Positions 1-64,000 of a DNA stretch of 64,000 nt are shown here, piece after piece. The stretch is from Clostridiales bacterium (lineage in GTDB: Bacteria > Bacillota > Clostridia > Christensenellales > JAISNN01), in the NCBI GenBank assembly GCA_031275485.1, contig JAISOS010000033.1, positions 207 to 64,206 on the forward strand, in the 5' to 3' direction. How positions within the stretch are numbered: the first letter of the stretch is position 1; every line of letters begins with the position of its first letter. The notes beneath the pieces are model-generated. The model was not told the DNA's origin. It saw only the letters and a program-made list of their open reading frames with translations, and ran no database searches. The translations under genes were made by a program, and so were the position numbers.

Positions 1-366
1 GCCGAACGCCGCCTTTTTCGCCGCGAACGGTCCTAAAGAACCATTCTTCATATCGCCCTAATACGAAAAAGTCTTGCGCCTTCCGCAGAAAAATTTTAAC
101 GTTTATATTTACGCAATCCTAATTCGTCAATGATGCTATAAAATACAATCCCGTTTCCGCCGCTATATATTAGGGCGTATTCGCGCAAACGAAAACGGGA
201 TGATTTTAGGCGGTTTCTATGCCTTTTAAGGCGTTTGACGGCACGCAGTAGATAGTGCGCCGCTCGGGAAAATAACGATGCCGAAAAAAAACAATAAGCG
301 CAAAAAAACAAGCCGTTTCCGCTTTATGCGAATACGCGCCGATTTCCGTCGGTACGGAAACCGCCG

Positions 367-1746
367 TTAATACAGCAGTCTACCGTTTTCGCCGTCTATC
401 ACTCTCAAAATATTCGTTTCCTCGCCGGTCTTCGCATCGATATAAACGAAATATTCCGCGCCGCCGAATTCGCAATAAAACTCGTAACACAGCGTTTCCT
501 TCCCGTCCTCAGGAATCAGCGCGAGGCGCACGTTGTCTATCACGAGTCTATCGGACAGCGCGGAGGCGGCGGTTTTCGCGGTCACAGACGGCGGGGACAG
601 TTCGCGCTCCGTGTGATTTAGAAAATAGTTCGCCGTTTCGGCGCCCAGAACGTCGCCGTTGTCCGCCGCAACCTTTATTTTTATCATATCGGGATAAAAA
701 ATTACGCCTTCGCTCTCATATGTGAAATTGACGTATATCACACCGTCGTAGTCGCTGACCCATACGCGGCTCATATTCTCGAAGCCTATGAGCGCGGCGA
801 ACTGAGAGGCGATGGTCACGCACTCGTCCTCGTCCAATTTTTGATCGCCCACGGAGCGGAAATTATTGAGATTCAAAATCCGCCCTCCCCGTTTTGTCAC
901 GGCGACATAAACCGATTGCCCGTCTCCGGTTATCATCAAAAAATTATAAAGAGGGATTACTCCGTCCGACTCGTTCAAAAAATCGATTCCCGCGATACCC
1001 TTTCCGCCGAAAAGCTCTTCGATAACGGCGCGCGCCCCGCTCTCGGTAACATTTTCGCCGTCAAGACCCTTAGCCGTCGTTTTTTCCGCGCTGTCGCTGA
1101 ACGGTCCGTCGTATATCATCTGCGGATACTCGACGGACGTTTCGTTCAGCCCGTCAAAAATGTCCGCCAAAAAGGCGTCCTTACCCGAATAGCCGTTTAT
1201 AAGCCGATAGCCCTCGTCCATTTTGTGCTGGACGCCCGAAAGCTCTAGACCCAAGGTTTCCACCATAAGCCGTATCTCTCCCAACTTATCCTTTTCGCCG
1301 TCGCTCAGCGTTTCGCCTTTTTTGACCCTTTTATAGAGATAATCGGCGTAATCGCCAAGTTGGTTCATAAATTTCATTATACGGCTCTCGCCCGCGTCTC
1401 TTTGAATCAAATGCGCAAGCTGTCCCGTTGAAACGGCGGCCAGTTTGTTGATTTCATTAAGAAGCGTCTCCTGATTTTTGCGTCCCGTCGAAACCGTGAG
1501 CTTGCCTATTTTGCCCTCTATGTCGCTTACGCTTTGGATCAGCTCGTAGAAGGACTGCTCGTAATTGTTTTCGACGTCGCGCATATAGGCTTGTTTGTCC
1601 CTGACGGTTACGACATTATAAACGACCAGCCCGACGACTCCGGCAAGCAAGACCGACGAAATGACTGCCAGTAATACCGTAGCCTTTTTCGCGCCGTAAG
1701 TTTTCGCGCCGCTTTGCGCGGAATTTTTTTCTTTTTTCGCCTTCAT
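367..1746 (-). CDS. ypeB: germination protein YpeB-like
   Basis: ORF 367-1767. Preferred ATG at 1746 follows a GGGGGA SD-like run. N-terminal TM (VLLAVISSVLLAGVVGLVVY), long YpeB-like body and PepSY-like C-terminus. Lies immediately downstream of sleB, as in the canonical sleB-ypeB pair. Confidence 0.7.
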   Translation of the reverse strand: MKAKKEKNSAQSGAKTYGAKKATVLLAVISSVLLAGVVGLVVYNVVTVRDKQAYMRDVENNYEQSFYELIQSVSDIEGKIGKLTVSTGRKNQETLLNEINKLAAVSTGQLAHLIQRDAGESRIMKFMNQLGDYADYLYKRVKKGETLSDGEKDKLGEIRLMVETLGLELSGVQHKMDEGYRLINGYSGKDAFLADIFDGLNETSVEYPQMIYDGPFSDSAEKTTAKGLDGENVTESGARAVIEELFGGKGIAGIDFLNESDGVIPLYNFLMITGDGQSVYVAVTKRGGRILNLNNFRSVGDQKLDEDECVTIASQFAALIGFENMSRVWVSDYDGVIYVNFTYESEGVIFYPDMIKIKVAADNGDVLGAETANYFLNHTERELSPPSVTAKTAASALSDRLVIDNVRLALIPEDGKETLCYEFYCEFGGAEYFVYIDAKTGEETNILRVIDGENGRLLY

Positions 1747-1795
1747 ATCCGATCCCCCCGCCGCCATCTTTTATAGCGGTTATCATATTATTTTA

Positions 1796-1990
1796 TTGCC
1801 GAATTTATTTTGTTTTTTCGTGTCCGCTCACCGTTTTTTTCGCGCGTTTATTCACCGTTTTTCACGCGTTTACCCGTCGATTTATTTATCTTTTTTCGTA
1901 TGTCCGCATTCTCTTTTTTTCATGCGCTTATTCATTTTTCATCGTGTCCGTGTGTCCGTATGCCGTTTTTTCGCGCGTTTTTCCGTCCTT
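1796..1990 (+). repeat. T-tract array (sleB-ypeB spacer)
   Basis: 8 runs of T5-T7 on the plus strand separated by CG-containing words (ccgtttttcacgcg, ccgttttttcgcgcg). No A5+ run on the plus strand. Confidence 0.7.
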
Positions 1991-1994
1991 AGCT

Positions 1995-2720
1995 CTACAC
2001 GCAGAATTTGTGACTGCCGATAGACAGCCGCACCTCGCGGCTGAAAATCCATTGGCTCGTCGCCGTGCGCGGATTATAATAATAGGTACAGCCGTACGTC
2101 GGGTCCCAGCCGTTCAGCGCGTCTTTCGCGGCGTTATACGCGCTTTGGTTTGGCGTAAGATTTATCTGGCCGTCGTGCACTGCGGTAAACGCCCACGGCT
2201 GATATATCACGCCGGGTATCGTATTCGGAAACTGGGAGCTTTTAACGCGGTTCAAAACAACGGCGGCGACGGCGACCTGACCCGTATAAGGCTCGCCGCG
2301 CGCCTCCGCGTAGACGCATTTCGCGAGAATGTCCAAGTCGGAGGATTTATATCCGCTCGCGGACGAACCCGACAGCGTAAGCCCCATAGCCGCGGCGGTT
2401 TGCGCTCCGACTATACCGTCCGCCGCCAGCTTGTTTTGACGCTGAAACGACTTGACCGCCGCGGCGGTTTGCGCTCCGTAAATGCCGTCCACCGCGCCGC
2501 CGTAATACCCCCAATTTTTCAGCTTTTTCTGCACCGCTTTGACGTCCTCGCCGCGGTTGCCCTGTCTCAGCGCCGCCGCCTCCGCGACCTCGCCGTACTC
2601 GCCCGAGCCGCTCAAAAACGCCTGCGCTCGCGGAACGATTTCATCGTAAAAAACCAAAAAATATCCGACCGCAAGCATAATAACGCACGCCGCCGCAAAA
2701 AATTTCACACCTCTGCCCAT
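1995..2720 (-). CDS. sleB: spore cortex-lytic enzyme SleB
   Basis: N-terminal TM and PG-binding repeats (GYYGGAVDGIYGAQTAAAVKSFQ, LAADGIVGAQT). C-terminal cell-wall hydrolase motifs (AEARGEPYTGQVAVAAVVLNRV, YQPWAFT). AAGGAG SD 8 nt before the ATG. Confidence 0.85.
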   Translation of the reverse strand: MGRGVKFFAAACVIMLAVGYFLVFYDEIVPRAQAFLSGSGEYGEVAEAAALRQGNRGEDVKAVQKKLKNWGYYGGAVDGIYGAQTAAAVKSFQRQNKLAADGIVGAQTAAAMGLTLSGSSASGYKSSDLDILAKCVYAEARGEPYTGQVAVAAVVLNRVKSSQFPNTIPGVIYQPWAFTAVHDGQINLTPNQSAYNAAKDALNGWDPTYGCTYYYNPRTATSQWIFSREVRLSIGSHKFCV

Positions 2721-2824
2721 TGTTTTTCTCCTTTTTATTTTTTGGGGGTTCTAAATTTCCGTGATAAAAACGGGATACGGGCGGGGCAAAATCATCACGG
2801 ATTTTTAGAACTCCCTTATTTTTT

Positions 2825-2887
2825 AAATTATGCGGGGGAAACTTTTTTAAAAAAGGTCCCACTCCGCGCCTCTTTCCAAAAAACTTT
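2825..2887 (-). repeat. REP1 hairpin element
   Basis: aaattatgcgggggaaac..ccgcgcctctttccaaaaaacttt. TAATTT arm faces the sleB start (105 bp). Confidence 0.7.
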
Positions 2888-2940
2888 ACGCTGTATTTAT
2901 TATACAAAGTATAGCCGTTCCGCGCCGGTTTACACAATAC

Positions 2941-3091
2941 TACGCGCGGTTTTTGCGCGGTTCTATACCGTGTTTTTGCGCATGCTTTTATACGTTTTTA
3001 CACGTTTCCACGCTTGCGCTTTTACGTGTTTTTAAGCCGTTTTTACGGTATTTTTAACGCTTTTCCCGCGTTATTTTTTATGCCCTTCTTT
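2941..3091 (+). repeat. T-tract array
   Basis: Runs cgtgtttttgcg, acgtttttacacg, cgtgtttttaag, ccgtttttacgg, tatttttaacg spaced about 10-13 bp. Abuts the spoIIR stop. Confidence 0.65.
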
Positions 3092-3667
3092 CTAATTTGC
3101 GGAGTCGAAAAAGCCGGCGATTATTTCCAATATTTTCGAGCGGTATTTTACAAGCCCGCTACCGTCGTTTTCCGCCGGAATAAAGCAGAGCGGAGGAAAG
3201 GCTATGCACCACCAATTGTCGCCGCGCGCCTCGCCCAATTCCAAAATCAACGCGGTATAGACTCCTTTTTCTAAGACTATATCGCCGTATATGCGCGTGG
3301 GAAATTCTTCGTCCTTTATATTCGCCGCCGCTCCGTAGCCGCGCCCGTCGTTTTTCAAAATTCTATCGGCGAGAGCCGAAAGCTCTCCCAAACGCCCTTC
3401 CAAACGCTCCGCCGCAGCCGCAGCCGAACCGCATTCAGCGAGAACGGGCGTGAGATACGCGACCACTCCGTCGCGCACGGCGTACTTTGCGCCCTGGTCT
3501 TCCGCCGAATTGCTGTTGGCGCGTATATGAATCCGCAAATATTGGGTCACGGGCTTATCCCCCGCTTCCGAATAATCCTCAAAAAACGCGAGCGCGTTGA
3601 AAACCAAAACGGCGGCAAGCGCAATTCCCGCAACGACGACCGCCGTTATGTATCCCTTCTTTTTCAT
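3092..3667 (-). CDS. spoIIR: stage II sporulation protein R
   Basis: LRIHIRANSNSAEDQ..VRD and NWWCIAFPPLC motifs, with an N-terminal TM. Start placed at ATG 3667 (AAGGAG SD). The longer ORF to 3751 reads through a REP1 copy. Confidence 0.8.
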   Translation of the reverse strand: MKKKGYITAVVVAGIALAAVLVFNALAFFEDYSEAGDKPVTQYLRIHIRANSNSAEDQGAKYAVRDGVVAYLTPVLAECGSAAAAAERLEGRLGELSALADRILKNDGRGYGAAANIKDEEFPTRIYGDIVLEKGVYTALILELGEARGDNWWCIAFPPLCFIPAENDGSGLVKYRSKILEIIAGFFDSAN

Positions 3668-3691
3668 AATAAGCTCCTTTTTTGTTTTTTT

Positions 3692-3759
3692 GAATTTACG
3701 CGTAGGAAATCTTTTTGCGAACAAAGAGCTTTCCCGCGCGCCTCTTTCCAAAAACTTCG
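3692..3759 (-). repeat. REP1 hairpin element
   Basis: gaatttacgcgtaggaaatc..cccgcgcgcctctttccaaaaacttcg. TAATTT arm faces the spoIIR start (25 bp). Confidence 0.7.
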
Positions 3760-4024
3760 ATAATGAATATATCTATATAAGCCAATTGAAAAGACATAAA
3801 TCCTTATTCGCGGTATGATTATTGCCGCAAAAAAAAAAATTATACAGGCGCGAAAAATTATGTTTCTTTAAACGTCCGTTAAAAAAATAAAATCACAATT
3901 TAAAATAAAGCGCGGCAAATAAAAAAAGCCTCCTTTAAAAAAAAGAAAGGCAACCGCGAGGCTATCGTAAATCCGTTCTTGGTAAACGGATTTAACAAAT
4001 CCGCGCCTAAATGTATGACGCAGG

Positions 4025-4088
4025 AATTTTTTGAGAAAAAGGCGCGGGGGGAAAGCCCTTCGTTCGCAAAAGGTTTCCCCGCATATTT
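4025..4088 (+). repeat. REP1 hairpin element
   Basis: aattttttgagaaaaaggcgcggggggaaagccc..aaaaggtttccccgcatattt. TAATTT arm faces the adhE stop (21 bp). Confidence 0.7.
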
Positions 4089-4108
4089 CCAAAGAAAATC
4101 CCCTCAAA

Positions 4109-6715
4109 TTATCCTTTTCCCTCAAACGCCTTTATATACATATTTTTTATTTCGGAAAACAACGGGTAACGCGGATTCGCGCCCGTGCATTGATCGTCGA
4201 ACGCCTGTTCGGTCATTTCGTCGAGTCTCGCGTAAAATTCCTCAGCATTCACGCCGTATTCTTTGATAGTTTTTTTAATTCCGACTTTTTCTTTCAGGAC
4301 GTCTATCGCGGCGATCAGGTTTTCGAGCTTTTCCTTGTCGGTCTTGCCTCCGATGCCCAGATAATCGGCTATTTCGGCGTATCTCGCGAGAGTGTTCGGA
4401 TAGGCGTATTGCGGAAAGGTTCCCATTTTCGGCGGTCTTTCGTCGGCGTTGAAGCGCAGAACCTCGTCTATCATTAGCGCGTTGGCGATTCCGTGCGGGA
4501 GATGAAAGAAAGAGCCTAATTTGTGCGCCATAGAGTGGCACACGCCGAGAAAGGCGTTCGCGAAAGCCATTCCCGCCATCGTCGCCGCGTGCGCGGTTTT
4601 TTCTCGTGCGAGAGGAGCGTCCGCGCCGTTCTCGTATGCGGACGGAAGATAGTCGAAAATAAGCTTCAGACTTCTAAGCGCGAGGCTGTCCGTAAAGTCC
4701 GTAGCGAGCATGGACGCGTATGCCTCCAAGGCGTGCGTCAGAGCGTCGACGCCCGACGCGCTTGTCAGACTCTTCGGCGCGTTCATCATCATATCCGCGT
4801 CGATAACCGCCATATCCGGCATCAATTCGTAGTCTGCGATAGGATATTTCACGCCGCTTTTCCCGTCCGTAATGACCGCGAAGGGCGTAACCTCGCTACC
4901 CGTCCCCGCCGTGGTCGGCACGGCGACGAAATATGCCTTTCCGCCCATTTTCGGAAAGGTATAGACGCGTTTTCTTATGTCGCCGAAACGCATCGCCATA
5001 TCCTCGAAATCCGCGTCGGGATGCTCGTATAGAACCCACATAATCTTGCCCGCGTCCATAGCCGAACCTCCGCCGACGGCGATTATGCAGTCCGGTTCGA
5101 ACGCGGTCATTCTCGCCGCTCCCTCTTTCGCGCAGTCGAGAGTAGGATCCGGCGCGACGTCGAAAAAGCAGTCGTGAACGATGCCCGCCCGGTCGAGTAT
5201 GTCCGTGACGGCTTTCGTATAGCCGTTTTTGTAGAGGAAATTGTCAGTAACTATAAAAACGCGTTTTTTATTCAATACGCTTTTCAATTCGTCGAGAGCG
5301 ACGGGCAGACAGCCCCTTTTGAAATAGACCTTTTCGGGTGTTCTGAACCAAAGCATATTCTCTTTCCTCTCCGCAACGGTTTTAAAATTTATAAGGTGTT
5401 TAACTCCGACGTTCTCCGAGACGCTGTTGCCTCCGGCATATCCGCAGCCAAGCGTCAAAGACGGCGCAAGCATAAAGTTATATATGTTGCCGATCCCGCC
5501 CTGTGCGGACGGCATATTGACCACGACGCGGCAGGTTCGCATACGAGCCGCAAACTTATCCAGCCGTTCGCGTCCCCTTGCCGTATCGATAAATATCGAG
5601 GCGGTATGCCCTAAGCCTCCCTCAAAAATCAACCTCTCCGCTTTACAGAGCGCATCGTCGAAATCTTTCGCCTTATACATAGCCAAAATCGGGGAGAGCT
5701 TTTCGTGCGCGAACTCCTCCTCCGGCTCGACGCTTTCGACCTCGCCTATCAGCAACTTCGTGTCCTCGGGCACGTTGAAACCCGCGAGATTCGCTATATC
5801 GCGCGCCGGTCGGCCGACGATTTTAGCGTTCAGCGCGCCGTTTATCAATATGACCTTTCTCAGTTTGCCGGTCTCCTCGTCCGTAAGGATTCGGCAACCG
5901 CGCGCCGCAAATTCCTTTTTTACCTTACCGTAAATTTTTTCTGGCACGATAACCGCCTGTTCGGACGCGCAAATCATACCGTAATCGAAAATCTTGGAAT
6001 GAATAATGGAGCTTACCGCCGTCAAAATATCCGCGCTCTCATCGATTAACGCGGGCACGTTGCCGGGTCCCACGCCTATCGCGGGCTTGCCGCTCGAGTA
6101 CGCCGCCTTGACCATACCCGGACCGCCCGTCGCCAAAATGACGTCCGCCTCCCTCATCGCCATATTCGTAAGCTCCAAAGACGGCGCGTCTATCCAGCCG
6201 ATAATCCCATCCGGCGCGCCCGCCCCGACGGCGGCGTCAAGGACGATTTTCGCCGCCTCTATCGTGCATTTCTTAGCCCGCGGATGCGGACTTATCACGA
6301 TGCCGTTCCGCGTTTTCAGAGCCAAAAGCGTCTTGAAAATCGCCGTCGAAGTCGGATTTGTCGTAGGTATGACGGCGGTGATAATACCCGCAGGCTCGGC
6401 TATTTTTTTGTAGCCGAACGAAGCGTTCTCCTCGACGACGCCGCACGTCTTAACGTTCTTGTATGCGTTGTAGATATACTCCGCCGCGTAATGATTTTTC
6501 ACAACCTTATCCTCCGCAAGCCCCATTCCAGTCTCGGCGACAGCCGCCTTCGCAAGCGGAATCCTCGCCTTCACCGCCGCCTCCGCAGCGGCTAAAAATA
6601 TCTTGTCCGTCTTTTCCTGCGTGAATTCCGCGAAGAGCCGTTGCGCCGTCCTCACCCTCTCGAAAACCTCTAATAACGCCTCCGGACTGTCCGTAATCCG
6701 TATATTTCCGTTCAT
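4109..6715 (-). CDS. adhE: bifunctional acetaldehyde-CoA/alcohol dehydrogenase
   Basis: About 868 aa. N-terminal ALDH domain (VIPTTNPTSTAIFK) and C-terminal Fe-ADH domain (GGGSAMDAGK, HxxxH region). ATG 6715 has a GAGG SD. The GTG at 6721 is less likely. Confidence 0.95.
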   Translation of the reverse strand: MNGNIRITDSPEALLEVFERVRTAQRLFAEFTQEKTDKIFLAAAEAAVKARIPLAKAAVAETGMGLAEDKVVKNHYAAEYIYNAYKNVKTCGVVEENASFGYKKIAEPAGIITAVIPTTNPTSTAIFKTLLALKTRNGIVISPHPRAKKCTIEAAKIVLDAAVGAGAPDGIIGWIDAPSLELTNMAMREADVILATGGPGMVKAAYSSGKPAIGVGPGNVPALIDESADILTAVSSIIHSKIFDYGMICASEQAVIVPEKIYGKVKKEFAARGCRILTDEETGKLRKVILINGALNAKIVGRPARDIANLAGFNVPEDTKLLIGEVESVEPEEEFAHEKLSPILAMYKAKDFDDALCKAERLIFEGGLGHTASIFIDTARGRERLDKFAARMRTCRVVVNMPSAQGGIGNIYNFMLAPSLTLGCGYAGGNSVSENVGVKHLINFKTVAERKENMLWFRTPEKVYFKRGCLPVALDELKSVLNKKRVFIVTDNFLYKNGYTKAVTDILDRAGIVHDCFFDVAPDPTLDCAKEGAARMTAFEPDCIIAVGGGSAMDAGKIMWVLYEHPDADFEDMAMRFGDIRKRVYTFPKMGGKAYFVAVPTTAGTGSEVTPFAVITDGKSGVKYPIADYELMPDMAVIDADMMMNAPKSLTSASGVDALTHALEAYASMLATDFTDSLALRSLKLIFDYLPSAYENGADAPLAREKTAHAATMAGMAFANAFLGVCHSMAHKLGSFFHLPHGIANALMIDEVLRFNADERPPKMGTFPQYAYPNTLARYAEIADYLGIGGKTDKEKLENLIAAIDVLKEKVGIKKTIKEYGVNAEEFYARLDEMTEQAFDDQCTGANPRYPLFSEIKNMYIKAFEGKG

Positions 6716-6749
6716 AAACACCTCGTATACATTTTTAAAAAAATAAAGA

Positions 6750-6767
6750 TTGATAAAATTTTAACAC
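6750..6767. promoter_or_regulatory. Rex-box-like operator (proximal)
   Basis: TTGATAAAATTTTAACAC versus the clostridial Rex consensus TTGTTAANNNNTTAACAA (12/14 defined positions). Lies 35 bp upstream of the adhE ATG. Confidence 0.5.
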
Positions 6768-6813
6768 AATCTCGAAAAAAACGCAAGCAAAAAAGCGGCG
6801 AATTACAAAAATA

Positions 6814-6831
6814 TTGATAAAATTTTAACGA
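6814..6831. promoter_or_regulatory. Rex-box-like operator (distal)
   Basis: TTGATAAAATTTTAACGA (12/14 defined positions). Same 16-mer core as the proximal site, 64 bp away. Confidence 0.5.
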
Positions 6832-6861
6832 ATTTTTACGAATGGGAATAATTTTTTAAAA

Positions 6862-6926
6862 AAAATATGATGGGGAAGCCTTTTGTTCACAAAAGGCTTC
6901 CCCATCACCCCTTTCCAAAAAACCTT
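6862..6926 (-). repeat. REP1 hairpin element
   Basis: Perfect 16-bp stem gatggggaagcctttt/aaaaggcttccccatc with compensatory changes relative to the consensus. TAATTT arm faces the adhE start (147 bp). Confidence 0.75.
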
Positions 6927-7164
6927 AACGTTTCTTACGGTTCCGTTCAAGCGGAACGATACGGACAGGTTCTTTGCTAAACCCGACTAAGCGTTGTCGC
7001 GACGTTTTTTTACTAAACTTCCATAAGCGTTGAGCAGGCGCTTTTTTAGGAAACATCTTTGTAAAAAAAACTTTTACGCGGCAATTACAATTCATAACGA
7101 TTATAACGCACAAAAAAAATTAACCGCAACGCCCTTATTTGAAAATAAAATTAAAAAAAGCGGA

Positions 7165-7228
7165 GGTCTTTTGAAAAGGGGCGCGGGGGAAAACCTTTTC
7201 TCCCAGAAAAGGCTTCCCCCGCGTTAAG
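7165..7228 (+). repeat. REP1 hairpin element
   Basis: ggtcttttgaaaaggggcgcgggggaaaacc..ggcttcccccgcgttaag. TAATTT arm faces the pnp stop (12 bp). Confidence 0.75.
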
Positions 7229-7239
7229 CCTTAACAAAA

Positions 7240-9327
7240 TCAGTTCTTGTTCAATATCGCGACGAGTTTGAGGTCTATTCTGCTTTTTTCGTCTATTTTA
7301 ATGACCTTAACTCTAACGAGGTCGCCTATGTTGATGACGTCCTCGACCTTTTCGACTCTCGTATCGGAGAGCTTGGAGATATGGATCATTCCGTCCTTTC
7401 CCGGAGCGAGTTCCACGAACGCGCCGAATTGCAGAACGCGAACCACCTTTCCCTCGAAAAAGTCGCCGACTTCGGGGTCTTTGACAATGGACAGAACGAT
7501 TTTTTTCGCCTTATTGCAGGTCTCTAAATCATTATGCGCGATAAAGACGAGTCCGTCGTCGGTGATGTCGATTTTGACGCCCGTATCCTCGATAATTTTG
7601 TTTATGACCTTTCCGCCGCTACCGATGACCTCGCGGATTTTATCCGGATCGATATTAAACTTGATTATTTTAGGCGCGTACTCGCTGAGATTCGGGCGCA
7701 CCGCCGGAAGAACCTCCAGCATTTTGCCCAAAATGTGCATTCTTCCCTCTTTCGCCTGCGCGAGAGCGGTACGCAAAATATCCTCGTCTATGCCGCCGAT
7801 TTTAATATCCATCTGAATGGCGGTGATACCGTCCTTAGTTCCCGCGACCTTGAAATCCATATCGCCGAAAAAGTCCTCCAGACCCTGAATATCCGAAAGT
7901 ATGGCTACCCTGCCGTTCTCCTTAATCAGTCCCATAGCGATGCCCGCGACCGGCGCCTTTATAGGCACGCCCGCGTCCATAAGCGCAAGCGTCGAGCCGC
8001 ATACGCTTGCCTGAGAGGTGGAGCCGTTGGAGCTTAAAATCTCCGAAACCGTCCTTATCGCATAAGGAAATTCGGCTTCGGTAGGCAGGACGGGTTCGAG
8101 CGCGCGTTCGGCAAGCGCACCGTGCCCGATTTCGCGTCTGCCCGGACTTCTCAGATTTTTGGCCTCGCCCGTGCTGTACGGAGGCATATTATAGTGATGC
8201 ATATACCGTTTGAAAACGTCGTCGTCTATGCCGTCTAACTTCTGAACCTCGCTTATCGTGCCCAGCGTCGCCGTAGTCAGCGCCTGCGTTTGTCCTCTCG
8301 TGAACACGCCGCTGCCGTGTACTCTCGGCAAAATACCGTGTTCGCACCAAATAGGGCGTATTTCCGTCGCCTTTCTGCCGTCGGGGCGTATGCCTTGATT
8401 GACGATTTTTTCCCTGACCTTGGCTTTTTGGAGAGAATAGAGCGCCTCTCCCGCGTCCTTAACGTGTTCGGGGTCGTTCTCGACAAAATACGCTTCGATT
8501 TTTTCTTTCAAAGCCTTTTCCTTTTCTTGACGCGCCGCCCTGTCGTACTCGTCGTACACATCGTTCAAATCCTTGGCGGCAAGATCCGCGACGCGGAGCT
8601 TGACGTCCTCCGGCGCCTCGTACAGCTTAAATTCCTTTTTAGGCTTCCCCGCCGCCTTGGTTATGTCCTCTATGAACGCGACGATTTTTTTGATTTTCCC
8701 GTGTCCGAACAGTATCGCGCCGAGCATTTCCTCCTCGCTGACCTCGTTCGCGCCCGCTTCGACCATCATAATCGCGCCCTTAGTGCCTGACAGCGAGAGA
8801 TTTAAGCGGCTTTTTTCCCTTTGGGCGTTATCGGGATTGATGACGTATTCGCCGTCCACAAGCCCGACGATAACCGAACCGGTAGGACCGTTGAACGGAA
8901 TATCCGAAATAGAGAGCGCGATAGAGCTGCCTATCATGCCGAATACGTCGGGCGCGATATTCGTATCCACGCTGAGCGCCGTCGCGACGACGGAAATGTC
9001 GTTATAAAGACCGTGCGGAAACAGCGGTCTTATAGGTCTGTCGATCAGCCGCGAAACCAAAATCGCCTTGTCGCTGGCTCTGCCCTCGCGTCTTTTGAAG
9101 CCGCCCGGAATTTTCCCTACGGCGTACATTTTCTCCTCGAAATCCACGGCGAGCGGCAAAAAATCCACTCCGTCGCGCGGTTTGTCGCTTATAGTAACGT
9201 TGGTGAGCACGACCGTGTCGCCGCACCTTATAAGGCACGAGCCGTTAGCCTGTCCGCAGTACGTCCCAATCTCGACGGTCATAGGTCTGCCGCCGACCGT
9301 CGTCTCAAAAATCTGTCTTTCCGTCAT
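7240..9327 (-). CDS. pnp: polyribonucleotide nucleotidyltransferase (PNPase)
   Basis: 695 aa with two RNase PH domains plus C-terminal KH and S1 (GKVVRVLQFGAFVEL). GGGAGG SD. Confidence 0.95.
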   Translation of the reverse strand: MTERQIFETTVGGRPMTVEIGTYCGQANGSCLIRCGDTVVLTNVTISDKPRDGVDFLPLAVDFEEKMYAVGKIPGGFKRREGRASDKAILVSRLIDRPIRPLFPHGLYNDISVVATALSVDTNIAPDVFGMIGSSIALSISDIPFNGPTGSVIVGLVDGEYVINPDNAQREKSRLNLSLSGTKGAIMMVEAGANEVSEEEMLGAILFGHGKIKKIVAFIEDITKAAGKPKKEFKLYEAPEDVKLRVADLAAKDLNDVYDEYDRAARQEKEKALKEKIEAYFVENDPEHVKDAGEALYSLQKAKVREKIVNQGIRPDGRKATEIRPIWCEHGILPRVHGSGVFTRGQTQALTTATLGTISEVQKLDGIDDDVFKRYMHHYNMPPYSTGEAKNLRSPGRREIGHGALAERALEPVLPTEAEFPYAIRTVSEILSSNGSTSQASVCGSTLALMDAGVPIKAPVAGIAMGLIKENGRVAILSDIQGLEDFFGDMDFKVAGTKDGITAIQMDIKIGGIDEDILRTALAQAKEGRMHILGKMLEVLPAVRPNLSEYAPKIIKFNIDPDKIREVIGSGGKVINKIIEDTGVKIDITDDGLVFIAHNDLETCNKAKKIVLSIVKDPEVGDFFEGKVVRVLQFGAFVELAPGKDGMIHISKLSDTRVEKVEDVINIGDLVRVKVIKIDEKSRIDLKLVAILNKN

Positions 9328-9404
9328 TCTTAATTTCCTCCCGCTCCGCCCAAACTACCCGGTTCGAAGCTTTTTTTATTTTTTATTTTTTTGTATTTTT
9401 TGTT

Positions 9405-9430
9405 TGCGCGTCCCTTTCTAAAAAACTTTA
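9405..9430 (-). repeat. REP1 fragment (GGAAAGG arm only)
   Basis: gcgcgtccctttctaaaaaacttt without the hairpin. Lies upstream of the pnp start in the usual orientation. Confidence 0.4.
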
Positions 9431-9735
9431 TAACGCTATTTATAGCGTCTCTCCGAATTCTTTGCGATCTTTTAACGCCGATACTACTATATTACCCGCA
9501 ATACTTTTACGCCTGTATCGCTACGTTTTAACAATACCTTTACTCTGATATTATTCCGATTTCTGCGATATTCAGACGCTTAAAGCATTCAGAAAAACGG
9601 AAACCCTTGCGTTTTTATTCTTTCGTATTTACAATATTTTTACTCTTGCGGTACGCTATCTCTTTTTCGTCGTAATCCCATAAAACTATTTCCGCAAACG
9701 CGTTCGGCGCGACGGCGTTCAAAATTCCCGCCGCC

Positions 9736-10032
9736 TTATATTTCACGCATACGATATTTTTCGGCTTCCTTAGGCGGAACGAATTCCGTAATGCCGGAAA
9801 GACCGCGACCCGCCGAATTAACCAAAGCGTCTATGCGCCCTTACCTCGCTCCTGCCCCGCCGACGCGCCCGTAATCGGATATGCCGAAAGCGTAATCGAT
9901 TCCATCGCCCGTCGTCGCGCTTTCCGGCGCGACGGCGGTATTGCCGCATTCCAAAAACTCCCTTAGCGCACCGCCTATTTCCGAGTCCGCGCCGGTTATG
10001 ACTATTACCTTGTTTCTTAATGCCGTTTCTTA
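9736..10032 (-). pseudogene. short-chain dehydrogenase (SDR) N-terminal remnant
   Basis: Minus-strand translation gives NKVIVITGADSEIGGAL (TGxxxGxG-like), then an in-frame stop, then GRIDALVNSAG in a shifted frame. No start codon, and truncated after about 100 aa. Confidence 0.6.
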
Positions 10033-10118
10033 CGGTTTAGAAAATCGAAGCCGTCGCGCCGCCGCCAATCCTACTTACGGATTAAAACCCGCAGTCGCCC
10101 GACCCTATTTTTTACAAC

Positions 10119-10162
10119 TTAAAAAAGGAGTCCTTTCCCGAATAATTCAGGGAAACGACCCT
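10119..10162 (-). terminator. intrinsic terminator after rpsO
   Basis: Minus-strand gtcgtttccctgaa-ttat-ttcgggaaaggac forms about 12 bp with one mismatch and one bulge, followed by TCCTTTTTT. Confidence 0.45.
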
Positions 10163-10175
10163 TTGGGTATTTTTA

Positions 10176-10889
10176 TTACTTCCTGAGCTTCAGCTCCGCC
10201 AAGATTGCCCTGTAACGCTCAATATCTTTGACCTTCAAATATTTCAAAAGGCTACGTCTCGCGCCGACCATTTTTAAAAGTCCGCGTCTGCTGTGATTGT
10301 CCTTTTTATGCACGGAAAGATGCTCGTTGAGCTTGGCAATCCGTTGCGTCAAAAGCGCGATTTGAATCTCGGGCGAACCCGTGTCGCCCTCGTGTCTCGC
10401 GAACCTCTCGATAACGGCCGTCTTTTTGTTTTCCTTTCTTACGCTTTCGGCGACGACCTCGTCGGCGACGATATTTTCTTCCTTGACGGCGGCTTCGACG
10501 CGTCCCGTCGTTCCGGCGCTCTCTTCCGTCCCGTCGTTTTCCTCCGCTTTCGTCTGTACGTCCGTTCCGCACCCGACTTCCGTTCCCGCAGCGCCGTCTC
10601 CTTCCTCCGCTTTTGCGGCAAGCTTACTTTTAACGACTTTCGTCCGCGCGGCAACTTCGGTATTCTCCTCCGCTTTTCCCGCGCCTCCGCCGCTTGCTTC
10701 GATCTTCACGGTCGTTTCGTCCGTCGTTTCCGTTTGCGTTGCGGTTTCGTTTTTTGCCGCTTCCCCTGGCTCTTCCGCCCCGCCGATTTCCTCCGCTTTT
10801 ACTGCGGCGCCGTCGTTCGTTTCAGCTTTTGCGACCGTTTCGTCCTTCGTTTCCGCCTGCGCGGCGGCTTCGTTGTTTAACTTGTCCAT
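10176..10889 (-). CDS. rpsO: 30S ribosomal protein S15 with long N-terminal low-complexity extension
   Basis: The C-terminal ~88 aa are canonical S15 ([31 protein letters not shown]). ATG 10889 has an AAGGAGG SD. No ATG, GTG or TTG occurs near the canonical S15 start. Confidence 0.75.
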
Positions 10890-11055
10890 AATATTTTTAT
10901 GCCTCCTTAATTTTGGGACACGGCATGCAAATTTTCGCCGCCGTTATTTGCCTTTGCAGCGTTTCCGCGTCTATCAGGAGTAAACTCGCGGAACATCGCA
11001 AAAGGTACGTATATAAGAATACCACATTTAAAAAAAATAGTAAAGCGTTTTCAGC

Positions 11056-11564
11056 TTAAGTAGCGGACAAACGGACGGCTAAATAAAAAAAAGCGGAATA
11101 CGACCCGTTAAGCCCGTTTACCGTTCCGCAAGACTCGCTTTTCCGCATCCCGTAAAGTTTTTTTATCCGATTATAAGAGTCGGCTTTGCCCATACCAAAA
11201 GCCCTGCCGGTTTTTCCCTTTTACCGCTCCGCAAAGCTCACTTTTCCGAATCCCGCGAAGTTTTTTTTATCCAATTGTAAACGTTGGCTTTGCTCATATT
11301 TAAAACTCTGCCGATTTTGCGACCGCTCGCGCCCGCGCAAAACATTTCAATCGCGCTTTGCCGCACTTCGTCGGCGTAAGCGTGCGCCATCGGCTCGGGC
11401 GTGTACCTTCTGCCGCATATCGCGCATTTGCACGCCTGAGTTCCCGAACGGTTCCTCCCTCTGTTTTGTTGCCCCTCCGCCGCCCCGCATCTCGGGCAGA
11501 TTTTAATTAACTCATCCATATCCGAACATTATGGCGTAACGCCGTCCGTTTGTCCGCTCCTTAA
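11056..11564 (-). mobile_element. miniature IS1-family-like element (InsA-type ORF only)
   Basis: Terminal inverted repeats ttaagtagcggacaaacggacggc (11056-11079) and gccgtccgtttgtccgctccttaa (11541-11564) match at 23/24. They enclose only a 93-aa Zn-finger/HTH ORF and no DDE transposase. Confidence 0.6.
11238..11519 (-). CDS. IS1 InsA-like zinc-finger/HTH protein
   Basis: CPRCG..x..CKCAICGRRYT zinc ribbon followed by an HTH (GRKIGRVLNMSKANVYNWIKK). Confidence 0.6.
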   Translation of the reverse strand: MDELIKICPRCGAAEGQQNRGRNRSGTQACKCAICGRRYTPEPMAHAYADEVRQSAIEMFCAGASGRKIGRVLNMSKANVYNWIKKTSRDSEK

Positions 11565-11632
11565 TTTATTAATATTTTAATACGGTTTTTTAATTTAAAT
11601 TACGGTTAAAAAGCGCGTTTCTTTGAACGCGG

Positions 11633-12439
11633 TTATTTTCCGCTTTTTATTTCGTCCTTATATTTACCGTAAGACACTACTGCGTAATATGTGAACAAAG
11701 CCGCCGCTCCGAGCAGGATTATTAGCCACGAATACGCCCAAATTCCCCCGACGAGCACTGACACGGATAGGTACGCCGCGACGGTCCAGATTGAAATCAA
11801 CGCGCTTACGCGGAAGCGGACGCCTCCGCTTTTTTTACCGGACCGCCCCGCTATCACGGAGTCCGCCGTCAGCCAAAGAGCGGCGAAGCAAATAAATGCG
11901 AGCCACGTTTTAGTCCACGCGCCCGTAATAAACGATACGGAAAAATACGCGAGCAACGTAGCCGCCAAAAAAATCATTAGTATCAGAAAGCGCGTCCTGC
12001 CGTTCTTTTGGTTTACCGCGGCGTTTTTCGCGCCGATAACGAACGCCGCGACGGCGTAGAGTACGCCGCCCGAGAGCATAATAAGCCACGTCGAGCCCCA
12101 TTTGTCCCTTAAAGCGAAAGACACGCCGATATAGACTATGACTAAGAGGACAAAATACAGCGCGGACAGACTGGTCATAAGCTTTGAGTAGGTCCAAATC
12201 GTGCGCGCGGGCGTATTCGCGTCTATATTTTTCAATATGTCGGTGTAGTCCCCGACCGCCTCTATGCTTTTGTCGTAGCTTTCCTTATCGGAAAAGCCCT
12301 GCGCCTTAAATTCGTCGTACCTATCCGAGAGGTTCGCGAGCATTTCCTCCTTGAAATCGCTCAAAGCCTTCGACTGCTTGTAGCTTGAAAATTGCTTGTC
12401 CAAATACTTTCTGAATTCCTCTTTCATAATTATATTCAT
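11633..12439 (-). CDS. membrane protein with helical N-terminal domain, PadR-associated
   Basis: Soluble helical N-terminus (EFRKYLDKQFSSY..DFKEEMLANLSDRYDEF) followed by about 6 TM segments. Lies downstream of a PadR regulator, a common pairing. Confidence 0.55.
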   Translation of the reverse strand: MNIIMKEEFRKYLDKQFSSYKQSKALSDFKEEMLANLSDRYDEFKAQGFSDKESYDKSIEAVGDYTDILKNIDANTPARTIWTYSKLMTSLSALYFVLLVIVYIGVSFALRDKWGSTWLIMLSGGVLYAVAAFVIGAKNAAVNQKNGRTRFLILMIFLAATLLAYFSVSFITGAWTKTWLAFICFAALWLTADSVIAGRSGKKSGGVRFRVSALISIWTVAAYLSVSVLVGGIWAYSWLIILLGAAALFTYYAVVSYGKYKDEIKSGK

Positions 12440-12712
12440 TCCTCCAATTTATTTTTATATTTTATTATTTTTACATTATACCGTATTTGATCGTTTACGA
12501 AAGGCGCGCGCATTAGATATTCGCGTCCTTTTCTCGTTTCAACCGTTAAAACGCTAAAACGCTCCTCTCGGCTTCCGTTTTTTTTTGCGTTTCAGAATTC
12601 ATTTTTGCGGCATTTCCGCACCGCTCTTATCCGGCGGCTTTCATTCGTAAAAAGCACGCGCAAGCCGATATTCACGCCCTGTGTTTTCTCCTTTTCGGAC
12701 GCGCCGCACTCT

Positions 12713-12823
12713 TTATTCCTTATGTATAAAGAACCTGATATCTTGCTTTGTTTGTCCCGATAAACTTTTTGAACGTCCCGCGTAAATCTTTCCGCTCTTG
12801 CCGGTTACGCCGTAATATTCGCG
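12713..12823 (-). pseudogene. duplicated PadR C-terminal fragment
   Basis: REYYGVTGKSGKIYAGRSKS resembles RRYYSITDKGRKVYAEKLKE in the intact padR. The DNA copy is offset 125 bp, out of frame, directly after the padR stop. Confidence 0.5.
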
Positions 12824-12825
12824 CT

Positions 12826-13170
12826 TTATACCGTTGCGGGATCGTTCCTCCTTATCAACGTATTCAGTATCCTGTCTATATCTATCCATTCCTTGAGCTT
12901 TTCGGCGTATACCTTCCTGCCCTTGTCGGTTATACTGTAATATCTGCGTCTCGCGCCGCCGATACTGTCGCCCCAATAAGTGCAAATAGAACCGTCCAGC
13001 TCCATACGCCTGAAAGCGGTATAAATCGTCGCGTCCTTGATGTCTATGCGTCCCTCCGAGTCCTCCAATATCCGTTTGGTAATTTCATACCCGTAGCTGT
13101 CTTTTTCGAACAGTATTTTTAAAATAACGGTTTCGGTATGTCCCCTTAAAATATCGCTTGAAAAAGTCAT
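12826..13170 (-). CDS. PadR family transcriptional regulator
   Basis: LKILFEKDSYGYEITKRI.., IYTAFRRMELDG, RRRYYSITDKGRK winged-helix motifs. Confidence 0.85.
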   Translation of the reverse strand: MTFSSDILRGHTETVILKILFEKDSYGYEITKRILEDSEGRIDIKDATIYTAFRRMELDGSICTYWGDSIGGARRRYYSITDKGRKVYAEKLKEWIDIDRILNTLIRRNDPATV

Positions 13171-13200
13171 TGGCTCACCCGCTTTCTTATATTTGGAATT

Positions 13201-13357
13201 CCGTATGTACGTCCGTTCCGGCCGCGCGCAATCCGACCGTGTACAATTTAACCGCGCATAATACGACCGTATGTAATCCAGTTAAATTCAATCATCCCTT
13301 ACGCGTTTCGATTATCCGCATTCCAATAGCTACACGTAATCCGACCGTATGTAATCA
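13201..13357. promoter_or_regulatory. cluster of four CCGT(A/G)TGTA(C/A) direct repeats (candidate PadR operators)
   Basis: ccgtatgtac 13201-13210, aatccgaccgtgtacaat 13230-13247, aatacgaccgtatgtaat 13260-13277, aatccgaccgtatgtaat 13338-13355. All lie 30-190 bp upstream of padR. Confidence 0.4.
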
Positions 13358-13619
13358 GATTATGTATATAATATCATTTTATACACTCCGTGTCAAGAGT
13401 TTTTCAAAAATTTCCCGTAATTTTCGCATTTTCTTCAATAATCTATGACATCTCCCGAAATCCGCGAGCTTTTACACGAAATTTCCGAACCGCATCGAAA
13501 CCCCTAATTTTACGGGATTTTCTACGGAATTCTCAAGCCTTTTCAAAATCCTCCCGCCGGCCGCATACGCGTTTAGCCTAACCGTCATAAAATATATATT
13601 TTTTCTATACATTAGCCGC

Positions 13620-13648
13620 TTGACTAAAAATTAAACTTATGCTAAAAT
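13620..13648 (+). promoter_or_regulatory. sigma-A-like promoter motif
   Basis: TTGACT, 17 nt, TAAAAT. Lies 189 nt upstream of the HD-domain gene ATG. Motif match only. Confidence 0.3.
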
Positions 13649-13836
13649 TTATAAAAGAGTATAATAATCAAACTTTTAAATATATTAAAAAGAAAAAATT
13701 TTTTGTATTTTCCTTCAAAGTTAATCCGTATATAGGGTTTGGAAAATACGTATTAAAAAAATTTTCGCTATTAAAAAGACCGCGAACTTCCGGCTCGGAA
13801 ATTCCGAAAAAATCTTAAATACCGCAAGGAAAAATC

Positions 13837-14400
13837 ATGCACGAAAAAATCGACCGCGAGGTGGCGTTCGCTTTGCTGAAAAGGTATAACGAAAACGAAT
13901 TTCACATAAAACACGCCCTTACCGTAGAGGGCGTAATGCGTTATTTCGCCAATGAATACGGCTTCGCGGAGGACGCGGATTTTTGGGGCGCGGTCGGGCT
14001 TTTGCACGACCTCGACTTTGAGCTGTACCCAGAGTCGCACTGCGTCAAGGAGCGGGAAATCCTGCGCGAAAACGGCTATTCGGAAGAATTTATCCGCGCC
14101 GTCGCGAGTCACGGATACCTTTTGACCGTCGATATAGAGCCGAAGCATTTTATGGAAAAAGTTCTGTACGCGACGGACGAGCTGACGGGATTGATCGGCG
14201 CGGTCACGCTTATGCGCCCGTCGAAAAGCGTATCCGATCTGGAAGTCTCCTCCGTCAAAAAAAAGTACAAAAACCTCAATTTCGCGGCGGGTTGCTCGCG
14301 AACCGTCATAGAACGCGGCGCGGAATACTTGGGTTGGACTTTGGACGAATTAATTGAAAAAACTATTCTCGCTATGCGCTCCGCGGGCGGTGGTCCGTAA
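13837..14400 (+). CDS. HD-domain phosphohydrolase
   Basis: HALTVEG..., LLHDLDFE (HD motif), ASHGY. AAGGAAAA SD. Confidence 0.7.
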   Translation: MHEKIDREVAFALLKRYNENEFHIKHALTVEGVMRYFANEYGFAEDADFWGAVGLLHDLDFELYPESHCVKEREILRENGYSEEFIRAVASHGYLLTVDIEPKHFMEKVLYATDELTGLIGAVTLMRPSKSVSDLEVSSVKKKYKNLNFAAGCSRTVIERGAEYLGWTLDELIEKTILAMRSAGGGP

Positions 14401-14470
14401 GTTCTTCTTTAAACCGAAAATTACGGGATTATAAAAGTAAAAATCATAAATCATACCTCGGCGGTCTTCT

Positions 14471-14515
14471 AAGCCCGCAAAAGGTTTTTCCCTCGCAAGC
14501 CTCTCCAAAATAATC
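14471..14515 (-). repeat. REP1, degenerate copy
   Basis: aagcccgcaaaaggtttttccctcgcaagcctctccaaaataatc. Faces the HD-gene stop (71 bp). Confidence 0.4.
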
Positions 14516-14580
14516 TCGGATTTTTCGCGAAACTATTGCCGGAAAGACGACGTCTCTCTTTGCATAAAATACGGCGTCGA

Positions 14581-14629
14581 AACTTTTTTTGAAAAGCGGC
14601 GCGAGCGAGAACCTTTTTTTAATAAATTT
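14581..14629 (+). repeat. REP1, truncated copy
   Basis: aactttttttgaaaagcggcgcgagcgagaaccttttttt..aaattt. Faces the start of the next CDS (35 bp). Confidence 0.4.
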
Positions 14630-14663
14630 CAAATAAAACGAAAAATGAGGACGGAATTGCCCT

Positions 14664-15803
14664 ATGAAAAAAGAGACCGTATGCGTACACGGAACCGATG
14701 AAAGCCCGTTCGACGAGCGCACGGGAGCGGTCAGCGTGCCGATTTATCAGAGCGCTACGTTCAGGCATCCCTCGCTCGGCAAAAGCACGGGATTCGACTA
14801 TTCGCGTATGCAAAACCCGACGCGTCTCGCCCTCGAAAAAACCGTCGCCGCCCTCGAAAACGGCGCGGAGGCTTTCGCCTACTCTACGGGTATGGCGGCG
14901 GTCGCTTCCCTCGCGGAGCTGTTCTCGCCGGGCGACAGAATTATCGCCTCGTCGGACTTGTACGGCGGCGTCATCAGACTGTTCGACAACATATCCAAAA
15001 AGAACGGCGTCGCGACGGATTATACGGACACGTCGGATTTGACCGCAATCGAAAGCCTTATAACAAAGGACACGAAAGCGGTTTTTATCGAAACGCCGTC
15101 GAACCCGATGATGGAGGTTTCGGATATCGCGGAAATCGCGAAAATCACGCGGGCTCATAACCTGCTGTTTATCGTGGACAACACCTTCCTGTCGCCGTAT
15201 TTTCAGCAACCCCTAAATCTCGGCGCGGACGCGGTAATTCACAGCGGCACAAAATTCCTCGCCGGACATAACGATACGCTCTCGGGCTTTCTCGTCGTAA
15301 AGGACGCGTGCTTAAGCGAAAAAATACGCTTTTTATACAAAACCGTCGGCGCGTGTCTCTCGCCGTTCGACGCGTGGCTGACCCTGCGCGGCATAAAAAC
15401 CCTCGCGCTCAGAATGGAAAAGCAGGAGCGCAACGCGTTTAAGATATGCGAATTTTTGCTCGGGCATAAAAAAGTAAAAAAGGTGTTGTATTCGGGCTTG
15501 CCCTCCTCCAAAGGATACGGCATAATGAAAAAGCAGACGACGGGCTTCGGCGCGATGATTTCCTTCAAGACGGACTCCGCGAAAACCGCCGAAAAAATAC
15601 TCGCGGGTACGCGCCTCATCGCTTTCGCCGAGAGCCTCGGCGGAGTCGAAACGCTCATAACCTACCCGACCGTGCAGACGCACGCCGACGTCCCCGTTTC
15701 GGAGCGCGAAAAGCGCGGAATAAACGACAGACTGCTCAGACTGTCCGTGGGAATAGAGGACGCGGACGACATAGTCGCGGATTTGGAAAACGCTATGAAA
15801 TAA
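14664..15803 (+). CDS. Cys/Met-metabolism PLP enzyme (cystathionine gamma-synthase/beta-lyase family)
   Basis: 379 aa. SGTKFLAGHND carries the PLP lysine. YSRMQNPT and ESLGGVETL motifs. Confidence 0.85.
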   Translation: MKKETVCVHGTDESPFDERTGAVSVPIYQSATFRHPSLGKSTGFDYSRMQNPTRLALEKTVAALENGAEAFAYSTGMAAVASLAELFSPGDRIIASSDLYGGVIRLFDNISKKNGVATDYTDTSDLTAIESLITKDTKAVFIETPSNPMMEVSDIAEIAKITRAHNLLFIVDNTFLSPYFQQPLNLGADAVIHSGTKFLAGHNDTLSGFLVVKDACLSEKIRFLYKTVGACLSPFDAWLTLRGIKTLALRMEKQERNAFKICEFLLGHKKVKKVLYSGLPSSKGYGIMKKQTTGFGAMISFKTDSAKTAEKILAGTRLIAFAESLGGVETLITYPTVQTHADVPVSEREKRGINDRLLRLSVGIEDADDIVADLENAMK

Positions 15804-16080
15804 CAATGCGGAGAATAACGCTTTTCCGTCCGGTTTAAACCGATAGAATCATACCGGAAAAGACGGATTCGCGCTTTCGGTTATCCCGCTCGGCGGCTTT
15901 ATATACTAGTTATGAATCGGAACCTCGTAAGACAAGCGTCATCCTTTCCGTCGTAAAACTTGTCTCTTCCGTTTAACGCAACTCTTTACGGCGGCCGTAC
16001 ATTCCGAAAGTTTTACGGCGGAAACTAAACGCCTATCCTCGCTCGATTCCGTTTATAAACGGTTGCAAAATATAACGTCG

Positions 16081-16144
16081 GAGTTTTTGGGAAGAAGGCG
16101 CGGGAGAAAGCCTTTTGTTTAAAAAAGGGTTCCCGCGTAAATTT
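16081..16144 (+). repeat. REP1 hairpin element
   Basis: gagtttttgggaagaaggcgcgggagaaagcc..gggttcccgcgtaaattt. Lies 25 bp before the ATG at 16169. Confidence 0.7.
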
Positions 16145-16168
16145 AAAAAAGGAAAAAAGGAACCGCTT

Positions 16169-17344
16169 ATGCCTCGCTACGATTTTGACAAGATCATCGA
16201 AAGAAAAAACACTTGTTCGCTGAAACACGACTGCGCGAAAGAGAGGGGTATGCCCGAAAATCTCATTCCGCTTTGGGTCGCCGATATGGATTTTTGCGCG
16301 CCGCGCGAGGTCGTCGACGCGCTGAAAAAGCGGGCGGAGCACGGCGTTTTCGGCTACTCGGAGCCCGCGAGAGAATACTTCGGCGTTCTGAAATCGTGGT
16401 TTTCAGCGCGGTTCCGCGCCGACGTCAGCAAGGAGTGGCTAATACAAACGCCGGGCATAGTGTTCGCCTTGTCCGATGCGGTCAGGGCGTTCACGGACGA
16501 AAACGACGCGGTGATAATTCAGCCGCCCGTATACTATCCGTTCGGCGAGGTCGTACGCTCCAACAACCGCCGCCTCGTGAATAACGACCTGATAAACGAC
16601 GGCGGCGCGTATTCCGTCGATTTCCGCGATTTCGAGCAAAAAGTAATCCGGAACGGCGTAAAGCTTTTTTTGCTGTGCAATCCGCATAACCCCGTAGGCA
16701 GGGTCTGGACGGAAGCCGAACTCAAAAAATTGGGCGGAATCTGTCTTGAACATAATGTTACGGTCGTTTCGGACGAGATACATTCGTGCTTTATCTACGG
16801 GGGCTTCGAGTATAAGTCCTTTTTGACTTTTCCCGAATTTTCTCGTATCTCCGTGGTCTGCACCTCGCCCGGCAAGACCTTTAACCTCGCTGGGCTACAA
16901 CTCTCCGACATATTCATTCCCGACGCCGCGCTCTTTCGCAAATTCGCGGCGGAGCACAACAAGAGCGGTTACAGCCAATTGAACGCCTTCGCCCACGCGG
17001 GCGCGCTCGCGGCGTACAAATACGGCGGCGAATGGCTGGAACAATTGCTCGCCTACCTTCAGGCAAACCGCGATTTTTTGAAGGATTACATAGAAGAAAA
17101 TATACCGAAAATCTCTATGACTCCGCCCGAAAGCACCTATCTCGCTTGGTTGGATTTCAACCGACTCGGGTTGTCCCCCGCCGAACAAAAGGATCTCGTA
17201 GTCAATAAAGCCGGGCTTTGGCTGGACAGAGGCGAGATTTTCGGCGACAACGGACGCGGCTTCGAACGGCTGAATTTCGCCTGCCCGAGAAGCGTCCTTG
17301 AACAAGCCGCCGAAAGACTGAAAAACGCCGTGAACGAATTGTGA
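16169..17344 (+). CDS. MalY/PatB-type C-S lyase (class I/II aminotransferase)
   Basis: YDFDKIIERKNTCSLKHD, LCNPHNPVGRVW and SPGKTFNLAGL motifs. Start moved to ATG 16169 because the longer ORF reads through REP1. Confidence 0.85.
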   Translation: MPRYDFDKIIERKNTCSLKHDCAKERGMPENLIPLWVADMDFCAPREVVDALKKRAEHGVFGYSEPAREYFGVLKSWFSARFRADVSKEWLIQTPGIVFALSDAVRAFTDENDAVIIQPPVYYPFGEVVRSNNRRLVNNDLINDGGAYSVDFRDFEQKVIRNGVKLFLLCNPHNPVGRVWTEAELKKLGGICLEHNVTVVSDEIHSCFIYGGFEYKSFLTFPEFSRISVVCTSPGKTFNLAGLQLSDIFIPDAALFRKFAAEHNKSGYSQLNAFAHAGALAAYKYGGEWLEQLLAYLQANRDFLKDYIEENIPKISMTPPESTYLAWLDFNRLGLSPAEQKDLVVNKAGLWLDRGEIFGDNGRGFERLNFACPRSVLEQAAERLKNAVNEL

Positions 17345-17360
17345 AAATTTTTATTTTTTA

Positions 17361-17416
17361 TTTTGAAAAAGGGGAGCCTTTTGTAAACAAAAGGCTCCCC
17401 TTTTTCAAAAAACTTT
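17361..17416 (-). repeat. REP1 hairpin element (near-perfect palindrome)
   Basis: tttgaaaaaggggagcctttt-gtaaac-aaaaggctcccctttttcaaa. Lies 17 bp after the stop of the preceding CDS. Confidence 0.7.
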
Positions 17417-17582
17417 ACCTTTTTATTATTACGCAAAGTAACGCCCCTCGCAAGCGCTCCTTTTGTAAAAACGGACAAAGTTACTCTTTCAAAAAATATC
17501 GCCGCATCCTTTCCCATATTTCCCGCAAATACTAAGCCGCGGCGCTCGGCTAAAACGTAATATAACCGTGAAAATCCTTAAT

Positions 17583-17626
17583 AGAAAAGGCGCGGGGAAA
17601 ATCTTTTCTTGCGAAACGCGTAAATT
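17583..17626 (+). repeat. REP1, truncated copy
   Basis: agaaaaggcgcggggaaaatcttttcttgcgaaacgcgtaaatt. Faces the cdaA stop (49 bp). Confidence 0.45.
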
Positions 17627-17674
17627 CCCGTTTCGCTTACAAAAATTTTATCTTTTTTTTACATTAACAAACTC

Positions 17675-18511
17675 TTATTTCCTTCTCGGACGCTCCGCCA
17701 AAAACGGAATTCTCGTTATGCCGTAAAAAGCCTCCAATTCCTGCTGAAGAATTTCGCTCGTGATATACCTCTTAATCTGCCCCTTTCTGGCTATGGAAAT
17801 GATGCCCGTTTCTTCGCTGACCACAACGGCAAGCACGTCCGGGCGTATTTCCGTAATTCCGATAGCCGCCCTGTGTCTTGTGCCCAGTTCCTTGTCGAGT
17901 TTTACCTCCTGCGAAATTTGCAAAAAACAGCCGGCGGCGATCAGCCGGTTACCCTTGATAATCAGCGCGCCGTCGTGAAGCGGACAATATTTATTAAAAA
18001 TGCTTTCGATCAGCGGCGCGGATATGACGGCGTTCAAAATCACGCCGCTGTTTATTATAATCTCGGGAAGGGCGGTCTGCGTAAAGACGATCAGCGCGCC
18101 TATGTCGTTTTTAGAGCATTTCTGCGCCGCCTTGACTATCTCGCTCACGGTCTTCAAAAGCTCGTCGTCGGACGAACGGTAGCTTTGCTCGTGCTCCAAG
18201 GGTTTGCCTATCCTCGCCAGCATAGATTTAAATTCCGACTGATACGCGACGGCGACGATCAGCGACATAAAAAAGATGACGAACAGCGCGGCGGCTTTCG
18301 CGATATATAGGATTCCGAAGAACGCGTTCAGCACGGAAACTGCAAGATACAAAAGAAAAACGCCGCCTACGATAACCGCGAGCCGCACGCTGTTTTTTCT
18401 ATAAAAAAACGTGAAAATTACGACGCCTACGGCGGCGGCGGCCAGCAAATCGAATATTATAAAAATGTTGATATTCGACAAATATTCTTTAAATCCCATA
18501 GCGAACCTCAA
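17675..18511 (-). CDS. cdaA: diadenylate cyclase CdaA
   Basis: Three N-terminal TMs plus a DAC domain (HDGALIIKGNRLIAAGCFL, GTRHRAAIGITE, VVVSEETG). Confidence 0.85.
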   Translation of the reverse strand: MRFAMGFKEYLSNINIFIIFDLLAAAAVGVVIFTFFYRKNSVRLAVIVGGVFLLYLAVSVLNAFFGILYIAKAAALFVIFFMSLIVAVAYQSEFKSMLARIGKPLEHEQSYRSSDDELLKTVSEIVKAAQKCSKNDIGALIVFTQTALPEIIINSGVILNAVISAPLIESIFNKYCPLHDGALIIKGNRLIAAGCFLQISQEVKLDKELGTRHRAAIGITEIRPDVLAVVVSEETGIISIARKGQIKRYITSEILQQELEAFYGITRIPFLAERPRRK

Positions 18512-18637
18512 TTGTTTCTCAATCGCGAATTTTATTTTTCATTTATTTATCAGATAATTTTTTCCGTATCCGATTCGTTTTTAATACTTCAAAAACGCGC
18601 TTACCGCGTAGTGCCCCGCGCGCGTTCGTTGCGCGGC

Positions 18638-20263
18638 TCAAATGCCGAAATCCTCGAACACCGTAATATTCTCCGCCGACCTTTCGCCGTCGTTTTCGCC
18701 GTCGTTTTTCGCGCCCTTGACGCGCCTGTACATAACGAACGCAAGCAACGCCAATATCGCCGCAACACCGGCATACGACGCCGTCCGGAAAACCTCGTCG
18801 TAGAGCACGGCATACGGTCTTTCGCCGAGCCTGCTTTCCTCCATAACGGAAACGAAATCCTCTTTCAGCATCGCGGACGCGAGCAACGCGACTACGGCGT
18901 CGCCCTGAACGCAGCCTGTTTCGCCGTAGTATTTGAGATAATTTTCCAGCGTATCGTCCTTTGTGTTGATAATGTTCGGGTGTTCCTTCGATTCGCTCAT
19001 AACGAACGAATCCGTGATTTCAAAATTCGCGCTCATAAACAGCGCGGTATTTATGCCCGCCTTAAAAAATGGCGCGTGTCCGCTCGCCATACCGTTGACG
19101 GCGTAAGGCAGTCCGGAGTAAGTATCCTCTATGAGTATTACGCGTCCGCGCGGAACCTGTCTTATTTGTATATCGGAATTTTTCGCCGTTTCCGTCAAAA
19201 AAACGCCGTGCTTTCTGTCGATCTCGTCGGTATAGAGATAGAGATAATCGCCTCCGCCTATGCAATCGAGATTTACCATAAGCAGGGTATTTTCTATTTC
19301 GTTTTCCGTCATCGCGGCGACAAAGGCGAGACTTCCCGCCAGCCCGTATTCCTCGGCGGTAAAGGCGGCGAAAACCACGTCGAAAGGGAAGCTCATATCC
19401 TGGACGACGCCGGCAAGCGCGAGCATTACGGCGACTCCCGAGGCGTTGTCGGACGCGCCGTAGGATTGCGCGTTATTCGCGTATACCTTATTGTCGTAAT
19501 GCGCCCCGATTATAACCTTTTTTTTAACATCCGCGCCGCCGACCGTTCCCGGTTTTACGAAAAGAACGTTATAGGACGACGCGGGGCGGCCGTCCCTCTC
19601 GAACGCGACCGGCATTCCGCCTCTTTCGTCCGTCAGCGTCCCGTCCTTTCCGAAATCGTAAGGCGCGTAACCGAGTCCCGTAAAAAACTTCGACAAATAT
19701 TCCGCGGCGGCGGCGCAGCCCGGCGTCCCCGCCTCGCGTTCGGGATTTTTTTCGGCAAAATCTATAAGCAGATTATACGTCAAGCCGCTCTCCTTTCTCG
19801 TAACGGCGGCGGTAAGAATTTCGTAATATTTTGAAAATTCCGAGTCCGAAGCGGTCTCAAAAGCCTCTGAACGTTCGGCGTATTCCGAGCGGGCGGCGGC
19901 AAAAATTCCGTGACGTTTCGAATATTTTGAAAATTCCGGAAGCGAAGCCGCAAGCGCGGTAAACGCCGTCACGATGACCAAAAACGCGCTCATACGCCGC
20001 GTCGCGCGTTTTTTATTTTCGCCGCCGTCCGTAAATTCTTTTTTATCCGCGCCGCTTGCGCCGCGCGTAAGCTCTTTTTTATACGCCGCGCCGATAATGT
20101 TTACACACTCCTTTTTGTCCGCGCCGTTTGTAACGATTACGCGCTCCTTTTTACCCGTAGCGCTCGCGTCGTTCTCCGGCATTTTTTTATTCTTTTTTAT
20201 ACCGTCCGCGCAGTTTAAGCCGTCGGCAAACCCTTTTTCATTCACGCAGTTTACGCCTCTCAT
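18638..20263 (-). CDS. M28-family membrane-anchored aminopeptidase
   Basis: IGAHYDN.., ASDNASGVAVMLALA and FTAEEYGLAGS motifs. Start set at ATG 20263, which overlaps the upstream stop (ATGA) and follows a GGGAGG SD. TM segments near both termini. Confidence 0.75.
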   Translation of the reverse strand: MRGVNCVNEKGFADGLNCADGIKKNKKMPENDASATGKKERVIVTNGADKKECVNIIGAAYKKELTRGASGADKKEFTDGGENKKRATRRMSAFLVIVTAFTALAASLPEFSKYSKRHGIFAAARSEYAERSEAFETASDSEFSKYYEILTAAVTRKESGLTYNLLIDFAEKNPEREAGTPGCAAAAEYLSKFFTGLGYAPYDFGKDGTLTDERGGMPVAFERDGRPASSYNVLFVKPGTVGGADVKKKVIIGAHYDNKVYANNAQSYGASDNASGVAVMLALAGVVQDMSFPFDVVFAAFTAEEYGLAGSLAFVAAMTENEIENTLLMVNLDCIGGGDYLYLYTDEIDRKHGVFLTETAKNSDIQIRQVPRGRVILIEDTYSGLPYAVNGMASGHAPFFKAGINTALFMSANFEITDSFVMSESKEHPNIINTKDDTLENYLKYYGETGCVQGDAVVALLASAMLKEDFVSVMEESRLGERPYAVLYDEVFRTASYAGVAAILALLAFVMYRRVKGAKNDGENDGERSAENITVFEDFGI

Positions 20264-20841
20264 AAGCCGCCTCCCGAAAACAAGGAAAACGCGGTAAGAG
20301 CGATTTCCGTTCCGAAATAGAGGTATGCCAGCCCCACGAAAAATCTTTTCGCGTGTTTTTCCGGCACATAATCGTTGACGAAGCAATACGCGAAAAGTAT
20401 ATATCCGACCGTCGAGAACACGAATTCTATAAGGGATATATACGGCATGAAAATATAAGGATTCGCCGCGTACAATATGTTCATAAGCGCGGACGGAATA
20501 TTGGCGAAAGTTATGAAAAACACGAGATACAGCCCCGCGTCCGCAAGCGGAATTTTTACGCCGTACCGGAGCGCGAAAACGCCTATCGCTATGCGGCATA
20601 TAAAGTAGACGGCGGCGGCGCCTAAAAGCGCGCTCGCCAGCATATAGGCGTACACGCCGTAAGGCAGCGCGGCGAGCGCGGAAAGGTCGAACGCGTCCGC
20701 TAAAAACGGCAACGTATACGCCTCCGCCCTCAGCATAAAAAAATCGCGCGCGAAAAACGACAAAACGAACGCCGCGAGAACGAACGCTTTTGGAATTTTT
20801 CTTATTTTTTCGATTACGGGTTTAACGTTTAATCGCGGCAT
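20260..20841 (-). CDS. polytopic membrane protein, unknown function
   Basis: 193 aa, about 5 hydrophobic segments. Translationally coupled (ATGA) to the M28 peptidase gene. Confidence 0.5.
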   Translation of the reverse strand: MPRLNVKPVIEKIRKIPKAFVLAAFVLSFFARDFFMLRAEAYTLPFLADAFDLSALAALPYGVYAYMLASALLGAAAVYFICRIAIGVFALRYGVKIPLADAGLYLVFFITFANIPSALMNILYAANPYIFMPYISLIEFVFSTVGYILFAYCFVNDYVPEKHAKRFFVGLAYLYFGTEIALTAFSLFSGGGL

Positions 20842-21108
20842 TTTTCTTTACGGACTTCCCTTCCGTTTTTAAAGTTTTTTATATTGTTTAAATTGTTTTT
20901 CAATGTTTTTTATATCGTTTTTCAGCGTTTTCCGCGCCGTTTTTTCGCTCTTTCTAATAGCGTTTTTCATATCGCTTTTTCACGCTTTTAATACCGTTTT
21001 TCGCATTATTTTTTTATCGCTTTCCGCGTCGTTTAATCAGCTTTTTCATATCGTTTCACGCCGTTTTTTGCCGTTTTTATTCTGCTTCTCAGATTTTTTA
21101 CGCCGTTT
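20842..21108 (+). repeat. T-tract array
   Basis: 16 runs of T5-T7 on the plus strand and no A5+ run. Units such as tcgtttttcag, ccgttttttcg, gcgtttttcat, cgctttttcac are spaced about 10-12 bp. Confidence 0.75.
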
Positions 21109-22092
21109 TTACACGGTTAATATATATGAAAACGACAAATCCAACGCCGCTTTTTCGCTTATTGTTCCGCTTTTAAAAAGGTATTCGCACATCGTCAGCT
21201 TGTCGATAATTTTTTTAAGCGCGAGGTTGGAAAAATTCGCCGAAAGTCTGCGCGCGATCACAATCGAATATTCCTTGACCTTAAAGGCGGCGGCAAGCTC
21301 CGCGTCGGCTAGGGACGACAGTTTCGCGTGCATAATGCGCCGGAACTGCGAGGTTATCAAAGATAACAAAAACGAGGGCGTCTCGCCTCTTTCGAGGAGT
21401 ATGCCGTATATTCCGACCGCGTTTTTTCCGTCCTTTTTAGCGAGGCGGTCGGTAAGCTCGAACACCTGCGTTTCGGTATCGGGCGCGACGCATTCATTCA
21501 CGTCGGCAAGAGCGATATTTTTTTCGCTTCTTTCGGCGGCGAAGCACATGAGCTTGTCCGCTTCGCCGCGTATGCGGAGCATATCGCCGTTGCAATATTT
21601 AATCAACGTTTCGGCGACCGACGCGTCGATTGAAAAGCCTCTTCTTTGCAGGGAATTTTTGAGCCATCTCATGACAAGCGCGGGCTCCAAGCCGCCGCAG
21701 GTTATGATTTCGGCGTATTTGTCCGCAAATTTAAAAGCGCCCGCGTCGTCGTCCAGTACCATAACGGTCGTTTCGCAGGGGGCTTTCACGTAATCCGCCA
21801 AAAGATTTTTGTCGCCGTCGGAAATTTTCGCGCCCTGCGGAGCCTTATAGACAAGCGCCTTTTTCCCTCCTAAAAAAGAAAACGTCTCCGCCTCCGCGAC
21901 AAGCTCGCGTATACCCGCGCCGTCGTCGAAACGTATATAATTTATGCCCGAATCATCCGGCACCGCGTTTTTTATCCTGCCTAAAACGACGTCCTTTAAA
22001 TAGGCGTCGCCTCCTCTTAAAATATAGACGGGACGCAAATCGTTCGCCTCAAACTCGACGGCGTTCAATGCCCTTTCCTCCGTTATTTCCAT
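21109..22092 (-). CDS. holA: DNA polymerase III delta subunit
   Basis: About 327 aa with a HolA-like N-terminus (RPVYILRGGDAYLKD) and helical C-terminal domains. Start is uncertain (ATG 22092 or GTG 22098). Confidence 0.7.
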   Translation of the reverse strand: MEITEERALNAVEFEANDLRPVYILRGGDAYLKDVVLGRIKNAVPDDSGINYIRFDDGAGIRELVAEAETFSFLGGKKALVYKAPQGAKISDGDKNLLADYVKAPCETTVMVLDDDAGAFKFADKYAEIITCGGLEPALVMRWLKNSLQRRGFSIDASVAETLIKYCNGDMLRIRGEADKLMCFAAERSEKNIALADVNECVAPDTETQVFELTDRLAKKDGKNAVGIYGILLERGETPSFLLSLITSQFRRIMHAKLSSLADAELAAAFKVKEYSIVIARRLSANFSNLALKKIIDKLTMCEYLFKSGTISEKAALDLSFSYILTV

Positions 22093-22598
22093 ACGCACGG
22101 TTTTACGCGCGGTTATTATTTTCGCCGCCGTTATGTTTTAGGCTTCCTACGACGCCGCCTATCGGAAGCTTTTTATATATTATACCATTCGAACGTTTTT
22201 TAGTAAAGAAAAATTCGTCCGAATTTATTTTTTTTCGACATTTTGGATGTCGCGGATTTTTAATTTACCGCGCTCCCGCAGCTTGTGCGGAATATTCTTT
22301 TGGCGCGCCCGGGCGTCCCCGCCGTCGCGCCGTTTTAAAGGACGTCGTTCAAATAAACTATAAAACTCTAAAAAAGACAACCGGCGGCGGCACTCCTTAG
22401 CGCGGGGCTTTCCGCTCCGCAAGCCGGATTTTACAATATTTTTCAATCGGATTTAACAGCATTATCTTTCAGAATAAAACTTTTGTAACGCGCAATTCCG
22501 TTCGTTTCAAATTTCGCCGTAATTATTATTAGGGCGCCGTTCACACTTTTTCATAAAAACTCGTCGATCCCCGTTCGCGTAACCCCGCAAAACTTATC

Positions 22599-22667
22599 GA
22601 AGTTTTTTTTGGGGGAAAGAGGCGCCGGGGGAAAGCCTTTCGTTCACAAAAGGTTTCCCGCGCATAT
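22599..22667 (+). repeat. REP1 hairpin element
   Basis: gaagttttttttgggggaaagaggcgccgggggaaagcc..aaaaggtttcccgcgcatat. Lies 23 bp from the kinase stop. Confidence 0.7.
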
Positions 22668-22689
22668 CGTTATGCAAAATAAAAAAAAA

Positions 22690-23700
22690 TTAATTCTTGT
22701 TCAACAGAACGGTAAATTCCGTGCCCGCGCCTTCCTCGCTGACAAACGAGATTTTGCCGTTGAATTTTTCTATTATCTTTTTGGTTATCGCGAGTCCGAG
22801 ACCGCTACTGCCCTGATTGCTCGTCTTATCGCCCACAAAGAATTGCTCGAAAACTCTCCGCTGCAATTCCTTTTTGATACCGACGCCGCTGTCCTTGACC
22901 GAAAAGGTAATGTTTGCGCCGTCCGTCAGACTAATTTTGATTCTGCCGTTCGCCGCGGTATACTTTATCGCGTTGGAAATCAGGTTGAGCCACACGAGGT
23001 AGAGCAGCTCCTCGTTGCCCGTATAGGCGATCGGGTCCAAATCGACAACCATATCTATATTTTTTTCCTCCCACTCTTTTTGCATAAGCAGGATTATGCG
23101 TTTTATCTGCTCGTCGAGGCGGAAGCTGTCATTCCGCTTGACGATATCCGCGTATTCGAGAGCGGAAAGCCGTAATAAATCGCGGGATAGCTTGTGCAGG
23201 CGTTCGGTCTCCGTCAGCAAAATATCGGCGTATTCCTTCCTTTCGGCGTCGCTTACGCCGTCCTTTTTCAGGAGCATGGCGTAGCCTTTCAGAGAGGTTA
23301 TCGGCGTTTTAAATTCGTGCGAAATATTGTTGACAAATTCCTTGCTCAGATATTCGTTCGTGCGCAACGCCTTAACCATAAGATTAAAGTTTTCCGTAAG
23401 CTCGCTCAGCTCGTCGTTGGAAAAGTCCTTTATGTCGAAATCAAAATTGCCCTTGGCGACGATTTTCGCCGCGACGGTCAGCTTTTTCACGCGCCGTATG
23501 ACTATATACTCGGTCGCGAGCGCGAAAAATACGAGAATAAGCAGAGCGATAATCATAATGAATATAAAAAACTTATCCCTCGTCATAGTTATATTCTCGC
23601 GATTACTCATATTGATAACGAGAAAAAACGTCGCGAAAAGCGATACGATGAATAAAATAATGAACAACGAAAACAGCAGCTTAGCCGTCAATTTTTTCAT
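22690..23700 (-). CDS. sensor histidine kinase (HAMP-HisKA-HATPase)
   Basis: Two TMs, H-box SHEFKTPITSLKGY, N/G boxes NLISNAIKYT and GSSGLGLAITKKI. Confidence 0.85.
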   Translation of the reverse strand: MKKLTAKLLFSLFIILFIVSLFATFFLVINMSNRENITMTRDKFFIFIMIIALLILVFFALATEYIVIRRVKKLTVAAKIVAKGNFDFDIKDFSNDELSELTENFNLMVKALRTNEYLSKEFVNNISHEFKTPITSLKGYAMLLKKDGVSDAERKEYADILLTETERLHKLSRDLLRLSALEYADIVKRNDSFRLDEQIKRIILLMQKEWEEKNIDMVVDLDPIAYTGNEELLYLVWLNLISNAIKYTAANGRIKISLTDGANITFSVKDSGVGIKKELQRRVFEQFFVGDKTSNQGSSGLGLAITKKIIEKFNGKISFVSEEGAGTEFTVLLNKN

Positions 23701-23887
23701 TAAAACACCTTTTTATTTTACGTTAATTCTCCGTTTTTATTTGCTTTTATCCGCGTATTTTCCACGCCTTTATATTTTAGGGTTCGCCGCCGAAAAAAAC
23801 GGCGATCCCTCTTTGCCTGTGTTCCGCCGCGCTTTTATACATATGAATCCGTAGCCGGAAACGGCGATAAAGCTAAATATTATTCTA

Positions 23888-24577
23888 TTACGTCTTGTCC
23901 GGCTTGTTCCTTATCACGCCCTTATATCCCAATCCGCGTATCGTGACGATCTCGAAATCGTCGATATCCGCAAGCTTCTCCCGAATCCTTTTGATATGCA
24001 CGTCCACGGTTCTGTCGTCGCTCTCGCTGTCGTACCCCCAAATTTCGTCCATAAGCTGCATACGCGTAAAAATCCTGTCCGGCGTGGAAATCAGCTTGAA
24101 CAGTAGCTGAAATTCCTTCTTCGGCATTTCTATAACGTTCTTTCCCGACACGACCGTGAGGTTTTCATAATTTATAACCACGTTGTTAATCTTTATAATT
24201 TTGTCCATAGCGTTCTTGCTCCGGCGCATAAGCGCGCGCACTCTGAGCATCATTTCATCCATATCTATGGGCTTGACCATATAGTCGTCCGCGCCGCTCT
24301 TAAAGCCCTCTTTCTTGTCGTCAAGCGCGCTCTTCGCCGTCAGCATGAGTATCGGTATGTCCTTGTTTTCCTTTCGGATTTTCGCGCAAAGCTCGGTGCC
24401 GCTCATATTCGGCATCATTATATCCGTTATCACCATATCGAAAAACTCGCTCCTGAATTTTTCCAGCGCGTCCTCGCCGTCTACCGCCTCGACAACCGAA
24501 TAATTTTCGTTCTTTAAATAATTCGCGACAAGCTTGCGAATATTCCTCTCGTCGTCGACCATAAGTATCTTAAACAT
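23888..24577 (-). CDS. OmpR-family response regulator
   Basis: Receiver domain (MVDDERNI.., ITDIMMPNMSG, LTAKS) plus winged-helix output (RTVDVHIKRIREKL, IVTIRGLGYK). Confidence 0.9.
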   Translation of the reverse strand: MFKILMVDDERNIRKLVANYLKNENYSVVEAVDGEDALEKFRSEFFDMVITDIMMPNMSGTELCAKIRKENKDIPILMLTAKSALDDKKEGFKSGADDYMVKPIDMDEMMLRVRALMRRSKNAMDKIIKINNVVINYENLTVVSGKNVIEMPKKEFQLLFKLISTPDRIFTRMQLMDEIWGYDSESDDRTVDVHIKRIREKLADIDDFEIVTIRGLGYKGVIRNKPDKT

Positions 24578-24633
24578 ATTTACCTCTTATTTTTTTGAGA
24601 TTACGCGAAGAGGGGGATTCTCTTATTTTTTTC

Positions 24634-24699
24634 AAAATTACGCGGCGGAAACCTTTTGTAAACAAAAGGTTCTCCCCCGCGCCCATTTCCAAAAACTCC
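24634..24699 (-). repeat. REP1 hairpin element
   Basis: aaaattacgcggcggaaacctttt-gtaaac-aaaaggttctcccccgcgcccatttccaaaaactcc. Faces the regulator start (57 bp). An extra TAATC-arm fragment lies at 24596-24632. Confidence 0.7.
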
Positions 24700-24878
24700 G
24701 GCGTATTTTTACGACCCTATTTAAACCGTATAATAAGGATATTATATCACGGCAAACGAAAATTTGCAATAAAAATCGGAATGAAATGTCGGAACGCCTA
24801 TATACAATAGACGAAAACGCCGGATTTTCGGGGCTTGCGAGACATTTTTTGCGTTTATCCGTTTATATATAAATGATA

Positions 24879-24943
24879 AAGTTTTTTGGAAAGGGGCGCG
24901 GGGAAAAATCTTTCGTATCAATAAGGTTTACGCCGCGTAATTT
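24879..24943 (+). repeat. REP1 hairpin element
   Basis: aagttttttggaaaggggcgcggggaaaaatc..ggtttacgccgcgtaattt. Faces the DUF421 gene start (83 bp). Confidence 0.65.
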
Positions 24944-25025
24944 ATAAATAATAAAAAATTAAAAATTATAAAAATCTCTCTCTATTTTACCGTATAATCG
25001 AAAAAACCTTCCGCATAATATTAAT

Positions 25026-25727
25026 ATGCTGGTAATTTTTTTACGTTCGGTTATAATCTACGTAAGCCTATTCGTACTAATGCGCCTTATGGGGAAGAGG
25101 CAACTGTCCGAATTGCAGCCTTTCGAATTTGTGATAACCCTTATTTTGGCGGATTTAGCGTGCGTGCCCATGGCGGAAACGGCTATACCTATAATATACG
25201 GTTTGATTCCGATTTTTTCCGTTTTTATGCTGCACATATTGATAGCCATCCTTTCCATAAAGAGCATAAAAATGCGAAAAATTTTGAACGGAGTACCGCA
25301 AATAATCATAAATAAAGGGAATTTATGTTTCGACAACATAAAAAAACTCGGTATGCATACGGGAGATATTTTGGAGGGGCTGAGGAATAAAGGTTTTTTT
25401 TCGCCGCTCGAGGTGGAATTTGCAATCGTGGAAACAAACGGGATGTTAAGCGTACTGCCGAAATCCTTCTCGCGCCCGCTCACGCCCGAGGACATGGGCA
25501 TAGCCGCCGCCGCTCCTTCCCTTCCCGTAACGCTGATTATGGAAGGCAGAATGCTTCACGACAATATCGTCAACTTCGGCACGGACGAAAAAAAGGTCGC
25601 GGCGCTACTGAAAAAACTGCGTCTGCGTCGGAAGGACGTGTTGCTGCTCACCGCCGACCGCGAAAAAAAACTTTTCGTCCAAGCCTACCGAGAGGATTTT
25701 CGGACAATGACCGAGCCGGAGCTTTGA
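25026..25727 (+). CDS. DUF421 (YetF-like) membrane protein
   Basis: N-terminal RLMGKRQLSELQPFEFVITLILADL signature with TM helices. Confidence 0.7.
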   Translation: MLVIFLRSVIIYVSLFVLMRLMGKRQLSELQPFEFVITLILADLACVPMAETAIPIIYGLIPIFSVFMLHILIAILSIKSIKMRKILNGVPQIIINKGNLCFDNIKKLGMHTGDILEGLRNKGFFSPLEVEFAIVETNGMLSVLPKSFSRPLTPEDMGIAAAAPSLPVTLIMEGRMLHDNIVNFGTDEKKVAALLKKLRLRRKDVLLLTADREKKLFVQAYREDFRTMTEPEL

Positions 25728-25857
25728 GCGGATAACGAAAACGCGATAAACTAAGCGGCACGCGCAAATTTTTTATCGAAAACATTAAAAAACCGCGCCG
25801 AAATAAAGGCGCAAAAAAATAGGCGCCGCAAAAAAGATTTTCAAGGAAAAACACCGT

Positions 25858-26241
25858 ATGAAACAAGCAAAAACCGTCGCCCTGATATTATTCGTTCTGG
25901 TAATCGCGGGCGGAATAGCGGAGCAGGTCTATGTGAACAAGACGTTCTCCGATTTTCAAGGCTATATAAGCTATTTCGAGGAAGGTCTGAACGGCGAAAA
26001 CCTGAGTTCGGAAAAATTCGAAGCGGAAAAATTCGAGGCGTGGTGGGAACGGCAGCTAGACGTAATCGAATCGCTCGCGCACAGCCGCGATATAAAGACG
26101 GCAACGCAGGAAATAGCGCGGCTGAGAGCGTATATAACCGTCGGTAACGCAGAGGAAGCGCGCGTCTCTCTCATCGCCTTGGAGGCTATGGGGAACGATT
26201 TAAAGGAGCTTTTAACGTTTAGCTTAAAGCACGTAATATAA
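25858..26241 (+). CDS. DUF4363-like small membrane-anchored protein
   Basis: 127 aa with an N-terminal TM then a helical domain. Typical partner of DUF421 genes. AAGGAAAA SD. Confidence 0.5.
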   Translation: MKQAKTVALILFVLVIAGGIAEQVYVNKTFSDFQGYISYFEEGLNGENLSSEKFEAEKFEAWWERQLDVIESLAHSRDIKTATQEIARLRAYITVGNAEEARVSLIALEAMGNDLKELLTFSLKHVI

Positions 26242-26249
26242 CGGAAAGG

Positions 26250-26480
26250 AAACGCGTTTTTTATACTTTCAAAGCGTATCTTTCAAAATTAAAGGCACAA
26301 GATAAAAACGCGCTTTTTACGCTTTTAAAGCGCATCTTTCAACGTTAAAACAGCGGCATAGGAATTGCGTTTTTTACGCTTTCAAGGCGTGTTTAAAACC
26401 GATATTAAGACAGCGGCCATGAAACCGTATTTTTTACGTGCCGAAATTCGTTTTTACGGCGTTAATTCCGCCGTTCAATA
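26250..26480 (+). repeat. degenerate ~57-bp tandem repeat (4 units), T-tract type
   Basis: Units begin with the T-runs at 26257, 26314, 26370 and 26430 (acgcgttttttatactttcaaagcg.. / acgcgctttttacgcttttaaagcg.. / tgcgttttttacgctttcaaggcg..). Confidence 0.6.
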
Positions 26481-26524
26481 CGCGCGGTATTTTATCGTAA
26501 AACGACGCGTAAATCAGTCCGTTT

Positions 26525-27418
26525 TTATAAAATTCCGTCCGCGAAATCTTCCGCGTTAAAGGGCAAAAGGTCGGTTATTTTTTCGCCGACTCCGACGTAA
26601 ACCACCGGCATATCCTTTTCGCACGCGACGGCGACGACCACGCCGCCCTTCGCGGTTCCGTCAAGCTTGGTCAAAATTATGCCGTCGACATCTATCGCCT
26701 CGTCGAAAACGCTCGCTTGCGAAAGGGCGTTCTGCCCCGTCGTCGCATCCAAAACTATGTAATTGCGCCTGTCCGCCTGAGGATACTCGCGCTCGATAAC
26801 GCGGTTTATTTTTTTCAATTCTTCCATCAAATTTTTCTTGTTTTGGAGTCTGCCCGCAGTGTCCACAAGGACGACGTCCGTCTTTTTCGCCTTTGCGGAG
26901 GCAATCGCGTCGAATACGACCGCGCCCGGATCCGCGCCCTCGCCGTGCGCGATAATTTTTACGCCCGCGCGCTCCGCCCAGATCTCAAGCTGCTCGGACG
27001 CCGCCGCGCGGTAGGTGTCCGCCGCGGCTATAACGACCGATTTGCCGTCATCCTTAAACAGCTTGGCAAGCTTGCCTATCGCCGTGGTCTTGCCCGCGCC
27101 GTTCACGCCCGTTATCAAGAGCAAAAGCGGATAATTATAGGGCGGAACATCGTAATCCACCTTGTCCGCGATGATCTTTTTCAGCAATTTTTTCGCCGAT
27201 TCCGTGTCCGTTATGCGGTTTTTGAATACGCCGTCCTTTAATTCGGCGACTATTTCCTCCGACGCCGCCGCGCCCATATCCGCAAATATCAGGGCTTCCT
27301 CCAAACCGTCGTAAAAATTTTCGTCCAAATCGGCGGCTTTAAAAACCTCGAAAATTTTTTTCGCGACGGCTTCTTTGGTTTTTTTTAACCCCTCGGCAAT
27401 CTTAGAAAAGAACCCCAT
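26525..27418 (-). CDS. ftsY: signal recognition particle receptor FtsY
   Basis: NG domain: GVNGAGKTTAIGKLA, DTAGRLQNK, TKLDGTAKGG. Confidence 0.9.
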   Translation of the reverse strand: MGFFSKIAEGLKKTKEAVAKKIFEVFKAADLDENFYDGLEEALIFADMGAAASEEIVAELKDGVFKNRITDTESAKKLLKKIIADKVDYDVPPYNYPLLLLITGVNGAGKTTAIGKLAKLFKDDGKSVVIAAADTYRAAASEQLEIWAERAGVKIIAHGEGADPGAVVFDAIASAKAKKTDVVLVDTAGRLQNKKNLMEELKKINRVIEREYPQADRRNYIVLDATTGQNALSQASVFDEAIDVDGIILTKLDGTAKGGVVVAVACEKDMPVVYVGVGEKITDLLPFNAEDFADGIL

Positions 27419-27530
27419 AACCTATTCCCGTTTCCTTTTCTTTACTTTTTCGGTATATTTTTATCGTTTTTTCAGCGCTTTTTGCCGCATTTTCAATCTT
27501 TTTTAAGAGAGCTTACCAAATGCCGACGCC
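27419..27530 (+). repeat. T-tract array
   Basis: ctttactttttcgg, tatatttttatcgttttttcagcgctttttgccgcattttcaatctttttt. Confidence 0.55.
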
Positions 27531-27624
27531 GCCTAATAATAATATATATTAATTTCGGAAATTCGCGGGCAAAAGGCTTCCCCCCCACACACACATAATC
27601 CCAATACCTGTACCCGTCTCTTTT

Positions 27625-30600
27625 TCACACAGCTCTTTCGGCGTTTTTAACCGCCTCGCTGAGCTGTACCGACACCAATTTAGACACGCCCTTTTCCTCC
27701 ATAGTAACGCCGTAGAGAGTGTCGGCGAGTTCCATCGTCGGCTTTCTGTGCGTGATTACTATGAACTGCGTGTTCTTGCTGAATTTCTTCAAATATTCCG
27801 CAAAGAGATTCGCGTTCGCGTCGTCAAGCGCGGCTTCTATTTCGTCAAGCACGCAAAAAGGCATGGGCTTTAATTTCAGAATCGCGAACAGTATCGCGAT
27901 CGCCGTCAGCGCCTTTTCGCCGCCCGAAAGCAGAGAAATATGCTGCAATTTTTTGCCCGGCGGCTCGGCGTAAATCTCTATTCCCGCATTCAAAACGTCC
28001 TTGTCGCCGCTTTCCTCAAGTTGCAATTTCGCCTTGCCGCCGTTGAAAAGCTGCTTGAAAATCGCCATAAAATTCTCGTTTATCTTGTCGAATTCGGACT
28101 TGAACTTCGCGTTCATCTCCCGGGTCAGGTCGTTGATTATGCCGACTAAATCGCTCTCCGCCCGTTGCATATCGTCGCGCTGGACAATCATGCAGTTGTA
28201 GCGTTCGCCGACCTCCTCGTATTCCTTTACGGCAAGCATATTGACGTCGCCGAGATCGTCGATTTTTTTCTTCAACCGGCCTATTAGCGTCAACGACTTC
28301 CGGTAGTCGTATTCCGCCGCTCTGAGCGGCAGGGCGGACGCGTAATCCAAGCCGTACTCATCCCGAACCTTTTCCTCCAAAACGCGGCTTTCCGCTTCTA
28401 TCCGCTCCGCCGCGCTCTCCTCTCTGACTTTCCTTTCGCCGAGCGCGGAAATTTCCTCCGCCTTTTTGCCGCGCCGATCCTCAAGCTCCGAAAGCTCGCG
28501 GCGGCATTCCTCCTTGTATTCGTCAAGCCCCTCTAAAACCGCCTTTAATTCCTCAATTCTCAGGCGTTCCTCCCCGCTCATAGCTTCGAAAGCGGCTTTT
28601 TCCTCCTGCTCGGCTATCGTTGCGGCAAGCCTTGCCAGCGCGCCCTCCAATTCGGCGATTTTCAAAACGTCGGCATTCAGACCGCGCGAAAGCGCGGCTA
28701 TGCTCTCCCGTAACGCTTCCGCGTCCTTTTGCCCCTCCGTAAGCGCGACCCGCGCATCTGTCGCCGCATTCTCCAAGCGTTCGCGCTCCCCGCGCTTTTC
28801 GTTCATTCCGCGACGGCTCTCCTCGCGCAATTCTTCGATGCTCTTTCTGCGGTTTACCGTGTCCTCCCCGAGTCTGTCCACGCTCTCTATATCGCGTCTT
28901 ATCTCCGAGAGGCGCGCATCCGTCGCCGCAAGCCGCGCTTCTATACCGCGTATTTCGCTCAAAACCGCATCCGTCCGAGACGAGACCTTTTCGAGTCTTT
29001 CGGCAAGCGCGGCATGCGCGATTTCATTTTTTTTCAGAACGTCGCCGCGTTTTTTTATATCGACGCTTATCGATTCCGATTCCCTTTCGGCTATTTTCAG
29101 CGCCTTGTCAAGCATTTCGTTCTGCCCTCGGCTCTTCGAAAGCGCCGTAGCCGTCTGCGCTATGCTCCTGTCGCGGCTGATTATATCCGCATTGCTGTCG
29201 CTCTTACGGCTTCCTCCCGTGATCGCGCCGCTCGGCATAAATATGTCGCCGTCCAGGGTAACTATCCGGAACGCGTAATTATACCTCTTCGCGATACCCG
29301 CCGCCGTGTCTATATTGTCCGCGACGACGGTTCTGCCAAGCAAATTCCTGATTATTCCGCGGAATTTCACGTCGCAACCGATAAGCTCGGACGCCACGCC
29401 GAAACAGCCCGGTATTTTCATTATCCCTTCGTATTCTTTCTCCAAAAGACGCGCCTTTACGCTCGTGAGCGGCAGAAATGTCGCCCTGCCGTACCGCTTG
29501 TCTTTGAGATAGGCTATGAGGCTTTTGGCGTCGTCCTCGTCGCCCACAATAATATGTTGTAGCGCCGCGCCCAACGCCGTGTCCACCGCCTGCTCGTATT
29601 TTTCCTCGACTTTTATGACCTCGGCGACGACGCCGAGAATCCGCTCCTTTAAATTTTTGTCGGACTTGCCGTCCGTCATCAGCTTTTTGACGGGATAGAC
29701 GTAGCCTTCGTACTCGTTTTTAATCTCGTCAAGCATACGCGCCCGCGTTTCCAACGCAGCGATTCTTTGCGTCAGATTCTTGCTCTCCTCGCGGCCTCTG
29801 CCTATTTTTATCCGCTTTTCCGTATACTCTCTTTCCAGCCGCTCGACATCCTTCGCCGTGTTTTTCACCGCCTCGCCGACAGCCGCCGCTTCTTTCTCCG
29901 TAGCCGCCCTTTCGCGCCCGAGCGCCTCCGCAGACGCTCTCAATTCGTCCAGCCCGTTCAAAGCCGTAACGCGGCTCTCTTTCAGCATTTCCTCCTCTTT
30001 GATTAATTGCGACATATTCGACTTAATTTCGGCAAGTCTGCCGATATTTTCTATAACGCTGCGATCGTTCTCCTCGGCGGCGCGCTCGCGCTCGCTCAAA
30101 TTCGCCTTTAAAGCGGCAAGCTCATCCGAAACAAGCCTCAGCCGCTCCGCCGCCGCAAGGTTTTTTTCTTTGAGAACTTCCGCGCGCGCCTCAGCTTCCG
30201 CAAGCGCCTTTTTTTTGTCCGCGACAGAATTCCTCAAAGCGGCAAGCTCGCCGTTTATACGGCTCCCGCCCGCCCGCAAATTACTCAGCCGCTCGCCGAA
30301 CACTTTCAGTTCGCCCGCGTTTTTCTCCGCCTCGACAAGATGCGCCGTCAGCTCCTCTCGGCAATCCGCAATCTTTTTGTCCGCGCCGTTTATGCCATCC
30401 ATACGCTCGTTGAAAGCGGCTGTCAGCTCGTTATACGCGTTTCGCTCGGCGGTCAGCCGCTCCTCCGTCTCCAAAATTTTGCGGTTGATTTCATCCTTTT
30501 CGCGCTCGTTGTTCTCATATTGATATATGTAGGCGTTTACCTCGTTAAATCTAAGCTCGTCCTTTAACTCCCTGCACCGCATCGCGTCATCCGATTGCTT

Positions 30601-31218
30601 CCTCAGCGGCTCGATTTGACGGAACAGCTCGCCCATAATGTCCTCGTGGCGGCTAAGATTTTCGCGCGCTCTTACCAGCCTCCGCTCCGCCTCGATTTTT
30701 TTGCTTTTAGACTTGGCTATGCCCGCCGCCTCCTCGAATATGTTGCGGCGGTCGTCGGGCTTCGCGCTCAAAATTTCGTCGATTTTGCCCTGACCTATTA
30801 TGCTGTATCCCTCTCTGCCCGCGCCCGTGTCACGTAAAAGATCGACTATATCTTTTAGCCGGCAATTGTTTCCGTTAATCAAGTATTCGCTGTCGCCCGA
30901 ACGGTCCAATTTTCTCGTCAGTACCAATTCGTCGAAATCTATGCCGAATTGCCTGTTCCCGTTGTCAAAAAAAAGCGAAACCTCGCAATACGAAGTGGAT
31001 TTTCTGTTCTCCGTACCGTTGAATATAACGTCCTGCATAGACTTTCCGCGCAGAGTCTTCGCACTCTGCTCGCCCAAAACCCATCTCACCGCGTCCGCGA
31101 CGTTGCTCTTGCCGCAGCCGTTCGGACCGACGATAGCCGTAACCTCGCTGTCAAACTCGATTTTAGTCCTGTCCGCGAAGGATTTGAAGCCTTGCATCTC
31201 AATTTTGCTGAAATTCAT
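27625..31218 (-). CDS. smc: chromosome segregation protein SMC
   Basis: 1197 aa with Walker A GPNGCGKSN, long coiled coils, a hinge, the LSGGEKALTAIA signature and Walker B FCVLDEIEAALD. Confidence 0.95.
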   Translation of the reverse strand: MNFSKIEMQGFKSFADRTKIEFDSEVTAIVGPNGCGKSNVADAVRWVLGEQSAKTLRGKSMQDVIFNGTENRKSTSYCEVSLFFDNGNRQFGIDFDELVLTRKLDRSGDSEYLINGNNCRLKDIVDLLRDTGAGREGYSIIGQGKIDEILSAKPDDRRNIFEEAAGIAKSKSKKIEAERRLVRARENLSRHEDIMGELFRQIEPLRKQSDDAMRCRELKDELRFNEVNAYIYQYENNEREKDEINRKILETEERLTAERNAYNELTAAFNERMDGINGADKKIADCREELTAHLVEAEKNAGELKVFGERLSNLRAGGSRINGELAALRNSVADKKKALAEAEARAEVLKEKNLAAAERLRLVSDELAALKANLSERERAAEENDRSVIENIGRLAEIKSNMSQLIKEEEMLKESRVTALNGLDELRASAEALGRERAATEKEAAAVGEAVKNTAKDVERLEREYTEKRIKIGRGREESKNLTQRIAALETRARMLDEIKNEYEGYVYPVKKLMTDGKSDKNLKERILGVVAEVIKVEEKYEQAVDTALGAALQHIIVGDEDDAKSLIAYLKDKRYGRATFLPLTSVKARLLEKEYEGIMKIPGCFGVASELIGCDVKFRGIIRNLLGRTVVADNIDTAAGIAKRYNYAFRIVTLDGDIFMPSGAITGGSRKSDSNADIISRDRSIAQTATALSKSRGQNEMLDKALKIAERESESISVDIKKRGDVLKKNEIAHAALAERLEKVSSRTDAVLSEIRGIEARLAATDARLSEIRRDIESVDRLGEDTVNRRKSIEELREESRRGMNEKRGERERLENAATDARVALTEGQKDAEALRESIAALSRGLNADVLKIAELEGALARLAATIAEQEEKAAFEAMSGEERLRIEELKAVLEGLDEYKEECRRELSELEDRRGKKAEEISALGERKVREESAAERIEAESRVLEEKVRDEYGLDYASALPLRAAEYDYRKSLTLIGRLKKKIDDLGDVNMLAVKEYEEVGERYNCMIVQRDDMQRAESDLVGIINDLTREMNAKFKSEFDKINENFMAIFKQLFNGGKAKLQLEESGDKDVLNAGIEIYAEPPGKKLQHISLLSGGEKALTAIAILFAILKLKPMPFCVLDEIEAALDDANANLFAEYLKKFSKNTQFIVITHRKPTMELADTLYGVTMEEKGVSKLVSVQLSEAVKNAERAV

Positions 31219-31620
31219 CAGGTAAGCCCCTATTAATTAGTAAAATTTCTCCGTATCGCTTTTCCCGCGCGATTGCGTATCCGTATTTTAATTTCAATTA
31301 TTATATCATTAAAATTTGCCGATGTCAATTCTATAAGCGTATATCTTTCGACCGTCGGGATTACCCGTTACGATACATTCGCCGATATACCGCTCTTGCC
31401 GTTTCTTAGCGGGAATTTGCGCATGTTAACCGCGCGTTCTTTGATAAGCGTTTCGCCGATAGTTATTTATAGTATGCGTCCTGCCGCCTTATTTCATATA
31501 TTATTAGCGGAGACTTTAAAACAATGCATCTTAAAACCCTTTGAAAATCTTTCGGAAAGAGAACGGCGCCGAAAAATACGGTCTCCTCATCCGTTCCGTT
31601 TCATATAATAAAAACACCGA

Positions 31621-31682
31621 AAGTCTTATAGGCGCGGGGAACGTTCTTCTTTCTTTAAAGAAAATACCCCCGCATAATCTTT
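31621..31682 (+). repeat. REP1 hairpin element (diverged stem)
   Basis: aagtcttataggcgcggggaacg..aaaatacccccgcataatcttt. Lies 29 bp before the ATG at 31711. Confidence 0.6.
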
Positions 31683-31710
31683 AAAAAAGAAAAAAGGAAT
31701 TCTTAAGTTT

Positions 31711-32895
31711 ATGAGCAAAACCAACTTATACGGAATAATAAAAGAAATTTACGCCGCCGCAACGGAAAAAAACGGCGTTGAAACCGGCGTGCTCGGAAAA
31801 ACCGTGCTCGGCTTTCCTATTCCCTACATAAAAAAAGGGCACGGATGCGGAAATGTGAGCGGAAGTACGGGCGGAAACGCAAACGGAAACGAACGCGCGA
31901 GAGAAAAGGAAGAAAAACGGAAAGAGGCGTTGATTTTCGGCGCGATCCACGCGCGCGAATACGTTACCGCGCCGCTCGTTCTCAAAATGTCTGAGAAATA
32001 CGCGGGCGAAACCGCCGTATATTTTGTGCCCGCCGTCAATATAGACGGCTTGGCGCTTTCGATTTTCGGCATAGATTTCGTCGAATATTTGGGACGGCTT
32101 TACGGCGAATACCCGCACCCGCGTTCCGCCGACCGCCCGAATTTCCGATACGCCTGCGGACTCGGAAGACGGCGCGAAAATCCCGCCGCGCTTTTTTGCG
32201 AATGCGCGGAATTTTTCGGTGAAATCGAACGGCTTGCCGTTGAAAAAACTATCGCGCAATCCGCGTTTCTTTCGGAAAACTTTCAGAAAAATTCAAACGG
32301 TTTCGGCGGCGGCAATTCCCGCGGTCCCGCCGCCGATACTTCGGACGAATTGCCGCTTTCGCCGTTTTCGGAAAATCTATTGAAAATCAACGGTTACAGC
32401 CGCGATTTTTCGCTATGGAAAGCGAATATAGACGCCGTCGATCTGAACGTAAATTTCGACGCCGACTGGGGCGGAGGCGCGCAAAACGTCCGCTATCCTG
32501 CACCCGCTAATTTTATAGGACCTTATCCCGAGAGCGAACCGGAAACGCGCGCGCTCGTAAATTTCACAAAATCGCATGACTTTTTCTGCGTTTTGTGCTA
32601 TCATAGCAAGGGCGATTTAATTTATTACGGGTACGGCGGCCGCTTCCCCGACCGGGAATTCGCCGAGCAAATTTCGCGCTCCACGGGTTATCCGCTTACG
32701 CAAAGCGAAAACAGCGCGGGCGGCTATAAGGATTGGTTTACTCTGAAATTCGACAGACCCGCCCTAACCGTGGAAGTCGGCGGCGAAAGTTTCTCCCGGG
32801 TCGAACTGCTCGAACGCTTCGACGAAATATACGACCGCAATTCAAACGTCGCGAGCATAATAGACCGTTTTGCGCGGGAACGCAAACGTAAGTGA
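31711..32895 (+). CDS. M14-family carboxypeptidase (gamma-D-glutamyl-diamino acid peptidase-like)
   Basis: GAIHAREYVT zinc motif, YFVPAVNIDG and CYHSKGDLIYYGY. Contains G/N/E/K-rich inserts. Confidence 0.7.
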   Translation: MSKTNLYGIIKEIYAAATEKNGVETGVLGKTVLGFPIPYIKKGHGCGNVSGSTGGNANGNERAREKEEKRKEALIFGAIHAREYVTAPLVLKMSEKYAGETAVYFVPAVNIDGLALSIFGIDFVEYLGRLYGEYPHPRSADRPNFRYACGLGRRRENPAALFCECAEFFGEIERLAVEKTIAQSAFLSENFQKNSNGFGGGNSRGPAADTSDELPLSPFSENLLKINGYSRDFSLWKANIDAVDLNVNFDADWGGGAQNVRYPAPANFIGPYPESEPETRALVNFTKSHDFFCVLCYHSKGDLIYYGYGGRFPDREFAEQISRSTGYPLTQSENSAGGYKDWFTLKFDRPALTVEVGGESFSRVELLERFDEIYDRNSNVASIIDRFARERKRK

Positions 32896-32915
32896 TTTTT
32901 TTGGGGGGGATTTTA

Positions 32916-32980
32916 AAAAAATTACGCGGGTGGAAACCTCTTTTGAAAAAAAGGCTTTTTTCTCGCGCCCCTTTCCAAAG
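32916..32980 (-). repeat. REP1 hairpin element
   Basis: aaaaattacgcgggtggaaacc..ctcgcgcccctttccaaag. Lies 21 bp after the M14 stop. Confidence 0.65.
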
Positions 32981-33355
32981 GGCAAAGGTCTCCTTGTTTT
33001 AGTAATTACGTATGAACCGAGAGATGCGGATAAATTTTGCAAAAGACAAAGAAAACGCCGCGGCGGGAGTTTACGGCAAAGCGCGCGTCGAATAATCTCG
33101 CTTTAAAAATGAAACGCCGCGCGAACGGCGGGGAATTGTTAAAATCTCTGAAAAATAAACCGCGCATCAAATTTATGACGCTTTATGAATATCAAACCGG
33201 CGCAAAACCGTTGCGCCGTCATTAAAAAAAACGACGTTTAATTTGAAAATTTAACGAGTATAAAAAACAAGATCTATAAAATTTTTTAGAAAGAACACAT
33301 GGGAAAAGACACCCTGCCGACAGCAAAACGACGCCGCTTTGATAATAAAAGCGTT

Positions 33356-33425
33356 GAAGTTTTTTCGGAAAGGAGCGCGGGAGAAAAACCTTTTATTCGC
33401 AAAAGGTCACCCCCGCGTAAATTTT
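33356..33425 (+). repeat. REP1 hairpin element
   Basis: gaagttttttcggaaaggagcgcgggagaaaaacc..aaaaggtcacccccgcgtaaatttt. Lies 19 bp before the tadA ATG. Confidence 0.75.
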
Positions 33426-33443
33426 ATAAAAAAAGAGGAAAAA

Positions 33444-33890
33444 ATGAATCCCGAATTTTACATGAAAAAGGCTTTGGCGATGGCGAGAAAGGCGTATGTT
33501 GCGGGCGAAGTGCCCGTCGGCGCGGTCGTCGTTTCGTCGGACGGCGGGAAGATTATATCGTCGGCGTTCAACGTCGTAGAAAAAAGCCGAAGCGTTTTAG
33601 GTCACGCGGAGATACAGGCGATTAAAAAAGCCGAAAAAAAAATCGGCGGATGGCGGCTCAACGACTGCGATATGTTCGTTACCCTCGAACCCTGCCCTAT
33701 GTGCGCGGGCGCGATAATCAATTCGCGCATAAACAACCTCTATTACGGTGCGTCCGACGACAAAGCGTGCAGTAAAAGTATATTCGAATCGGGCGGCTAT
33801 AACCACACCGTCAATCTTTTTCCCGGCGTTTTGCGGGAGGAATGTCTCTCGCTCATAAAAACATTCTTCGCGGAACGCCGCAAATTTTAA
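33444..33890 (+). CDS. tadA: tRNA adenosine(34) deaminase
   Basis: HAEIQAIKKA and PCPMCAGA zinc motifs. Start moved to ATG 33444 (GAGGAAAAA SD) because the longer ORF reads through REP1. Confidence 0.9.
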   Translation: MNPEFYMKKALAMARKAYVAGEVPVGAVVVSSDGGKIISSAFNVVEKSRSVLGHAEIQAIKKAEKKIGGWRLNDCDMFVTLEPCPMCAGAIINSRINNLYYGASDDKACSKSIFESGGYNHTVNLFPGVLREECLSLIKTFFAERRKF

Positions 33891-33913
33891 ATTTTTACAT
33901 AAAAAATTTTTAT

Positions 33914-33981
33914 AAAAATTACACGGGGAAAATCTTTTACGCGTAAAAGGTTTTCCCCGCGCCCCTTTCTCAAAAAACATT
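33914..33981 (-). repeat. REP1 hairpin element
   Basis: aaaaattacacggggaaaatctttt-acgcgt-aaaaggttttccccgcgcccctttctcaaaaaacatt. Lies 24 bp after the tadA stop. Confidence 0.75.
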
Positions 33982-34070
33982 AACGGTTTTTACGACCGTT
34001 ATGAATTTAAATCGCGTTAAAGATAACGTTTGCTTTCTCGCCGTAAGCGGCTAAAGTTTTTTTTCATATT

Positions 34071-34114
34071 ATGGCAAGGGTAATAAAAAACGGTTCTTTT
34101 CGCCGTAAACGGCG
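34071..34114 (+). repeat. R2 repeat, partial copy
   Basis: atggcaagggtaataaaaaacggttcttttcgccgtaaacggcg aligns to the central part of the R2 copies at 39574 and 62260. Confidence 0.4.
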
Positions 34115-34262
34115 GATGTATCTTTTTTCTACCGAAAACTTGAGTAATGCTCCTTCCGCAGTTCCTTGCCGCCTCGTCCGATAAATTCACAAAGGTTTGC
34201 CCCCGCATAAATTTTCAAATCGGCTAATATAATAATATTATTATCGGCGGAGAAATTTATTT

Positions 34263-35069
34263 ATGGCGGAATTTTTTATAGCCTTTATTAAAACGTTTGT
34301 CAAAAGCGACGTAATGACGGTTATGTTGCTTGCCGTCTCGCCGTTTATAGAGGCGAGAGGAGCGATACCGTTCGCGTTCGGGATAGGAATGCCGCCGCTT
34401 TCCGCATTCGTAACCTGCGCATTCGCCGCGACCTTGGCGATTCCCGTCATACTGTTGCTGTTCGCGCCCGCCGCCGCTTTCCTAAAAAAATTCCGCCTAA
34501 CGGGCGGACTCGTCCTCGCCTTAGAGGAAATGATCGAGGCTAAAATGAAAAACTTAACGGAAAAAGCCGAAAAAATTGAAAACAAAATTCGCAAGCCCGA
34601 AAAAAACGCCTTGAAAAAAATCTTTTCCGTAATTTTACGGCTGAAAAAAGTCTTTTTCGACGGTGAAAATCCCCGAAAATCCGACGGTATTTCGGAAAAT
34701 TTGCCTTTGGATCAAGAGCGCTTGGAAGCTCAAAACAAGCCGGCGCCTTCTCCGAAAAAAATCGACGCGCAATATAAAATGCTGTTTCTGCTTGCCGCCG
34801 CCCCCGTTCCTCTGACGGGCATATGGTCAAGCTCCGCCGTCGCCGCGCTCTTAAAATCGGACAAACTATCCGCTTTCACCGCGATCGCGCTCGGCAATCT
34901 CTGCTCGTCGGCGGTCTTGACGCTGTTATTAAGATTTTTCGCCGCCCAAGCCGCGCTGATTTTAAACGTATTTATAGCTCTGATAGCCTTTACCGCAATT
35001 TATACGATAATTAAAATAATTTCGACGTCGAAAAGGCTAAAAAAACGAAGCAATTCTGCGGCAAACTAA
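34263..35069 (+). CDS. small multidrug-export-like membrane protein (COG2426-type) with central insert
   Basis: N-terminal LLAVSPFIEARGAIPFAFGIGMP and C-terminal PVPLTGIWSSSAVAALL halves are split by a K/E-rich ~85-aa insert. Confidence 0.55.
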   Translation: MAEFFIAFIKTFVKSDVMTVMLLAVSPFIEARGAIPFAFGIGMPPLSAFVTCAFAATLAIPVILLLFAPAAAFLKKFRLTGGLVLALEEMIEAKMKNLTEKAEKIENKIRKPEKNALKKIFSVILRLKKVFFDGENPRKSDGISENLPLDQERLEAQNKPAPSPKKIDAQYKMLFLLAAAPVPLTGIWSSSAVAALLKSDKLSAFTAIALGNLCSSAVLTLLLRFFAAQAALILNVFIALIAFTAIYTIIKIISTSKRLKKRSNSAAN

Positions 35070-35434
35070 AAAACGACGTTTCCGCGTTTAAAAACTCGAC
35101 GGACGCGACGACTTGTATTCATAACCGGAAGCGCGGGATTCGCAAGGAATTTTCGCGTTTGTTAAGGCGGCTTTTCAAGACCGTATCGGCGTTGCGACAA
35201 GAAAAACCGACGTAAGCGAGCTTAAAAGGACGCATTAGAAAGCCTCGTTTAAAACTATGGATACAAGTTTTACGCGCCTTATGTCCGTTCTCCCTTATAA
35301 CCTCGCAAGACGGGCTTGCCGCCGCTCCAATTATTCCCGAATTAAACTCCGCCGCGAACGCGGCGCATATAAAATAAACCGCCGGATATCATTTTTTACC
35401 GCGAAAGTTTAGAACCTCCGATAATTTTATCCCG

Positions 35435-36967
35435 TTATCTCGCAAGTACGGGCTTGCGCGCCGCCTTTACCTCGTCGGGTCTGCCCACGTGGGCGGTAAA
35501 CGGCGCGTTTTTTATTTTTTCCGGATTTTTCGCCGCCTCGCCGACAATCTCTCTAAGCGCGGCCGCGGCGGCGTCTATCGTTTCTTTTGATTCGGTTTCG
35601 GTCGGCTCGAACATCAGCGCCTCGTGCACGGTTAAAGGGAAATATACCGTCGGCGGATGCATTCCGTAATCTATCAGCGCCTTGGCTATATCCAGAGCCG
35701 AAACGCCCGTATCCACCTTTAATTTTTCGGCGGACACGACGAACTCATGCATACACGCGCCGCCGAATTTCTTTGACTTTTCGCTTTCGGCGGCGCATTC
35801 AAAGCTTCCCGCACATCCCCCTTCGCCACCGCATTCCGAAACTTCGGTCTTATTCATACGCGCGCCGCCGAACGGCGCTTCGAGAAATTCCGAAACGAGC
35901 GCGCACATATAATTCGCGTTCAGCACGGCTTTTTCCGCCGCGTCGCGTATGCCGCCGCGTCCCAGCGCGATTATATACGCGAAAGCTTTAAGCGCGACCA
36001 GGAAGTTCCCGTAAAAGGAGCGCACTTTGCCTACGGATTTTTTAGGCGGCTTTAAAAAACCGTACCCGCCTTCCGACGCGCCTACAAGCGGATAGGGTAA
36101 AAAATCCCGCAAAAAGCTCTTGCAAAGCACGGGACCGCTCCCCGGCCCGCCGCCGCCGTGGGGTGCGGAAAAGGTCTTGTGCAGGTTTATATGCATAATG
36201 TCGAAGCCCATATCTCCGGGGCGGATCTTACCCATTACGGCGTTCAAATTCGCGCCGTCGTAATAGAGCAGAGAATCGTTCGCGTGTATAATTTCAGCGA
36301 TTTCCGCGATATTTTTTTCATACAAGCCGAGCGTGTTCGGATTTGTCAGCATAAGCGCGGCGACGCCGCCGTCCGTTTCGGCGCGTAGGGCGTTCAAATC
36401 CACCAGACCGTCGCGCCGCGACGGAATATTGACTACGGAAAAGCCCGCCATCGCCGCGCTCGCGGGATTTGTGCCGTGCGCGGAATCGGGCACAAGGATT
36501 TTCTTACGGCGCTCGCCCTTGCTCCTGAAATAAGCGTCCGTCATAAGCAACGACGTAAATTCGCCGTGCGCGCCTGCGGCGGGCTGCAACGAACCGTCGT
36601 CCATACCCGTTATCTCTTTCAGATACTCGGTCAAAAGATATACGACTTCCAAAGCCCCCTGAACCGTCGTCTCGTCCTGCAATGGGTGAATATCCGTAAA
36701 GCCGCAAAGCCCCGCCATACTTTCGTGCAGCTTCGGATTGTATTTCATCGTGCAGGAACCCAGAGGATAAAAGCCGCTGTCCACGCCGTAGGCTCGGGCG
36801 GATAAAGCGTCGTAGTGACGCACCAAATCCAGCTCCGAAACCTCTGGGAGCTCGGCGGCGGCGATTCTCAAAAACCCGGCGTTTTTCACCGAATAAACGG
36901 GAATTTCCGACGCGGGCAACGTTACGCACGCCCTGTCCTTTACGGATTTATCGAATATCAAACGCAT
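35435..36967 (-). CDS. gcvPB: glycine dehydrogenase (decarboxylating) subunit 2
   Basis: [27 protein letters not shown] carrying the PLP lysine, and MFEPTE. Start set at ATG 36967 (MRLIFDKS). Confidence 0.9.
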
Positions 36968-37170
36968 AATTTTTTTCCTTTTTACCGAATTTAAACGCGG
37001 AACTTTTTTCATTCCGGCGAATATGAAACGCGGACTTTTTCCTTTTGTCAAATACAAAACGCGTATGTTTTTTTTAAGAAACGACGGCGCGAAACCGTAT
37101 TTGTTTTTTCTCATTTTTTTCGCGTATAACGCGCGGTTTTCGCGCTTAAACGATTTGTAAAACAAACATC

Positions 37171-37236
37171 GAAGTTTTTGGGAAAGGAGCGCTTGGGAAA
37201 CCTTTTTTTACAGCAAGGTTTCTCTTACATAATCTT
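37171..37236 (+). repeat. REP1 hairpin element (diverged)
   Basis: gaagtttttgggaaaggagcgcttgggaaacc..aaggtttctcttacataatctt. Lies 12 bp from the gcvPA stop. Confidence 0.6.
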
Positions 37237-37247
37237 AAATCAAATAT

Positions 37248-38582
37248 TCATACTCTTTCCACGAGCTCCGCAAGTCCGTCTATTTGCTTTTTATCGTTCA
37301 TTTCGGTGGCGCACCAGAGAATTTCTCTTTCATTCAATTTTAAACCGCCTAGAATATCCGCCTCGTCCAGCAACTTCAATATCCGGGAGCTTTTTTTACT
37401 GTCCGAAACGGTGACAAATTCGTTAAAAAATTCCGCGTTCTTATACTTCAAGCGCAGACCCGCCCTCTCCAATTTTTCCGCCAAATAGTGCGCCTTGTCA
37501 AAGCAGTCTGCGGCGACTGCGCGAAAGCCGTTTTTCCCGAGCGCGCAAAGATAAACCGCCGCCGCGAGCGCGCAAAGCGCCTCGTTCGAGCAAATACTCG
37601 ACGACGCCTTTTCGCGGCGTATGTGCTGTTCGCGCGCCTGCAATGTCAGAACATAAACGGTTCTTCCCTCGCGGTCGGTCGTTTCGCCTACAATTCTTCC
37701 CGTCATTTTCCTGACATATTTTTCGCGCGCCGCTATATACCCCAAATAAGGTCCGCCGAAGCTAAGCGGTAATCCCAGAGGCTGTCCCTCTCCCGTGGCA
37801 AAATCCGCGCCGCACTCGCCGGGAGACGCGAGTATTCCGAGCGCCGTAGGATACGAGTGCATAATATACCTTACCCCATTACCGTTCAAAAGCGCGCCGA
37901 ACGCCTTCGCGTCCTCGATATTGCCGTAATAATTCGGCTGCTGTATAAGACAGCACGCCGCATTGCCGCGCGCCGCGATAAAAGCCGCGTCGGTCAGGCC
38001 GTCCTCCGTCAGAGGCGCAAGCGTAACGCTCCGCCCGGTACCGCCGAGATAGGCGGCAACGACCGCTCTTACCTCCGGATTTACGCCCTCCGAAATCAGA
38101 ATATCGCCCGGTTTGTCGGCGACGCACATCAAAACGGCTTCGGCGGCGGACGCCGCGCCGTCGTACATAGAAGCGTTGGAGACGTCCAATCCGGTCAGGC
38201 GGACTATGCCGCTTTGATATTCGAATATCGCCTGCAAAATGCCCTGGCTAAGCTCCGGCTGATACGGCGTGTAGGCCGTCACAAAGCGCGGATTCGCGGT
38301 TATATGACGAACTACGGGAGGTATATAATGGTTGTAAGCCCCCGCGCCCAAAAACACCGCGCCGTAAACCTTGTTTTTAGCCGCAATCCGCTTTAATTCC
38401 CGCTCCGTTTCGAGCGCGGAAAGCCCCTCTTCGCTCAGAATCCCGCCGGTTATTCCGTCTATGCTCCGCGCGGAGCCCGCGCGCTCCGGAATACCGCAAG
38501 CCTCGAAAATTTCCGGCAACGCCGCGCCTATTACTCCGAGCATTTCCTTTACGTCGCGCTCCGTATGAGGCGTGTATCTCAT
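37248..38582 (-). CDS. gcvPA: glycine dehydrogenase (decarboxylating) subunit 1
   Basis: 444 aa with FLGAGAYNHYIP, YTPYQPELSQG and SNASMYDGA motifs. GGGAGG SD. Confidence 0.9.
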   Translation of the reverse strand: MRYTPHTERDVKEMLGVIGAALPEIFEACGIPERAGSARSIDGITGGILSEEGLSALETERELKRIAAKNKVYGAVFLGAGAYNHYIPPVVRHITANPRFVTAYTPYQPELSQGILQAIFEYQSGIVRLTGLDVSNASMYDGAASAAEAVLMCVADKPGDILISEGVNPEVRAVVAAYLGGTGRSVTLAPLTEDGLTDAAFIAARGNAACCLIQQPNYYGNIEDAKAFGALLNGNGVRYIMHSYPTALGILASPGECGADFATGEGQPLGLPLSFGGPYLGYIAAREKYVRKMTGRIVGETTDREGRTVYVLTLQAREQHIRREKASSSICSNEALCALAAAVYLCALGKNGFRAVAADCFDKAHYLAEKLERAGLRLKYKNAEFFNEFVTVSDSKKSSRILKLLDEADILGGLKLNEREILWCATEMNDKKQIDGLAELVERV

Positions 38583-38602
38583 ATTTCCTCCCGTCCTTTT
38601 TT

Positions 38603-38666
38603 ATTTGATTTGCGCGCGGTAAACCTTTTTAAAAAAGTTTACCGCGCGCCTTTTGCCAAAAACTTC
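38603..38666 (-). repeat. REP1 hairpin element
   Basis: Stem gcgcgcggtaaac/gtttaccgcgcgc is fully paired with a different sequence from the consensus. Lies 21 bp upstream of the gcvPA ATG. Confidence 0.7.
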
Positions 38667-39040
38667 AAGCAATTTATGCCGTCACAATACAAAGTTCTTT
38701 TTTCAAAAACTTTGTGTAATTTACTCCGTATACAAAGTTTTTTTCTTAAAAAACCTTTGGCGGTATATCGGATTATTCGGAATTACCTCTTCTTTTAGCA
38801 CCGATACGGTGTTTCCCAAAAAACTTTCGACGGTATGCCTTCACCACGTAAAGCCGATTGAAGTTTGTATTCACGGTAGAAAAGGCGGGGCTTGCGAAAG
38901 ATTTTTCAGCCGATAAGGCCTTGTTTTTTGAAATTACGGCAAGTAAGCCCCGCTTGGTCGGGCATGAACGAACCGTTAAAGACCGCCGTCCACAACTATG
39001 CGTATCGGCGCTTTAAGCCTATTCCGGACGATAAATACGT

Positions 39041-39110
39041 CGGGTTTTTTTGAAAAGAGGCGCGGGTGGAAAACCCTTGCGTTAACAAAAGATTTTCCCC
39101 GCGCAACCCT
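39041..39110 (+). repeat. REP1 hairpin element
   Basis: cgggtttttttgaaaagaggcgcgggtggaaaacc..gattttccccgcgcaaccct. Lies 14 bp from the gcvH stop. Confidence 0.7.
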
Positions 39111-39123
39111 CAAAAAAGTAAAA

Positions 39124-39486
39124 TTATTTTTTCAGTTTTTCGTATTCGTCCGCGCTCATAAGTCCGTCCGCGTAACTCTCCGCCTTGACCTTGACTATGA
39201 AAACGTTTTGCGCGTCCGCGTTAATCGCCTCGGGCGCGTCGAGAAGCGTTTCGTTTATATCCGCGACTATGCCCGTCACGGGACTGAAAATCTCGGACAC
39301 CGCTTTCACCGACTCTATGTTCGCGAACGGCTTGCCGGCGAATATTTTCGCGCCCTTTTCCGGCAACTCGACGAAAACTATATCGCCCATCTGTTCTGCG
39401 GCGTAGTCCGTTACTCCGACCGCGGCGATACCGCCGTCGGTTTCAACCCATTCGTGCGTCGCCGAAAATCTCAATTCCTTTCTCAT
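39124..39486 (-). CDS. gcvH: glycine cleavage system protein H
   Basis: 120 aa with THEW and the lipoyl-lysine context IESVKAVSEI. GGAGGG SD. Confidence 0.9.
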   Translation of the reverse strand: MRKELRFSATHEWVETDGGIAAVGVTDYAAEQMGDIVFVELPEKGAKIFAGKPFANIESVKAVSEIFSPVTGIVADINETLLDAPEAINADAQNVFIVKVKAESYADGLMSADEYEKLKK

Positions 39487-39573
39487 TTTTCCCTCCGGAT
39501 AACCGTATTTTTATAGCGGTTCTAAATTGGAACCGCGCGAATATAACCGCCAATTTTTTACCGCAATGAGCTA

Positions 39574-39680
39574 AGAGGTTCTCCCACATATTCGGACAAT
39601 ACGAAAAACGGTTCTTTTTACCTCTTACGGCGAAAAAAGACCTCGCAAGCCTTTCGCGATTCCGATTCGTAACGGTTATA
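39574..39680 (+). repeat. R2 dispersed repeat (~107 bp)
   Basis: aagaggttctcccacatattcggacaatacgaaaaacggttcttttta..cttacggcgaaaaaag..cgcgattccgattcgtaacggttata. Collinear with 62260-62366. Confidence 0.6.
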
Positions 39681-39817
39681 TATTTTTGCGGATATGTATT
39701 ATCGTTTTTGCCGCGTTACGATAAGCGTTCTTTCGCGTCACAAAAAACGTTTTTTGCGTTGCGACTCATTTTATTTATATCACATAAATCCGCCGCGCAT
39801 AAGAAAAAGCGCGTTTT

Positions 39818-40885
39818 TTATCTCTTATAAAACGGCATTCCGACGATCTCGGCGGCAAGCGTTCGGCCCCGCGCCTCCACCGTCAAGCCGCCGCCAAGCT
39901 CCGCGCCGATTGAGAGCCGCGCCATAGCGACAGGATAGCCCAAAGTTGGCGACATTGTGCCGGAAGTAACGTATCCTATATTTTTGCCGTCCCGATATAC
40001 CGGATATCCCTCGCGGGCGACGCCTCTGTCCGTAATTTTCAAACCGACACGCCGAAACCCGGGCGGCGAGGATACGAGCGCGTCCCGCCCGACGAATTCC
40101 CTCTTTCCGAGCTTTATATACGCGTTAAGCCCTATCTCCGTCGCAAGCGTCCCTTCGTTCATTTCGTGTCCGTAGAGCGGCATCGCGCTCTCAAGTCTCA
40201 GCGTGTCGCGCGCGCCGAGCCCCGCCAAAACCGCGCCGTACTTTCCGGACACCTCCAAAATTCTTTCCAAAAGCCCGATGGCAACGGAGTTGGGCGCGTA
40301 GATTTCAAAGCCGTCCTCGCCCGTATAGCCCGTCCGCGATATTACGGCGCGTTCTCCCGAAAATTCCGAAAAAACGAAAGTATAAAAGCCTTTCGGCAAT
40401 TCCGAAAAAAGCCCGCCCAAAAGAGCCTCCGCGCGCGGCCCTTGCACGGCTATCATAGAAATTTCGTCCGACACATCCCTCAGAACGCTCCCGTATTTTA
40501 GACGCGATTTTATAAGCTCGCGGTCTTTGTCCGTATTCGACGCGTTAACGACGATATAATATTTGCGATCGTCCGCCTTGTATACCAAAAGATCGTCCGC
40601 AACGCCGCCGTCTTCGTTGCACATAAGCGTGTATCTGACCTTGTTTTTCGGCATATCGGCGAATTCGTTTGTGAAAAGATTGCCGACGTCCCGCTCAGCC
40701 TCCGCGCCCTCTAAAATAAACTCGCCCATATGCGAAACGTCGAATATTCCGGCGGTCTCGCGAACCGCCCTGTGTTCGCTCAGAATGCCGCCGCGAAATT
40801 GCACGGGCATATAAAAGCCGCCGAATTCCACAAATTTTCCGCCTTCGCCGAGTAGCTTTTCATACAAAACCGTCTTTTTTATCAT
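39818..40885 (-). CDS. gcvT: glycine cleavage aminomethyltransferase
   Basis: 355 aa with FGGFYMPVQF, AGIFDVSHMGE and SRTGYTGEDGFEI motifs. Confidence 0.9.
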   Translation of the reverse strand: MIKKTVLYEKLLGEGGKFVEFGGFYMPVQFRGGILSEHRAVRETAGIFDVSHMGEFILEGAEAERDVGNLFTNEFADMPKNKVRYTLMCNEDGGVADDLLVYKADDRKYYIVVNASNTDKDRELIKSRLKYGSVLRDVSDEISMIAVQGPRAEALLGGLFSELPKGFYTFVFSEFSGERAVISRTGYTGEDGFEIYAPNSVAIGLLERILEVSGKYGAVLAGLGARDTLRLESAMPLYGHEMNEGTLATEIGLNAYIKLGKREFVGRDALVSSPPGFRRVGLKITDRGVAREGYPVYRDGKNIGYVTSGTMSPTLGYPVAMARLSIGAELGGGLTVEARGRTLAAEIVGMPFYKR

Positions 40886-40909
40886 AATTTTCCTTTTTAG
40901 AGAGTGAAA

Positions 40910-40975
40910 GTATTATGCGGGGGAAATCTTTCGTGAATAAAAAATTTTCGTCCGCTCCCCTTTCTCAAAAACTCC
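40910..40975 (-). repeat. REP1 hairpin element (diverged)
   Basis: gtattatgcgggggaaatc..cgtccgctcccctttctcaaaaactcc. Lies 25 bp upstream of the gcvT ATG. Confidence 0.6.
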
Positions 40976-41050
40976 GACGTTTTACAGACTCGTCTAAACC
41001 GGACGCCGCAGCCGAATTTTTTTCAATTAATATTACTATAACATTCCGAT

Positions 41051-41878
41051 TTAGCTACGCCGCAACATTTCGGTCAAATCCGCGACCGAACCGAGCGTCA
41101 AATCAGGCTTGTCGCGCGAGGTTCTCAGTGTTTCCTCCGTCGCCTCTCCGGTCAGTACAAGTATTGATAAAAATTTGAAATTGTTACCGAATCTTATGTC
41201 CGTATAAAGTCTGTCGCCGACCATAGCTATACGGCGCGGCTCGACTCCGTATTTCAGCGTTATGCCCTTCGCCGCAGGCGCGTAAGGCTTGCCGCACACG
41301 ACGTCCGGAACGCGTCCCGTCGCCGCGCGCGCGAATTCTATGAACGAGCCCGCGTCGGGCATCGGCGAAACGGTATGCGGACAATTCAAATCGGCGTGCG
41401 TCGCGACATAAAACGCTCCTTTAAATAAAAAACGGCAGAACTTATTCAGCTTATCGTAAGTCGCGGAGGTGTCGAAAGCCAGAACCGCCGCGTCAGGCTC
41501 GTCATCGACTATTTTAATTCCGAAAGAAGCGAAATCTTCCTTGACCCCGTCGGTCGCGGCAAGCCAAATCCTTTTGCCGCGATGCTCTCGCTCCAAATAT
41601 TCGTAGGTCGCCTGCGCCGAGGTGTACAACTCGCCGTCCGTAGCGCCAAGCCCCATTTTGTTCAGCTTGTACAGGTATTCGCGGCGCGGCTTGGACGAAT
41701 TGTTCGTCAAAAAGCAAACCCTTTTACCCGCGCGCCGCACCGTATTCAAGACCTCCGCAGCGCCGTCTATAAGCCTGTCGCCGACGTATATCGTTCCGTC
41801 CAAATCGAACAAAAACAGCTCGATTTCCTTTAACCGCGCGATTTTTTCGGCGTTTATTTCTATGCTCTTTAAAACCAT
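41051..41878 (-). CDS. HAD-IIA family hydrolase (NagD-like)
   Basis: FLFDLDGTIY, FLTNNSS and VGDRLYTDI motifs. Confidence 0.75.
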   Translation of the reverse strand: MVLKSIEINAEKIARLKEIELFLFDLDGTIYVGDRLIDGAAEVLNTVRRAGKRVCFLTNNSSKPRREYLYKLNKMGLGATDGELYTSAQATYEYLEREHRGKRIWLAATDGVKEDFASFGIKIVDDEPDAAVLAFDTSATYDKLNKFCRFLFKGAFYVATHADLNCPHTVSPMPDAGSFIEFARAATGRVPDVVCGKPYAPAAKGITLKYGVEPRRIAMVGDRLYTDIRFGNNFKFLSILVLTGEATEETLRTSRDKPDLTLGSVADLTEMLRRS

Positions 41879-42221
41879 ATCGATATTGTATTAAATTCCG
41901 AGGAAAATGTCAAACGATAACGAGCGGTATTCGGCTAAGGATTGCGGTTGCAAGTTTACGTCGGCAAGGTCGCCGGACAAAGCCACGGAAAGACAAACTG
42001 CCGGCGGTTCGGCCATACTCGCGCGGCTTATATTTTCGGACAATCGCCCGACCGTATCGGAGTTCCGCCCAAAGCGGCGCCCGATAATCTTTCAATACTA
42101 ATATCCCTTAATTTGCGTCTATAAGTTTTTTGCAATTTTTGCAATATAATTATTTGCGGGAAAACTTTCGCCGGAAAGACGTTCGGGCTTTTATCGCATT
42201 TGAAATGTTTTTCTTTATATT

Positions 42222-42290
42222 AAAGTTTTTCGGAAGAGGACGCGGATGAAACCTTTTGCGAACAAAAGGTCTCATCTCCCGCATAATTTT
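42222..42290 (+). repeat. REP1 hairpin element
   Basis: aaagtttttcggaagaggacgcggatgaaacctttt-gcgaac-aaaaggtctcatctcccgcataatttt. Lies 18 bp from the pyrF stop. Confidence 0.65.
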
Positions 42291-42307
42291 CAAAAAGAAA
42301 AACTCTT

Positions 42308-43192
42308 TCAAAAAATCCGCGCGAGATCCTCTTTCATTAGAATCGCCGCCTTTCTCGCCGCGTCGCAATACTTCAATCCGGGGAATTTTTTATGCGCGCG
42401 GATAATACCTCTCGAGTTGTTGACGACAGCTCCCGCGCCGTCGTCAAACGCCGCCGCGAGCGCATCCGCCGAGCCGCCCTGCGCGCCGTAGCCCGGAATC
42501 AAAAAAAACATTTTGCCGTGTCTTTTTCTGAGGGCGGCAAGCTCCTCTTTTTGCGTCGCGCCCACGACCGCGCCGACGGCGGAAAAGCCGTAATGTCCGA
42601 CCAAATCTTTTCCCCATTCCGCTACGTAATCGCTCACTAATTCGTACACCGTCCGCCCGTCCGCAAGCGCGCGGTTTTGCAATTCGGACGAGCTTTCATT
42701 AGAGGTTTTGACGAGGACAAAAAGCCCTCTGTCGCGCTCCTTACAGTCCTCCAAAAACGGTTCGATACCGTCGCTGCCGAGATAAGGATTAACGGTTATA
42801 AAGTCGAATCCGTAGGCGGCTACGCCTATATCCGACCGCGACAAATACGCCTTGGAATAGGCGGCGGCGGTGCTTGCTATGTCGTTTCTTTTGACGTCCG
42901 CGATAGTTATAAGCCCGTTTTGTTTCGCGTATTCCATGGTGTCCCTAAAAGCGTCCATGCCGTAGCCGCCGTACATTTCGTAATACGCCGCCTGCAATTT
43001 CACGGCGGGCACCAAATCCGCCGTCGCGTCTAAAACGTTCTTATTAAATTCCAAAACCGCGCGCGCCGCGCTCCTGAAATCCGTAATTTTATCTCTCAAT
43101 CCGTCGGGCAAATATTCCGCGCAGGTATCCAGCCCGAGAGCCGTCGGATTGGCTTTCTTTTTTATTTCGTCTATCAGTCTGTCCACTATCAT
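42308..43192 (-). CDS. pyrF: orotidine 5'-phosphate decarboxylase (long type 2)
   Basis: 294 aa with GLDTCAEYLP, ADVKRNDIASTA and PGYGAQGG. Sits in a pyr gene cluster. Confidence 0.8.
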   Translation of the reverse strand: MIVDRLIDEIKKKANPTALGLDTCAEYLPDGLRDKITDFRSAARAVLEFNKNVLDATADLVPAVKLQAAYYEMYGGYGMDAFRDTMEYAKQNGLITIADVKRNDIASTAAAYSKAYLSRSDIGVAAYGFDFITVNPYLGSDGIEPFLEDCKERDRGLFVLVKTSNESSSELQNRALADGRTVYELVSDYVAEWGKDLVGHYGFSAVGAVVGATQKEELAALRKRHGKMFFLIPGYGAQGGSADALAAAFDDGAGAVVNNSRGIIRAHKKFPGLKYCDAARKAAILMKEDLARIF

Positions 43193-43406
43193 TTTTATAT
43201 TCGCTCCGCTTTTTTATTTACCGCGTATTAATTTATATTTTTACGGCGTATATCGTATCGCTTACCGCCGTTTCGCGTTGAATATCGACGCGTTACCATC
43301 TCGTTTTTCGTTTATTCATACCGCATATCGCCCGTCGTTTATTATATCGCGCACCGCGCTTTGCCCGTTCTTTGTCGAACTTCCGTATCGCTCGTAGTTT
43401 GTCTTT

Positions 43407-44672
43407 TCATTTCCCGCCGCTTCCGTACTTTACTCTGCCGCCGACGATAGTGTACCGCACGCTCCCGTACACGTCCCACCCGTCGAACGGCGAATTTTTC
43501 CCCTTGCTGACAAAGCTTTTTACGTCGATTTTCGACGGCGTTTCCGTATCGACGACCGTAAAATCCGCCTCGGCGTACTCGGGCTTTTTGTCCAGCCCCA
43601 AAATCCTCGCGGGATTCGCGCTCATCAACTTCGATAGCGCGGAAAGACTCGCCCCGCTCTTTTTCACAAGGAAAGTATTGGCGAGCTGAAAGGCGGTTTC
43701 AAGTCCGCTTATGCCGTTCGCGGCGTAATTATACTCGACAAATTTGTCGTTGATATGATGCGGCGCGTGGTCGGTGACGATAGCGTCCACCGTACCGTCC
43801 TTTATCGCGGCTATGACCGCGAGTCTATCATCCTCGCCGCGAAGCGGCGGATTGACCTTCGTGTTCGTATCGAAAGACAAAATCAGCCCGTCGTTCGCGG
43901 CGAAATAATGAGGGCAAGTTTCGCAGGTAACTTTAACGCCCCGCTTTTTGGCGTTTCTTATGATTTCAAGCCCGCCTTTCGTGCTTACATGCGCGATATG
44001 CACGCTTGCGTCCAAACTCTCGGCGAGTATGACGTCGCGGGCAATCATAACTTCCTCGGCGGCTCTCGAAATTCCGCGCAGACCCGAAACCGTCGCGCTG
44101 TAGCCCTCGTTGACGACTCCCGCCGCCGCTATGTCGGTATCCTCCTCGTGGCAAATCAGAGGTATGCCTACGGTTTTCGCGTATTCGAGCGCGAGCCGCA
44201 TTACGCCGCCGCTTTCGACCGGATAGCCGTCGTCGCTGAGCGCGACCGCTCCGGCTTGTTTTAAGCGGTACATTTCCGTAATTTCGCCGCCCTTCTGTCC
44301 TTTGGTAATCGTCCCTATCGGATAGACCCGACAATTATCGGCGGCGGCGGCACGCTCCTTTATATAGGCTATAACGGCGGGATTATCCGCGGGCGGATTT
44401 GTGTTCGGCATACAGCAGACGGCGGTAAAACCGCCTTTAAGGGCTGCGGCGGTGCCCGAAGCGACGTCCTCCTTATACTCGAAACCCGGCTCCCTCAAAT
44501 GCGTGTGCATATCGATAAACCCGCGCATAACGTACAGCCCGCGCGCGTCTATAATCTCGTCGGCGCGAAAATCCGCGTCGGGGCGGACGGCTCTGCCGTT
44601 ATCTATAAAAATATCCTCTTTCACAATCGAATCGTCCCTTACGACGAACCCGTCTTGAATGTGTAAACGCAT
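43407..44672 (-). CDS. pyrC: dihydroorotase
   Basis: DMHTHLREPG, HIAHVST and VTDHAPH metal-binding motifs. Confidence 0.9.
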   Translation of the reverse strand: MRLHIQDGFVVRDDSIVKEDIFIDNGRAVRPDADFRADEIIDARGLYVMRGFIDMHTHLREPGFEYKEDVASGTAAALKGGFTAVCCMPNTNPPADNPAVIAYIKERAAAADNCRVYPIGTITKGQKGGEITEMYRLKQAGAVALSDDGYPVESGGVMRLALEYAKTVGIPLICHEEDTDIAAAGVVNEGYSATVSGLRGISRAAEEVMIARDVILAESLDASVHIAHVSTKGGLEIIRNAKKRGVKVTCETCPHYFAANDGLILSFDTNTKVNPPLRGEDDRLAVIAAIKDGTVDAIVTDHAPHHINDKFVEYNYAANGISGLETAFQLANTFLVKKSGASLSALSKLMSANPARILGLDKKPEYAEADFTVVDTETPSKIDVKSFVSKGKNSPFDGWDVYGSVRYTIVGGRVKYGSGGK

Positions 44673-45059
44673 AATTGTTTCCTTTATTTTTTCATATTGA
44701 TTTCACTATTTTTTATATCGTTTCCGCTTATTTTTTTACGCCTTCCATTACATAAACCGTCGTTTTTCAGTATTTTTTACCCTATACAAGCCGTATAAAA
44801 CCTTCTTTTTCAGTGTTTTTTCGCGATATAAAATCTTTCGTTTTACGCGCCTTTTGCAAAGCCGAAACTCCTTGTTTTCCGTATTTTTTACATAGCTTGA
44901 ATCATAATTTTTCGCGCTTTTTGCGGTATGAAAAACGCGGCTTTTTTGCGCTTTTGCGACACATAAACCATTGTTTTTTCACTTTTTGCGGCATAAATCC
45001 GTCGTTTTTCTTACGTTTTTGCGCGGCGGCGCGCCGTACCTCCTCTTTCGCGCTCCCGC
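44673..45059 (+). repeat. T-tract array (pyrB-pyrC spacer)
   Basis: 387-bp spacer with many T5-T7 runs (cgtcgtttttcag, cttctttttcagtgttttttcgcg, cggcttttttgcgcttttgcg, ccattgttttttcactttttgcgg). Confidence 0.65.
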
Positions 45060-45965
45060 TCAGCCCCTCGTAAGCAGAAACAGCAGCGCCATCCTGACCG
45101 CAACGCCGTTCGTAACCTGCCTCTCTATAAAGCTGTAAGGCGCGTCCGCCGCGCCGCCGTCGATTTCCGCGCCGCGGTTGATCGGTCCCGGATGCAGGAG
45201 CATAGCGTCCTTATCCGCCAAAGCCATACGCCTTTCGCTCAGCCCGAACAACTCGTTATATTCGTTTATACTCGGGATAAGCCCCGATTTCATACGCTCC
45301 AATTGCAACCTCAGCCCAATAACTACGTCCGCGCCTCTCACCGCCTCGTCCGCGTCGGTAGTCACGCGGACGGACGTCCGCGCTATATCCTTAGGCAGAA
45401 GCGTATCCGGCGCGCAAAGGGTAATATTCGCGCCGAGCCTGCCCATTCCCCAGATATTGCTACGCGCGACGCGGCTGTGTTTAACGTCGCCTATAATCGT
45501 AACGTTCAGGTCTTTCAGCGCGCCCTTCTCCTCCCTCACGGTAAACATGTCGAGCAGCGCCTGCGTCGGATGCTCGTTCATACCGTCGCCGCCGTTTATG
45601 ACGGACGCCTTGACATTTTTCGCCAAAAAGTGCGGCGCGCCCGACGCGTTATGCCGTATGATTATAACGTCGGTGCAAAGCGCGTCGAGGGTCTTTCCGG
45701 TATCTATCAGCGATTCGCCCTTTTGAACGCTGGATTGGGCGGCGGATATGCCGCTTAGAGCCGCCCCCATAAATTTCGCGGCTATCTCGAAGCTGGTTTT
45801 TGTGCGCGTGCTGTTCTCGTAAAACAGCGTCGCGACGCTCTTATTGCTCAAATGATTCGTCTTTTTGACGTTTTGATTAAGAATTTTTTTCATCTCCGCC
45901 GCGACGGACAAAATATTCTCTATGTCTGCGGTTTCGGTTTCCCGCAAGCCCACCAAATCCTTCAT
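45060..45965 (-). CDS. pyrB: aspartate carbamoyltransferase catalytic subunit
   Basis: STRTKTSFE, HPTQALLD and LHPGPINRG motifs. Confidence 0.95.
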   Translation of the reverse strand: MKDLVGLRETETADIENILSVAAEMKKILNQNVKKTNHLSNKSVATLFYENSTRTKTSFEIAAKFMGAALSGISAAQSSVQKGESLIDTGKTLDALCTDVIIIRHNASGAPHFLAKNVKASVINGGDGMNEHPTQALLDMFTVREEKGALKDLNVTIIGDVKHSRVARSNIWGMGRLGANITLCAPDTLLPKDIARTSVRVTTDADEAVRGADVVIGLRLQLERMKSGLIPSINEYNELFGLSERRMALADKDAMLLHPGPINRGAEIDGGAADAPYSFIERQVTNGVAVRMALLFLLTRG

Positions 45966-46114
45966 TTATAAAGCCCCCCGTTAAGCGTAATTTATCATCT
46001 TTTTTCGCGGTTGTTTTTATATTTTTTTACGGTGCGGAAGCGCGGTTTTCTATCGCTTTTCACCGCGTTAAATCCGTATTTTCCGCGGCGCAAAACCGTC
46101 TTTTTACGCGCTTT
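45966..46114 (+). repeat. T-tract array (pyrR-pyrB spacer)
   Basis: atcttttttcgcggttgtttttatatttttttacgg..ccgtctttttacgcgcttttt. Confidence 0.55.
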
Positions 46115-46660
46115 TTATTCCGAATCCGCACCGTAAAGCTCCGCGCCGTCGAAACCGTCCGTTTCCGTAAGATTAACGGTAATTTTTTCGGTCTTCGCCG
46201 TAGGCGCATTTTTCCCCGTATAGTCGGCGCGCACGGGCAGTTCCCTGTGCCCGCGGTCAATAAGTACGGCGAGCTGTATTTTGTCAGGTCTGCCGTATTC
46301 CATAACCGCGTCTATCGCCGCCCGAACCGTCCGCCCCGTGAAAAGCACGTCGTCCACGATTATAACCGTCTTGCCTATAACGCCGAACGGTATTTCACTG
46401 CTGTTGATTATGGGGTGCTCATTGACGACGCCGAGGTCGTCGCGGTAGAGCGTGATGTCCAAAATACCGACGGCGACGGTCTCTCCCGCGACCTCCCCGA
46501 TAAACGCCGCCAGCCGTTTTGCAAGCGGCACGCCGCGCGTCCTGACTCCGACAAGAGCGACTGCCGAAAGATCCGAGTTTCTCTCTATAATTTCGTAAGC
46601 GATTCGGCGCAACGCGCGGGTTATCCCCGCCCCGTCCATAATTTTTGCTTTAAGGCGCAT
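46115..46660 (-). CDS. pyrR: bifunctional pyr operon regulator/uracil phosphoribosyltransferase PyrR
   Basis: VGVRTRGVPLA and the PRPP motif VIIVDDVLFTGRTVRAA. ATG 46660 follows a GGAGGG SD. Confidence 0.9.
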   Translation of the reverse strand: MRLKAKIMDGAGITRALRRIAYEIIERNSDLSAVALVGVRTRGVPLAKRLAAFIGEVAGETVAVGILDITLYRDDLGVVNEHPIINSSEIPFGVIGKTVIIVDDVLFTGRTVRAAIDAVMEYGRPDKIQLAVLIDRGHRELPVRADYTGKNAPTAKTEKITVNLTETDGFDGAELYGADSE

Positions 46661-46767
46661 AATTTTGCCCTCCATATACTTTTATCATCCTCTCCCCCGA
46701 CGAAAGCGGCGCGGCTCGCGCTTTTATTTCCGTCCGCAATTTACCATTTAAGGTCGTTGTTTTATAT

Positions 46768-46802
46768 AAAAAAATCCCGTCTCTATTTTCAGAACGACGG
46801 GA
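46768..46802 (-). terminator. attenuator-type intrinsic terminator in the pyrR leader
   Basis: Minus-strand tcccgtc-N14-gacggga followed by TTTTTTT, about 100 nt upstream of the pyrR start. Confidence 0.45.
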
Positions 46803-47092
46803 AATTGACAAATTTGATTCTAAAACTAGCGTGCAGAACCCCGCATAACGGCAATTTGATACCGTTAGCCACACCCCGCTCCACGGCGCTTCCGCGCCGC
46901 AAGCGTCAAACGCGCCCGTCTTTTGTAATATCTTGCCGGTCTCGCCGTACCGTTTTTAAAGATATTTCTATTAGTGAGATTATATCACGGCGCGGCTGCA
47001 AAGTCAAGTGTTTTATTAGCTAAAATAAAAACTTTTAAAGGAGTAAATTATGCGATATGTTTTTTTAATCTCCAAAAACTATATTCGCGGTT

Positions 47093-47674
47093 TCAAAAGA
47101 AATTTCTTAAATTTAAAAGAACCGGCTGTATTTGTCTGCCCGCAAGCGCCGCCTCCGCACTGTCCTTTATTTTGCCGAAATCGGCGGTCAGTGAATTAGC
47201 TTTACCGATATGGTCATCCTGCCCAAACGGCACGAAATAGATATTTTTCATCGCCATAAGCGCGCCGATATTTTTCGCGTTGTTCCCGAGCCCGTCGTTC
47301 GTCGACACGGCTATAACGAGCGGGCCGCCGTTTCTAAGGTGCGCTTTCGCCGCAAGCGTAACCGACGTATCCGCGACGCCGTTCGCGAGTTTTGCGACGG
47401 TATTCCCGGTACACGGCGCGATGACAAGTATGTCGAGAAGTTTTTTGGGACCTATCGGCTCCGCTTCGGCAATCGTAGAAATAATTTTTTTCCGCGTAAT
47501 TTGCTCGATTTTTTCCCTAAAAGTCTTAGCCTCAAAAAACCGTGTGTCCGTATTCGCGGCGTTGGCGGACAAAATAGGCGTTATATCGTATTCGTCCTTG
47601 ATTTTTTCCAATTCTGCCAAAATGCCGTTAAACGTGCAAAAAGACCCCGTTACGGCAAATCCTAATTTTTTCAT
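47093..47674 (-). CDS. dpaB: dipicolinate synthase subunit B
   Basis: Flavoprotein-like GFAVTGSFCT and IAPCTGNTVAKLANG. Directly downstream of dpaA. Confidence 0.8.
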   Translation of the reverse strand: MKKLGFAVTGSFCTFNGILAELEKIKDEYDITPILSANAANTDTRFFEAKTFREKIEQITRKKIISTIAEAEPIGPKKLLDILVIAPCTGNTVAKLANGVADTSVTLAAKAHLRNGGPLVIAVSTNDGLGNNAKNIGALMAMKNIYFVPFGQDDHIGKANSLTADFGKIKDSAEAALAGRQIQPVLLNLRNFF

Positions 47675-47824
47675 TTTTCGTATTCCTTTGCGGAGGATCC
47701 CGCGATTTCAGGCGGTTTTCCGCGAACGGCTCCGCGTAAATTTTTACGCGCCGTTATCGCTGCGATAACGCGCGCTTCTATACCGCCGTTTTTACCTTGA
47801 TAACGCGCGCTTTCGCACCGCCTT

Positions 47825-48814
47825 TCAGACCCGTATATTTAAATGCGCCGCTATGCTTTCCAAGAGAATTTTCCCCGCCGAAACGGGTGCGGCTTTCGCG
47901 GGCAACCCCGTCGCCCGCACAAAATTCACGCCGCTTTTTTTTAACGCCTCACGGTCGAAGCCGCCGGGCTCGGACGCCAATTCCAGCAAAAACACATCCT
48001 CTTTAAAGCGCGCCGCGATATGCTTGTTTATCAGCCGCGCCGGAACGGTGTTTATCGCCGCGTCGTATTCGTCAAAGCGCAAATCCCCGAACGAGCGGTA
48101 TTGCCCGTCGGAGAGCAGAGGCGCGGCGGCGTACTCGCTTCCGTCGAAAGTCAAAACGTCCACCTTACAAGAGAGAGCCTTAAAGCTCTTTGCGAGCGCC
48201 TTTCCGACTCTGCCGAAGCCGATTATAAGGATTTTCATATCGGCAAATACGATTTCCGTATTTTCGGCGACGAGCATAAGCGCGCCGTCCGCAGTTATCA
48301 TCGCGTTTTTGCAAGCGAAACCCTCCTCGTCGAATACGTTGACGAATTTTATGCGTTTTTTCGACAAAATATCGGCGGTCGAAGCGTTTTGGGTAAAGGC
48401 GAAAACCGTCGCGCCGTCAATCAGTCTTTCCGCCTCCGAATCGATTAGGCGCAGGGACGGCGGAAAAATATAAACGACGTCCGCGACGTCCGCTACGGAA
48501 TTTCCGTGATTTCTAAAATCGGCCGCATCTCCGAAATTTTTATAATTTGCCGCGTTTACCGCGTTTTCCGTTGAGAAATTCTCGGGATTTGCCGCGTTTA
48601 TTTCGTTTCCCGCTATGAAATTCTTAGAATTTATCCCGTTTACGGAACTCCCGAAACCGACAGAAGCGGAATCTGTTAAATCCACCCCGTCCACCGTATT
48701 TTTACCCCCCCCGCCGCCGTAGGGGAACACTTCGTATCCCAAATTTATAAGGCGTTTCGCGATATATTCGTACCGCCTGTCGCCGCGCATATCTATAACA
48801 AAATTGTAGTCCAT
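47825..48814 (-). CDS. dpaA: dipicolinate synthase subunit A with internal repeat insert
   Basis: N-terminus MDYNFVIDMRGDRRYEYIAKRL, NAD-binding ILIIGFGRVGKALA. Start is uncertain (ATG 48814 preferred over TTG 48862). Confidence 0.7.
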   Translation of the reverse strand: MDYNFVIDMRGDRRYEYIAKRLINLGYEVFPYGGGGGKNTVDGVDLTDSASVGFGSSVNGINSKNFIAGNEINAANPENFSTENAVNAANYKNFGDAADFRNHGNSVADVADVVYIFPPSLRLIDSEAERLIDGATVFAFTQNASTADILSKKRIKFVNVFDEEGFACKNAMITADGALMLVAENTEIVFADMKILIIGFGRVGKALAKSFKALSCKVDVLTFDGSEYAAAPLLSDGQYRSFGDLRFDEYDAAINTVPARLINKHIAARFKEDVFLLELASEPGGFDREALKKSGVNFVRATGLPAKAAPVSAGKILLESIAAHLNIRV

Positions 48815-49657
48815 CGCCGTTACCGCCGCCGCATTGTTTGTGTGGACGCCTCTAAATATCAACCCTTTTGTCGGAATTTTTGAGAAGCGCCTTATATTTT
48901 AATATATGTAATAAAAATTCTTAATGTTCTATACCGATATGTCAAATTTTTTCATTTGTTCCGCCCGCTTAAGCGCGTTGAAACCTTAATTTTTTCCTTC
49001 CGTTTGTTCCGTGCGCAAAATTTATTTCGCCTATTCCGCATACCGAAACTTTATGCGCCTTTCGTCATATACTGTTTAAGGAACGCATTGTTCTCCTACG
49101 GAAGATTACAATACGTATTCATAAATGAAAACGCGCGGCTTTTACGGATCTTTCATCGTTTTTTTCTTGTTGCCGGTTCAGACGGTAATAGGAAAAACGC
49201 CTTGAGCGCCGCAAAAGTCCCCCTCAAATCGGACGTTTTCATCCGTGAATTCGGGTTATAAAAAAACGGTCAATTTTTTCACGGCGGTTAGGCTCGGTAT
49301 GATTTTTCCTTTTATAAAAAACGATGAAATCACGCTGCGTTTGAGCCGCGAAACCAAAACGGGTACGCCCGATAACCGGGTAACGGGGAGACTTGCCGCC
49401 GACATACCTATGCAGTTTGGATTCTTACGCGAATTATTTGACAAGGAGCGGCAACCGAATTATACGCATACCCTTTCAGCGGGGCGCGAAAGCGCGGCGA
49501 ACGTATTCCTTTTAGCGGAGAATCTAACGAAAACCGGCAGCCGGATTATTCGCGTCGAACCCCGCGCCCTATCGGCGAGCAATCCGCGTACGGTATAAAT
49601 AACGACGGTAATACGTACGGTACGGCGGTATATGATAACGCGAGAGGAGGATCCGGC

Positions 49658-49930
49658 ATGCGCGCTCCGTTTAAAGAAACGTTTAACCCGTTCCAGCAAT
49701 ACGGCTATTCGGCGGCGGAATCCTCGGCGCGGCGCGGCTCCGGGCGCGAAAATGTCGGCTGTTTGCCGCCGAATCCGGTAAGGAGAGGCTTTTGCGGACG
49801 GCGTTACCCCGAGTCTGCCGATACGAATGTGTGTACGCCTTTCGGCTGTAAAAATTATACCGCTCCGCCCGACTTCTCGTTTCTCGAATTCGTAGACCCG
49901 GCCTCGCATATCTCGCCCCGCAACCGCTGA
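49658..49930 (+). CDS. hypothetical 90-aa protein (4 Cys, P/R/G-rich)
   Basis: ATG preceded by GAGAGGAGG at optimal spacing. No family recognised. Confidence 0.4.
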   Translation: MRAPFKETFNPFQQYGYSAAESSARRGSGRENVGCLPPNPVRRGFCGRRYPESADTNVCTPFGCKNYTAPPDFSFLEFVDPASHISPRNR

Positions 49931-49997
49931 AAACGCGAGCGACGGAAAGCTTACTTTTCTTAAAAAATCTCTTTCGGGTACGATAAATAAAATTATC

Positions 49998-50171
49998 CTA
50001 TTTTTTCCTTATCCCGCAGAACTCGGCGGCGGCACAGGTATCGCAACCACAATCACCGCAGTTGCGCCTTTCGCGTTCGTTTCCGAAGGGTTCGCGCCAT
50101 TTTATCAAAATGCCGAAAATTTTAAACGCGCAAAGCGAAACCGATACGATTACGAAATCTATAAACCTCAT
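49998..50171 (-). CDS. FeoB-associated Cys-rich membrane protein
   Basis: 57 aa with one TM (FIDFVIVSVSLCAFKIFGILI) and a C-terminal CGDCGCDTC cluster. Immediately downstream of feoB. GGAGA SD before ATG 50171. Confidence 0.55.
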   Translation of the reverse strand: MRFIDFVIVSVSLCAFKIFGILIKWREPFGNERERRNCGDCGCDTCAAAEFCGIRKK

Positions 50172-50334
50172 TTTTTCTCCCATTTTTTTAAAATACGGAT
50201 GTTACGGGTTTTTGTAATAAAAATGATATCCGGCGCAGGCTTATCCGCCGCGAAAATTCATAACCCTATAATTTAAAAAAGGGGAACTCTCCTTCTAAAA
50301 ACCTCTCTTTTCGCCCGACTTTTTTATAGCCGGC

Positions 50335-52557
50335 CTAAAAAATCAAGCTAAACAGCCTGTATCCGGCAAACGCGGCGAGCCATGCTATGGTCAACTGATA
50401 AGCTACGGCGGCGGCGAAATATTTATTCGATTGCATTTCCTTTTTTTGTGTTGCCAGCGCGGCGACGCACGGCGTATACAACAGCGTAAAAATCAAAAAC
50501 GAACACGCCGACGCAACCGAGAACGCGTCGTTCAGGGCGGAGGGATTCAACGATGGTTTAAAGAGGATCTCTAATGTTCCCGCGACCGCCTCCTTTGCGG
50601 TAACGCCCGCGAGCAAAGCCGTGACGGCGCGCCAATCGCCGAAGCCTAACGGGCGGAAAATAAAGACCGCCGCCTTTCCGATATGCGCCAATATGCTCTC
50701 GTCGGCGTTCGCCGCCGCACTCAACGCGGGTGTGAAATTTTGCATAATCCAGACTGCGGCGGAGGCCGCCGCGATGACCGTTCCGGCTTTCAGGACAAAC
50801 TCCTTCAGCCGTTCGCCTACGCTCAATCCCATATTTTTCAGCGAGGGCAAGCGGTACTCGGGTAATTCCATAATGAAACCGGCTTGCGCGTCCTTAGTTA
50901 TGAATTTTTTTATAAGCAGAGCGGCGAGCGCGGCGGCTACGCCGAGTATGTAGAGCAAAAAAATTACTGCCGGCGCGTGATTCGGAAAAAACGCGTCCGC
51001 TATCACGGCGTATACGGGCAAACGCGCCCCACACGACATAAAGGGCACGACCGCCATGGTCAGTTTCCGCTGTCCGTCGTTTTCAAGCGCGCGCGCGGCG
51101 ACAAGCGCGGGCACACTGCAACCGAAGCCCATCAACATGGGTATTACCGATCTGCCGGACAGCCCGAATTTTCTCAGAATTTTGTCGAATATGAACGCCG
51201 CGCGCGCCATATATCCCGAATCCTCCAAAAGGGAGAGCGCGACGAATAGCAGCGCGATTTCAGGCAGAAAGCCGAGCGCCGCGCCCACGCCCGGGAGTAC
51301 GCCCTCGCAAATCAAGCGATACAAAAAATCGCTTACGCCGATACGCGGCAGCAGGGACGCCGCCGCGCCGGTTACGAAACGCCCGTAGAGCCGGTCGAAC
51401 GCAGCCTTGAGCGTCTGCCCCGGCGCGCCGAACGCGAAGAAAAACACCGCGAGCATTATGCCGAAAAAAATCGGAACGGCAAGGAATTTATGCGTAAAAA
51501 GCGCGTCCGGATTTAGCCGCCGCACGCAAACGCCGGCTTTGCCGTTTACGTTTTTTCCGCTTTTTTTATTACATTCCGCATCGGCGTATTTACTGCCTAT
51601 CTCAGCGTTTCCTCCGTATTCGCGCGCGTTTTTTTTTCTCTCTTTGCCGTCGCGGAACGTCCGCACTTCGCTTAGGAGCGATTCGATAAAGAGATATTTC
51701 TGATTCGCCGCGCACATATCCAAAGGCTGTCCTATACCTTTGGCGTACCGCTCGGCGCGCGTCGTAACTGCGTACAGCCGCGCCTTTTCATCAATCAAGC
51801 CGCATTCGCCCGTGTCAAAAAGCCTTAACGCCTCGTAACGCGGAAAGGCTTTTTCGCCGCGAAAAAGCCTTTCCGCATCCGAAATGATCTCCTCAAATTC
51901 GGCGGTATAGAAGCGCGGATTTTCCGTTGTTTTAGGGTCGTAAAAACGCGGATTTTCTTCACCGATTTTCATCGTTCCGGAGCCGTGAAAACATGGATTT
52001 TCCGCCGTACCGCGCGCTATGCCCAAAAGCCTTTTCATACCCGTTCCCTTTGCCGCCGAAATCGGCGCGACGGGTATGCCCAGTCCGTCGGACAGTTTAG
52101 AAAAATCGATAAAAATTCCGCGCTTTTCCAAAACGTCCGCCATATTGACGGCGACTATAACGGGCTTGCCCGTCTCTATTAGTTGCAAGGTCAAATAGAG
52201 TCCGCGCTCGATATTCACTCCGTCTATTATATTAATCACGGCGCGGCACTCGTCGGAAAGAATAAAATCCCTGGAAATATTCTCCTCCTGAGTATAAGCG
52301 TAAAGCGAGTACAATCCCGGCAGGTCGGTGATTAAAAGCCCCTTTCCTCCTTCGCCCTTGGGCGAGCCCGTTCGCTTTTCTACCGTTACGCCCGGCCAGT
52401 TTCCGACATATCGATTCTCGCCCGTCAGCGCGTTAAAAAACGAGGTTTTTCCCGAATTCGGATTACCCGCCAACGCAAAATTGAAAGGCGGCGTTTTTTC
52501 CGAATTCGGATTGCCAGACGGCGCGGAATCAAAAAAAAACCGTAAAATTTTTTTCAT
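50335..52557 (-). CDS. feoB: ferrous iron transporter FeoB
   Basis: G-domain (AGNPNSGKTSFFNALTG, DLPGLYSL) plus a polytopic permease domain. N-terminal duplication and an internal insert. Confidence 0.9.
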   Translation of the reverse strand: MKKILRFFFDSAPSGNPNSEKTPPFNFALAGNPNSGKTSFFNALTGENRYVGNWPGVTVEKRTGSPKGEGGKGLLITDLPGLYSLYAYTQEENISRDFILSDECRAVINIIDGVNIERGLYLTLQLIETGKPVIVAVNMADVLEKRGIFIDFSKLSDGLGIPVAPISAAKGTGMKRLLGIARGTAENPCFHGSGTMKIGEENPRFYDPKTTENPRFYTAEFEEIISDAERLFRGEKAFPRYEALRLFDTGECGLIDEKARLYAVTTRAERYAKGIGQPLDMCAANQKYLFIESLLSEVRTFRDGKERKKNAREYGGNAEIGSKYADAECNKKSGKNVNGKAGVCVRRLNPDALFTHKFLAVPIFFGIMLAVFFFAFGAPGQTLKAAFDRLYGRFVTGAAASLLPRIGVSDFLYRLICEGVLPGVGAALGFLPEIALLFVALSLLEDSGYMARAAFIFDKILRKFGLSGRSVIPMLMGFGCSVPALVAARALENDGQRKLTMAVVPFMSCGARLPVYAVIADAFFPNHAPAVIFLLYILGVAAALAALLIKKFITKDAQAGFIMELPEYRLPSLKNMGLSVGERLKEFVLKAGTVIAAASAAVWIMQNFTPALSAAANADESILAHIGKAAVFIFRPLGFGDWRAVTALLAGVTAKEAVAGTLEILFKPSLNPSALNDAFSVASACSFLIFTLLYTPCVAALATQKKEMQSNKYFAAAVAYQLTIAWLAAFAGYRLFSLIF

Positions 52558-52620
52558 ATAAAATTATATGACGCCGAAAAAAATTTACGACGCGTTTTTT
52601 AGAGGAATAAACGTTTTTTT

Positions 52621-52678
52621 AAATTTACGAGGGGGAGGATACAAAATGCCCGCCCGCGCTCCTTTCTAAAAAACTTCC
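52621..52678 (-). repeat. REP1 hairpin element (diverged)
   Basis: aaatttacgagggggagg..cccgcccgcgctcctttctaaaaaacttcc. Lies 64 bp upstream of the feoB ATG. Confidence 0.55.
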
Positions 52679-52990
52679 ATGCGTTACATGATTACGTTCA
52701 AATAAAGCGGCTCAGTTACGTTTTTTGTGAAATACAAAAAAGCGGCGCGGTCTTGTTTTTTTAATATAAAGAAGCGGCGCGACGGATTTTTCGGTAAAAA
52801 GGCGTCTCTTTTGAAAAAAACGTCTTTAAAAAGACGTTTTTTTCACAAAATGACGTATTATTTGCGGAACGAGACTTTTTCAAATCCAATTACCGCCGAT
52901 ATTGCCACGCCCGTAAACGGTCGCCGCCATTTCAAAATGGGACGGCTGACGGGGCGCGGATTTCCTCTCAAATATGAAATATTTTGTTTG

Positions 52991-53054
52991 CAGTTTTTTG
53001 GAAAGGGGTGCGGGGGAAACCTTTTGTTCACAAAATGTTTCCCCCGCTTAATTT
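52991..53054 (+). repeat. REP1 hairpin element
   Basis: cagttttttggaaaggggtgcgggggaaacctttt-gttcac-aaaatgtttcccccgcttaattt. Lies 17 bp from the citrate synthase stop. Confidence 0.75.
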
Positions 53055-53070
53055 TTTTTAAACAAAAAAA

Positions 53071-54459
53071 CTATCTTTTATCTAAAGGAACGTATTCCTT
53101 ATATTCGCCTATGCATTTATAATTCGGGCGTATAATCTTGCCGTTATTCGACAGCTCCTCGATTCTGTGCGCAGACCAGCCGACGATACGCGCTATGGCG
53201 AAAATCGGCGTAAACAGTTCGCTCGGCATGCCGAGCGTTGAATTGACAAAGCCGGAATAGAAGTCTACGTTAGGAGCGACGCCCTTATATATATGTCTTT
53301 TTTCGCCGATAATTTCGGGCGCGAGTCTCGCGACCTTGTCGTAGAGTTCGTACTCCTCGCCAAACCCTTTCGCCTCGGAGAACTCCTCAATATGCCGTTT
53401 CAGAATGACCGCGCGCGGATCCGAGAGCGAATAGACGGCGTGTCCCATGCCGTAAATCAGTCCCGACCTGTCGAACGCCTCCTTTTCCAGCAGCTTACTC
53501 AAATATTCGCTTACGCTCGCGTCGCTTCCGTCCTTTATATTTTTCTTCATATCGTCGAACATCTGGACGACCTTGATATTCGCGCCGCCGTGCCGCGGTC
53601 CCTTCAAAGAACCCATCGCCGCCGCCACGGAAGAATATGTATCCGAGCCGGAGGATGACACGACGTGCGTCGTAAAGGTGGAGTTGTTACCGCCGCCATG
53701 CTCGGCGTGCAATACGAGCATAAGGTCTAGAATTTTCGCCTCTATCTCCGAATACTTGCTGTCCGGACGGAGAGTGTGCAATATCGTCTCCGCCGTCGAA
53801 AGCTCGGGCGCCGGATGATGGATTATCAGACTGTCAAAATCATGATAATGCTTATGCGCCCAATACGAATAGACGGACAGCAACGGGAATTGCGCTATCA
53901 GTTGCAGACTCTGCCTTAGCACGTTGGAAATGGAAATGTCGTCGGGATTGTCGTCGTAGGAATAGAGCGTCAGCACGCTTCTGGCTATGCCGTTCATGAG
54001 ATCTTTAGACGGCGCTTTCATTATGACGTCGCGCACGAACGACTCGGGCAGTATTCTGAATCCCGCGAGAATCTCTTTGAACATTTTCAGCTGTTTTTTT
54101 GTCGGCGGGTTGCCGAACAGCAGAAGATACGCCACCTCCTCAAACCCGAACCGTTCCTCGCTCATAAAGCCGGTCACGATATTCTTTATATCGATTCCTC
54201 TGTACCGCAAAATGCCGTCGCAAGGATGTTTTTTGCCATCCGCGTCGGTCTCGAACGCCTTTATGTCCGAAATATCGGTAAGCCCCGCAAGTACGCCGTT
54301 GCCCTCCAGGTCGCGCAAACCTCTCTTTACGTCGAATTTGTAATACCACGAATTGTCTATCTCCGTACTCTCGCGCGCAAGCTCGGCGAGTCTCTTTATT
54401 TTCGGCATTACGTCGTCCAGAAATTCTTGATACGCTGCGGTGTATGTGGTGTTGGTCAT
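53071..54459 (-). CDS. citrate synthase
   Basis: 462 aa with LHAEHGGGNNSTF, GPRHGGAN and GMGHAVY motifs. AAGGAGGG SD. Confidence 0.9.
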   Translation of the reverse strand: MTNTTYTAAYQEFLDDVMPKIKRLAELARESTEIDNSWYYKFDVKRGLRDLEGNGVLAGLTDISDIKAFETDADGKKHPCDGILRYRGIDIKNIVTGFMSEERFGFEEVAYLLLFGNPPTKKQLKMFKEILAGFRILPESFVRDVIMKAPSKDLMNGIARSVLTLYSYDDNPDDISISNVLRQSLQLIAQFPLLSVYSYWAHKHYHDFDSLIIHHPAPELSTAETILHTLRPDSKYSEIEAKILDLMLVLHAEHGGGNNSTFTTHVVSSSGSDTYSSVAAAMGSLKGPRHGGANIKVVQMFDDMKKNIKDGSDASVSEYLSKLLEKEAFDRSGLIYGMGHAVYSLSDPRAVILKRHIEEFSEAKGFGEEYELYDKVARLAPEIIGEKRHIYKGVAPNVDFYSGFVNSTLGMPSELFTPIFAIARIVGWSAHRIEELSNNGKIIRPNYKCIGEYKEYVPLDKR

Positions 54460-54516
54460 TTTTATGCCCTCCTTTTTCCGTGAGATTGAGATTTTTTATT
54501 CTTTTATTCTTTTTTT

Positions 54517-54554
54517 AATTTACGCGGGGGAAAGCCCCCTTCCAAAAGACCTCC
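54517..54554 (-). repeat. REP1, internally deleted copy
   Basis: aatttacgcgggggaaagcccccttccaaaagacctcc. Lies 58 bp upstream of the citrate synthase ATG. Confidence 0.5.
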
Positions 54555-54646
54555 TCATTTAAAACGCGTTCGGTCGGACCGTCCGTAGCGAAAACTAACC
54601 GATATCCCTTTCCGGAAACGGTCGCGCCACAAAAAAGCGGGCAATC

Positions 54647-54713
54647 CATGACGGCGGAGAAAACCTTTTCTGAATAAAAGACTTTCCCCCGCGCCCCTTT
54701 CCAAAAGACCTCC
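54647..54713 (-). repeat. REP1 hairpin element
   Basis: catgacggcggagaaaacc..gactttcccccgcgcccctttccaaaagacctcc. Second copy in the same orientation as 54517. Confidence 0.65.
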
Positions 54714-55314
54714 GTATTTTGTGCATACCGGATAAACTACCCGCAATTTAAGCCGTCGGGATATTCCCTTTCGGGCAAAAAACTTTTAATCAAAGAAGTT
54801 TTTCAAAAATCGAATATCGCGAAAGCAAAAAAGCGTTGCCCGCAATAACAAACCATAATAATAAACGCGAAAAACAACATTACCGTTGCCTAACCTCACA
54901 CACGCGCGAAACAGCGTTTCAAAGGCATACGGACGGGTATAAGCATATTACCCAAGTTAAGCATTTACAACCGACGAACGCTTTATTATGCCCGGCGTTA
55001 TATACCGCCTCGATTATATGCCTACGCCGTCAAAACTTAACGCGGCGCCTACGCATATCCTTACCTTATATCCCTATCGGAAACTTCAAGAGGCTTACTA
55101 AGCCGAAATAAGCGCGCCTTGCCGCCCCGCCGCGCGGAGAACGTCTTCGATCGTTTTATTACCGAAAATTCCCAAAATTCCCGATCAAACGAACTAAACG
55201 AAAAAATACCGCCGAAATAAGCGCGCCTCGCCGCCATGGGAGCGTTTTCGGCAGTTTAAGACATGGAAGCCGCTAAAATTGTAAACGAAAATCCTGTCAA
55301 GTCTTACCTGTACG

Positions 55315-56169
55315 CTATTCGAGATAATATCCGAAAACAAAGCCGTTTTTATCCTCCCAATCCGCGATTATTTCCCTTTGCGCCCCCGTGCCGAGCGTTT
55401 TACAAACCGCCTCTCCGCTCCGTTTATCCGAAGCCTCCGCGCAAATGATTTTTTCGTTCCCCGCTATCGCTTCCGCGACGGTTTTATGTCCCTCGGTTAT
55501 AAACAACGCGCCGCCCGCTCTCGCGAGTTTTATGGGCTTGGTCAAGTCTCTCCCGATTTCCGAAAATTTCCTTGTCGGATATACATTTTTCGGCGAAACG
55601 CGGTATTTGACAAACGGCCGTTTCGCCGAGAACGCCGCGTATGCCGAAAGAATTATTTTCGCCGCCGTTTCGGTGTCCGCGTCCGACGTATCGACGATCA
55701 AATCATAATTTTCATAGTCGTCGCAATCGACGCCGTAGAACTCATTGAATCGTTCGGTTTCGATCGCCCGTCGCCTTATCAGCCCGCCCGCCGCGTCCTC
55801 CAAGGACGAGTATTTTTCTTCCTCCGAAACTCTGTTTGAAAAGACACGCCGCGCCGCCGCCGCAGGCGCGACTAAAAGGAACACCTTGAAAGATTCCTTT
55901 ATAAAATGCCACGCCAGCCGCGAATCGAAAACTATATCGCGTCCCGAATTTTCACGCGCGTATTTTTTCATCTCGCCGTCTATCAACAGATCTGTATTTT
56001 TATCTTTCGCAAGCAACGCGTTAAATTCCAAAGTCGAAAGATTCATTTCTTTTGCAAGTCTTCTGTGAATCGTTCCGGTCGAAAAAATTTCAAAGCCCTT
56101 TTGTTCCTTGAAATAAGCGCAAAGCGTACTTTTGCCGCTCCCCAATTGTCCGCTGAGAGAAATAATCAT
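55315..56169 (-). CDS. cytidylate-kinase-like P-loop protein fused to a ParB/Srx-like C-terminal domain
   Basis: N-terminus IISLSGQLGSGKST plus a CMP-kinase-like body. C-terminal ~100 aa has VSPKNVYPT ... PIKLA ... LFITEGHKTVAEAIAG, resembling the ParB/Srx DGHHR core. ATG 56169 follows a GAGGAAG SD. Confidence 0.55.
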   Translation of the reverse strand: MIISLSGQLGSGKSTLCAYFKEQKGFEIFSTGTIHRRLAKEMNLSTLEFNALLAKDKNTDLLIDGEMKKYARENSGRDIVFDSRLAWHFIKESFKVFLLVAPAAAARRVFSNRVSEEEKYSSLEDAAGGLIRRRAIETERFNEFYGVDCDDYENYDLIVDTSDADTETAAKIILSAYAAFSAKRPFVKYRVSPKNVYPTRKFSEIGRDLTKPIKLARAGGALFITEGHKTVAEAIAGNEKIICAEASDKRSGEAVCKTLGTGAQREIIADWEDKNGFVFGYYLE

Positions 56170-56253
56170 ATTCCGGCTTCCTCGCAATAATGCTGTTTTT
56201 TAATTTAAATAATATGCTTCTTAGCGTGTTTTTTAATAAATTAAAACTTCGCC

Positions 56254-56640
56254 TTTTAGATAATTACGGTTTTTCCGTATTTTCTACAACGCTTTTTTCG
56301 CTAAAAACGCCGCTTTTTCACATGTTTTTCGATGAGTTTTTTGGGTAAAATCACCGCTTTACCGCGCGTTTTTTCGATACGCTTTTTAGGCGAATTTACC
56401 GTTTTTTACGTGTTTTTTAATATGTCTTGTCACTAAAACCGCCGCTTTTTTACGTGTTTTTCGATGAGTTTTTTGGGTAAAATCACCGCTTTACCGCGCG
56501 TTTTTCCGATACGTTTTTTAGGCGAATTTACCGTTTTTTACGTGTTTTTACAACGCTTCTGTCGCTAAAGCCGCCGTCTTTTCGCGTTTTTAAATACGTC
56601 CTTTTAGACCAAATCACCGCTTTTCACACATTGAAAATAA
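56254..56640 (+). repeat. 132-bp tandem repeat (2 full and 2 partial units) of T-tract-rich sequence
   Basis: Units start at 56299, 56431 and 56563 (cgctaaaaacgccgctttttcacatgtttttcgatgagttttttgggtaaaatcaccgctttaccgcgcg...). The two full units are nearly identical. Confidence 0.8.
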
Positions 56641-56847
56641 TACGTTTTGTATATTTGTATAAACGCAATTTCTCCGCATTTTAAATAATACGCTTTTTAG
56701 GCAAATACGGTTCTTAATTTCAAAAATTGCGTTTTTTTAATTTTAATAACGCCGTTTTCGCAAAAAAGGCATACGCCGTAAACACCCGTAACTCGAAGCC
56801 GTTTCGCCCTGCCGAACGCAAATTACGGCGCAAAACGCAAATCAATT

Positions 56848-59800
56848 TCATTCTAACACGATAGTTTTGATCTCGTAAGGCTTAAATTCCACCGCGTCAA
56901 GATTCAGCTCGCCGTAGACCGTGTTCTCAAGCATATCGGTTTCGTATGCTTTTTTATAGGCGAAGCCCGTTTTTATGCCCGCCGTTACGCCCGCGCCGCT
57001 ATTCTCGAACAATCTAAGCACGGTTTTCGTGCCGTCGAAAGACGGCTTGACGGTTTCTACGACGATATTTTTGCGACCGGCGAGAACGGCCGTATCAATT
57101 TTGACCGCCTTTTCCGTAACAATCGGCGGATTATTCAAAAAATAACCCAGCTCGACCGTTTTTCCGTCGAACGCGCCGCCCTCGTGAGGGTAGAGCGCGT
57201 AGGTGAAATTGTGCCTGCCTATGTCGGCTTTTCTATCCGGATATTTCGGCGAACGCAAAAGGTTCAGGCTGATGAGCCCGTTTTTTACCCTGTGTCCGTA
57301 TTTGCAATCGTTTAACAGCGATACGCCGAAGCCCTTTTTCGCGTCGGACACATCCGTCCATTTGTGCGCGCAAACCTCGAACTGCGCGTAGTCGCGCTCC
57401 GCTACCGTACCCGTATTACGCTCGATATTCCCGAATTGCACGTCGAACCGCGCCTTGTCCGAAAACGCCGACGGATAAAAATCCGCTCTCAGCATTTTGT
57501 GCGACGCGCTCCAATCCGCCTCCGTCTCGAAGAGAATATAGTCCGCGTCTTTTTTCAGCACGACGCGCTGGCGTATGCGCGCCGCGCCGAATTTATACTC
57601 GGATTCCCTTACGACCGCCGCGCCGTCGATATAGCTTTTCGCTTTTCTCTCGTCGAGATAATATTTAGCTTTTTCCGGATATTTGATATCTATATCCCAT
57701 GCGTCGTAAAACTTTCTGCTGTCAGTATAAATTACCAGTCTGTTGAACATTTTGTTCGCGTACTCTATGCCATTCCGCTTGCCGCGCACCGACGAAATAT
57801 AGCCCGCACCCGAAAAGCGCACCTCCAATTCGGAGTTTTCTATCACGCTTTCCTCCGACTTGCCGTAGAATTTCAGAGCGGTCTCGGGCACGCGCGGCAC
57901 GGGCTTTAATTCCGCGGAGGCGTAAGGCATAATCTCCGCCTTGTACCACTTCCCTTCGTGCTTTATATATTCGTCCATGATAAACGGCGCGGCGTTGACT
58001 GCGTAGAGCGCGTCTTCCCTTTCCGCGTTCCGCTTATTTTCGCCGTCGGACAACACTGCACAATTTTTATCTTGCCCACTTCCGCCTCCCGATAATTCTG
58101 CGTTTCTCCCGTTATCCGAACGCTCCGAATCGGCAAAATCCGCAACTTTGACCGACGTAACGAATTTGTCGAATCCGGTAAGCTTACCGGCATCGCCGTT
58201 ATCCTCGCCGGCGTTCTCCGCGATATAGCTCAGCAACTCCTCGCGTATGTCGGAAAGCCCTGCGAAAATCTCCTTGTAACGTTCCGCCGTCTCCTTGTAG
58301 ACGCGGTTTATGGACGAACCGGGTAGCACGTCGTGGAACTGATAGAGCAGAACCTCCTTCCAAAGCACGTCCAAACGCGGACGCAACTCCGACACGGAGT
58401 ATCCCCGAGCGGCGGCGGTCGCCGCCAAAAATTCGACGTTATGAAAGGCGGTCTCGGCGCGTCTGTTCGCAAGCTTATTTTTCGCCTGCGTGGTGAGCGT
58501 CCCCTGATGCTTTTCCAAATACAACTCGCCCTTATAATGATTAAGCGAGACCTCGTATTTCTCAAGTTCCTTGAAAAACGTCAACGCCGCGCTCTCCTTT
58601 ATCGGCGGTAGCCCCTTTACGCCGCCGTCCTTCGTCAGTCTTTTCATAAACTCCAGATGTATCTCGTTCGGTCCGCCGCCGCCGTCGCCTATGCCGTAAG
58701 GGAGCAAAGCGACGGGCGCCCTGTCTTTTTCCTTGTATTTGAAAAACGCTTGCAAAAACGCTTCGGGACTCGCGTCGCTGTTGTAAGTCCCCTCGGGCGG
58801 TATGTGCGCAAGCACCGCGCTGCCGTCCAAAGCCTCCCATACGAAAGAATTGTAAGGAAATTCGGTCTGCTCGTTCCAAGTCATTTTTATCGTCATAAAA
58901 TAGTCCAATCCGGTCTTTTTGGCTATTTGCGGCAACTGCGCCGAAAAGCCGAACGTGTCTCCCAGCCAAAGCGTCCTTACGTCCGTTCCAAAGTCCTCCT
59001 TAAAAAACTTTTTGCCGTAATAAACCTGACGTATAAGCGATTCGCCCGACGTCATATTTACGTCCGGCTCCGTCCACATACCGCCCTGCAATTCTATCCT
59101 TCCGTCTTTTACCGCCCGCTTTATTCTCCCGTACAATTCGGGGTGATTATCCTTCATCCACTCGAATTGCTGAGGCTGACTCGATCCGAAAACATAGCCG
59201 CCGTATTTTTCAAAATTTTTCAAAGCGGAGGCGTATGTACGCGCCGATTTTCTCTTTGTCTCGCGAAGAGGCCACAGCCATATAAGATCGAGATGGGCGT
59301 GTCCCACGGCGTAGAGCGTAAACCTCTTCAAATCGCTCTTTTTCTCAAGCTCTGCGGACACGAGAGCTTTCGCCTCCACAACGCCCGCCTCGCCGCCCGA
59401 CACTGCCGCCCTGTACGCGGCGTCCAACACCTTTTTCAGCCTCCCGCGTTCCGCGTTCCCGTCGTTTAAAGATATGCAGAGCATAAAGACCGTAACGTAG
59501 TCGTAATAGAATTCCTTAGCGAAATCGTCCGTCTCGCAAAGTTCGGCGCGCATAAGCTTCGCCTTGCCGTCGAATCTGCCGTCGCGCCCGTTGTCGCCCG
59601 CGTCTATTAGCAAAGACACCGTCTCGCCGCCAACGGACGACTCGGTTATTTCCACGGTCTTTTTGGCTATCAGCGGCTGCAACATATCTATGCCCGCCGT
59701 CTTGTGCGTCAGTCCCTGCACGGGCGCGCCGTTCTCGAAAATACAGCCCTCGCCGCCTATGTCTACGACGGCGGTTATGTGCTTGCCGACACAGTTATCG

Positions 59801-60033
59801 GGAACCTTTCCCGAGACGCGGAACCACGCGCATTTGAATAAGCCGCCCCACGGCTCGCCCTTTTTTATGGGCGCGAATTTGCATTCGTCTATGTTCGCGT
59901 AAGGCACGGGCTCGTCCGTCGCGAAATATTCCGCGCTAAGCTCCGCTACGGGCTTATAAATAAGCTGTTTCAGCTTCATTAGCTTAGGCAAAAACGGCAA
60001 CGCGGCAAGCGTTCTTTTCGGATTGATAAACAT
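56848..60033 (-). CDS. GH38 alpha-mannosidase
   Basis: About 1061 aa with GHAHLDLIWLWP, WLGDTFG and downstream GH38 central and C-terminal regions. ATG 60033 follows a GAGAGGGA SD. Confidence 0.9.
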   Translation of the reverse strand: MFINPKRTLAALPFLPKLMKLKQLIYKPVAELSAEYFATDEPVPYANIDECKFAPIKKGEPWGGLFKCAWFRVSGKVPDNCVGKHITAVVDIGGEGCIFENGAPVQGLTHKTAGIDMLQPLIAKKTVEITESSVGGETVSLLIDAGDNGRDGRFDGKAKLMRAELCETDDFAKEFYYDYVTVFMLCISLNDGNAERGRLKKVLDAAYRAAVSGGEAGVVEAKALVSAELEKKSDLKRFTLYAVGHAHLDLIWLWPLRETKRKSARTYASALKNFEKYGGYVFGSSQPQQFEWMKDNHPELYGRIKRAVKDGRIELQGGMWTEPDVNMTSGESLIRQVYYGKKFFKEDFGTDVRTLWLGDTFGFSAQLPQIAKKTGLDYFMTIKMTWNEQTEFPYNSFVWEALDGSAVLAHIPPEGTYNSDASPEAFLQAFFKYKEKDRAPVALLPYGIGDGGGGPNEIHLEFMKRLTKDGGVKGLPPIKESAALTFFKELEKYEVSLNHYKGELYLEKHQGTLTTQAKNKLANRRAETAFHNVEFLAATAAARGYSVSELRPRLDVLWKEVLLYQFHDVLPGSSINRVYKETAERYKEIFAGLSDIREELLSYIAENAGEDNGDAGKLTGFDKFVTSVKVADFADSERSDNGRNAELSGGGSGQDKNCAVLSDGENKRNAEREDALYAVNAAPFIMDEYIKHEGKWYKAEIMPYASAELKPVPRVPETALKFYGKSEESVIENSELEVRFSGAGYISSVRGKRNGIEYANKMFNRLVIYTDSRKFYDAWDIDIKYPEKAKYYLDERKAKSYIDGAAVVRESEYKFGAARIRQRVVLKKDADYILFETEADWSASHKMLRADFYPSAFSDKARFDVQFGNIERNTGTVAERDYAQFEVCAHKWTDVSDAKKGFGVSLLNDCKYGHRVKNGLISLNLLRSPKYPDRKADIGRHNFTYALYPHEGGAFDGKTVELGYFLNNPPIVTEKAVKIDTAVLAGRKNIVVETVKPSFDGTKTVLRLFENSGAGVTAGIKTGFAYKKAYETDMLENTVYGELNLDAVEFKPYEIKTIVLE

Positions 60034-60545
60034 AATAAAGTCCCTCTCTTTTTTTCTTTTTTTCACGTCGGCGGCGACGGTTTTTTATTTTTTTTATAAA
60101 AATTCGTTTTTGTTTTTAACGGCGTTTTTTTGTTTTTCGGAGAGATTGCGAATTTTCGCGATAACGCGATAAAAAATAACACCCCGTAAGTCTATTTTAT
60201 TCGCCGCGAAAATCCGACCCCGGGGGGTTATACGAATTCGTCTTTTTGAAATTTATTTATAATTATAACATAAAATTTTAAAAAAAACAAGCAAATTTTT
60301 ATCCGCGGTATACTGGCGCTTTTATACCGGCTAAACTTTTAAATCACACGCCGCGTAATTCGGGAGAAATTTTAAGCCGGTTTCAAATCGGACGGAGATA
60401 CCCGCCTTTTAACGCCGTCACAGCGAAGAACTTTAAAACGCTTTATATTTTAAAGCCGCGATAACTCGGTCTTTTAAATTACGCTCCGTGTAGTTTAAAA
60501 GTTCGTTCGCCATATAACCGTCGTAAAGTTGATTTTTTGTTTTTT

Positions 60546-60614
60546 AAAATCATGCGGGGAAGCCTTTTGTTCACAAAAGGCTTCCCCGCTATCGCCCGTT
60601 TATAAAAAACTTCG
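60546..60614 (-). repeat. REP1 hairpin element
   Basis: aaaatcatgcggggaagcctttt-gttcac-aaaaggcttccccgctatcgcccgtttataaaaaacttcg. The only copy whose TAATTT arm points away from the nearest CDS end. Confidence 0.7.
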
Positions 60615-60660
60615 GCAATATAATTATGCAAATAACGCCCGACGCCGCTTCCGAAAAACT

Positions 60661-62097
60661 TTATAATTTTTTATACGGAAACATCCTTCTAAACGGTTTA
60701 CGAACGTCGCGCCAAGCGCCCGCGCCGTAAACCTTTACGGTTTTTAAATACGGCTCGCCGCGGCACCGAGTGACGTCGATTATAAGGTTGTCGGTCTCGG
60801 TTTCCTCGAATATCGCAATTTTGTTAAAGCCTATGACCGTACCGGAAAACAACTTTTTTTTCATTCCGTCCTTTATCGTCGATATCTCGAATTTTTCCAC
60901 GCGTTGCGAAAAATCCGTGTCCTCGGCTATTCTCGCGCGATCTATCGCTCGGCGGTCGAATCGGAGCGTCAATTCGTATGAATCGGCGGGCTTTTCGGGT
61001 GAAAAGACGCCGCCGCAAAGGAGGTTTTCCGCACCGGAACCGTCCTTTGCCCCGCCGGCGTATTCTGCGGATTTCAACTTAATTTCCAGAGCGTTTTCGC
61101 GCCTTATCCACCCGCCGATTTCCTCCAATCTTTTCACGTCTTTTTTGTGAAAAAGCCCGTTTCTGTCGGGCGGTATATTGAGCAGCAAAAGGCAGTTACC
61201 GCCCGCCGTGCCGTAATAGACGCGCATAAGCTCGTCCGTTTTTTTGACCGCGAAATTTTGCCGCGGATGATAGAACCAGCCGGGTCTTATCGACACGTCC
61301 GCTTCGGCGGGATACCAGATAAATTTGTCAAAGCCGCTCAAAAATTCACGACTGCCCATATCCTCTCTCAAAACGTCCTCGCACCTCTTTAAGGCTTGCG
61401 TTTTTTTGAAGTTTTGTTTGCCGAAATCGAATTCGGGCACGACGTTCCATTCGGACTCTCTCGCCCGCCCCTTTTCGTTGCCCACCCACCTCACGTCCGG
61501 CGCGCAATTTGAAAGAATGATATCGGGCTGATATTTGAGGGCGGTCGCGTAAATCCGCTCGAAATCGTATTCCTGTTCGGGCTTGCCGTCGAGCGCCGCG
61601 CCGCAAGCGCCGTCTATCCACAGCATAAAAATTTTGCCGTACCCCGTCAGCAGCTCCGTCAGCTGCCGTATATAGAAATCCGTATATTTATCGGCGCCGT
61701 AAAGAGGGCAGTTCCTGTCCCACGGCGAGAGATATATCCCGAATTTCAAGCCGTATTTTTCGCACGCCGCGCTAAGCTCCGCGACAACGTCGCCGCCGCC
61801 GTTCTTATACGGCGAGTTTTTTACGCAATGCTCCGTGGTCTCCGTCCGCCAAAGACAAAAGCCGTCGTGATGCTTGGCGGTAAGGACGACTCCCTTCATT
61901 TCCGCAGCCTTTATTGCGCGGCACCATTGCTCCGCGTCGAGCCTTTTCGGATTGAATACGGCGGGATTTTCTCTACCCGTGCCCCATTCTCTGCCCGTGA
62001 AGGTGTTCACCGAAAAATGCACGAACGCGTAAAAGCCGATCTCTTGCGCGAGCTTTTGTCTGCGGTTCGGCGTAACCGACGTATAAATGTCCGACAT
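60661..62097 (-). CDS. GH29 alpha-L-fucosidase
   Basis: FYAFVHFSVNTFTGREWG, TAKHHDGFCLW and LWIDGA motifs. GGAGAAA SD. Confidence 0.9.
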   Translation of the reverse strand: MSDIYTSVTPNRRQKLAQEIGFYAFVHFSVNTFTGREWGTGRENPAVFNPKRLDAEQWCRAIKAAEMKGVVLTAKHHDGFCLWRTETTEHCVKNSPYKNGGGDVVAELSAACEKYGLKFGIYLSPWDRNCPLYGADKYTDFYIRQLTELLTGYGKIFMLWIDGACGAALDGKPEQEYDFERIYATALKYQPDIILSNCAPDVRWVGNEKGRARESEWNVVPEFDFGKQNFKKTQALKRCEDVLREDMGSREFLSGFDKFIWYPAEADVSIRPGWFYHPRQNFAVKKTDELMRVYYGTAGGNCLLLLNIPPDRNGLFHKKDVKRLEEIGGWIRRENALEIKLKSAEYAGGAKDGSGAENLLCGGVFSPEKPADSYELTLRFDRRAIDRARIAEDTDFSQRVEKFEISTIKDGMKKKLFSGTVIGFNKIAIFEETETDNLIIDVTRCRGEPYLKTVKVYGAGAWRDVRKPFRRMFPYKKL

Positions 62098-62129
62098 AAC
62101 ATAATTTCTCCGAATTTTTTTATTTTTTT

Positions 62130-62194
62130 ATTCTACGCGGGGGAAACCTTTCGTGAACAAAAGGTTTCCCCCGCGCCCCTTTCTAAAAAACTTC
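62130..62194 (-). repeat. REP1 hairpin element (near consensus)
   Basis: attctacgcgggggaaaccttt-cgtgaac-aaaaggtttcccccgcgcccctttctaaaaaacttc. Lies 33 bp upstream of the fucosidase ATG. Confidence 0.8.
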
Positions 62195-62259
62195 TATATT
62201 TTACAGCCCTTACGGATTTAAAGCGAGAGAATACGGTCGTTGATTTTTCGCCTAAACGG

Positions 62260-62366
62260 AAAAGGTTCTTCCCAGTATTCGGCAATGCGGAAAACGGTTC
62301 TTTTTTTCGCTTTACGGCGAAAAAATCGGCATTAAAACCGCGCGATTCCGATTCATAACGGTCATA
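62260..62366 (+). repeat. R2 dispersed repeat (~107 bp)
   Basis: aaaaggttcttcccagtattcggcaatgcggaaaacggttcttttttt..tttacggcgaaaaaat..cgcgattccgattcataacggtcata. Collinear with 39574-39680. Confidence 0.6.
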
Positions 62367-62530
62367 GGCGCGCCGCGCTTTTACGGCGGGAGCCACGGCA
62401 CGAGGACATGATAATCAAGTGTCGGTTGAAACTCCTTTTTATTTTACTTAAAAATGATTACTCTTTTATTTTTCGTGTTTTTTATTTTCATATAAATAAT
62501 ACCGGTTTTTTTCGGCATACTAAAAGCATT

Positions 62531-64000
62531 ATGAAAAATTTTTATGATTACGGCAAAAATATCAATTCTCAAGGCTTTGATAACGCCCAAAACGACGCGG
62601 TTTTGAAATTCCGAAAAAAATCGGCGCGCGGCGGCGAAAACGACGCTATGTTCAACCCGTCCGACGATTCGGCGGCGGTATTCGATTCCGGCTCGGGTTT
62701 CTCCCGCGACAGCGTCTATTCCCCCGCGTCCGCCGCGTCGGCATACGAAAACGACGAATCCGTTCTTGACGCGGGCTCGGGCTTCGACAACGCCCTCGGA
62801 AAAGCCGCCGCCGAACCGGCGGAAAACGGCGGTTTTTTACCGCGTGAAAACGCAAGTTCCGAGAATTTTGACGGCGGCTCCGCGAAAAGCCGAAATACCG
62901 TCTATTCGTTCGCCGCAAGCTCGCCGAATCCGTGGACGGAAGCCGATCTTCCGCCGCGCGAAGACGCCGAATTTTTTTACGGCTCGGAAAGCCCCGACGC
63001 GCGGAGTTTCGAGGCGGCGGTCTATTACGATACGGATGAAGACGAGGATTTCGCCGACTCCGGTAAATTCGGGAAAAAAGCGAAAAACTCAGACGGCGGC
63101 GATATTAACGCAAACTCGGATAAGACCGGCTCAAACGCTGATAACGGCAATACTGACATTAATACAAATTCCGATACTGCGGACGCAAGCGGTATAATAT
63201 ACGGACATGGTTCCGACGACGAATCCCGCGCGTCGCAAACCGCGCGAAAAATATTGTTCATTATAGGCGCGTCGGACGGAATCGGTAAGCATACGGCGGA
63301 GCTTTTTCTCGAAAAGGGCTACGCGGTATATAACGGCTCGCGCACGCCTTGCTACGCGGACGGCGTGAGAAATATAACTCTTGATGCCGCCGAGCCGACG
63401 ACGGTAGATGCGGCGGTAAACGAAATCATCGCGCGCGAGGGGCGCATAGACACGCTGATTTATTCCGCGGGCTTCTCGCTGTCCGCACCTTTGGAACACA
63501 CGGCGGAAAGTGATTACAGATACCTTTTCGAGGTGAATTTTTTCGGCTTTGCGCGCGCCGCAAAAAACGTAATTCCTCATATGCGGGCGGCGGGCGGCGG
63601 CAAAATAATCGCCGTAAGCTCTATGGGCGGCATATTCCCGATAGCTTTCGACTGCTTTTACAGCGCGAGTAAGGCGGCTCTCAATATGTTCGTAAAAAGC
63701 CTCGCTATAGAAGTGGAGCCTTACGGTATAAAAGTTTCCGCGCTAATGCCGGGCGGGACGGCGACGGGCTTCACACGCAAGCGCAAGATTTATCCGCCCG
63801 CCCTCGCGGGCATATATGAAAAACAGATATCGAAAGCCAACGCCGCGCTCGCCGACGACGAACGGAACGGTATGCCGCCCGTAAAGGTCGCCGCCGCGCT
63901 GCTTGCCGCCGCCGAGAGCGAAAATCCTCCGCATACCGACGCGGTTGGCTTAAAAAACAAGGCGCTCGCCGCCGCCGACAAACTTCTGCCCGAAACCCTG
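62531..64000 (+). CDS. short-chain dehydrogenase/reductase with ~240-aa low-complexity N-terminal region (3' end outside window)
   Basis: Open frame from ATG 62531 to the window edge, not in the ORF track because it has no stop. The SDR part starts about 63248 (ILFIIGASDGIGKH, GRIDTLIYSAG, YSASKAAL). Start codon is uncertain. Confidence 0.7.
   Translation, partial: MKNFYDYGKNINSQGFDNAQNDAVLKFRKKSARGGENDAMFNPSDDSAAVFDSGSGFSRDSVYSPASAASAYENDESVLDAGSGFDNALGKAAAEPAENGGFLPRENASSENFDGGSAKSRNTVYSFAASSPNPWTEADLPPREDAEFFYGSESPDARSFEAAVYYDTDEDEDFADSGKFGKKAKNSDGGDINANSDKTGSNADNGNTDINTNSDTADASGIIYGHGSDDESRASQTARKILFIIGASDGIGKHTAELFLEKGYAVYNGSRTPCYADGVRNITLDAAEPTTVDAAVNEIIAREGRIDTLIYSAGFSLSAPLEHTAESDYRYLFEVNFFGFARAAKNVIPHMRAAGGGKIIAVSSMGGIFPIAFDCFYSASKAALNMFVKSLAIEVEPYGIKVSALMPGGTATGFTRKRKIYPPALAGIYEKQISKANAALADDERNGMPPVKVAAALLAAAESENPPHTDAVGLKNKALAAADKLLPETL

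Follow-up and report, generated by a model that had tools for sequence, protein, structure and literature searches.

A dense, polarised family of REP-like palindromes at transcription-unit borders in a Clostridiales bacterium

In the 64-kb stretch of a Clostridiales bacterium genome analysed here (hereafter the window), a family of repeats that we call REP1 is fixed at transcription-unit borders with strict polarity, and compensatory substitutions have kept its hairpin paired. Most of what is known of REP-like repeats comes from Proteobacteria, and the searched literature contained no description of REP1 or of a comparable family in Christensenellales-type Clostridia. REP1 is a new REP-like family rather than a genetic system of a novel type. 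Our preferred reading, to which we assign a probability of about one half, is that these are old, lineage-restricted REP/BIME- or MITE-like palindromes that now act at the RNA level as transcription-unit border hairpins. We infer that REP1 probably marks and protects mRNA ends. Its standout features are high density, a near-invariant polarity that recurs in other uncultured Clostridia, and a setting in which classical terminators are scarce, and it would offer a useful natural system for studying how dispersed palindromes join transcription-unit architecture.

A profile HMM seeded with 10 copies detected 31 copies, 24 of them full-length and 7 partial, between positions 2815 and 62197 (Table 1), essentially matching the 24 full and 5 truncated copies counted in an earlier note on this DNA. 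A covariance model, a check proposed in that note, recovered the same loci when run on the window (about 24–98 bits), and a 28-nt core pattern with ≤3 mismatches had 8 matches in the window versus 0 in 100 shuffles. The claim that the family is entirely intergenic holds for 31/31 copies despite a 74.7% coding window (p ~3e-19), while its placement in “almost every” intergenic region was overstated: 21 of 40, or about half, are occupied. Within the window, this amounts to one copy per 2 kb and ~12% of the non-coding DNA.

Copies are imperfect palindromes of 75–95 bp with the canonical order A-rich box, CGTCGRAG, T6, GGAAAGGGG, a 17–19-bp GC-clamped hairpin, TAATTT, and A6. We refer to the T-run/GGAAAGGGG side as the head and to the TAATTT/A-run side as the tail. 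The unit is longer than the consensus given earlier, reaching ~20 nt further 5′ (A-rich box, then CGTCGRAG) and including the A-run after TAATTT. Terminal inverted repeats are present, i.e., the whole unit is an imperfect palindrome in which the T-run is complementary to the A-run and the GC clamp is self-complementary. The best-conserved part, both in the window and across hosts, is the non-palindromic arms T6-GGAAAGGGG-CGCG, and the loop orientation is flipped in three copies. Stem variants quoted previously are exact (gatggggaagcc/ggcttccccatc at 6862, gcgcgcggtaaac/gtttaccgcgcgc at 38603, and ggggagcc/ggctcccc at 17361).

Table 1 REP1 copies in the window, with gene context, nhmmer E-value, covariance-model (CM) score, and fold statistics.
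Copy	Position	Strand	Context	nhmmer E	CM bits	Fold
Full	2815..2890	-	Start-proximal, sleB-like; hairpin end 111 nt before ATG	8.6e-13	52.4	
Full	3683..3762	-	Start-proximal, spoIIR; hairpin end 32 nt before ATG, AAGGAG between		55.6	
Full	4021..4099	+	Stop-proximal, adhE; hairpin 26 nt past stop, reverse relative to gene		45.2	
Full	6852..6929	-	147 nt upstream of adhE start; flipped loop GTGAAC		97.6	MFE -40.8 kcal/mol, z=-7.6
Full	7160..7240	+	Stop-proximal, pnp; tail directly after TGA, hairpin 17 nt after TGA		53.0	
Partial (head only)	9385..9432	-	79 nt upstream of pnp start	0.0064	25.3 (E=0.02)	
Partial (head + 5′ arm)	14477..14513	-	Tail side toward HD-domain gene stop	0.012		
Partial (head + 5′ arm)	14584..14625	+	38 nt before metC-like start; head-to-head with 14477-14513	1.3e-6		
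Full	16077..16153	+	Start-proximal, aminotransferase; hairpin end ~28 nt before ATG		54.9	
Short variant without CGCG clamp	17350..17419	-	Stop-proximal, aminotransferase; hairpin 22 nt past stop		51.9	
Partial, degenerate	17585..17627	+	Tail 47 nt from DAC-domain gene stop; head-to-head with 17350-17419, convergent spacer	2e-4		
Full	22596..22680	+	Stop-proximal, histidine kinase; hairpin 26 nt past stop		41.5	
Full	24625..24703	-	Start-proximal, response regulator; 64 nt before ATG		85.5	
Full	24875..24953	+	Start-proximal, yetF-like; 89 nt before ATG; head-to-head with 24625-24703, divergent spacer		54	
Partial (stem fragment)	27562..27585	-	39 nt after smc stop; polarity exception	0.0035		
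Full, diverged	31617..31690	+	Start-proximal, M14 peptidase; 37 nt before ATG	2.1e-4	23.9 (E=0.037)	
Full	32909..32989	-	Stop-proximal, M14 peptidase; hairpin 30 nt past stop		43.4	
Full	33354..33433	+	Start-proximal, tadA-like deaminase; 28 nt before ATG		65.5	
Full	33906..33983	-	Stop-proximal, tadA-like; hairpin 32 nt past stop		88.1	
Partial (3′ arm + tail)	34187..34217	+	45 nt before start of next gene	0.019		
Full, decayed	37168..37245	+	Between gcvPA and gcvPB; hairpin 19 nt past gcvPA stop		47.2	Weak, z=-1.3
Full	38597..38669	-	Start-proximal, gcvPA; 31 nt before ATG; stem variant GCGCGCGGTAAAC		54.7	z=-5.3
Full	39039..39119	+	Stop-proximal, gcvH; hairpin 21 nt past stop		41.4	
Full	40900..40978	-	Start-proximal, gcvT; 31 nt before ATG		44.3	
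Full	42219..42299	+	Stop-proximal, pyrF; hairpin 25 nt past stop; flipped loop		77.8	
Aberrant, shortened hairpin	52612..52680	-	56 nt before feoB start	1e-7	35.9	
Full	52987..53064	+	Stop-proximal, citrate synthase; hairpin 23 nt past stop		93.9	
Truncated (most of hairpin deleted)	54507..54556	-	48 nt before citrate synthase ATG	0.022	22.3	
Full hairpin without tail	54642..54715	-	194 nt before citrate synthase ATG	5.4e-15	35.2	
Full	60537..60616	-	Head 47 nt past fucosidase stop, co-directional with gene; polarity exception		60.8	
Full	62120..62197	-	Start-proximal, fucosidase; 33-39 nt before ATG		94.2	z=-7.4

The tail faces the nearest gene in 29/31 copies (binomial p=2.3e-7), and the head points into a long unique spacer. 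For all 10 stop-proximal copies, the hairpin begins 17–32 nt after the stop codon, and for 7 of 12 start-proximal copies a gap of 28–39 nt, which contains the SD, separates its end from the start codon. Nine head-to-head pairs were identified (centres of 71–379 nt), including one within a convergent spacer, and spacing is ≤150 nt in only one of the nine. Copies also occur inside the gcv operon and after pyrF. The polarity as such could come from the mode of element insertion.

Next, we evaluated the stability and conservation of the hairpin. Fold z-scores ranged from -3.6 to -7.6 in 8 of 12 folded copies, with MFE down to -40.8 kcal/mol, and several copies have decayed (z of -0.9 to -2.7). In the best-strand rows of the covariance-model alignment, which was fitted to the REP1 structure and whose compensation counts should be read with that caveat, changes on both sides that are still paired occupied 31 cells, versus 9.3±2.5 in 2000 shuffles, none of which reached 31, and 354 cells were paired versus 317.8±3.7. 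A pair-count on the whole alignment, subject to the same caveat, identified double changes in 18/18 stem pairs and 93 compensated cells versus 24.7±3.9 (0/500 shuffles as high), and collapsed in slid controls. The earlier proposal that stems are maintained by compensatory change is thus borne out. Palindrome-preserving DNA processes, e.g., gene conversion or hairpin-templated repair, could however give the same pattern without RNA-level selection, and the mismatch asymmetry expected for RNA-level selection was only a non-significant trend (G·U versus A·C: 7 versus 14 in the 3′ class, 11 versus 10 in the 5′ class).

Overall, G·T and A·C mismatches are equal in number on both strands, and this equality is consistent with a function in DNA. 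A nucleoid, topoisomerase, or IHF-like protein would then bind or cleave the palindromes, just as gyrase and IHF act on BIMEs; alternatively, the palindromes would form cruciforms and serve as topological insulators at transcription-unit borders. The strong conservation of the non-palindromic arms points the same way, as does the polarity relative to transcription units, which fits a supercoiling insulator. We nevertheless consider a DNA-level function very unlikely, since preserving a 17–19-bp stem by compensation while its sequence varies fits a folded single strand better than a site bound as duplex DNA, and since the protein partner is purely putative.

Canonical sense-strand terminators follow only 2–3 of 39 genes in the window. 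The terminator scan was passed by 2 of 24 full copies: 60537–60616, which alone among the copies presents a hairpin+T terminator on the sense strand behind a gene, and 6852–6929, the sole copy in the 1–20 kb interval to pass. None of the 10 stop-proximal copies has a hairpin with a direct U-tract when read in the sense of the upstream gene; the stem is instead followed in the mRNA by CCCCTTTCC, so these copies are poor intrinsic terminators. Forward copies might alternatively drive or control transcription of the gene that follows, with the tail TAAATT/TAATTT as a -10 and the loop TTCACA as a -35-like element, or with the hairpin and UAAUUUU as a shared leader terminator responding to a common factor, while stop-proximal copies would block or produce antisense transcripts. 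The 28–39 nt hairpin-to-ATG distance of seven copies fits this possibility because a separate promoter could not be accommodated downstream of the hairpin. The more -10-like tail TAAATT is also found in 5/13 start-proximal versus 0/10 stop-proximal copies (p=0.046), the truncated copy 54507–54556 sets head TTGGAA and tail TAAATT 17 nt apart, and the forward orientation is the more terminator-like in most copies (4–6 T in the 8 nt past the stem, judged by eye on aligned copies), with 6852–6929 passing the scan. However, the hexamers are weak (~8/12 consensus matches), a promoter scan picks up only copy 17350–17419, the flipped loop destroys the putative -35 in three copies, and the same sequence at gene 3′ ends would point into the gene. 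Likewise, an upstream -10-like box is marginally enriched (8/24 versus 17%, p=0.04) but not conserved among orthologues, and Rfam returned no REP1 match at gathering score, leaders and riboswitches included, and relaxing the threshold to E ≤5 added nothing beyond chance similarity to miRNA-precursor hairpins. Taken together, this makes a promoter or attenuator module quite unlikely. Good promoters lie downstream of the copies at adhE and yetF, and these two copies are therefore probably outside the 5′ UTR, a point against the RNA-level reading.

Under the RNA-level reading that we prefer, REP1 copies would most likely be transcribed with their flanking genes and form boundary hairpins. At 3′ ends, the hairpin may block 3′-to-5′ exonucleases or act as a weak terminator, and would in this way define the mRNA end in an organism where canonical hairpin+U terminators are nearly absent. 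In the 5′ position, it may form a leader hairpin after a strong, STAB-SD-like GGAAAGGGG, or serve as a read-through insulator. The polarity could possibly be explained by the opposite orientation placing an anti-SD-like CCCCUUUCC beside the ribosome-binding site. A further proposal, which we regard as highly doubtful, is that inverted copies bracket each transcription unit (forward before the start, reverse after the stop) and that their ~20-nt complementary arms AAGUUUUUUGGAAAGGGGCGCG/CGCGCCCCUUUCCAAAAAACUU, at the 5′ and 3′ ends of one transcript, pair to form either a processing stalk like that of rRNA or a clamp joining the two ends. If true, this would mean a genome-wide cutting-out or protection of mRNAs from read-through transcripts, through RNase III processing or through protection of both ends.

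Pairwise identity among copies averages ~59% and never exceeds 78%, which indicates that the copies are old, yet still folding. Neither near-identical copies nor a parent IS, the marks of recent transposition, were found in the window, and past spread presumably relied on a hairpin-recognising mobilisation system encoded outside it. REP1 is absent from relatives with 77–86% identical PNPase and its distribution among relatives is patchy; its head and hairpin were found with the same polarity on six unrelated metagenome contigs of other Clostridia, and hosts with GC contents of 48–64% share a conserved head sequence. For instance, in the L194 lineage, the orthologous secY-adk sites of relatives whose SecY is 92–94% identical still carry the hairpins, with a compensatory change from CTGGGG/CCCCAG to CCGGGG/CCCCGG and a spacer centre that is not conserved. 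While this spacer is only 11–29 nt in relatives with 84% identical SecY, in closer relatives it accommodates a centre with a reverse copy before it and a forward copy after it; in L194 itself, the centre includes a lipoprotein gene.

Such a difference between relatives would fit a purely selfish foldback- or MITE-like element, composed of two inverted copies (tails outward) around a variable centre and arriving in short spacers as one insertion. Tails would then adjoin genes as insertion ends, and hairpins would be transposase recognition structures without host function. The lipoprotein gene, the patchy distribution, and the nine head-to-head pairs, one of them in a convergent spacer needing no promoter, are compatible with this scenario, and so is the conserved head, as expected of a protein recognition site. 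We still judge it unlikely: centres share no similarity, partners around one centre resemble each other no more than randomly paired copies do (p=0.26–0.46), near-identical copies are absent, several copies are single, and compensation keeps hairpins long after any transposition. In addition, no transposase was found in the window, and the plasmid and phage collections searched yielded no REP1 matches.

REP/REPIN elements carry a GT[AG]G guide tetranucleotide 0–2 nt 5′ of the hairpin foot (PMC6006769). This guide was detected in 0/23 REP1 copies on either strand, and a search within the window for the RAYT transposase suggested earlier came back empty, with no PF01797-type or other transposase among the 50 ORFs scanned in the 64 kb, so that a REP/RAYT link is not established. 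Like the REP/BIME/REPIN families (E. coli PU/REP, Pseudomonas REPINs, Stenotrophomonas SMAG), REP1 consists of short GC-rich hairpins in high copy, is strictly extragenic, often forms inverted doublets, occurs after genes and within operons, has a species- or lineage-specific sequence, and may, as proposed for them, stabilise mRNA 3′ ends, terminate transcription, or control translation (REP definition in part from PMC6006769). Unlike these proteobacterial families, REP1 lacks the guide, has no known RAYT gene, has a longer stem and conserved non-palindromic arms, is strictly polarised toward genes in a Firmicute host, and is also found immediately before start codons and in the promoter regions of divergent genes; its doublets are 71–379 nt apart, whereas those of REP/REPIN (≤150 nt) form one long hairpin.

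Correia (CREE/NEMIS, Neisseria) and ERIC/IRU (enterobacteria) elements are likewise imperfect palindromes (~100–150 bp), transcribed with neighbouring genes into long mRNA hairpins with possible promoter or terminator activity. For these elements, however, both terminal inverted repeats and target-site duplications (TA in Correia) are defined, no gene-end polarity is reported, and there is no sequence similarity to REP1, for which fuzzy boundaries and A/T-rich flanks leave a target-site duplication undefinable. The 5′ stabilisers of Firmicutes (STAB-SD of Bacillus thuringiensis cry3A; ermC and aprE leader stem-loops) resemble REP1 in combining an SD-like purine tract without a start codon (GGAAAGGGG) with a stable hairpin in the presumed 5′ leader, but are single-gene features and not a dispersed family. 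Finally, intrinsic (Rho-independent) terminators share a GC-rich hairpin soon past the stop, followed in the forward REP1 orientation by UAAUUUU, whereas the sense strand of the upstream gene presents the stem and then CCCCUUUCC, with no U-tract.

REP1 also affects annotation and assembly. As previously proposed, recurrent peptides in the ORF track are translated hairpins (e.g., TTT GTT CAC AAA AGG TTT CCC gives FVHKRFP), and copies create spurious N-terminal ORF extensions in the gene calls of these MAGs. The repeats break assemblies as well, with one Logan contig ending within a copy.

The hairpin repeats between the genes of the window (REP1) form a genuine family. Allowing up to 3 mismatches, a 28-nt core pattern matched 8 times in the window and not once in shuffled sequences, and a repeat finder clustered the same loci. 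A profile HMM (ten seed copies) identified 24 full-length and 7 partial copies spanning 2815-62197 (14 on the + strand, 17 on the - strand), and a covariance model based on six of the copies and a hand-specified 18-pair stem, run with filters off, regained them with scores of 24-98 bits. The earlier note, written by a model from the sequence alone, had recognized such a family with 24 full-length and 5 truncated copies, and its count, coordinates, quoted stem variants, and explanation of spurious peptides at the 5' ends of predicted ORFs were all borne out. It had also proposed comparing genic and intergenic counts: within the window, which is 74.7% coding, all 31 copies are intergenic (p about 3e-19). 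They occupy 21 of the 40 intergenic regions, so that the intergenic location held while its "almost every" intergenic region did not. Likewise, its 65-nt consensus stands as the core of a longer conserved unit: an A-rich box and CGTCGRAG precede the T-run, and TAATTT is followed by an A-run. Pairing between T-run and A-run can close this whole 70-80-nt unit as one long irregular hairpin.

REP1 copies are strictly oriented relative to gene ends, which is a new observation. Using the orientation of that consensus, with T-run/GGAAAGGGG as the head and TAATTT/A-run as the tail, 29 of the 31 copies point their tail at whichever gene boundary is closer (binomial p=2.3e-7; the exceptions are copy 60537-60616 and fragment 27562-27585), and 70-780 nt of unique sequence lie beyond the head. 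Copies adjoining a start codon are all forward, and 7 of the 12 start-proximal copies have 28-39 nt between hairpin end and start codon, with a Shine-Dalgarno (SD) sequence between. Full copies adjoining a stop codon are all reversed relative to that gene (10/10), with the tail beginning at or beside the stop codon and the hairpin 17-32 nt after it in every case. Nine intergenic regions contain head-to-head pairs, flanked by co-directional, divergent or convergent genes, and nine transcription units (adhE, pnp, aminotransferase, RR-HK pair, M14 peptidase, tadA, gcvPA, gcvT-gcvH, and gltA) are bracketed by inverted copies with tails inward. By pairing with each other, such bracketing copies might join the two ends of each transcript in a stalk that serves processing or protection, a prospect we consider improbable. 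Separately, two small hairpin-plus-T-run motifs are aimed from outside at the spoIIR 3' end; the second (…TTTTCCCGCGTTATTTTTT), similar to a REP1 tail in decay, is perhaps what remains of a partner to copy 2815-2890.

We next consider the hairpin itself. Eight of the 12 copies folded were very stable (MFE -23.8 to -40.8 kcal/mol, z -3.6 to -7.6), and four were decayed (z -0.9 to -2.7). RNAalifold yielded no structure from MAFFT alignments, owing to misalignment of the stems, and was replaced by a hand-specified structure with covariance-model realignment. With one strand per locus (23 copies x 18 pairs, i.e., 414 cells), the consensus pair was found in 305 cells. Where both sides had changed, pairing was kept in 31 cells and broken in 10; where one side had changed, 18 cells held a wobble pair and 44 a broken pair (gaps, 6). 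In this alignment, itself fitted to the structure, the 31 compensated cells compare with 9.3±2.5 when the 3' letters are shuffled (0 of 2000 shuffles reach 31); across the full alignment, a pair-count tool detected double changes at 18/18 pairs and 93 compensated cells vs 24.7±3.9, with 0 of 500 shuffles as high on any measure. In a slid-partner control, pairing drops to 44-68%. This confirms that REP1 stems are kept paired by compensatory change, as the note had proposed. Maintenance of the palindrome at the DNA level may alternatively have produced the same pattern, and G·U vs A·C strand asymmetry, a test of RNA-level selection, gave a non-significant trend in the 3' class only (7 vs 14). 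That REP1 is a DNA-level protein-binding or topological element seems to us a long shot. Three copies have a loop flipped relative to the arms, which suggests flip-flop inversion across the stem. Within the feoB coding sequence there is also a hairpin (TGCGGAAAGGCTTTTTCGCGGCGAAAAAGCCTTTCCGCG; covariance model E=0.12) that resembles REP1 without its arms. A second mini-hairpin, immediately before the T-run and convincing by eye, was rejected (mean stem score 3.65 vs 3.41±0.28 in shuffles).

The copies are diverged, with a maximum pairwise identity of 78% and a mean of about 59%. REP1 was absent from relatives whose PNPase is 77-86% identical, among them the contigs at 85% and 77%, and from 80 GTDB species loci picked by GcvPB similarity, BLAST gave no match in plasmid and phage collections, and thirty pattern matches in viral contigs were all chance. 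A pattern scan of metagenome contigs yielded 116 stretches, six of which (48-64% GC) carry true members sharing the head AAAGTTTTTTGRAAAGGGGCGCGGGG and a hairpin. Tail-to-gene polarity was found in 6 of 7 assessable metagenome cases, for instance 2 nt away from the stop codon of secY and ~25 nt ahead of the ATG of greA. One such contig, L194, belongs to a lineage of Clostridiales/Ruminococcaceae-type MAGs and has a lipoprotein gene between its two copies. In its relatives with 92-94% identical SecY, diverged hairpins persist at both of these sites, one following secY and the other preceding adk; a stem changed in a compensatory manner from CTGGGG/CCCCAG to CCGGGG/CCCCGG, and the centre that the hairpins enclose is not conserved. 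Once placed, copies are therefore passed on vertically and are better conserved than what surrounds them. In relatives with 84% identical SecY, the secY-adk spacer is 11-29 nt and without the element. This empty vs filled site, along with the head-to-head pairs, would fit a selfish foldback unit of two inverted copies and a centre. However, the centres show no significant similarity to one another, which also discards them as a repeat family of their own, partners around the same gene or centre resemble each other no more than randomly chosen pairs do (p=0.11-0.46), which likewise discards their co-evolution, and young copies are lacking; we regard this unit as unlikely. The patchy distribution of the family is as we would expect of an element that was once horizontally spread or mobile. 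Other lineages have hairpins of their own: the relative with 85% identical PNPase (contig L113) has a small palindrome family, CGCGGTATAG(A/T)ACCGCG, and a rumen-type lineage (L232, L235) has another (ACGCGGCTTTCTTTGGAAAGAAAGCCGCGT) in the S10-spc ribosomal protein operon, located in the gaps that follow S14 and L18; the more distant relative L237 has shorter gaps there.

Classical terminators are scarce in the window. Among 39 genes, each scanned over 150 nt of downstream sequence, just 2-3 are followed by a canonical hairpin-plus-T-run terminator on the sense strand, namely rpsO, a hypothetical gene (at 11633), and the fucosidase gene, by way of copy 60537-60616. A hairpin-plus-T-run scan of the first 20 kb passed a single REP1 copy, 6852-6929; after stop-proximal copies, the sense strand of the upstream gene reads CCCCTTTCC. 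A promoter or attenuator module was also considered. The TAAATT tail variant, nearer to a -10 box, occurs in 5/13 start-proximal vs 0/10 stop-proximal copies (p=0.046), and adhE and yetF have a good promoter downstream of a REP1 copy. A box resembling a -10 element precedes the head in 8/24 copies, which is only a marginal enrichment (vs 17%, p=0.04); it lacks conservation among orthologues and was rejected. A sigma-54 reading of TTGGAAAGGGGCGC was also rejected, since by inspection it has the wrong GG-to-GC spacing. Rfam searches (E up to 5) found no glycine riboswitch before gcvT (40886-41050), PyrR-binding attenuator in the pyr cluster (46676-47092), or ribosomal leader in the whole window. 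Overall, we consider such a module quite unlikely. In one truncated copy, head TTGGAA and tail TAAATT are 17 nt apart because most of the hairpin is lost, and what is left, 48 nt ahead of the ATG of citrate synthase, resembles a sigma-70 promoter in sequence.

REP1 behaves like REP/BIME elements, and we would place it with them. It differs from canonical RAYT-associated REPs, for which a GT[AG]G guide is a defining feature (PMC6006769), in lacking this guide (0/23 copies); its doublets are more widely spaced than in REP/BIME, and unlike E. coli REPs it is also found immediately before start codons and in spacers between divergent genes. No Rfam family matched REP1, and literature searches for the motif, or for REP/REPIN/MITE with Clostridia or Christensenellales, returned no specific description. 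Integron attC sites were dismissed, as the flanked genes are housekeeping and copy orientation alternates. We favor, with a probability of about 0.5, old REP/BIME- or MITE-like palindromes whose survivors have been kept, as RNA hairpins, at the borders of transcription units. The copies would then be transcribed and act as RNA, and we infer a family that was formerly mobile. At 3' ends, they could serve as exonuclease barriers or weak terminators, and at 5' ends as leader hairpins after a strong SD-like tract or as read-through insulators. The strict gene-end polarity, very high density, scarcity of classical terminators, and recurrence in other uncultured Clostridia make the family worth following.

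Coordinates of individual features in the window and in contigs of relatives
Feature	Sequence	Position	Strand	Remark
Motifs facing spoIIR	window	3036-3083	+	
Flipped-loop REP1 copies	window	6852-6929; 60537-60616; 42219-42299		GTGAAC/GCGAAC in place of GTTCAC/GTTCGC
REP1-like hairpin in feoB	window	51838-51877		
Truncated REP1 copy	window	54507-54556	-	
Long intergenic regions (examples)	window	9328-10175; 10890-11632; 54460-55314		
S15 gene	window	10176-10889	-	237 aa as called; S15 domain only residues 156-236
Direct repeats in S15 extension	window	10666-10755; 10789-10878		about 90 nt, 123 nt apart
Tandem array	window	56270-56582		period 44/132 nt, 2.4 to 5.8 copies; between cmk-like and GH38 genes
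Tandem array	window	20864-21024		period 31-35 nt; upstream of holA
Tandem array	window	44674-44736		period 22 nt; between pyrC and pyrB
Long S15 ORF	L112	2174-2632		152 aa
Long S15 ORF	L113	4868-5458		196 aa
Palindromes	L113	719-746; 889-915; 3478-3505; 11094-11121; 11226-11253		
Rumen-type hairpins	L232	6830-6870; 8510-8550; 8680-8720		
Rumen-type hairpins	L235	6840-6880; 8520-8560		

The gene content of the window (YpeB, SleB-like, SpoIIR, AdhE, PNPase, SMC, FtsY, glycine-cleavage genes, pyrR-B-C-F, DpaAB, FeoB, citrate synthase, and glycosidases) indicates a Firmicute host that forms spores. The PNPases closest to its own, at 83-86% identity, come from "Clostridiales" MAGs, a match at 74% carries the name Christensenellales, and no close genome was found among 185,579 GTDB species representatives (best GcvPB match, 58% identical). 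Intergenic regions are unusually long for a bacterium (mean 406 nt), also where REP1 is absent, and three contain tandem arrays that have no relation to REP1. As called, the gene for ribosomal protein S15 has an N-terminal extension with direct repeats, and relatives too have long S15 ORFs, with tandem repeats that are coding. Finally, an independent assembly of the same organism (Logan contig L001, SRR14710916) is identical to window positions 6874-11270 and terminates exactly within the hairpin of copy 6852-6929, showing that these repeats break short-read assemblies.

Follow-up and report, generated by a model that had tools for sequence, protein, structure and literature searches.

A polar hairpin repeat lying against gene starts and stops in a Clostridia genome

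A dispersed hairpin repeat and its anatomy

The 64-kb window analysed here, a stretch of a Clostridiales contig, carries between its genes a dispersed, non-coding hairpin repeat, REP1, whose conserved unit spans about 70-100 bp. In the + orientation its consensus reads ..TAAAAnnCGnnGAAG TTTTTT GGAAAGGGG C [GCGGGGGAAACCTTTTG TTCA CAAAAGGTTTCCCCCGC] GTAATTT W AAAAAA, that is, a stem of 18 pairs flanked on one side by a purine arm (a U-run and GGAAAGGGG, hereafter the G arm) and on the other by an AU-rich arm (GTAATTT and an A-run, hereafter the TAATTT arm). The element is polar because these two arms differ. Among 23 copies the stem is kept in 86% of cells, with compensatory double changes at 16 of the 18 pairs; the loop is variable and is flipped in three copies. 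Behind the AU-rich arm, nearly every copy has the A-run, whether it stands at a start or at a stop. Neither target-site duplications nor terminal inverted repeats were recognised for the copies, and no family in Rfam or paper in the literature was found to describe the element.

Copies were called by nhmmer (profile from 15 clear copies, E<0.01, non-overlapping) and genes were called from Pfam matches for 40 ORFs and a codon-usage caller, with starts refined by Shine-Dalgarno (SD) strength. This yielded 28 copies, about one per 2.3 kb, which were recovered by a covariance model run with its filters off; where a match exists on both strands, the score is clearly better for the called one (e.g. 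88.7 vs 48.4 bits for 62124-62194 with the covariance model). A preliminary description of this DNA had counted 29, and the difference comes down to a half or degenerate copy such as 34186-34218 (+), which consists of a 3' stem half and a TAAATT arm about 45 nt upstream of a gene starting at 34263 and reads TTCACA-16-TAAATT in a promoter scan.

Orientation of the copies towards coding sequences

Eleven copies face a stop codon with their TAATTT arm, at 10, 12, 14, 15, 16, 18, 19, 19, 23, 25 and 48 nt. These are the 3' copies of adhE (4024-4095, +, 19 nt, 73.7 bits), pnp (7163-7235, +, 10 nt, 71.8 bits), a patB-like gene (17354-17416, -, 15 nt, a short-arm variant, 49.5 bits), a histidine kinase gene (22604-22676, +, 19 nt, 66.8 bits), an M14 peptidase gene (32913-32986, -, 23 nt, 54.1 bits), tadA (33910-33980, -, 25 nt, 78.0 bits), gcvPA (37171-37241, +, 12 nt, within the gcv operon, 46.4 bits), gcvH (39042-39115, +, 14 nt, 68.6 bits), pyrF (42222-42295, +, 18 nt, with a flipped loop, 54.4 bits) and citrate synthase (52990-53060, +, 16 nt, 85.3 bits), together with a degenerate copy at 17577-17626 (+) that lies 48 nt from the cdaA stop.

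The 16 others among the 27 copies that follow the rule face a start codon, nine of them at 17-36 nt. The 5' copies of spoIIR (3687-3759, -, 71.5 bits) and of the patB-like aminotransferase gene (16080-16149, +, 72.5 bits) both lie 25 nt from the ATG, and at spoIIR the order is A-run, AAGGAG, ATG. The corresponding distance is 30 nt for the M14 peptidase gene (31620-31686, +, degenerate G arm, 27.8 bits), 20 nt for tadA (33357-33429, +, G arm GGAAAGGAG, 75.6 bits), 24 nt for both gcvPA (38601-38667, -, 54.8 bits) and gcvT (40904-40975, -, 70.4 bits), and 32 nt for a fucosidase gene, whose copy is the top-scoring one (62124-62194, -, 88.7 bits). A degenerate copy lies 17 nt from the start of a metC-like gene (14581-14645, +, 19.6 bits), and a partial copy with U-run and G arm but without the hairpin lies upstream of the pnp start (9389-9429, -, 18.6 bits). 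At the 5' copies a real SD stands between the AU-rich arm and the ATG, and the distances are UTR-like. The seven remaining copies lie 57-187 nt from a start: 104 nt for sleB (2819-2887, -, 57.6 bits), 146 nt for adhE (6856-6926, -, flipped loop GTGAAC, 84.4 bits), 57 nt for a response-regulator gene, in its presumed leader (24629-24700, -, 83.8 bits), 82 nt for yetF (24878-24949, +, 72.1 bits), 64 nt for feoB (52616-52677, -, short hairpin, 37.8 bits) and, for citrate synthase, 57 nt for a deletion derivative with both arms and a stem reduced to GGGGGC-TTT-CCCCCGC (54511-54553, -, 22.1 bits) and 187 nt for a copy without its TAATTT arm (54640-54712, -, 56.1 bits).

Thus, the nearer end of a coding sequence (CDS) is on the TAATTT side in 27 of the 28 copies (binomial p = 2.2e-7), and the next CDS on the G-arm side is 78-749 nt off. 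These independent copy and gene calls bear out the preliminary description, which had this arm pointing at the nearest CDS boundary, be it a start or a stop, at distances that are seen again here (10-25 nt for 10 of the 11 stop-facing copies, and 17-36 nt for the nine close starts), with a single exception. That exception, 60541-60613 (-, flipped loop, 62.8 bits), has the fucosidase stop 50 nt from its G-arm side and the start of a GH38 gene 513 nt from its TAATTT side. Likewise, adhE, the patB-like gene, the M14 peptidase gene, tadA, gcvPA and citrate synthase are all bracketed by inverted copies as previously listed, and pnp adds a seventh such gene in which one side is the partial copy with a G arm only. 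Occurrence of a 5' and a 3' copy on the same gene is slightly above chance (odds ratio 4.6, one-sided p = 0.04), and the two copies around a gene resemble each other no more than randomly paired copies do, with no sign of partner co-evolution. All six intergenic pairs described as back to back were also found again (e.g. 3687 with 4024 and 24629 with 24878); the paired copies are separated by 160-380 nt, their spacers are unrelated to each other, and long non-homologous spacer DNA occurs on the G-arm side only, as is expected if REP1 marks the edge of a transcribed unit.

The polarity extends beyond the window, where an orientation close to 50/50 had been named as the observation that would count against it. 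In a sister lineage with a diverged variant it holds for 5 of 5 copies on the database's own gene calls, and in other, unrelated genomes, where an ORF-boundary test needs no gene model, a CDS end lies only on the non-G side of 21 copies and only on the G side of 0. The family has a wide distribution among Clostridia MAGs and extends to Desulfovibrionaceae. Conservation across lineages concerns the G arm, the opposite arm being lineage-specific: the sister-lineage variant has CAATTC in place of TAATTT, which is not conserved in other genomes either, and the polarity persists. REP1 is a lineage-specific invader and not an ancestral regulatory site: in relatives that share 66-70% protein identity, the gcv operons are compact and lack it.

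An invader may owe its polarity to the way it inserts. A selfish element that joins its AU-rich end to a strand-asymmetric target at both CDS boundaries would be polar from the outset, with any RNA function incidental; we regard this as possible, although on the improbable side. The candidate target is the A-run, which is common on the sense strand before the SD and on the antisense strand after stops, and which follows the AU-rich arm at both gene ends. The lineage-specific right arms are as expected from within-genome amplification of a master copy, and the G arm shows the same conservation at starts and stops, which would suit an end recognised by a transposase. The left end of IS200/IS605-type elements such as IS608 has an arm 5' of a hairpin, a geometry that the conserved 17-20 nt arm 5' of the REP1 hairpin resembles. 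Moreover, the bias at 3' ends is extreme (10:1 in the window, 21:0 elsewhere) and it is difficult to say what the other orientation would cost there in terms of selection, so that these ratios may reflect a mechanistic insertion bias instead of selection. Several observations argue otherwise: (i), neither the window nor copy-rich loci showed a transposase gene; (ii), no target-site duplication or terminal inverted repeat was recognised; (iii), the A-run is also found in copies far from any CDS (60541 and 24878) and therefore looks like a part of the element rather than its target and, (iv), both orientations are equally present within one stretch of co-directional genes, which argues against the replication-strand bias typical of single-strand transposition.

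The G arm and the signals that the element resembles

The G arm resembles a ribosome-binding sequence. Its mean pairing energy with CACCUCCUUUCU, an assumed Firmicute-type 16S rRNA 3' tail, is -8.9 kcal/mol, compared with -7.0 for the true SD regions of the 40 genes, -2.9 for background 20-mers and +0.2 for the opposite strand. No ATG, GTG or TTG follows it in the consensus, and its complement mimics an anti-Shine-Dalgarno sequence. The arm is equally SD-like in 5' copies and, there on the antisense strand, in 3' copies; a 5' function alone therefore does not explain its conservation.

Conservation of the arm whichever strand is sense would also be expected if REP1 worked as DNA, either as a cruciform- or triplex-prone site or as a protein-bound boundary mark (supercoil relief, gyrase or nucleoid protein binding, domain insulation) to which the G arm gives direction. 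We know of no candidate protein for such a role. The element does contain a homopurine mirror repeat, GAAAGGGG-CGC-GGGGGAAA, adjoining a long perfect palindrome, but the CGC centre is paired in the stem and leaves no loop for a fold-back third strand, and the A-runs of arm and stem do not vary strictly together in length. In a structure-based alignment, a test for asymmetry of wobble pairs was flat (14:12 vs 9:12, p = 0.56), which is what a lack of preference for either RNA strand would give, and it does not establish selection at the RNA level. E. coli REPs bind gyrase and other proteins, according to PMC3733652. Transcription-driven supercoiling is however not mirror-symmetric about a gene, whereas the polarity is, and altogether we consider a DNA-level role quite unlikely.

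The stop-to-hairpin spacing of 10-25 nt is typical of terminators, and the preliminary description had considered REP1 as transcription punctuation. The element could be a polar terminator or insulator that keeps polymerases in the long AT-rich spacers at either end from running into a gene, or a Rho-loading module in which the hairpin and then a C-rich arm end the transcript of the upstream gene. Over the whole window, canonical hairpin-plus-T-run terminators are not in excess of shuffled sequence (43 vs 38, 44 vs 43 and 37 vs 39), and something else must therefore define 3' ends. In the direction of the CDS, UAAUUU(U) comes after the hairpin, and after a 3' copy the 18-nt arm has in the sense strand 7 C vs 1.3 G, a composition preferred by Rho. 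However, the C-rich bias is confined to the arm, being absent from the 60 nt that follow, and so is short for a rut site. A terminator scan was passed by only 1 of the 28 copies, namely 6856, which is upstream of adhE and reads into the gene, and the U content of the 10 nt after the stem is alike in both orientations (4.35 vs 4.0), so that intrinsic termination is not supported. Finally, an inward terminator 20-35 nt before the ATG would block its own gene unless a promoter lay inside the element, for which support is poor. We therefore find punctuation an unlikely role.

That internal promoter had itself been proposed, with the loop (TTGTTC or TTCACA) as a -35 and the TAATTT arm as a -10 box firing into the adjacent CDS. 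The consensus contains the geometry TTCACA-16-TAnnnT, promoter-like scores are higher towards the CDS than in the opposite orientation, a sigma-70 scan picks three elements or half elements (17360-17387, 22643-22670 and 34186-34213), and the 17-36 nt between arm and ATG would make a workable leader. Yet 9 of the 12 promoter consensus positions are matched in only 3 of 23 copies, and the mean score is no better at 5' than at 3' copies (6.2 vs 7.2). The loop is variable, with three copies having it flipped, lineages that keep the polarity do not conserve the TAATTT arm, and from 3' copies such a promoter would send antisense RNA into the gene. Those promoters of the window that are clearly canonical (smc, HAD and pyrR) look quite unlike REP1, and the idea of a portable promoter is in our opinion very improbable. 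Promoter-like sites are found elsewhere, upstream of the G-arm side: for the response-regulator gene (TTGCAA-17-TATAAT, about 45 nt upstream), for tadA (33317-33346, just upstream of the copy) and for yetF. These 5' copies would therefore be leaders.

A probable mobile repeat, proposed to be carried in untranslated regions

The closest parallels are found among REP, BIME and REPIN elements and the tagged palindromic repeats (the GTAG and CGTC families and the SMAG elements of Stenotrophomonas). Like REP1, these are high-copy extragenic hairpins with one unpaired, conserved head that gives polarity, often arranged as head-to-head pairs. Most REPs lie downstream of ORFs, in many cases with under 20 bp between them and the stop, and they are considered to be transcribed and to influence the stability of mRNA (PMC3733652; PMC2817692). 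Strict CDS-facing polarity is not described for REPs in either paper, and many REP1 copies, unlike REPs, are at gene starts. The REP1 head is a 17-20 nt U-run plus SD-like purine motif instead of a GTAG or CGTC tetranucleotide, its stem has 18 pairs in a unit of 70-100 bp as compared to 20-40 bp for REPs, and its pairs are 160-380 nt apart with unrelated spacers, whereas REPINs are compact. REP1 is hosted by Clostridia, a group not mentioned by Di Nocera et al., and no gene for a REP-associated tyrosine transposase (RAYT) was seen in the 64-kb window. Bacterial MITEs (Correia/NEMIS, RUP, ERIC and Bcr1) are likewise small, non-coding, multicopy elements adjoining coding regions and, according to the background given in PMC3733652, are co-transcribed, form stable RNA folds and alter the expression of neighbours. 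MITEs are however defined by terminal inverted repeats and target-site duplications, while in REP1 the palindrome is central, the arms differ and no duplication is recognisable; nor is a REP1 pair one large MITE, because the spacers between paired copies are unrelated.

The G arm has another relative in the STAB-SD and polypurine 5' stabilisers of Bacillus (Agaisse and Lereclus 1996; Hue et al. 1995, both quoted in PMC5737220). As presented there, STAB-SD is a strong SD-like sequence in a leader (GAAAGGAGG, compared with GGAAAGGGG or GGAAAGGAG in REP1), which matches the Firmicute 16S 3' tail by complementarity and is not followed by a start codon. Such stabilisers are features of single genes, whereas REP1 is a dispersed repeat in which the motif is joined to a long hairpin and 3' ends carry the motif's complement. 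Complementary sequences on both sides of a CDS are also known from the long-range 5'/3' UTR pairing of B. subtilis hbs (PMC5737220) and from S. aureus icaR, where the 5' SD region base-pairs with a C-rich, anti-SD-like motif in the 3' UTR (PMC3868564). In those cases, pairing is gene-specific and was shown by mutation and compensation, while in REP1 complementarity is automatic from inverted copies whose partners do not co-evolve.

We tentatively prefer the view that REP1 is a REP-like or MITE-like mobile repeat carried in 5' and 3' UTRs, with its orientation kept by selection on two unlike arms. This is compatible with the earlier suggestion of a paired element of mRNA ends, for which the start-less SD-like arm, the promoter-like sites upstream of some 5' copies and the co-occurrence of 5' and 3' copies speak; the lack of co-evolution between partner copies speaks against the pairing. 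Folding of the sense-orientation RNA also tends to be better in 5' than in 3' copies (p = 0.084 in the window, p = 0.024 in other genomes).

REP1 spread within this Clostridia lineage and came to lie right beside CDS ends, where we propose that each copy is co-transcribed with its neighbouring gene and forms a part of that gene's UTR. A leader with a 5' copy would run from the U-run and the SD-like arm through the 18-pair hairpin and the AU-rich tract to the real SD and the AUG, and could thereby unite the two known types of Firmicute 5' stabiliser, the hairpin at the 5' end and, as in STAB-SD, an SD that lacks a start codon and retains a 30S subunit. In a trailer with a 3' copy, the stop would be followed by a U-rich tract, the hairpin, the C-rich anti-SD-like arm and the A-run, and the hairpin may be a stabilising barrier against 3' exonucleases. 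The purine arm and its complement would always be at the outer, transcript-terminal side, where they could pair mutually, either as a 5'/3' panhandle in one mRNA or across the spacer in a read-through RNA. We propose that selection maintains the polarity: a reversed 5' copy would set an anti-SD mimic beside the real ribosome binding site, and a reversed 3' copy would expose a strong ribosome-binding decoy in the trailer, which we argue may carry a selective cost.

Polarity of REP1 at gene ends

REP1, a polar repeat built on a hairpin flanked by a purine-rich G arm and an AU-rich TAATTT arm, occurs in 28 copies in the 64-kb window (profile search, E<0.01), none of them inside a called CDS. A covariance model, built like the structure-based alignment on a hand-given structure and run with filters off, recovers these copies, and the called strand clearly outscores the other where both match. 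Read in + orientation, the unit (70-100 bp) consists, in order, of AT-rich flanking sequence (..TAAAAnnCGnnGAAG), T5-7 as the U-run, the purine motif GGAAAGGGG, a stem of 18 pairs (GCGGGGGAAACCTTTTG/CAAAAGGTTTCCCCCGC) around a loop of 4-5 nt, and GTAATTT with an A-run behind it; TTTTTT-GGAAAGGGG-C forms its conserved head. Canonical pairing is kept in 86% of the stem cells, and compensatory double changes are found in 16 of the 18 pairs. Folding energies of individual copies range from -28 to -41 kcal/mol, and their z-scores from -1.6 to -5.3 (below -4 in four of six folds). The arms are unlike, and complementarity between them is limited to U-run against A-run (6 nt), which form a weak outer stem in RNAfold. 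Three copies (6856-6926, 42222-42295 and 60541-60613) have a loop flipped against their arms (GTGAAC/GCGAAC, not GTTCAC/GTTCGC), such as inversion of the palindrome centre, or its conversion from a copy in the opposite orientation, would produce.

A preliminary description made from the sequence had claimed that the TAATTT arm points at the nearest CDS boundary, be it a start or a stop. Scored on refined gene coordinates obtained independently, the rule was reproduced: the TAATTT side is nearer to a CDS end in 27 of the 28 copies (p = 2e-7), and the single exception reported then was found again at 60541-60613, as were all the listed brackets (inverted copies flanking one gene) and back-to-back pairs (two inverted copies in one spacer, G arms toward the centre). 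Of the eleven copies that face stop codons, ten lie 10-25 nt away and one 48 nt; the other 16 of the 27 polar copies face start codons, and for nine of these the distance is 17-36 nt, with an identifiable SD in between. The G-arm side borders 78-749 nt of spacer. Within the window, genes with a copy before the start (5' copy) somewhat more often have another after the stop (3' copy; odds ratio 4.6, one-sided p = 0.04).

Beyond the window, orientation is far from the 50/50 split that would speak against such a rule. A locus from a sister lineage (L113, GcvPA 66% identical) contains a diverged variant, AAAAGTTTTTTGGAAAGG-TT-CGGAAAACGC..GGTTTTCCG-ACAATTC, which obeys the polarity in five of five copies on database gene calls. 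For other genomes we used a gene-model-free test, in which an ORF of at least 100 codons must start or end within 60 nt of the copy: a CDS end lies on the non-G side alone for 21 copies and on the G side alone for none (p = 1e-6), with 15 further copies having one on both sides and 4 on neither. Of the one-sided copies, 13 were assigned to stops and 3 to starts, with 5 ambiguous.

Relation to REP, MITE and integron elements

As a high-copy extragenic imperfect palindrome (28 copies in 64 kb with 86% of the stem kept) positioned close to ORF 3' ends, in the window and in other genomes, REP1 is of REP type. Classical REPs are likewise polar in their head and adjoin the 3' ends of ORFs (PMC3733652, PMC2817692), but their units are 20-40 bp long against 70-100 bp for REP1, and the GT(A/G)G or CGTC head of RAYT-REPs is absent, the REP1 head being the U-run and purine motif. 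GTAA after the stem is restricted to the window lineage and is missing in other genomes. Nor is REP1 arranged in compact REPIN doublets or BIME clusters with regular spacing, as its back-to-back pairs lie 70-380 nt apart. Because the head motif and the doublet architecture fail, REP1 falls outside the RAYT-REP family, and we therefore file it with the REP/MITE kind as a new variant.

The terminal inverted repeats that are a hallmark of MITEs are absent, the arms being unlike, and no target-site duplication is recognisable in the aligned flanks. A back-to-back pair and its spacer could together have constituted one large MITE, but this was rejected: the spacers of such pairs are not homologous and, once masked, share nothing in an all-against-all BLAST. 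There is also no sign of co-evolving partners, as two copies that bracket a gene or share a spacer resemble each other no more than randomly paired copies do. REP1 copies thus arose in separate events and are not the halves of a larger transposon. The polarity itself could alternatively come from transposition machinery able to sense CDS boundaries, which would fix the orientation as the element inserts; a Pfam scan of 50 window ORFs (40 of which were taken as genes) revealed no transposase domain, and nothing obvious of the kind lies near REP1 in copy-rich foreign loci, where many ORFs are translated repeats.

Two other possibilities were considered and rejected. The REP1 stem, GGGAAAC ... 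GTTTCCC, has purines where an integron attC site (RYYYAAC ... GTTRRRY) has pyrimidines; moreover, attC arrays keep one orientation and come with cassette genes and an integrase, whereas REP1 alternates and flanks housekeeping genes (adhE, pnp, gcv, gltA). Carriage by phages was dismissed after a search of 2.9 million viral contigs gave 8 pattern matches, none of them a real copy.

Spread of the family and the gcv operon

Pfam matches on 40 ORFs, among them YpeB, SleB and SpoIIR, identify the window, which lies on a 64.5-kb metagenome contig, as coming from a spore-forming Firmicute. Its housekeeping genes include adhE, pnp, rpsO, smc, ftsY, gcvT-H-PA-PB, pyrR-B-C-F, feoB, citrate synthase and glycosidases; G+C is 49.5%, and the same stretch is present in the Logan assembly of run SRR14710916. 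The ribosomal protein S15 ORF (10176-10889, - strand) encodes 237 aa with the S15 domain restricted to residues 156-236. The 155 codons ahead of it score well for codon usage, with an SD before their ATG, and may be either an N-terminal extension or a fusion to an upstream gene.

Of the window, 27% is non-coding. Many intergenic regions (e.g. 10446-11632, 48815-50334 and 54460-55314) are 300-1500 nt long, some spacers without REP1 among them, and those of the sister-lineage locus are likewise long, filled with tandem repeats of period 45-100 nt; apparently, both lineages tolerate intergenic DNA that is unusually expanded. Several spacers contain repeats of other kinds. A tandem array with periods of 44 nt and 132 nt lies between a cytidylate-kinase-like gene and a GH38 gene (56264-56591), its two 132-nt units being 89% identical to each other. 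T-rich repeats with a period of about 22 nt lie between an M28 peptidase gene and holA (20843-21047), with a related stretch at 44677-44723. A second repeat, unrelated to REP1, is shared by the gcvH-gcvT spacer (39573-39680) and a fucosidase-SDR spacer (62260-62366), with about 110 nt in common at 79% identity. The feoB-gltA spacer holds a 54-nt near-palindrome (52803-52855, 85% self-complementary) between its two REP1 copies, and the covariance model finds a weak match there, at 52784-52848.

The gcv cluster was compared in the window and six relatives. REP1 is lacking in four of these: in L112 the three spacers measure 58, 18 and 1 nt, in L158 69, 57 and 106 nt and in L110 117, 165 and 0 nt, while in L159 gcvH and gcvPA are 55 nt apart, gcvPA and gcvPB overlap, and gcvT is separated from gcvH by an unrelated gene of the DUF1016/YhcG family (2458-3609), the operon being compact in all other respects. 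Spacers are longer in L157 (481, 138 and 423 nt, no REP1 within the cluster), in the sister-lineage locus L113 (445, 341 and 510 nt, with REP1 between gcvPA and gcvPB and tandem repeats in the other two) and in the window (331, 541 and 280 nt, REP1 present). This distribution argues that the operon was compact ancestrally and that REP1 invaded it in some lineages; judged from these sequences, it is an invader and not ancestral to the gcv operon. An empty-site comparison yielded only unalignable spacers, the closest GcvPA relatives, all 'Clostridiales bacterium' MAGs, being only 66-70% identical. A built-in insertion bias that sets the polarity of the incoming element is a serious rival to selection as the source of the rule. 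A glycine riboswitch is common ahead of Firmicute gcvT operons; none was detected upstream of gcvT (39818-41050 with the gene itself) or elsewhere in the window at Rfam E up to 1, and the gcvT leader holds a REP1 copy.

A pattern made of the G arm and the stem base matches more than 108 stretches in species-representative genomes, about half of which are bona fide copies. Carriers include many gut and rumen Clostridia MAGs, a termite-gut MAG with at least 14 loci, the apparently cultured strain Clostridia bacterium PG1894_211 and the isolate Solidesulfovibrio alcoholivorans DSM 5433, whose copy is a dnaG leader common to a second Desulfovibrionaceae genome. In the two Desulfovibrionaceae (L020 3375-3440 in S. 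alcoholivorans, L083 257-320 in the related MAG) the family member lies between mutS2 and dnaG; the dnaG ATG follows 24 nt past the hairpin with no SD between, and the sole SD-like sequence is the G arm before the hairpin. Matches are also found on contigs binned, by the labels given, as Verrucomicrobiota, Lentisphaerae and Thermoguttaceae, and further variants on metagenome contigs, a scan of which gave 35 loci and no additional part of the genome that the window comes from. In an Eubacteriales MAG (L099 1788-2250) at least three units are arrayed head to tail with a period of 156 nt, an arrangement absent from the window. What is conserved across the family is AAAG-T5-6-G(G)AAAGGGG-CGC-GGGGGAAAC with the matching 3' stem strand, the other arm being lineage-specific. 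Rfam gave no match at gathering score in the window and 18 foreign loci, and at E up to 1 nothing but chance microRNA-type matches on one palindrome; a full-text literature search with REP1 element strings returned a single, unrelated dog gene-expression paper.

REP1 as a possible RNA element

The preliminary description had proposed three possible roles, as mRNA-end stabiliser, transcription punctuation and portable promoter; a place at UTR ends stays plausible, and the canonical terminator and the promoter find no support in sequence scans. In three 20-kb scans covering the window, hairpin-plus-T-run terminators are no commoner than in dinucleotide shuffles, and canonical intrinsic terminators appear scarce in this organism. 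REP1 was rejected as an intrinsic terminator: only one of the 28 copies passes (6856-6926), reading into a gene (adhE), and the two orientations hardly differ in U content after the stem. It was also rejected as a sigma-70 promoter, as the pair formed by the loop and TAATTT reaches at least 9 of 12 consensus matches in just 3 of 23 copies, 5' copies score no better than 3' copies, and the TAATTT arm is not conserved in other lineages where the polarity holds. An extended Rho-loading (rut) region was discarded, the C-rich bias ending with the 18-nt arm. An intramolecular triplex formed by the purine mirror repeat is unlikely, given that the CGC centre takes part in stem pairing and that the run lengths of arm and stem do not strictly covary.

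Transcribed, the G arm pairs with a Firmicute-type 16S 3' tail, CACCUCCUUUCU, assumed from Firmicute 16S rRNA and not taken from this organism. With this assumed tail the arms average a duplex energy of -8.9 kcal/mol, stronger than the -7.0 obtained over the 20 nt before the 40 start codons of the window; the average falls in the top 4% of background 20-mers, and ten arms reach -11.5 or lower. Some copies read GGAAAGGAG in the G arm. No start codon occurs within the following stem strand, and REP1 accordingly has the properties of a STAB-SD, being SD-like, start-less and complementary to 16S rRNA, if the anti-SD sequence is that of Firmicutes in general. The complement of the G arm, GCCCCUUUCC, is anti-SD-like and in mRNA sense comes after the stem of 3' copies. 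A 5' copy would read as U-run, decoy SD, hairpin, AU-rich tract, real SD and AUG, and a 3' copy as stop, U-rich tract, hairpin, anti-SD-like C-rich arm and A-run. Start-side copies tend to give the better RNA fold in + orientation (p = 0.084 in the window, p = 0.024 in other genomes), a bias that those at stops lack; G-U and A-C cells of the structure-based alignment show no asymmetry (p = 0.56). These results point both ways as to whether REP1 acts as RNA or as DNA. Promoter-like sites lie upstream of the G-arm side at the response-regulator gene (TTGCAA-17-TATAAT), tadA and yetF, which is suggestive of transcribed leaders at these three 5' copies.

In Firmicutes, 5' hairpins and start-less SD sequences (STAB-SD, a polypurine stabiliser) shield mRNAs from RNase J1, and 3' hairpins block 3' exonucleases. 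By analogy, REP1 may plausibly act as a UTR-end element at gene starts and stops alike. The simplest account that covers both gene ends would be a requirement for the purine arm to sit on the outer, transcript-terminal side of the hairpin. The weakest step of this account is the assertion that the opposite orientation is almost absent after stops owing to selection, a near-absence that a bias at insertion could also produce. A bolder proposal, which we regard as improbable, is that REP1 represents a widespread and undescribed class of bacterial UTR modules (Clostridia, Desulfovibrionaceae), its conserved purine arm shaped by complementarity to the universal 16S rRNA 3' end, which would close off both ends of the mRNA of each individual gene. 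At the 5' end such a module would recruit the 30S subunit beside the hairpin, and at the 3' end the anti-SD mimic would either base-pair with the 5' arm or lie along the stem. Pairing between 5' and 3' UTRs is documented for hbs (PMC5737220), and a 3' UTR anti-SD motif for icaR (PMC3868564).

If the polarity was set at insertion, REP1 would be a mobile element that recognises gene boundaries, of which we know no earlier description. If it reflects function, REP1 would be a natural portable 'UTR cassette', a leader one way and a trailer the other, dense enough to turn operons into separately bounded genes, as the gcv spacers (280-541 nt in the window vs 1-58 nt in some relatives) illustrate. 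The sequence handle AAAG-T5-6-GAAAGGGGCGCGGGGGAAAC could find thousands of cases in gut Clostridia, including PG1894_211, apparently cultured and open to experiment. A functional REP1 would make it testable how Firmicute mRNA ends are protected where canonical terminators are scarce, and whether start-less SD sequences are used genome-wide.
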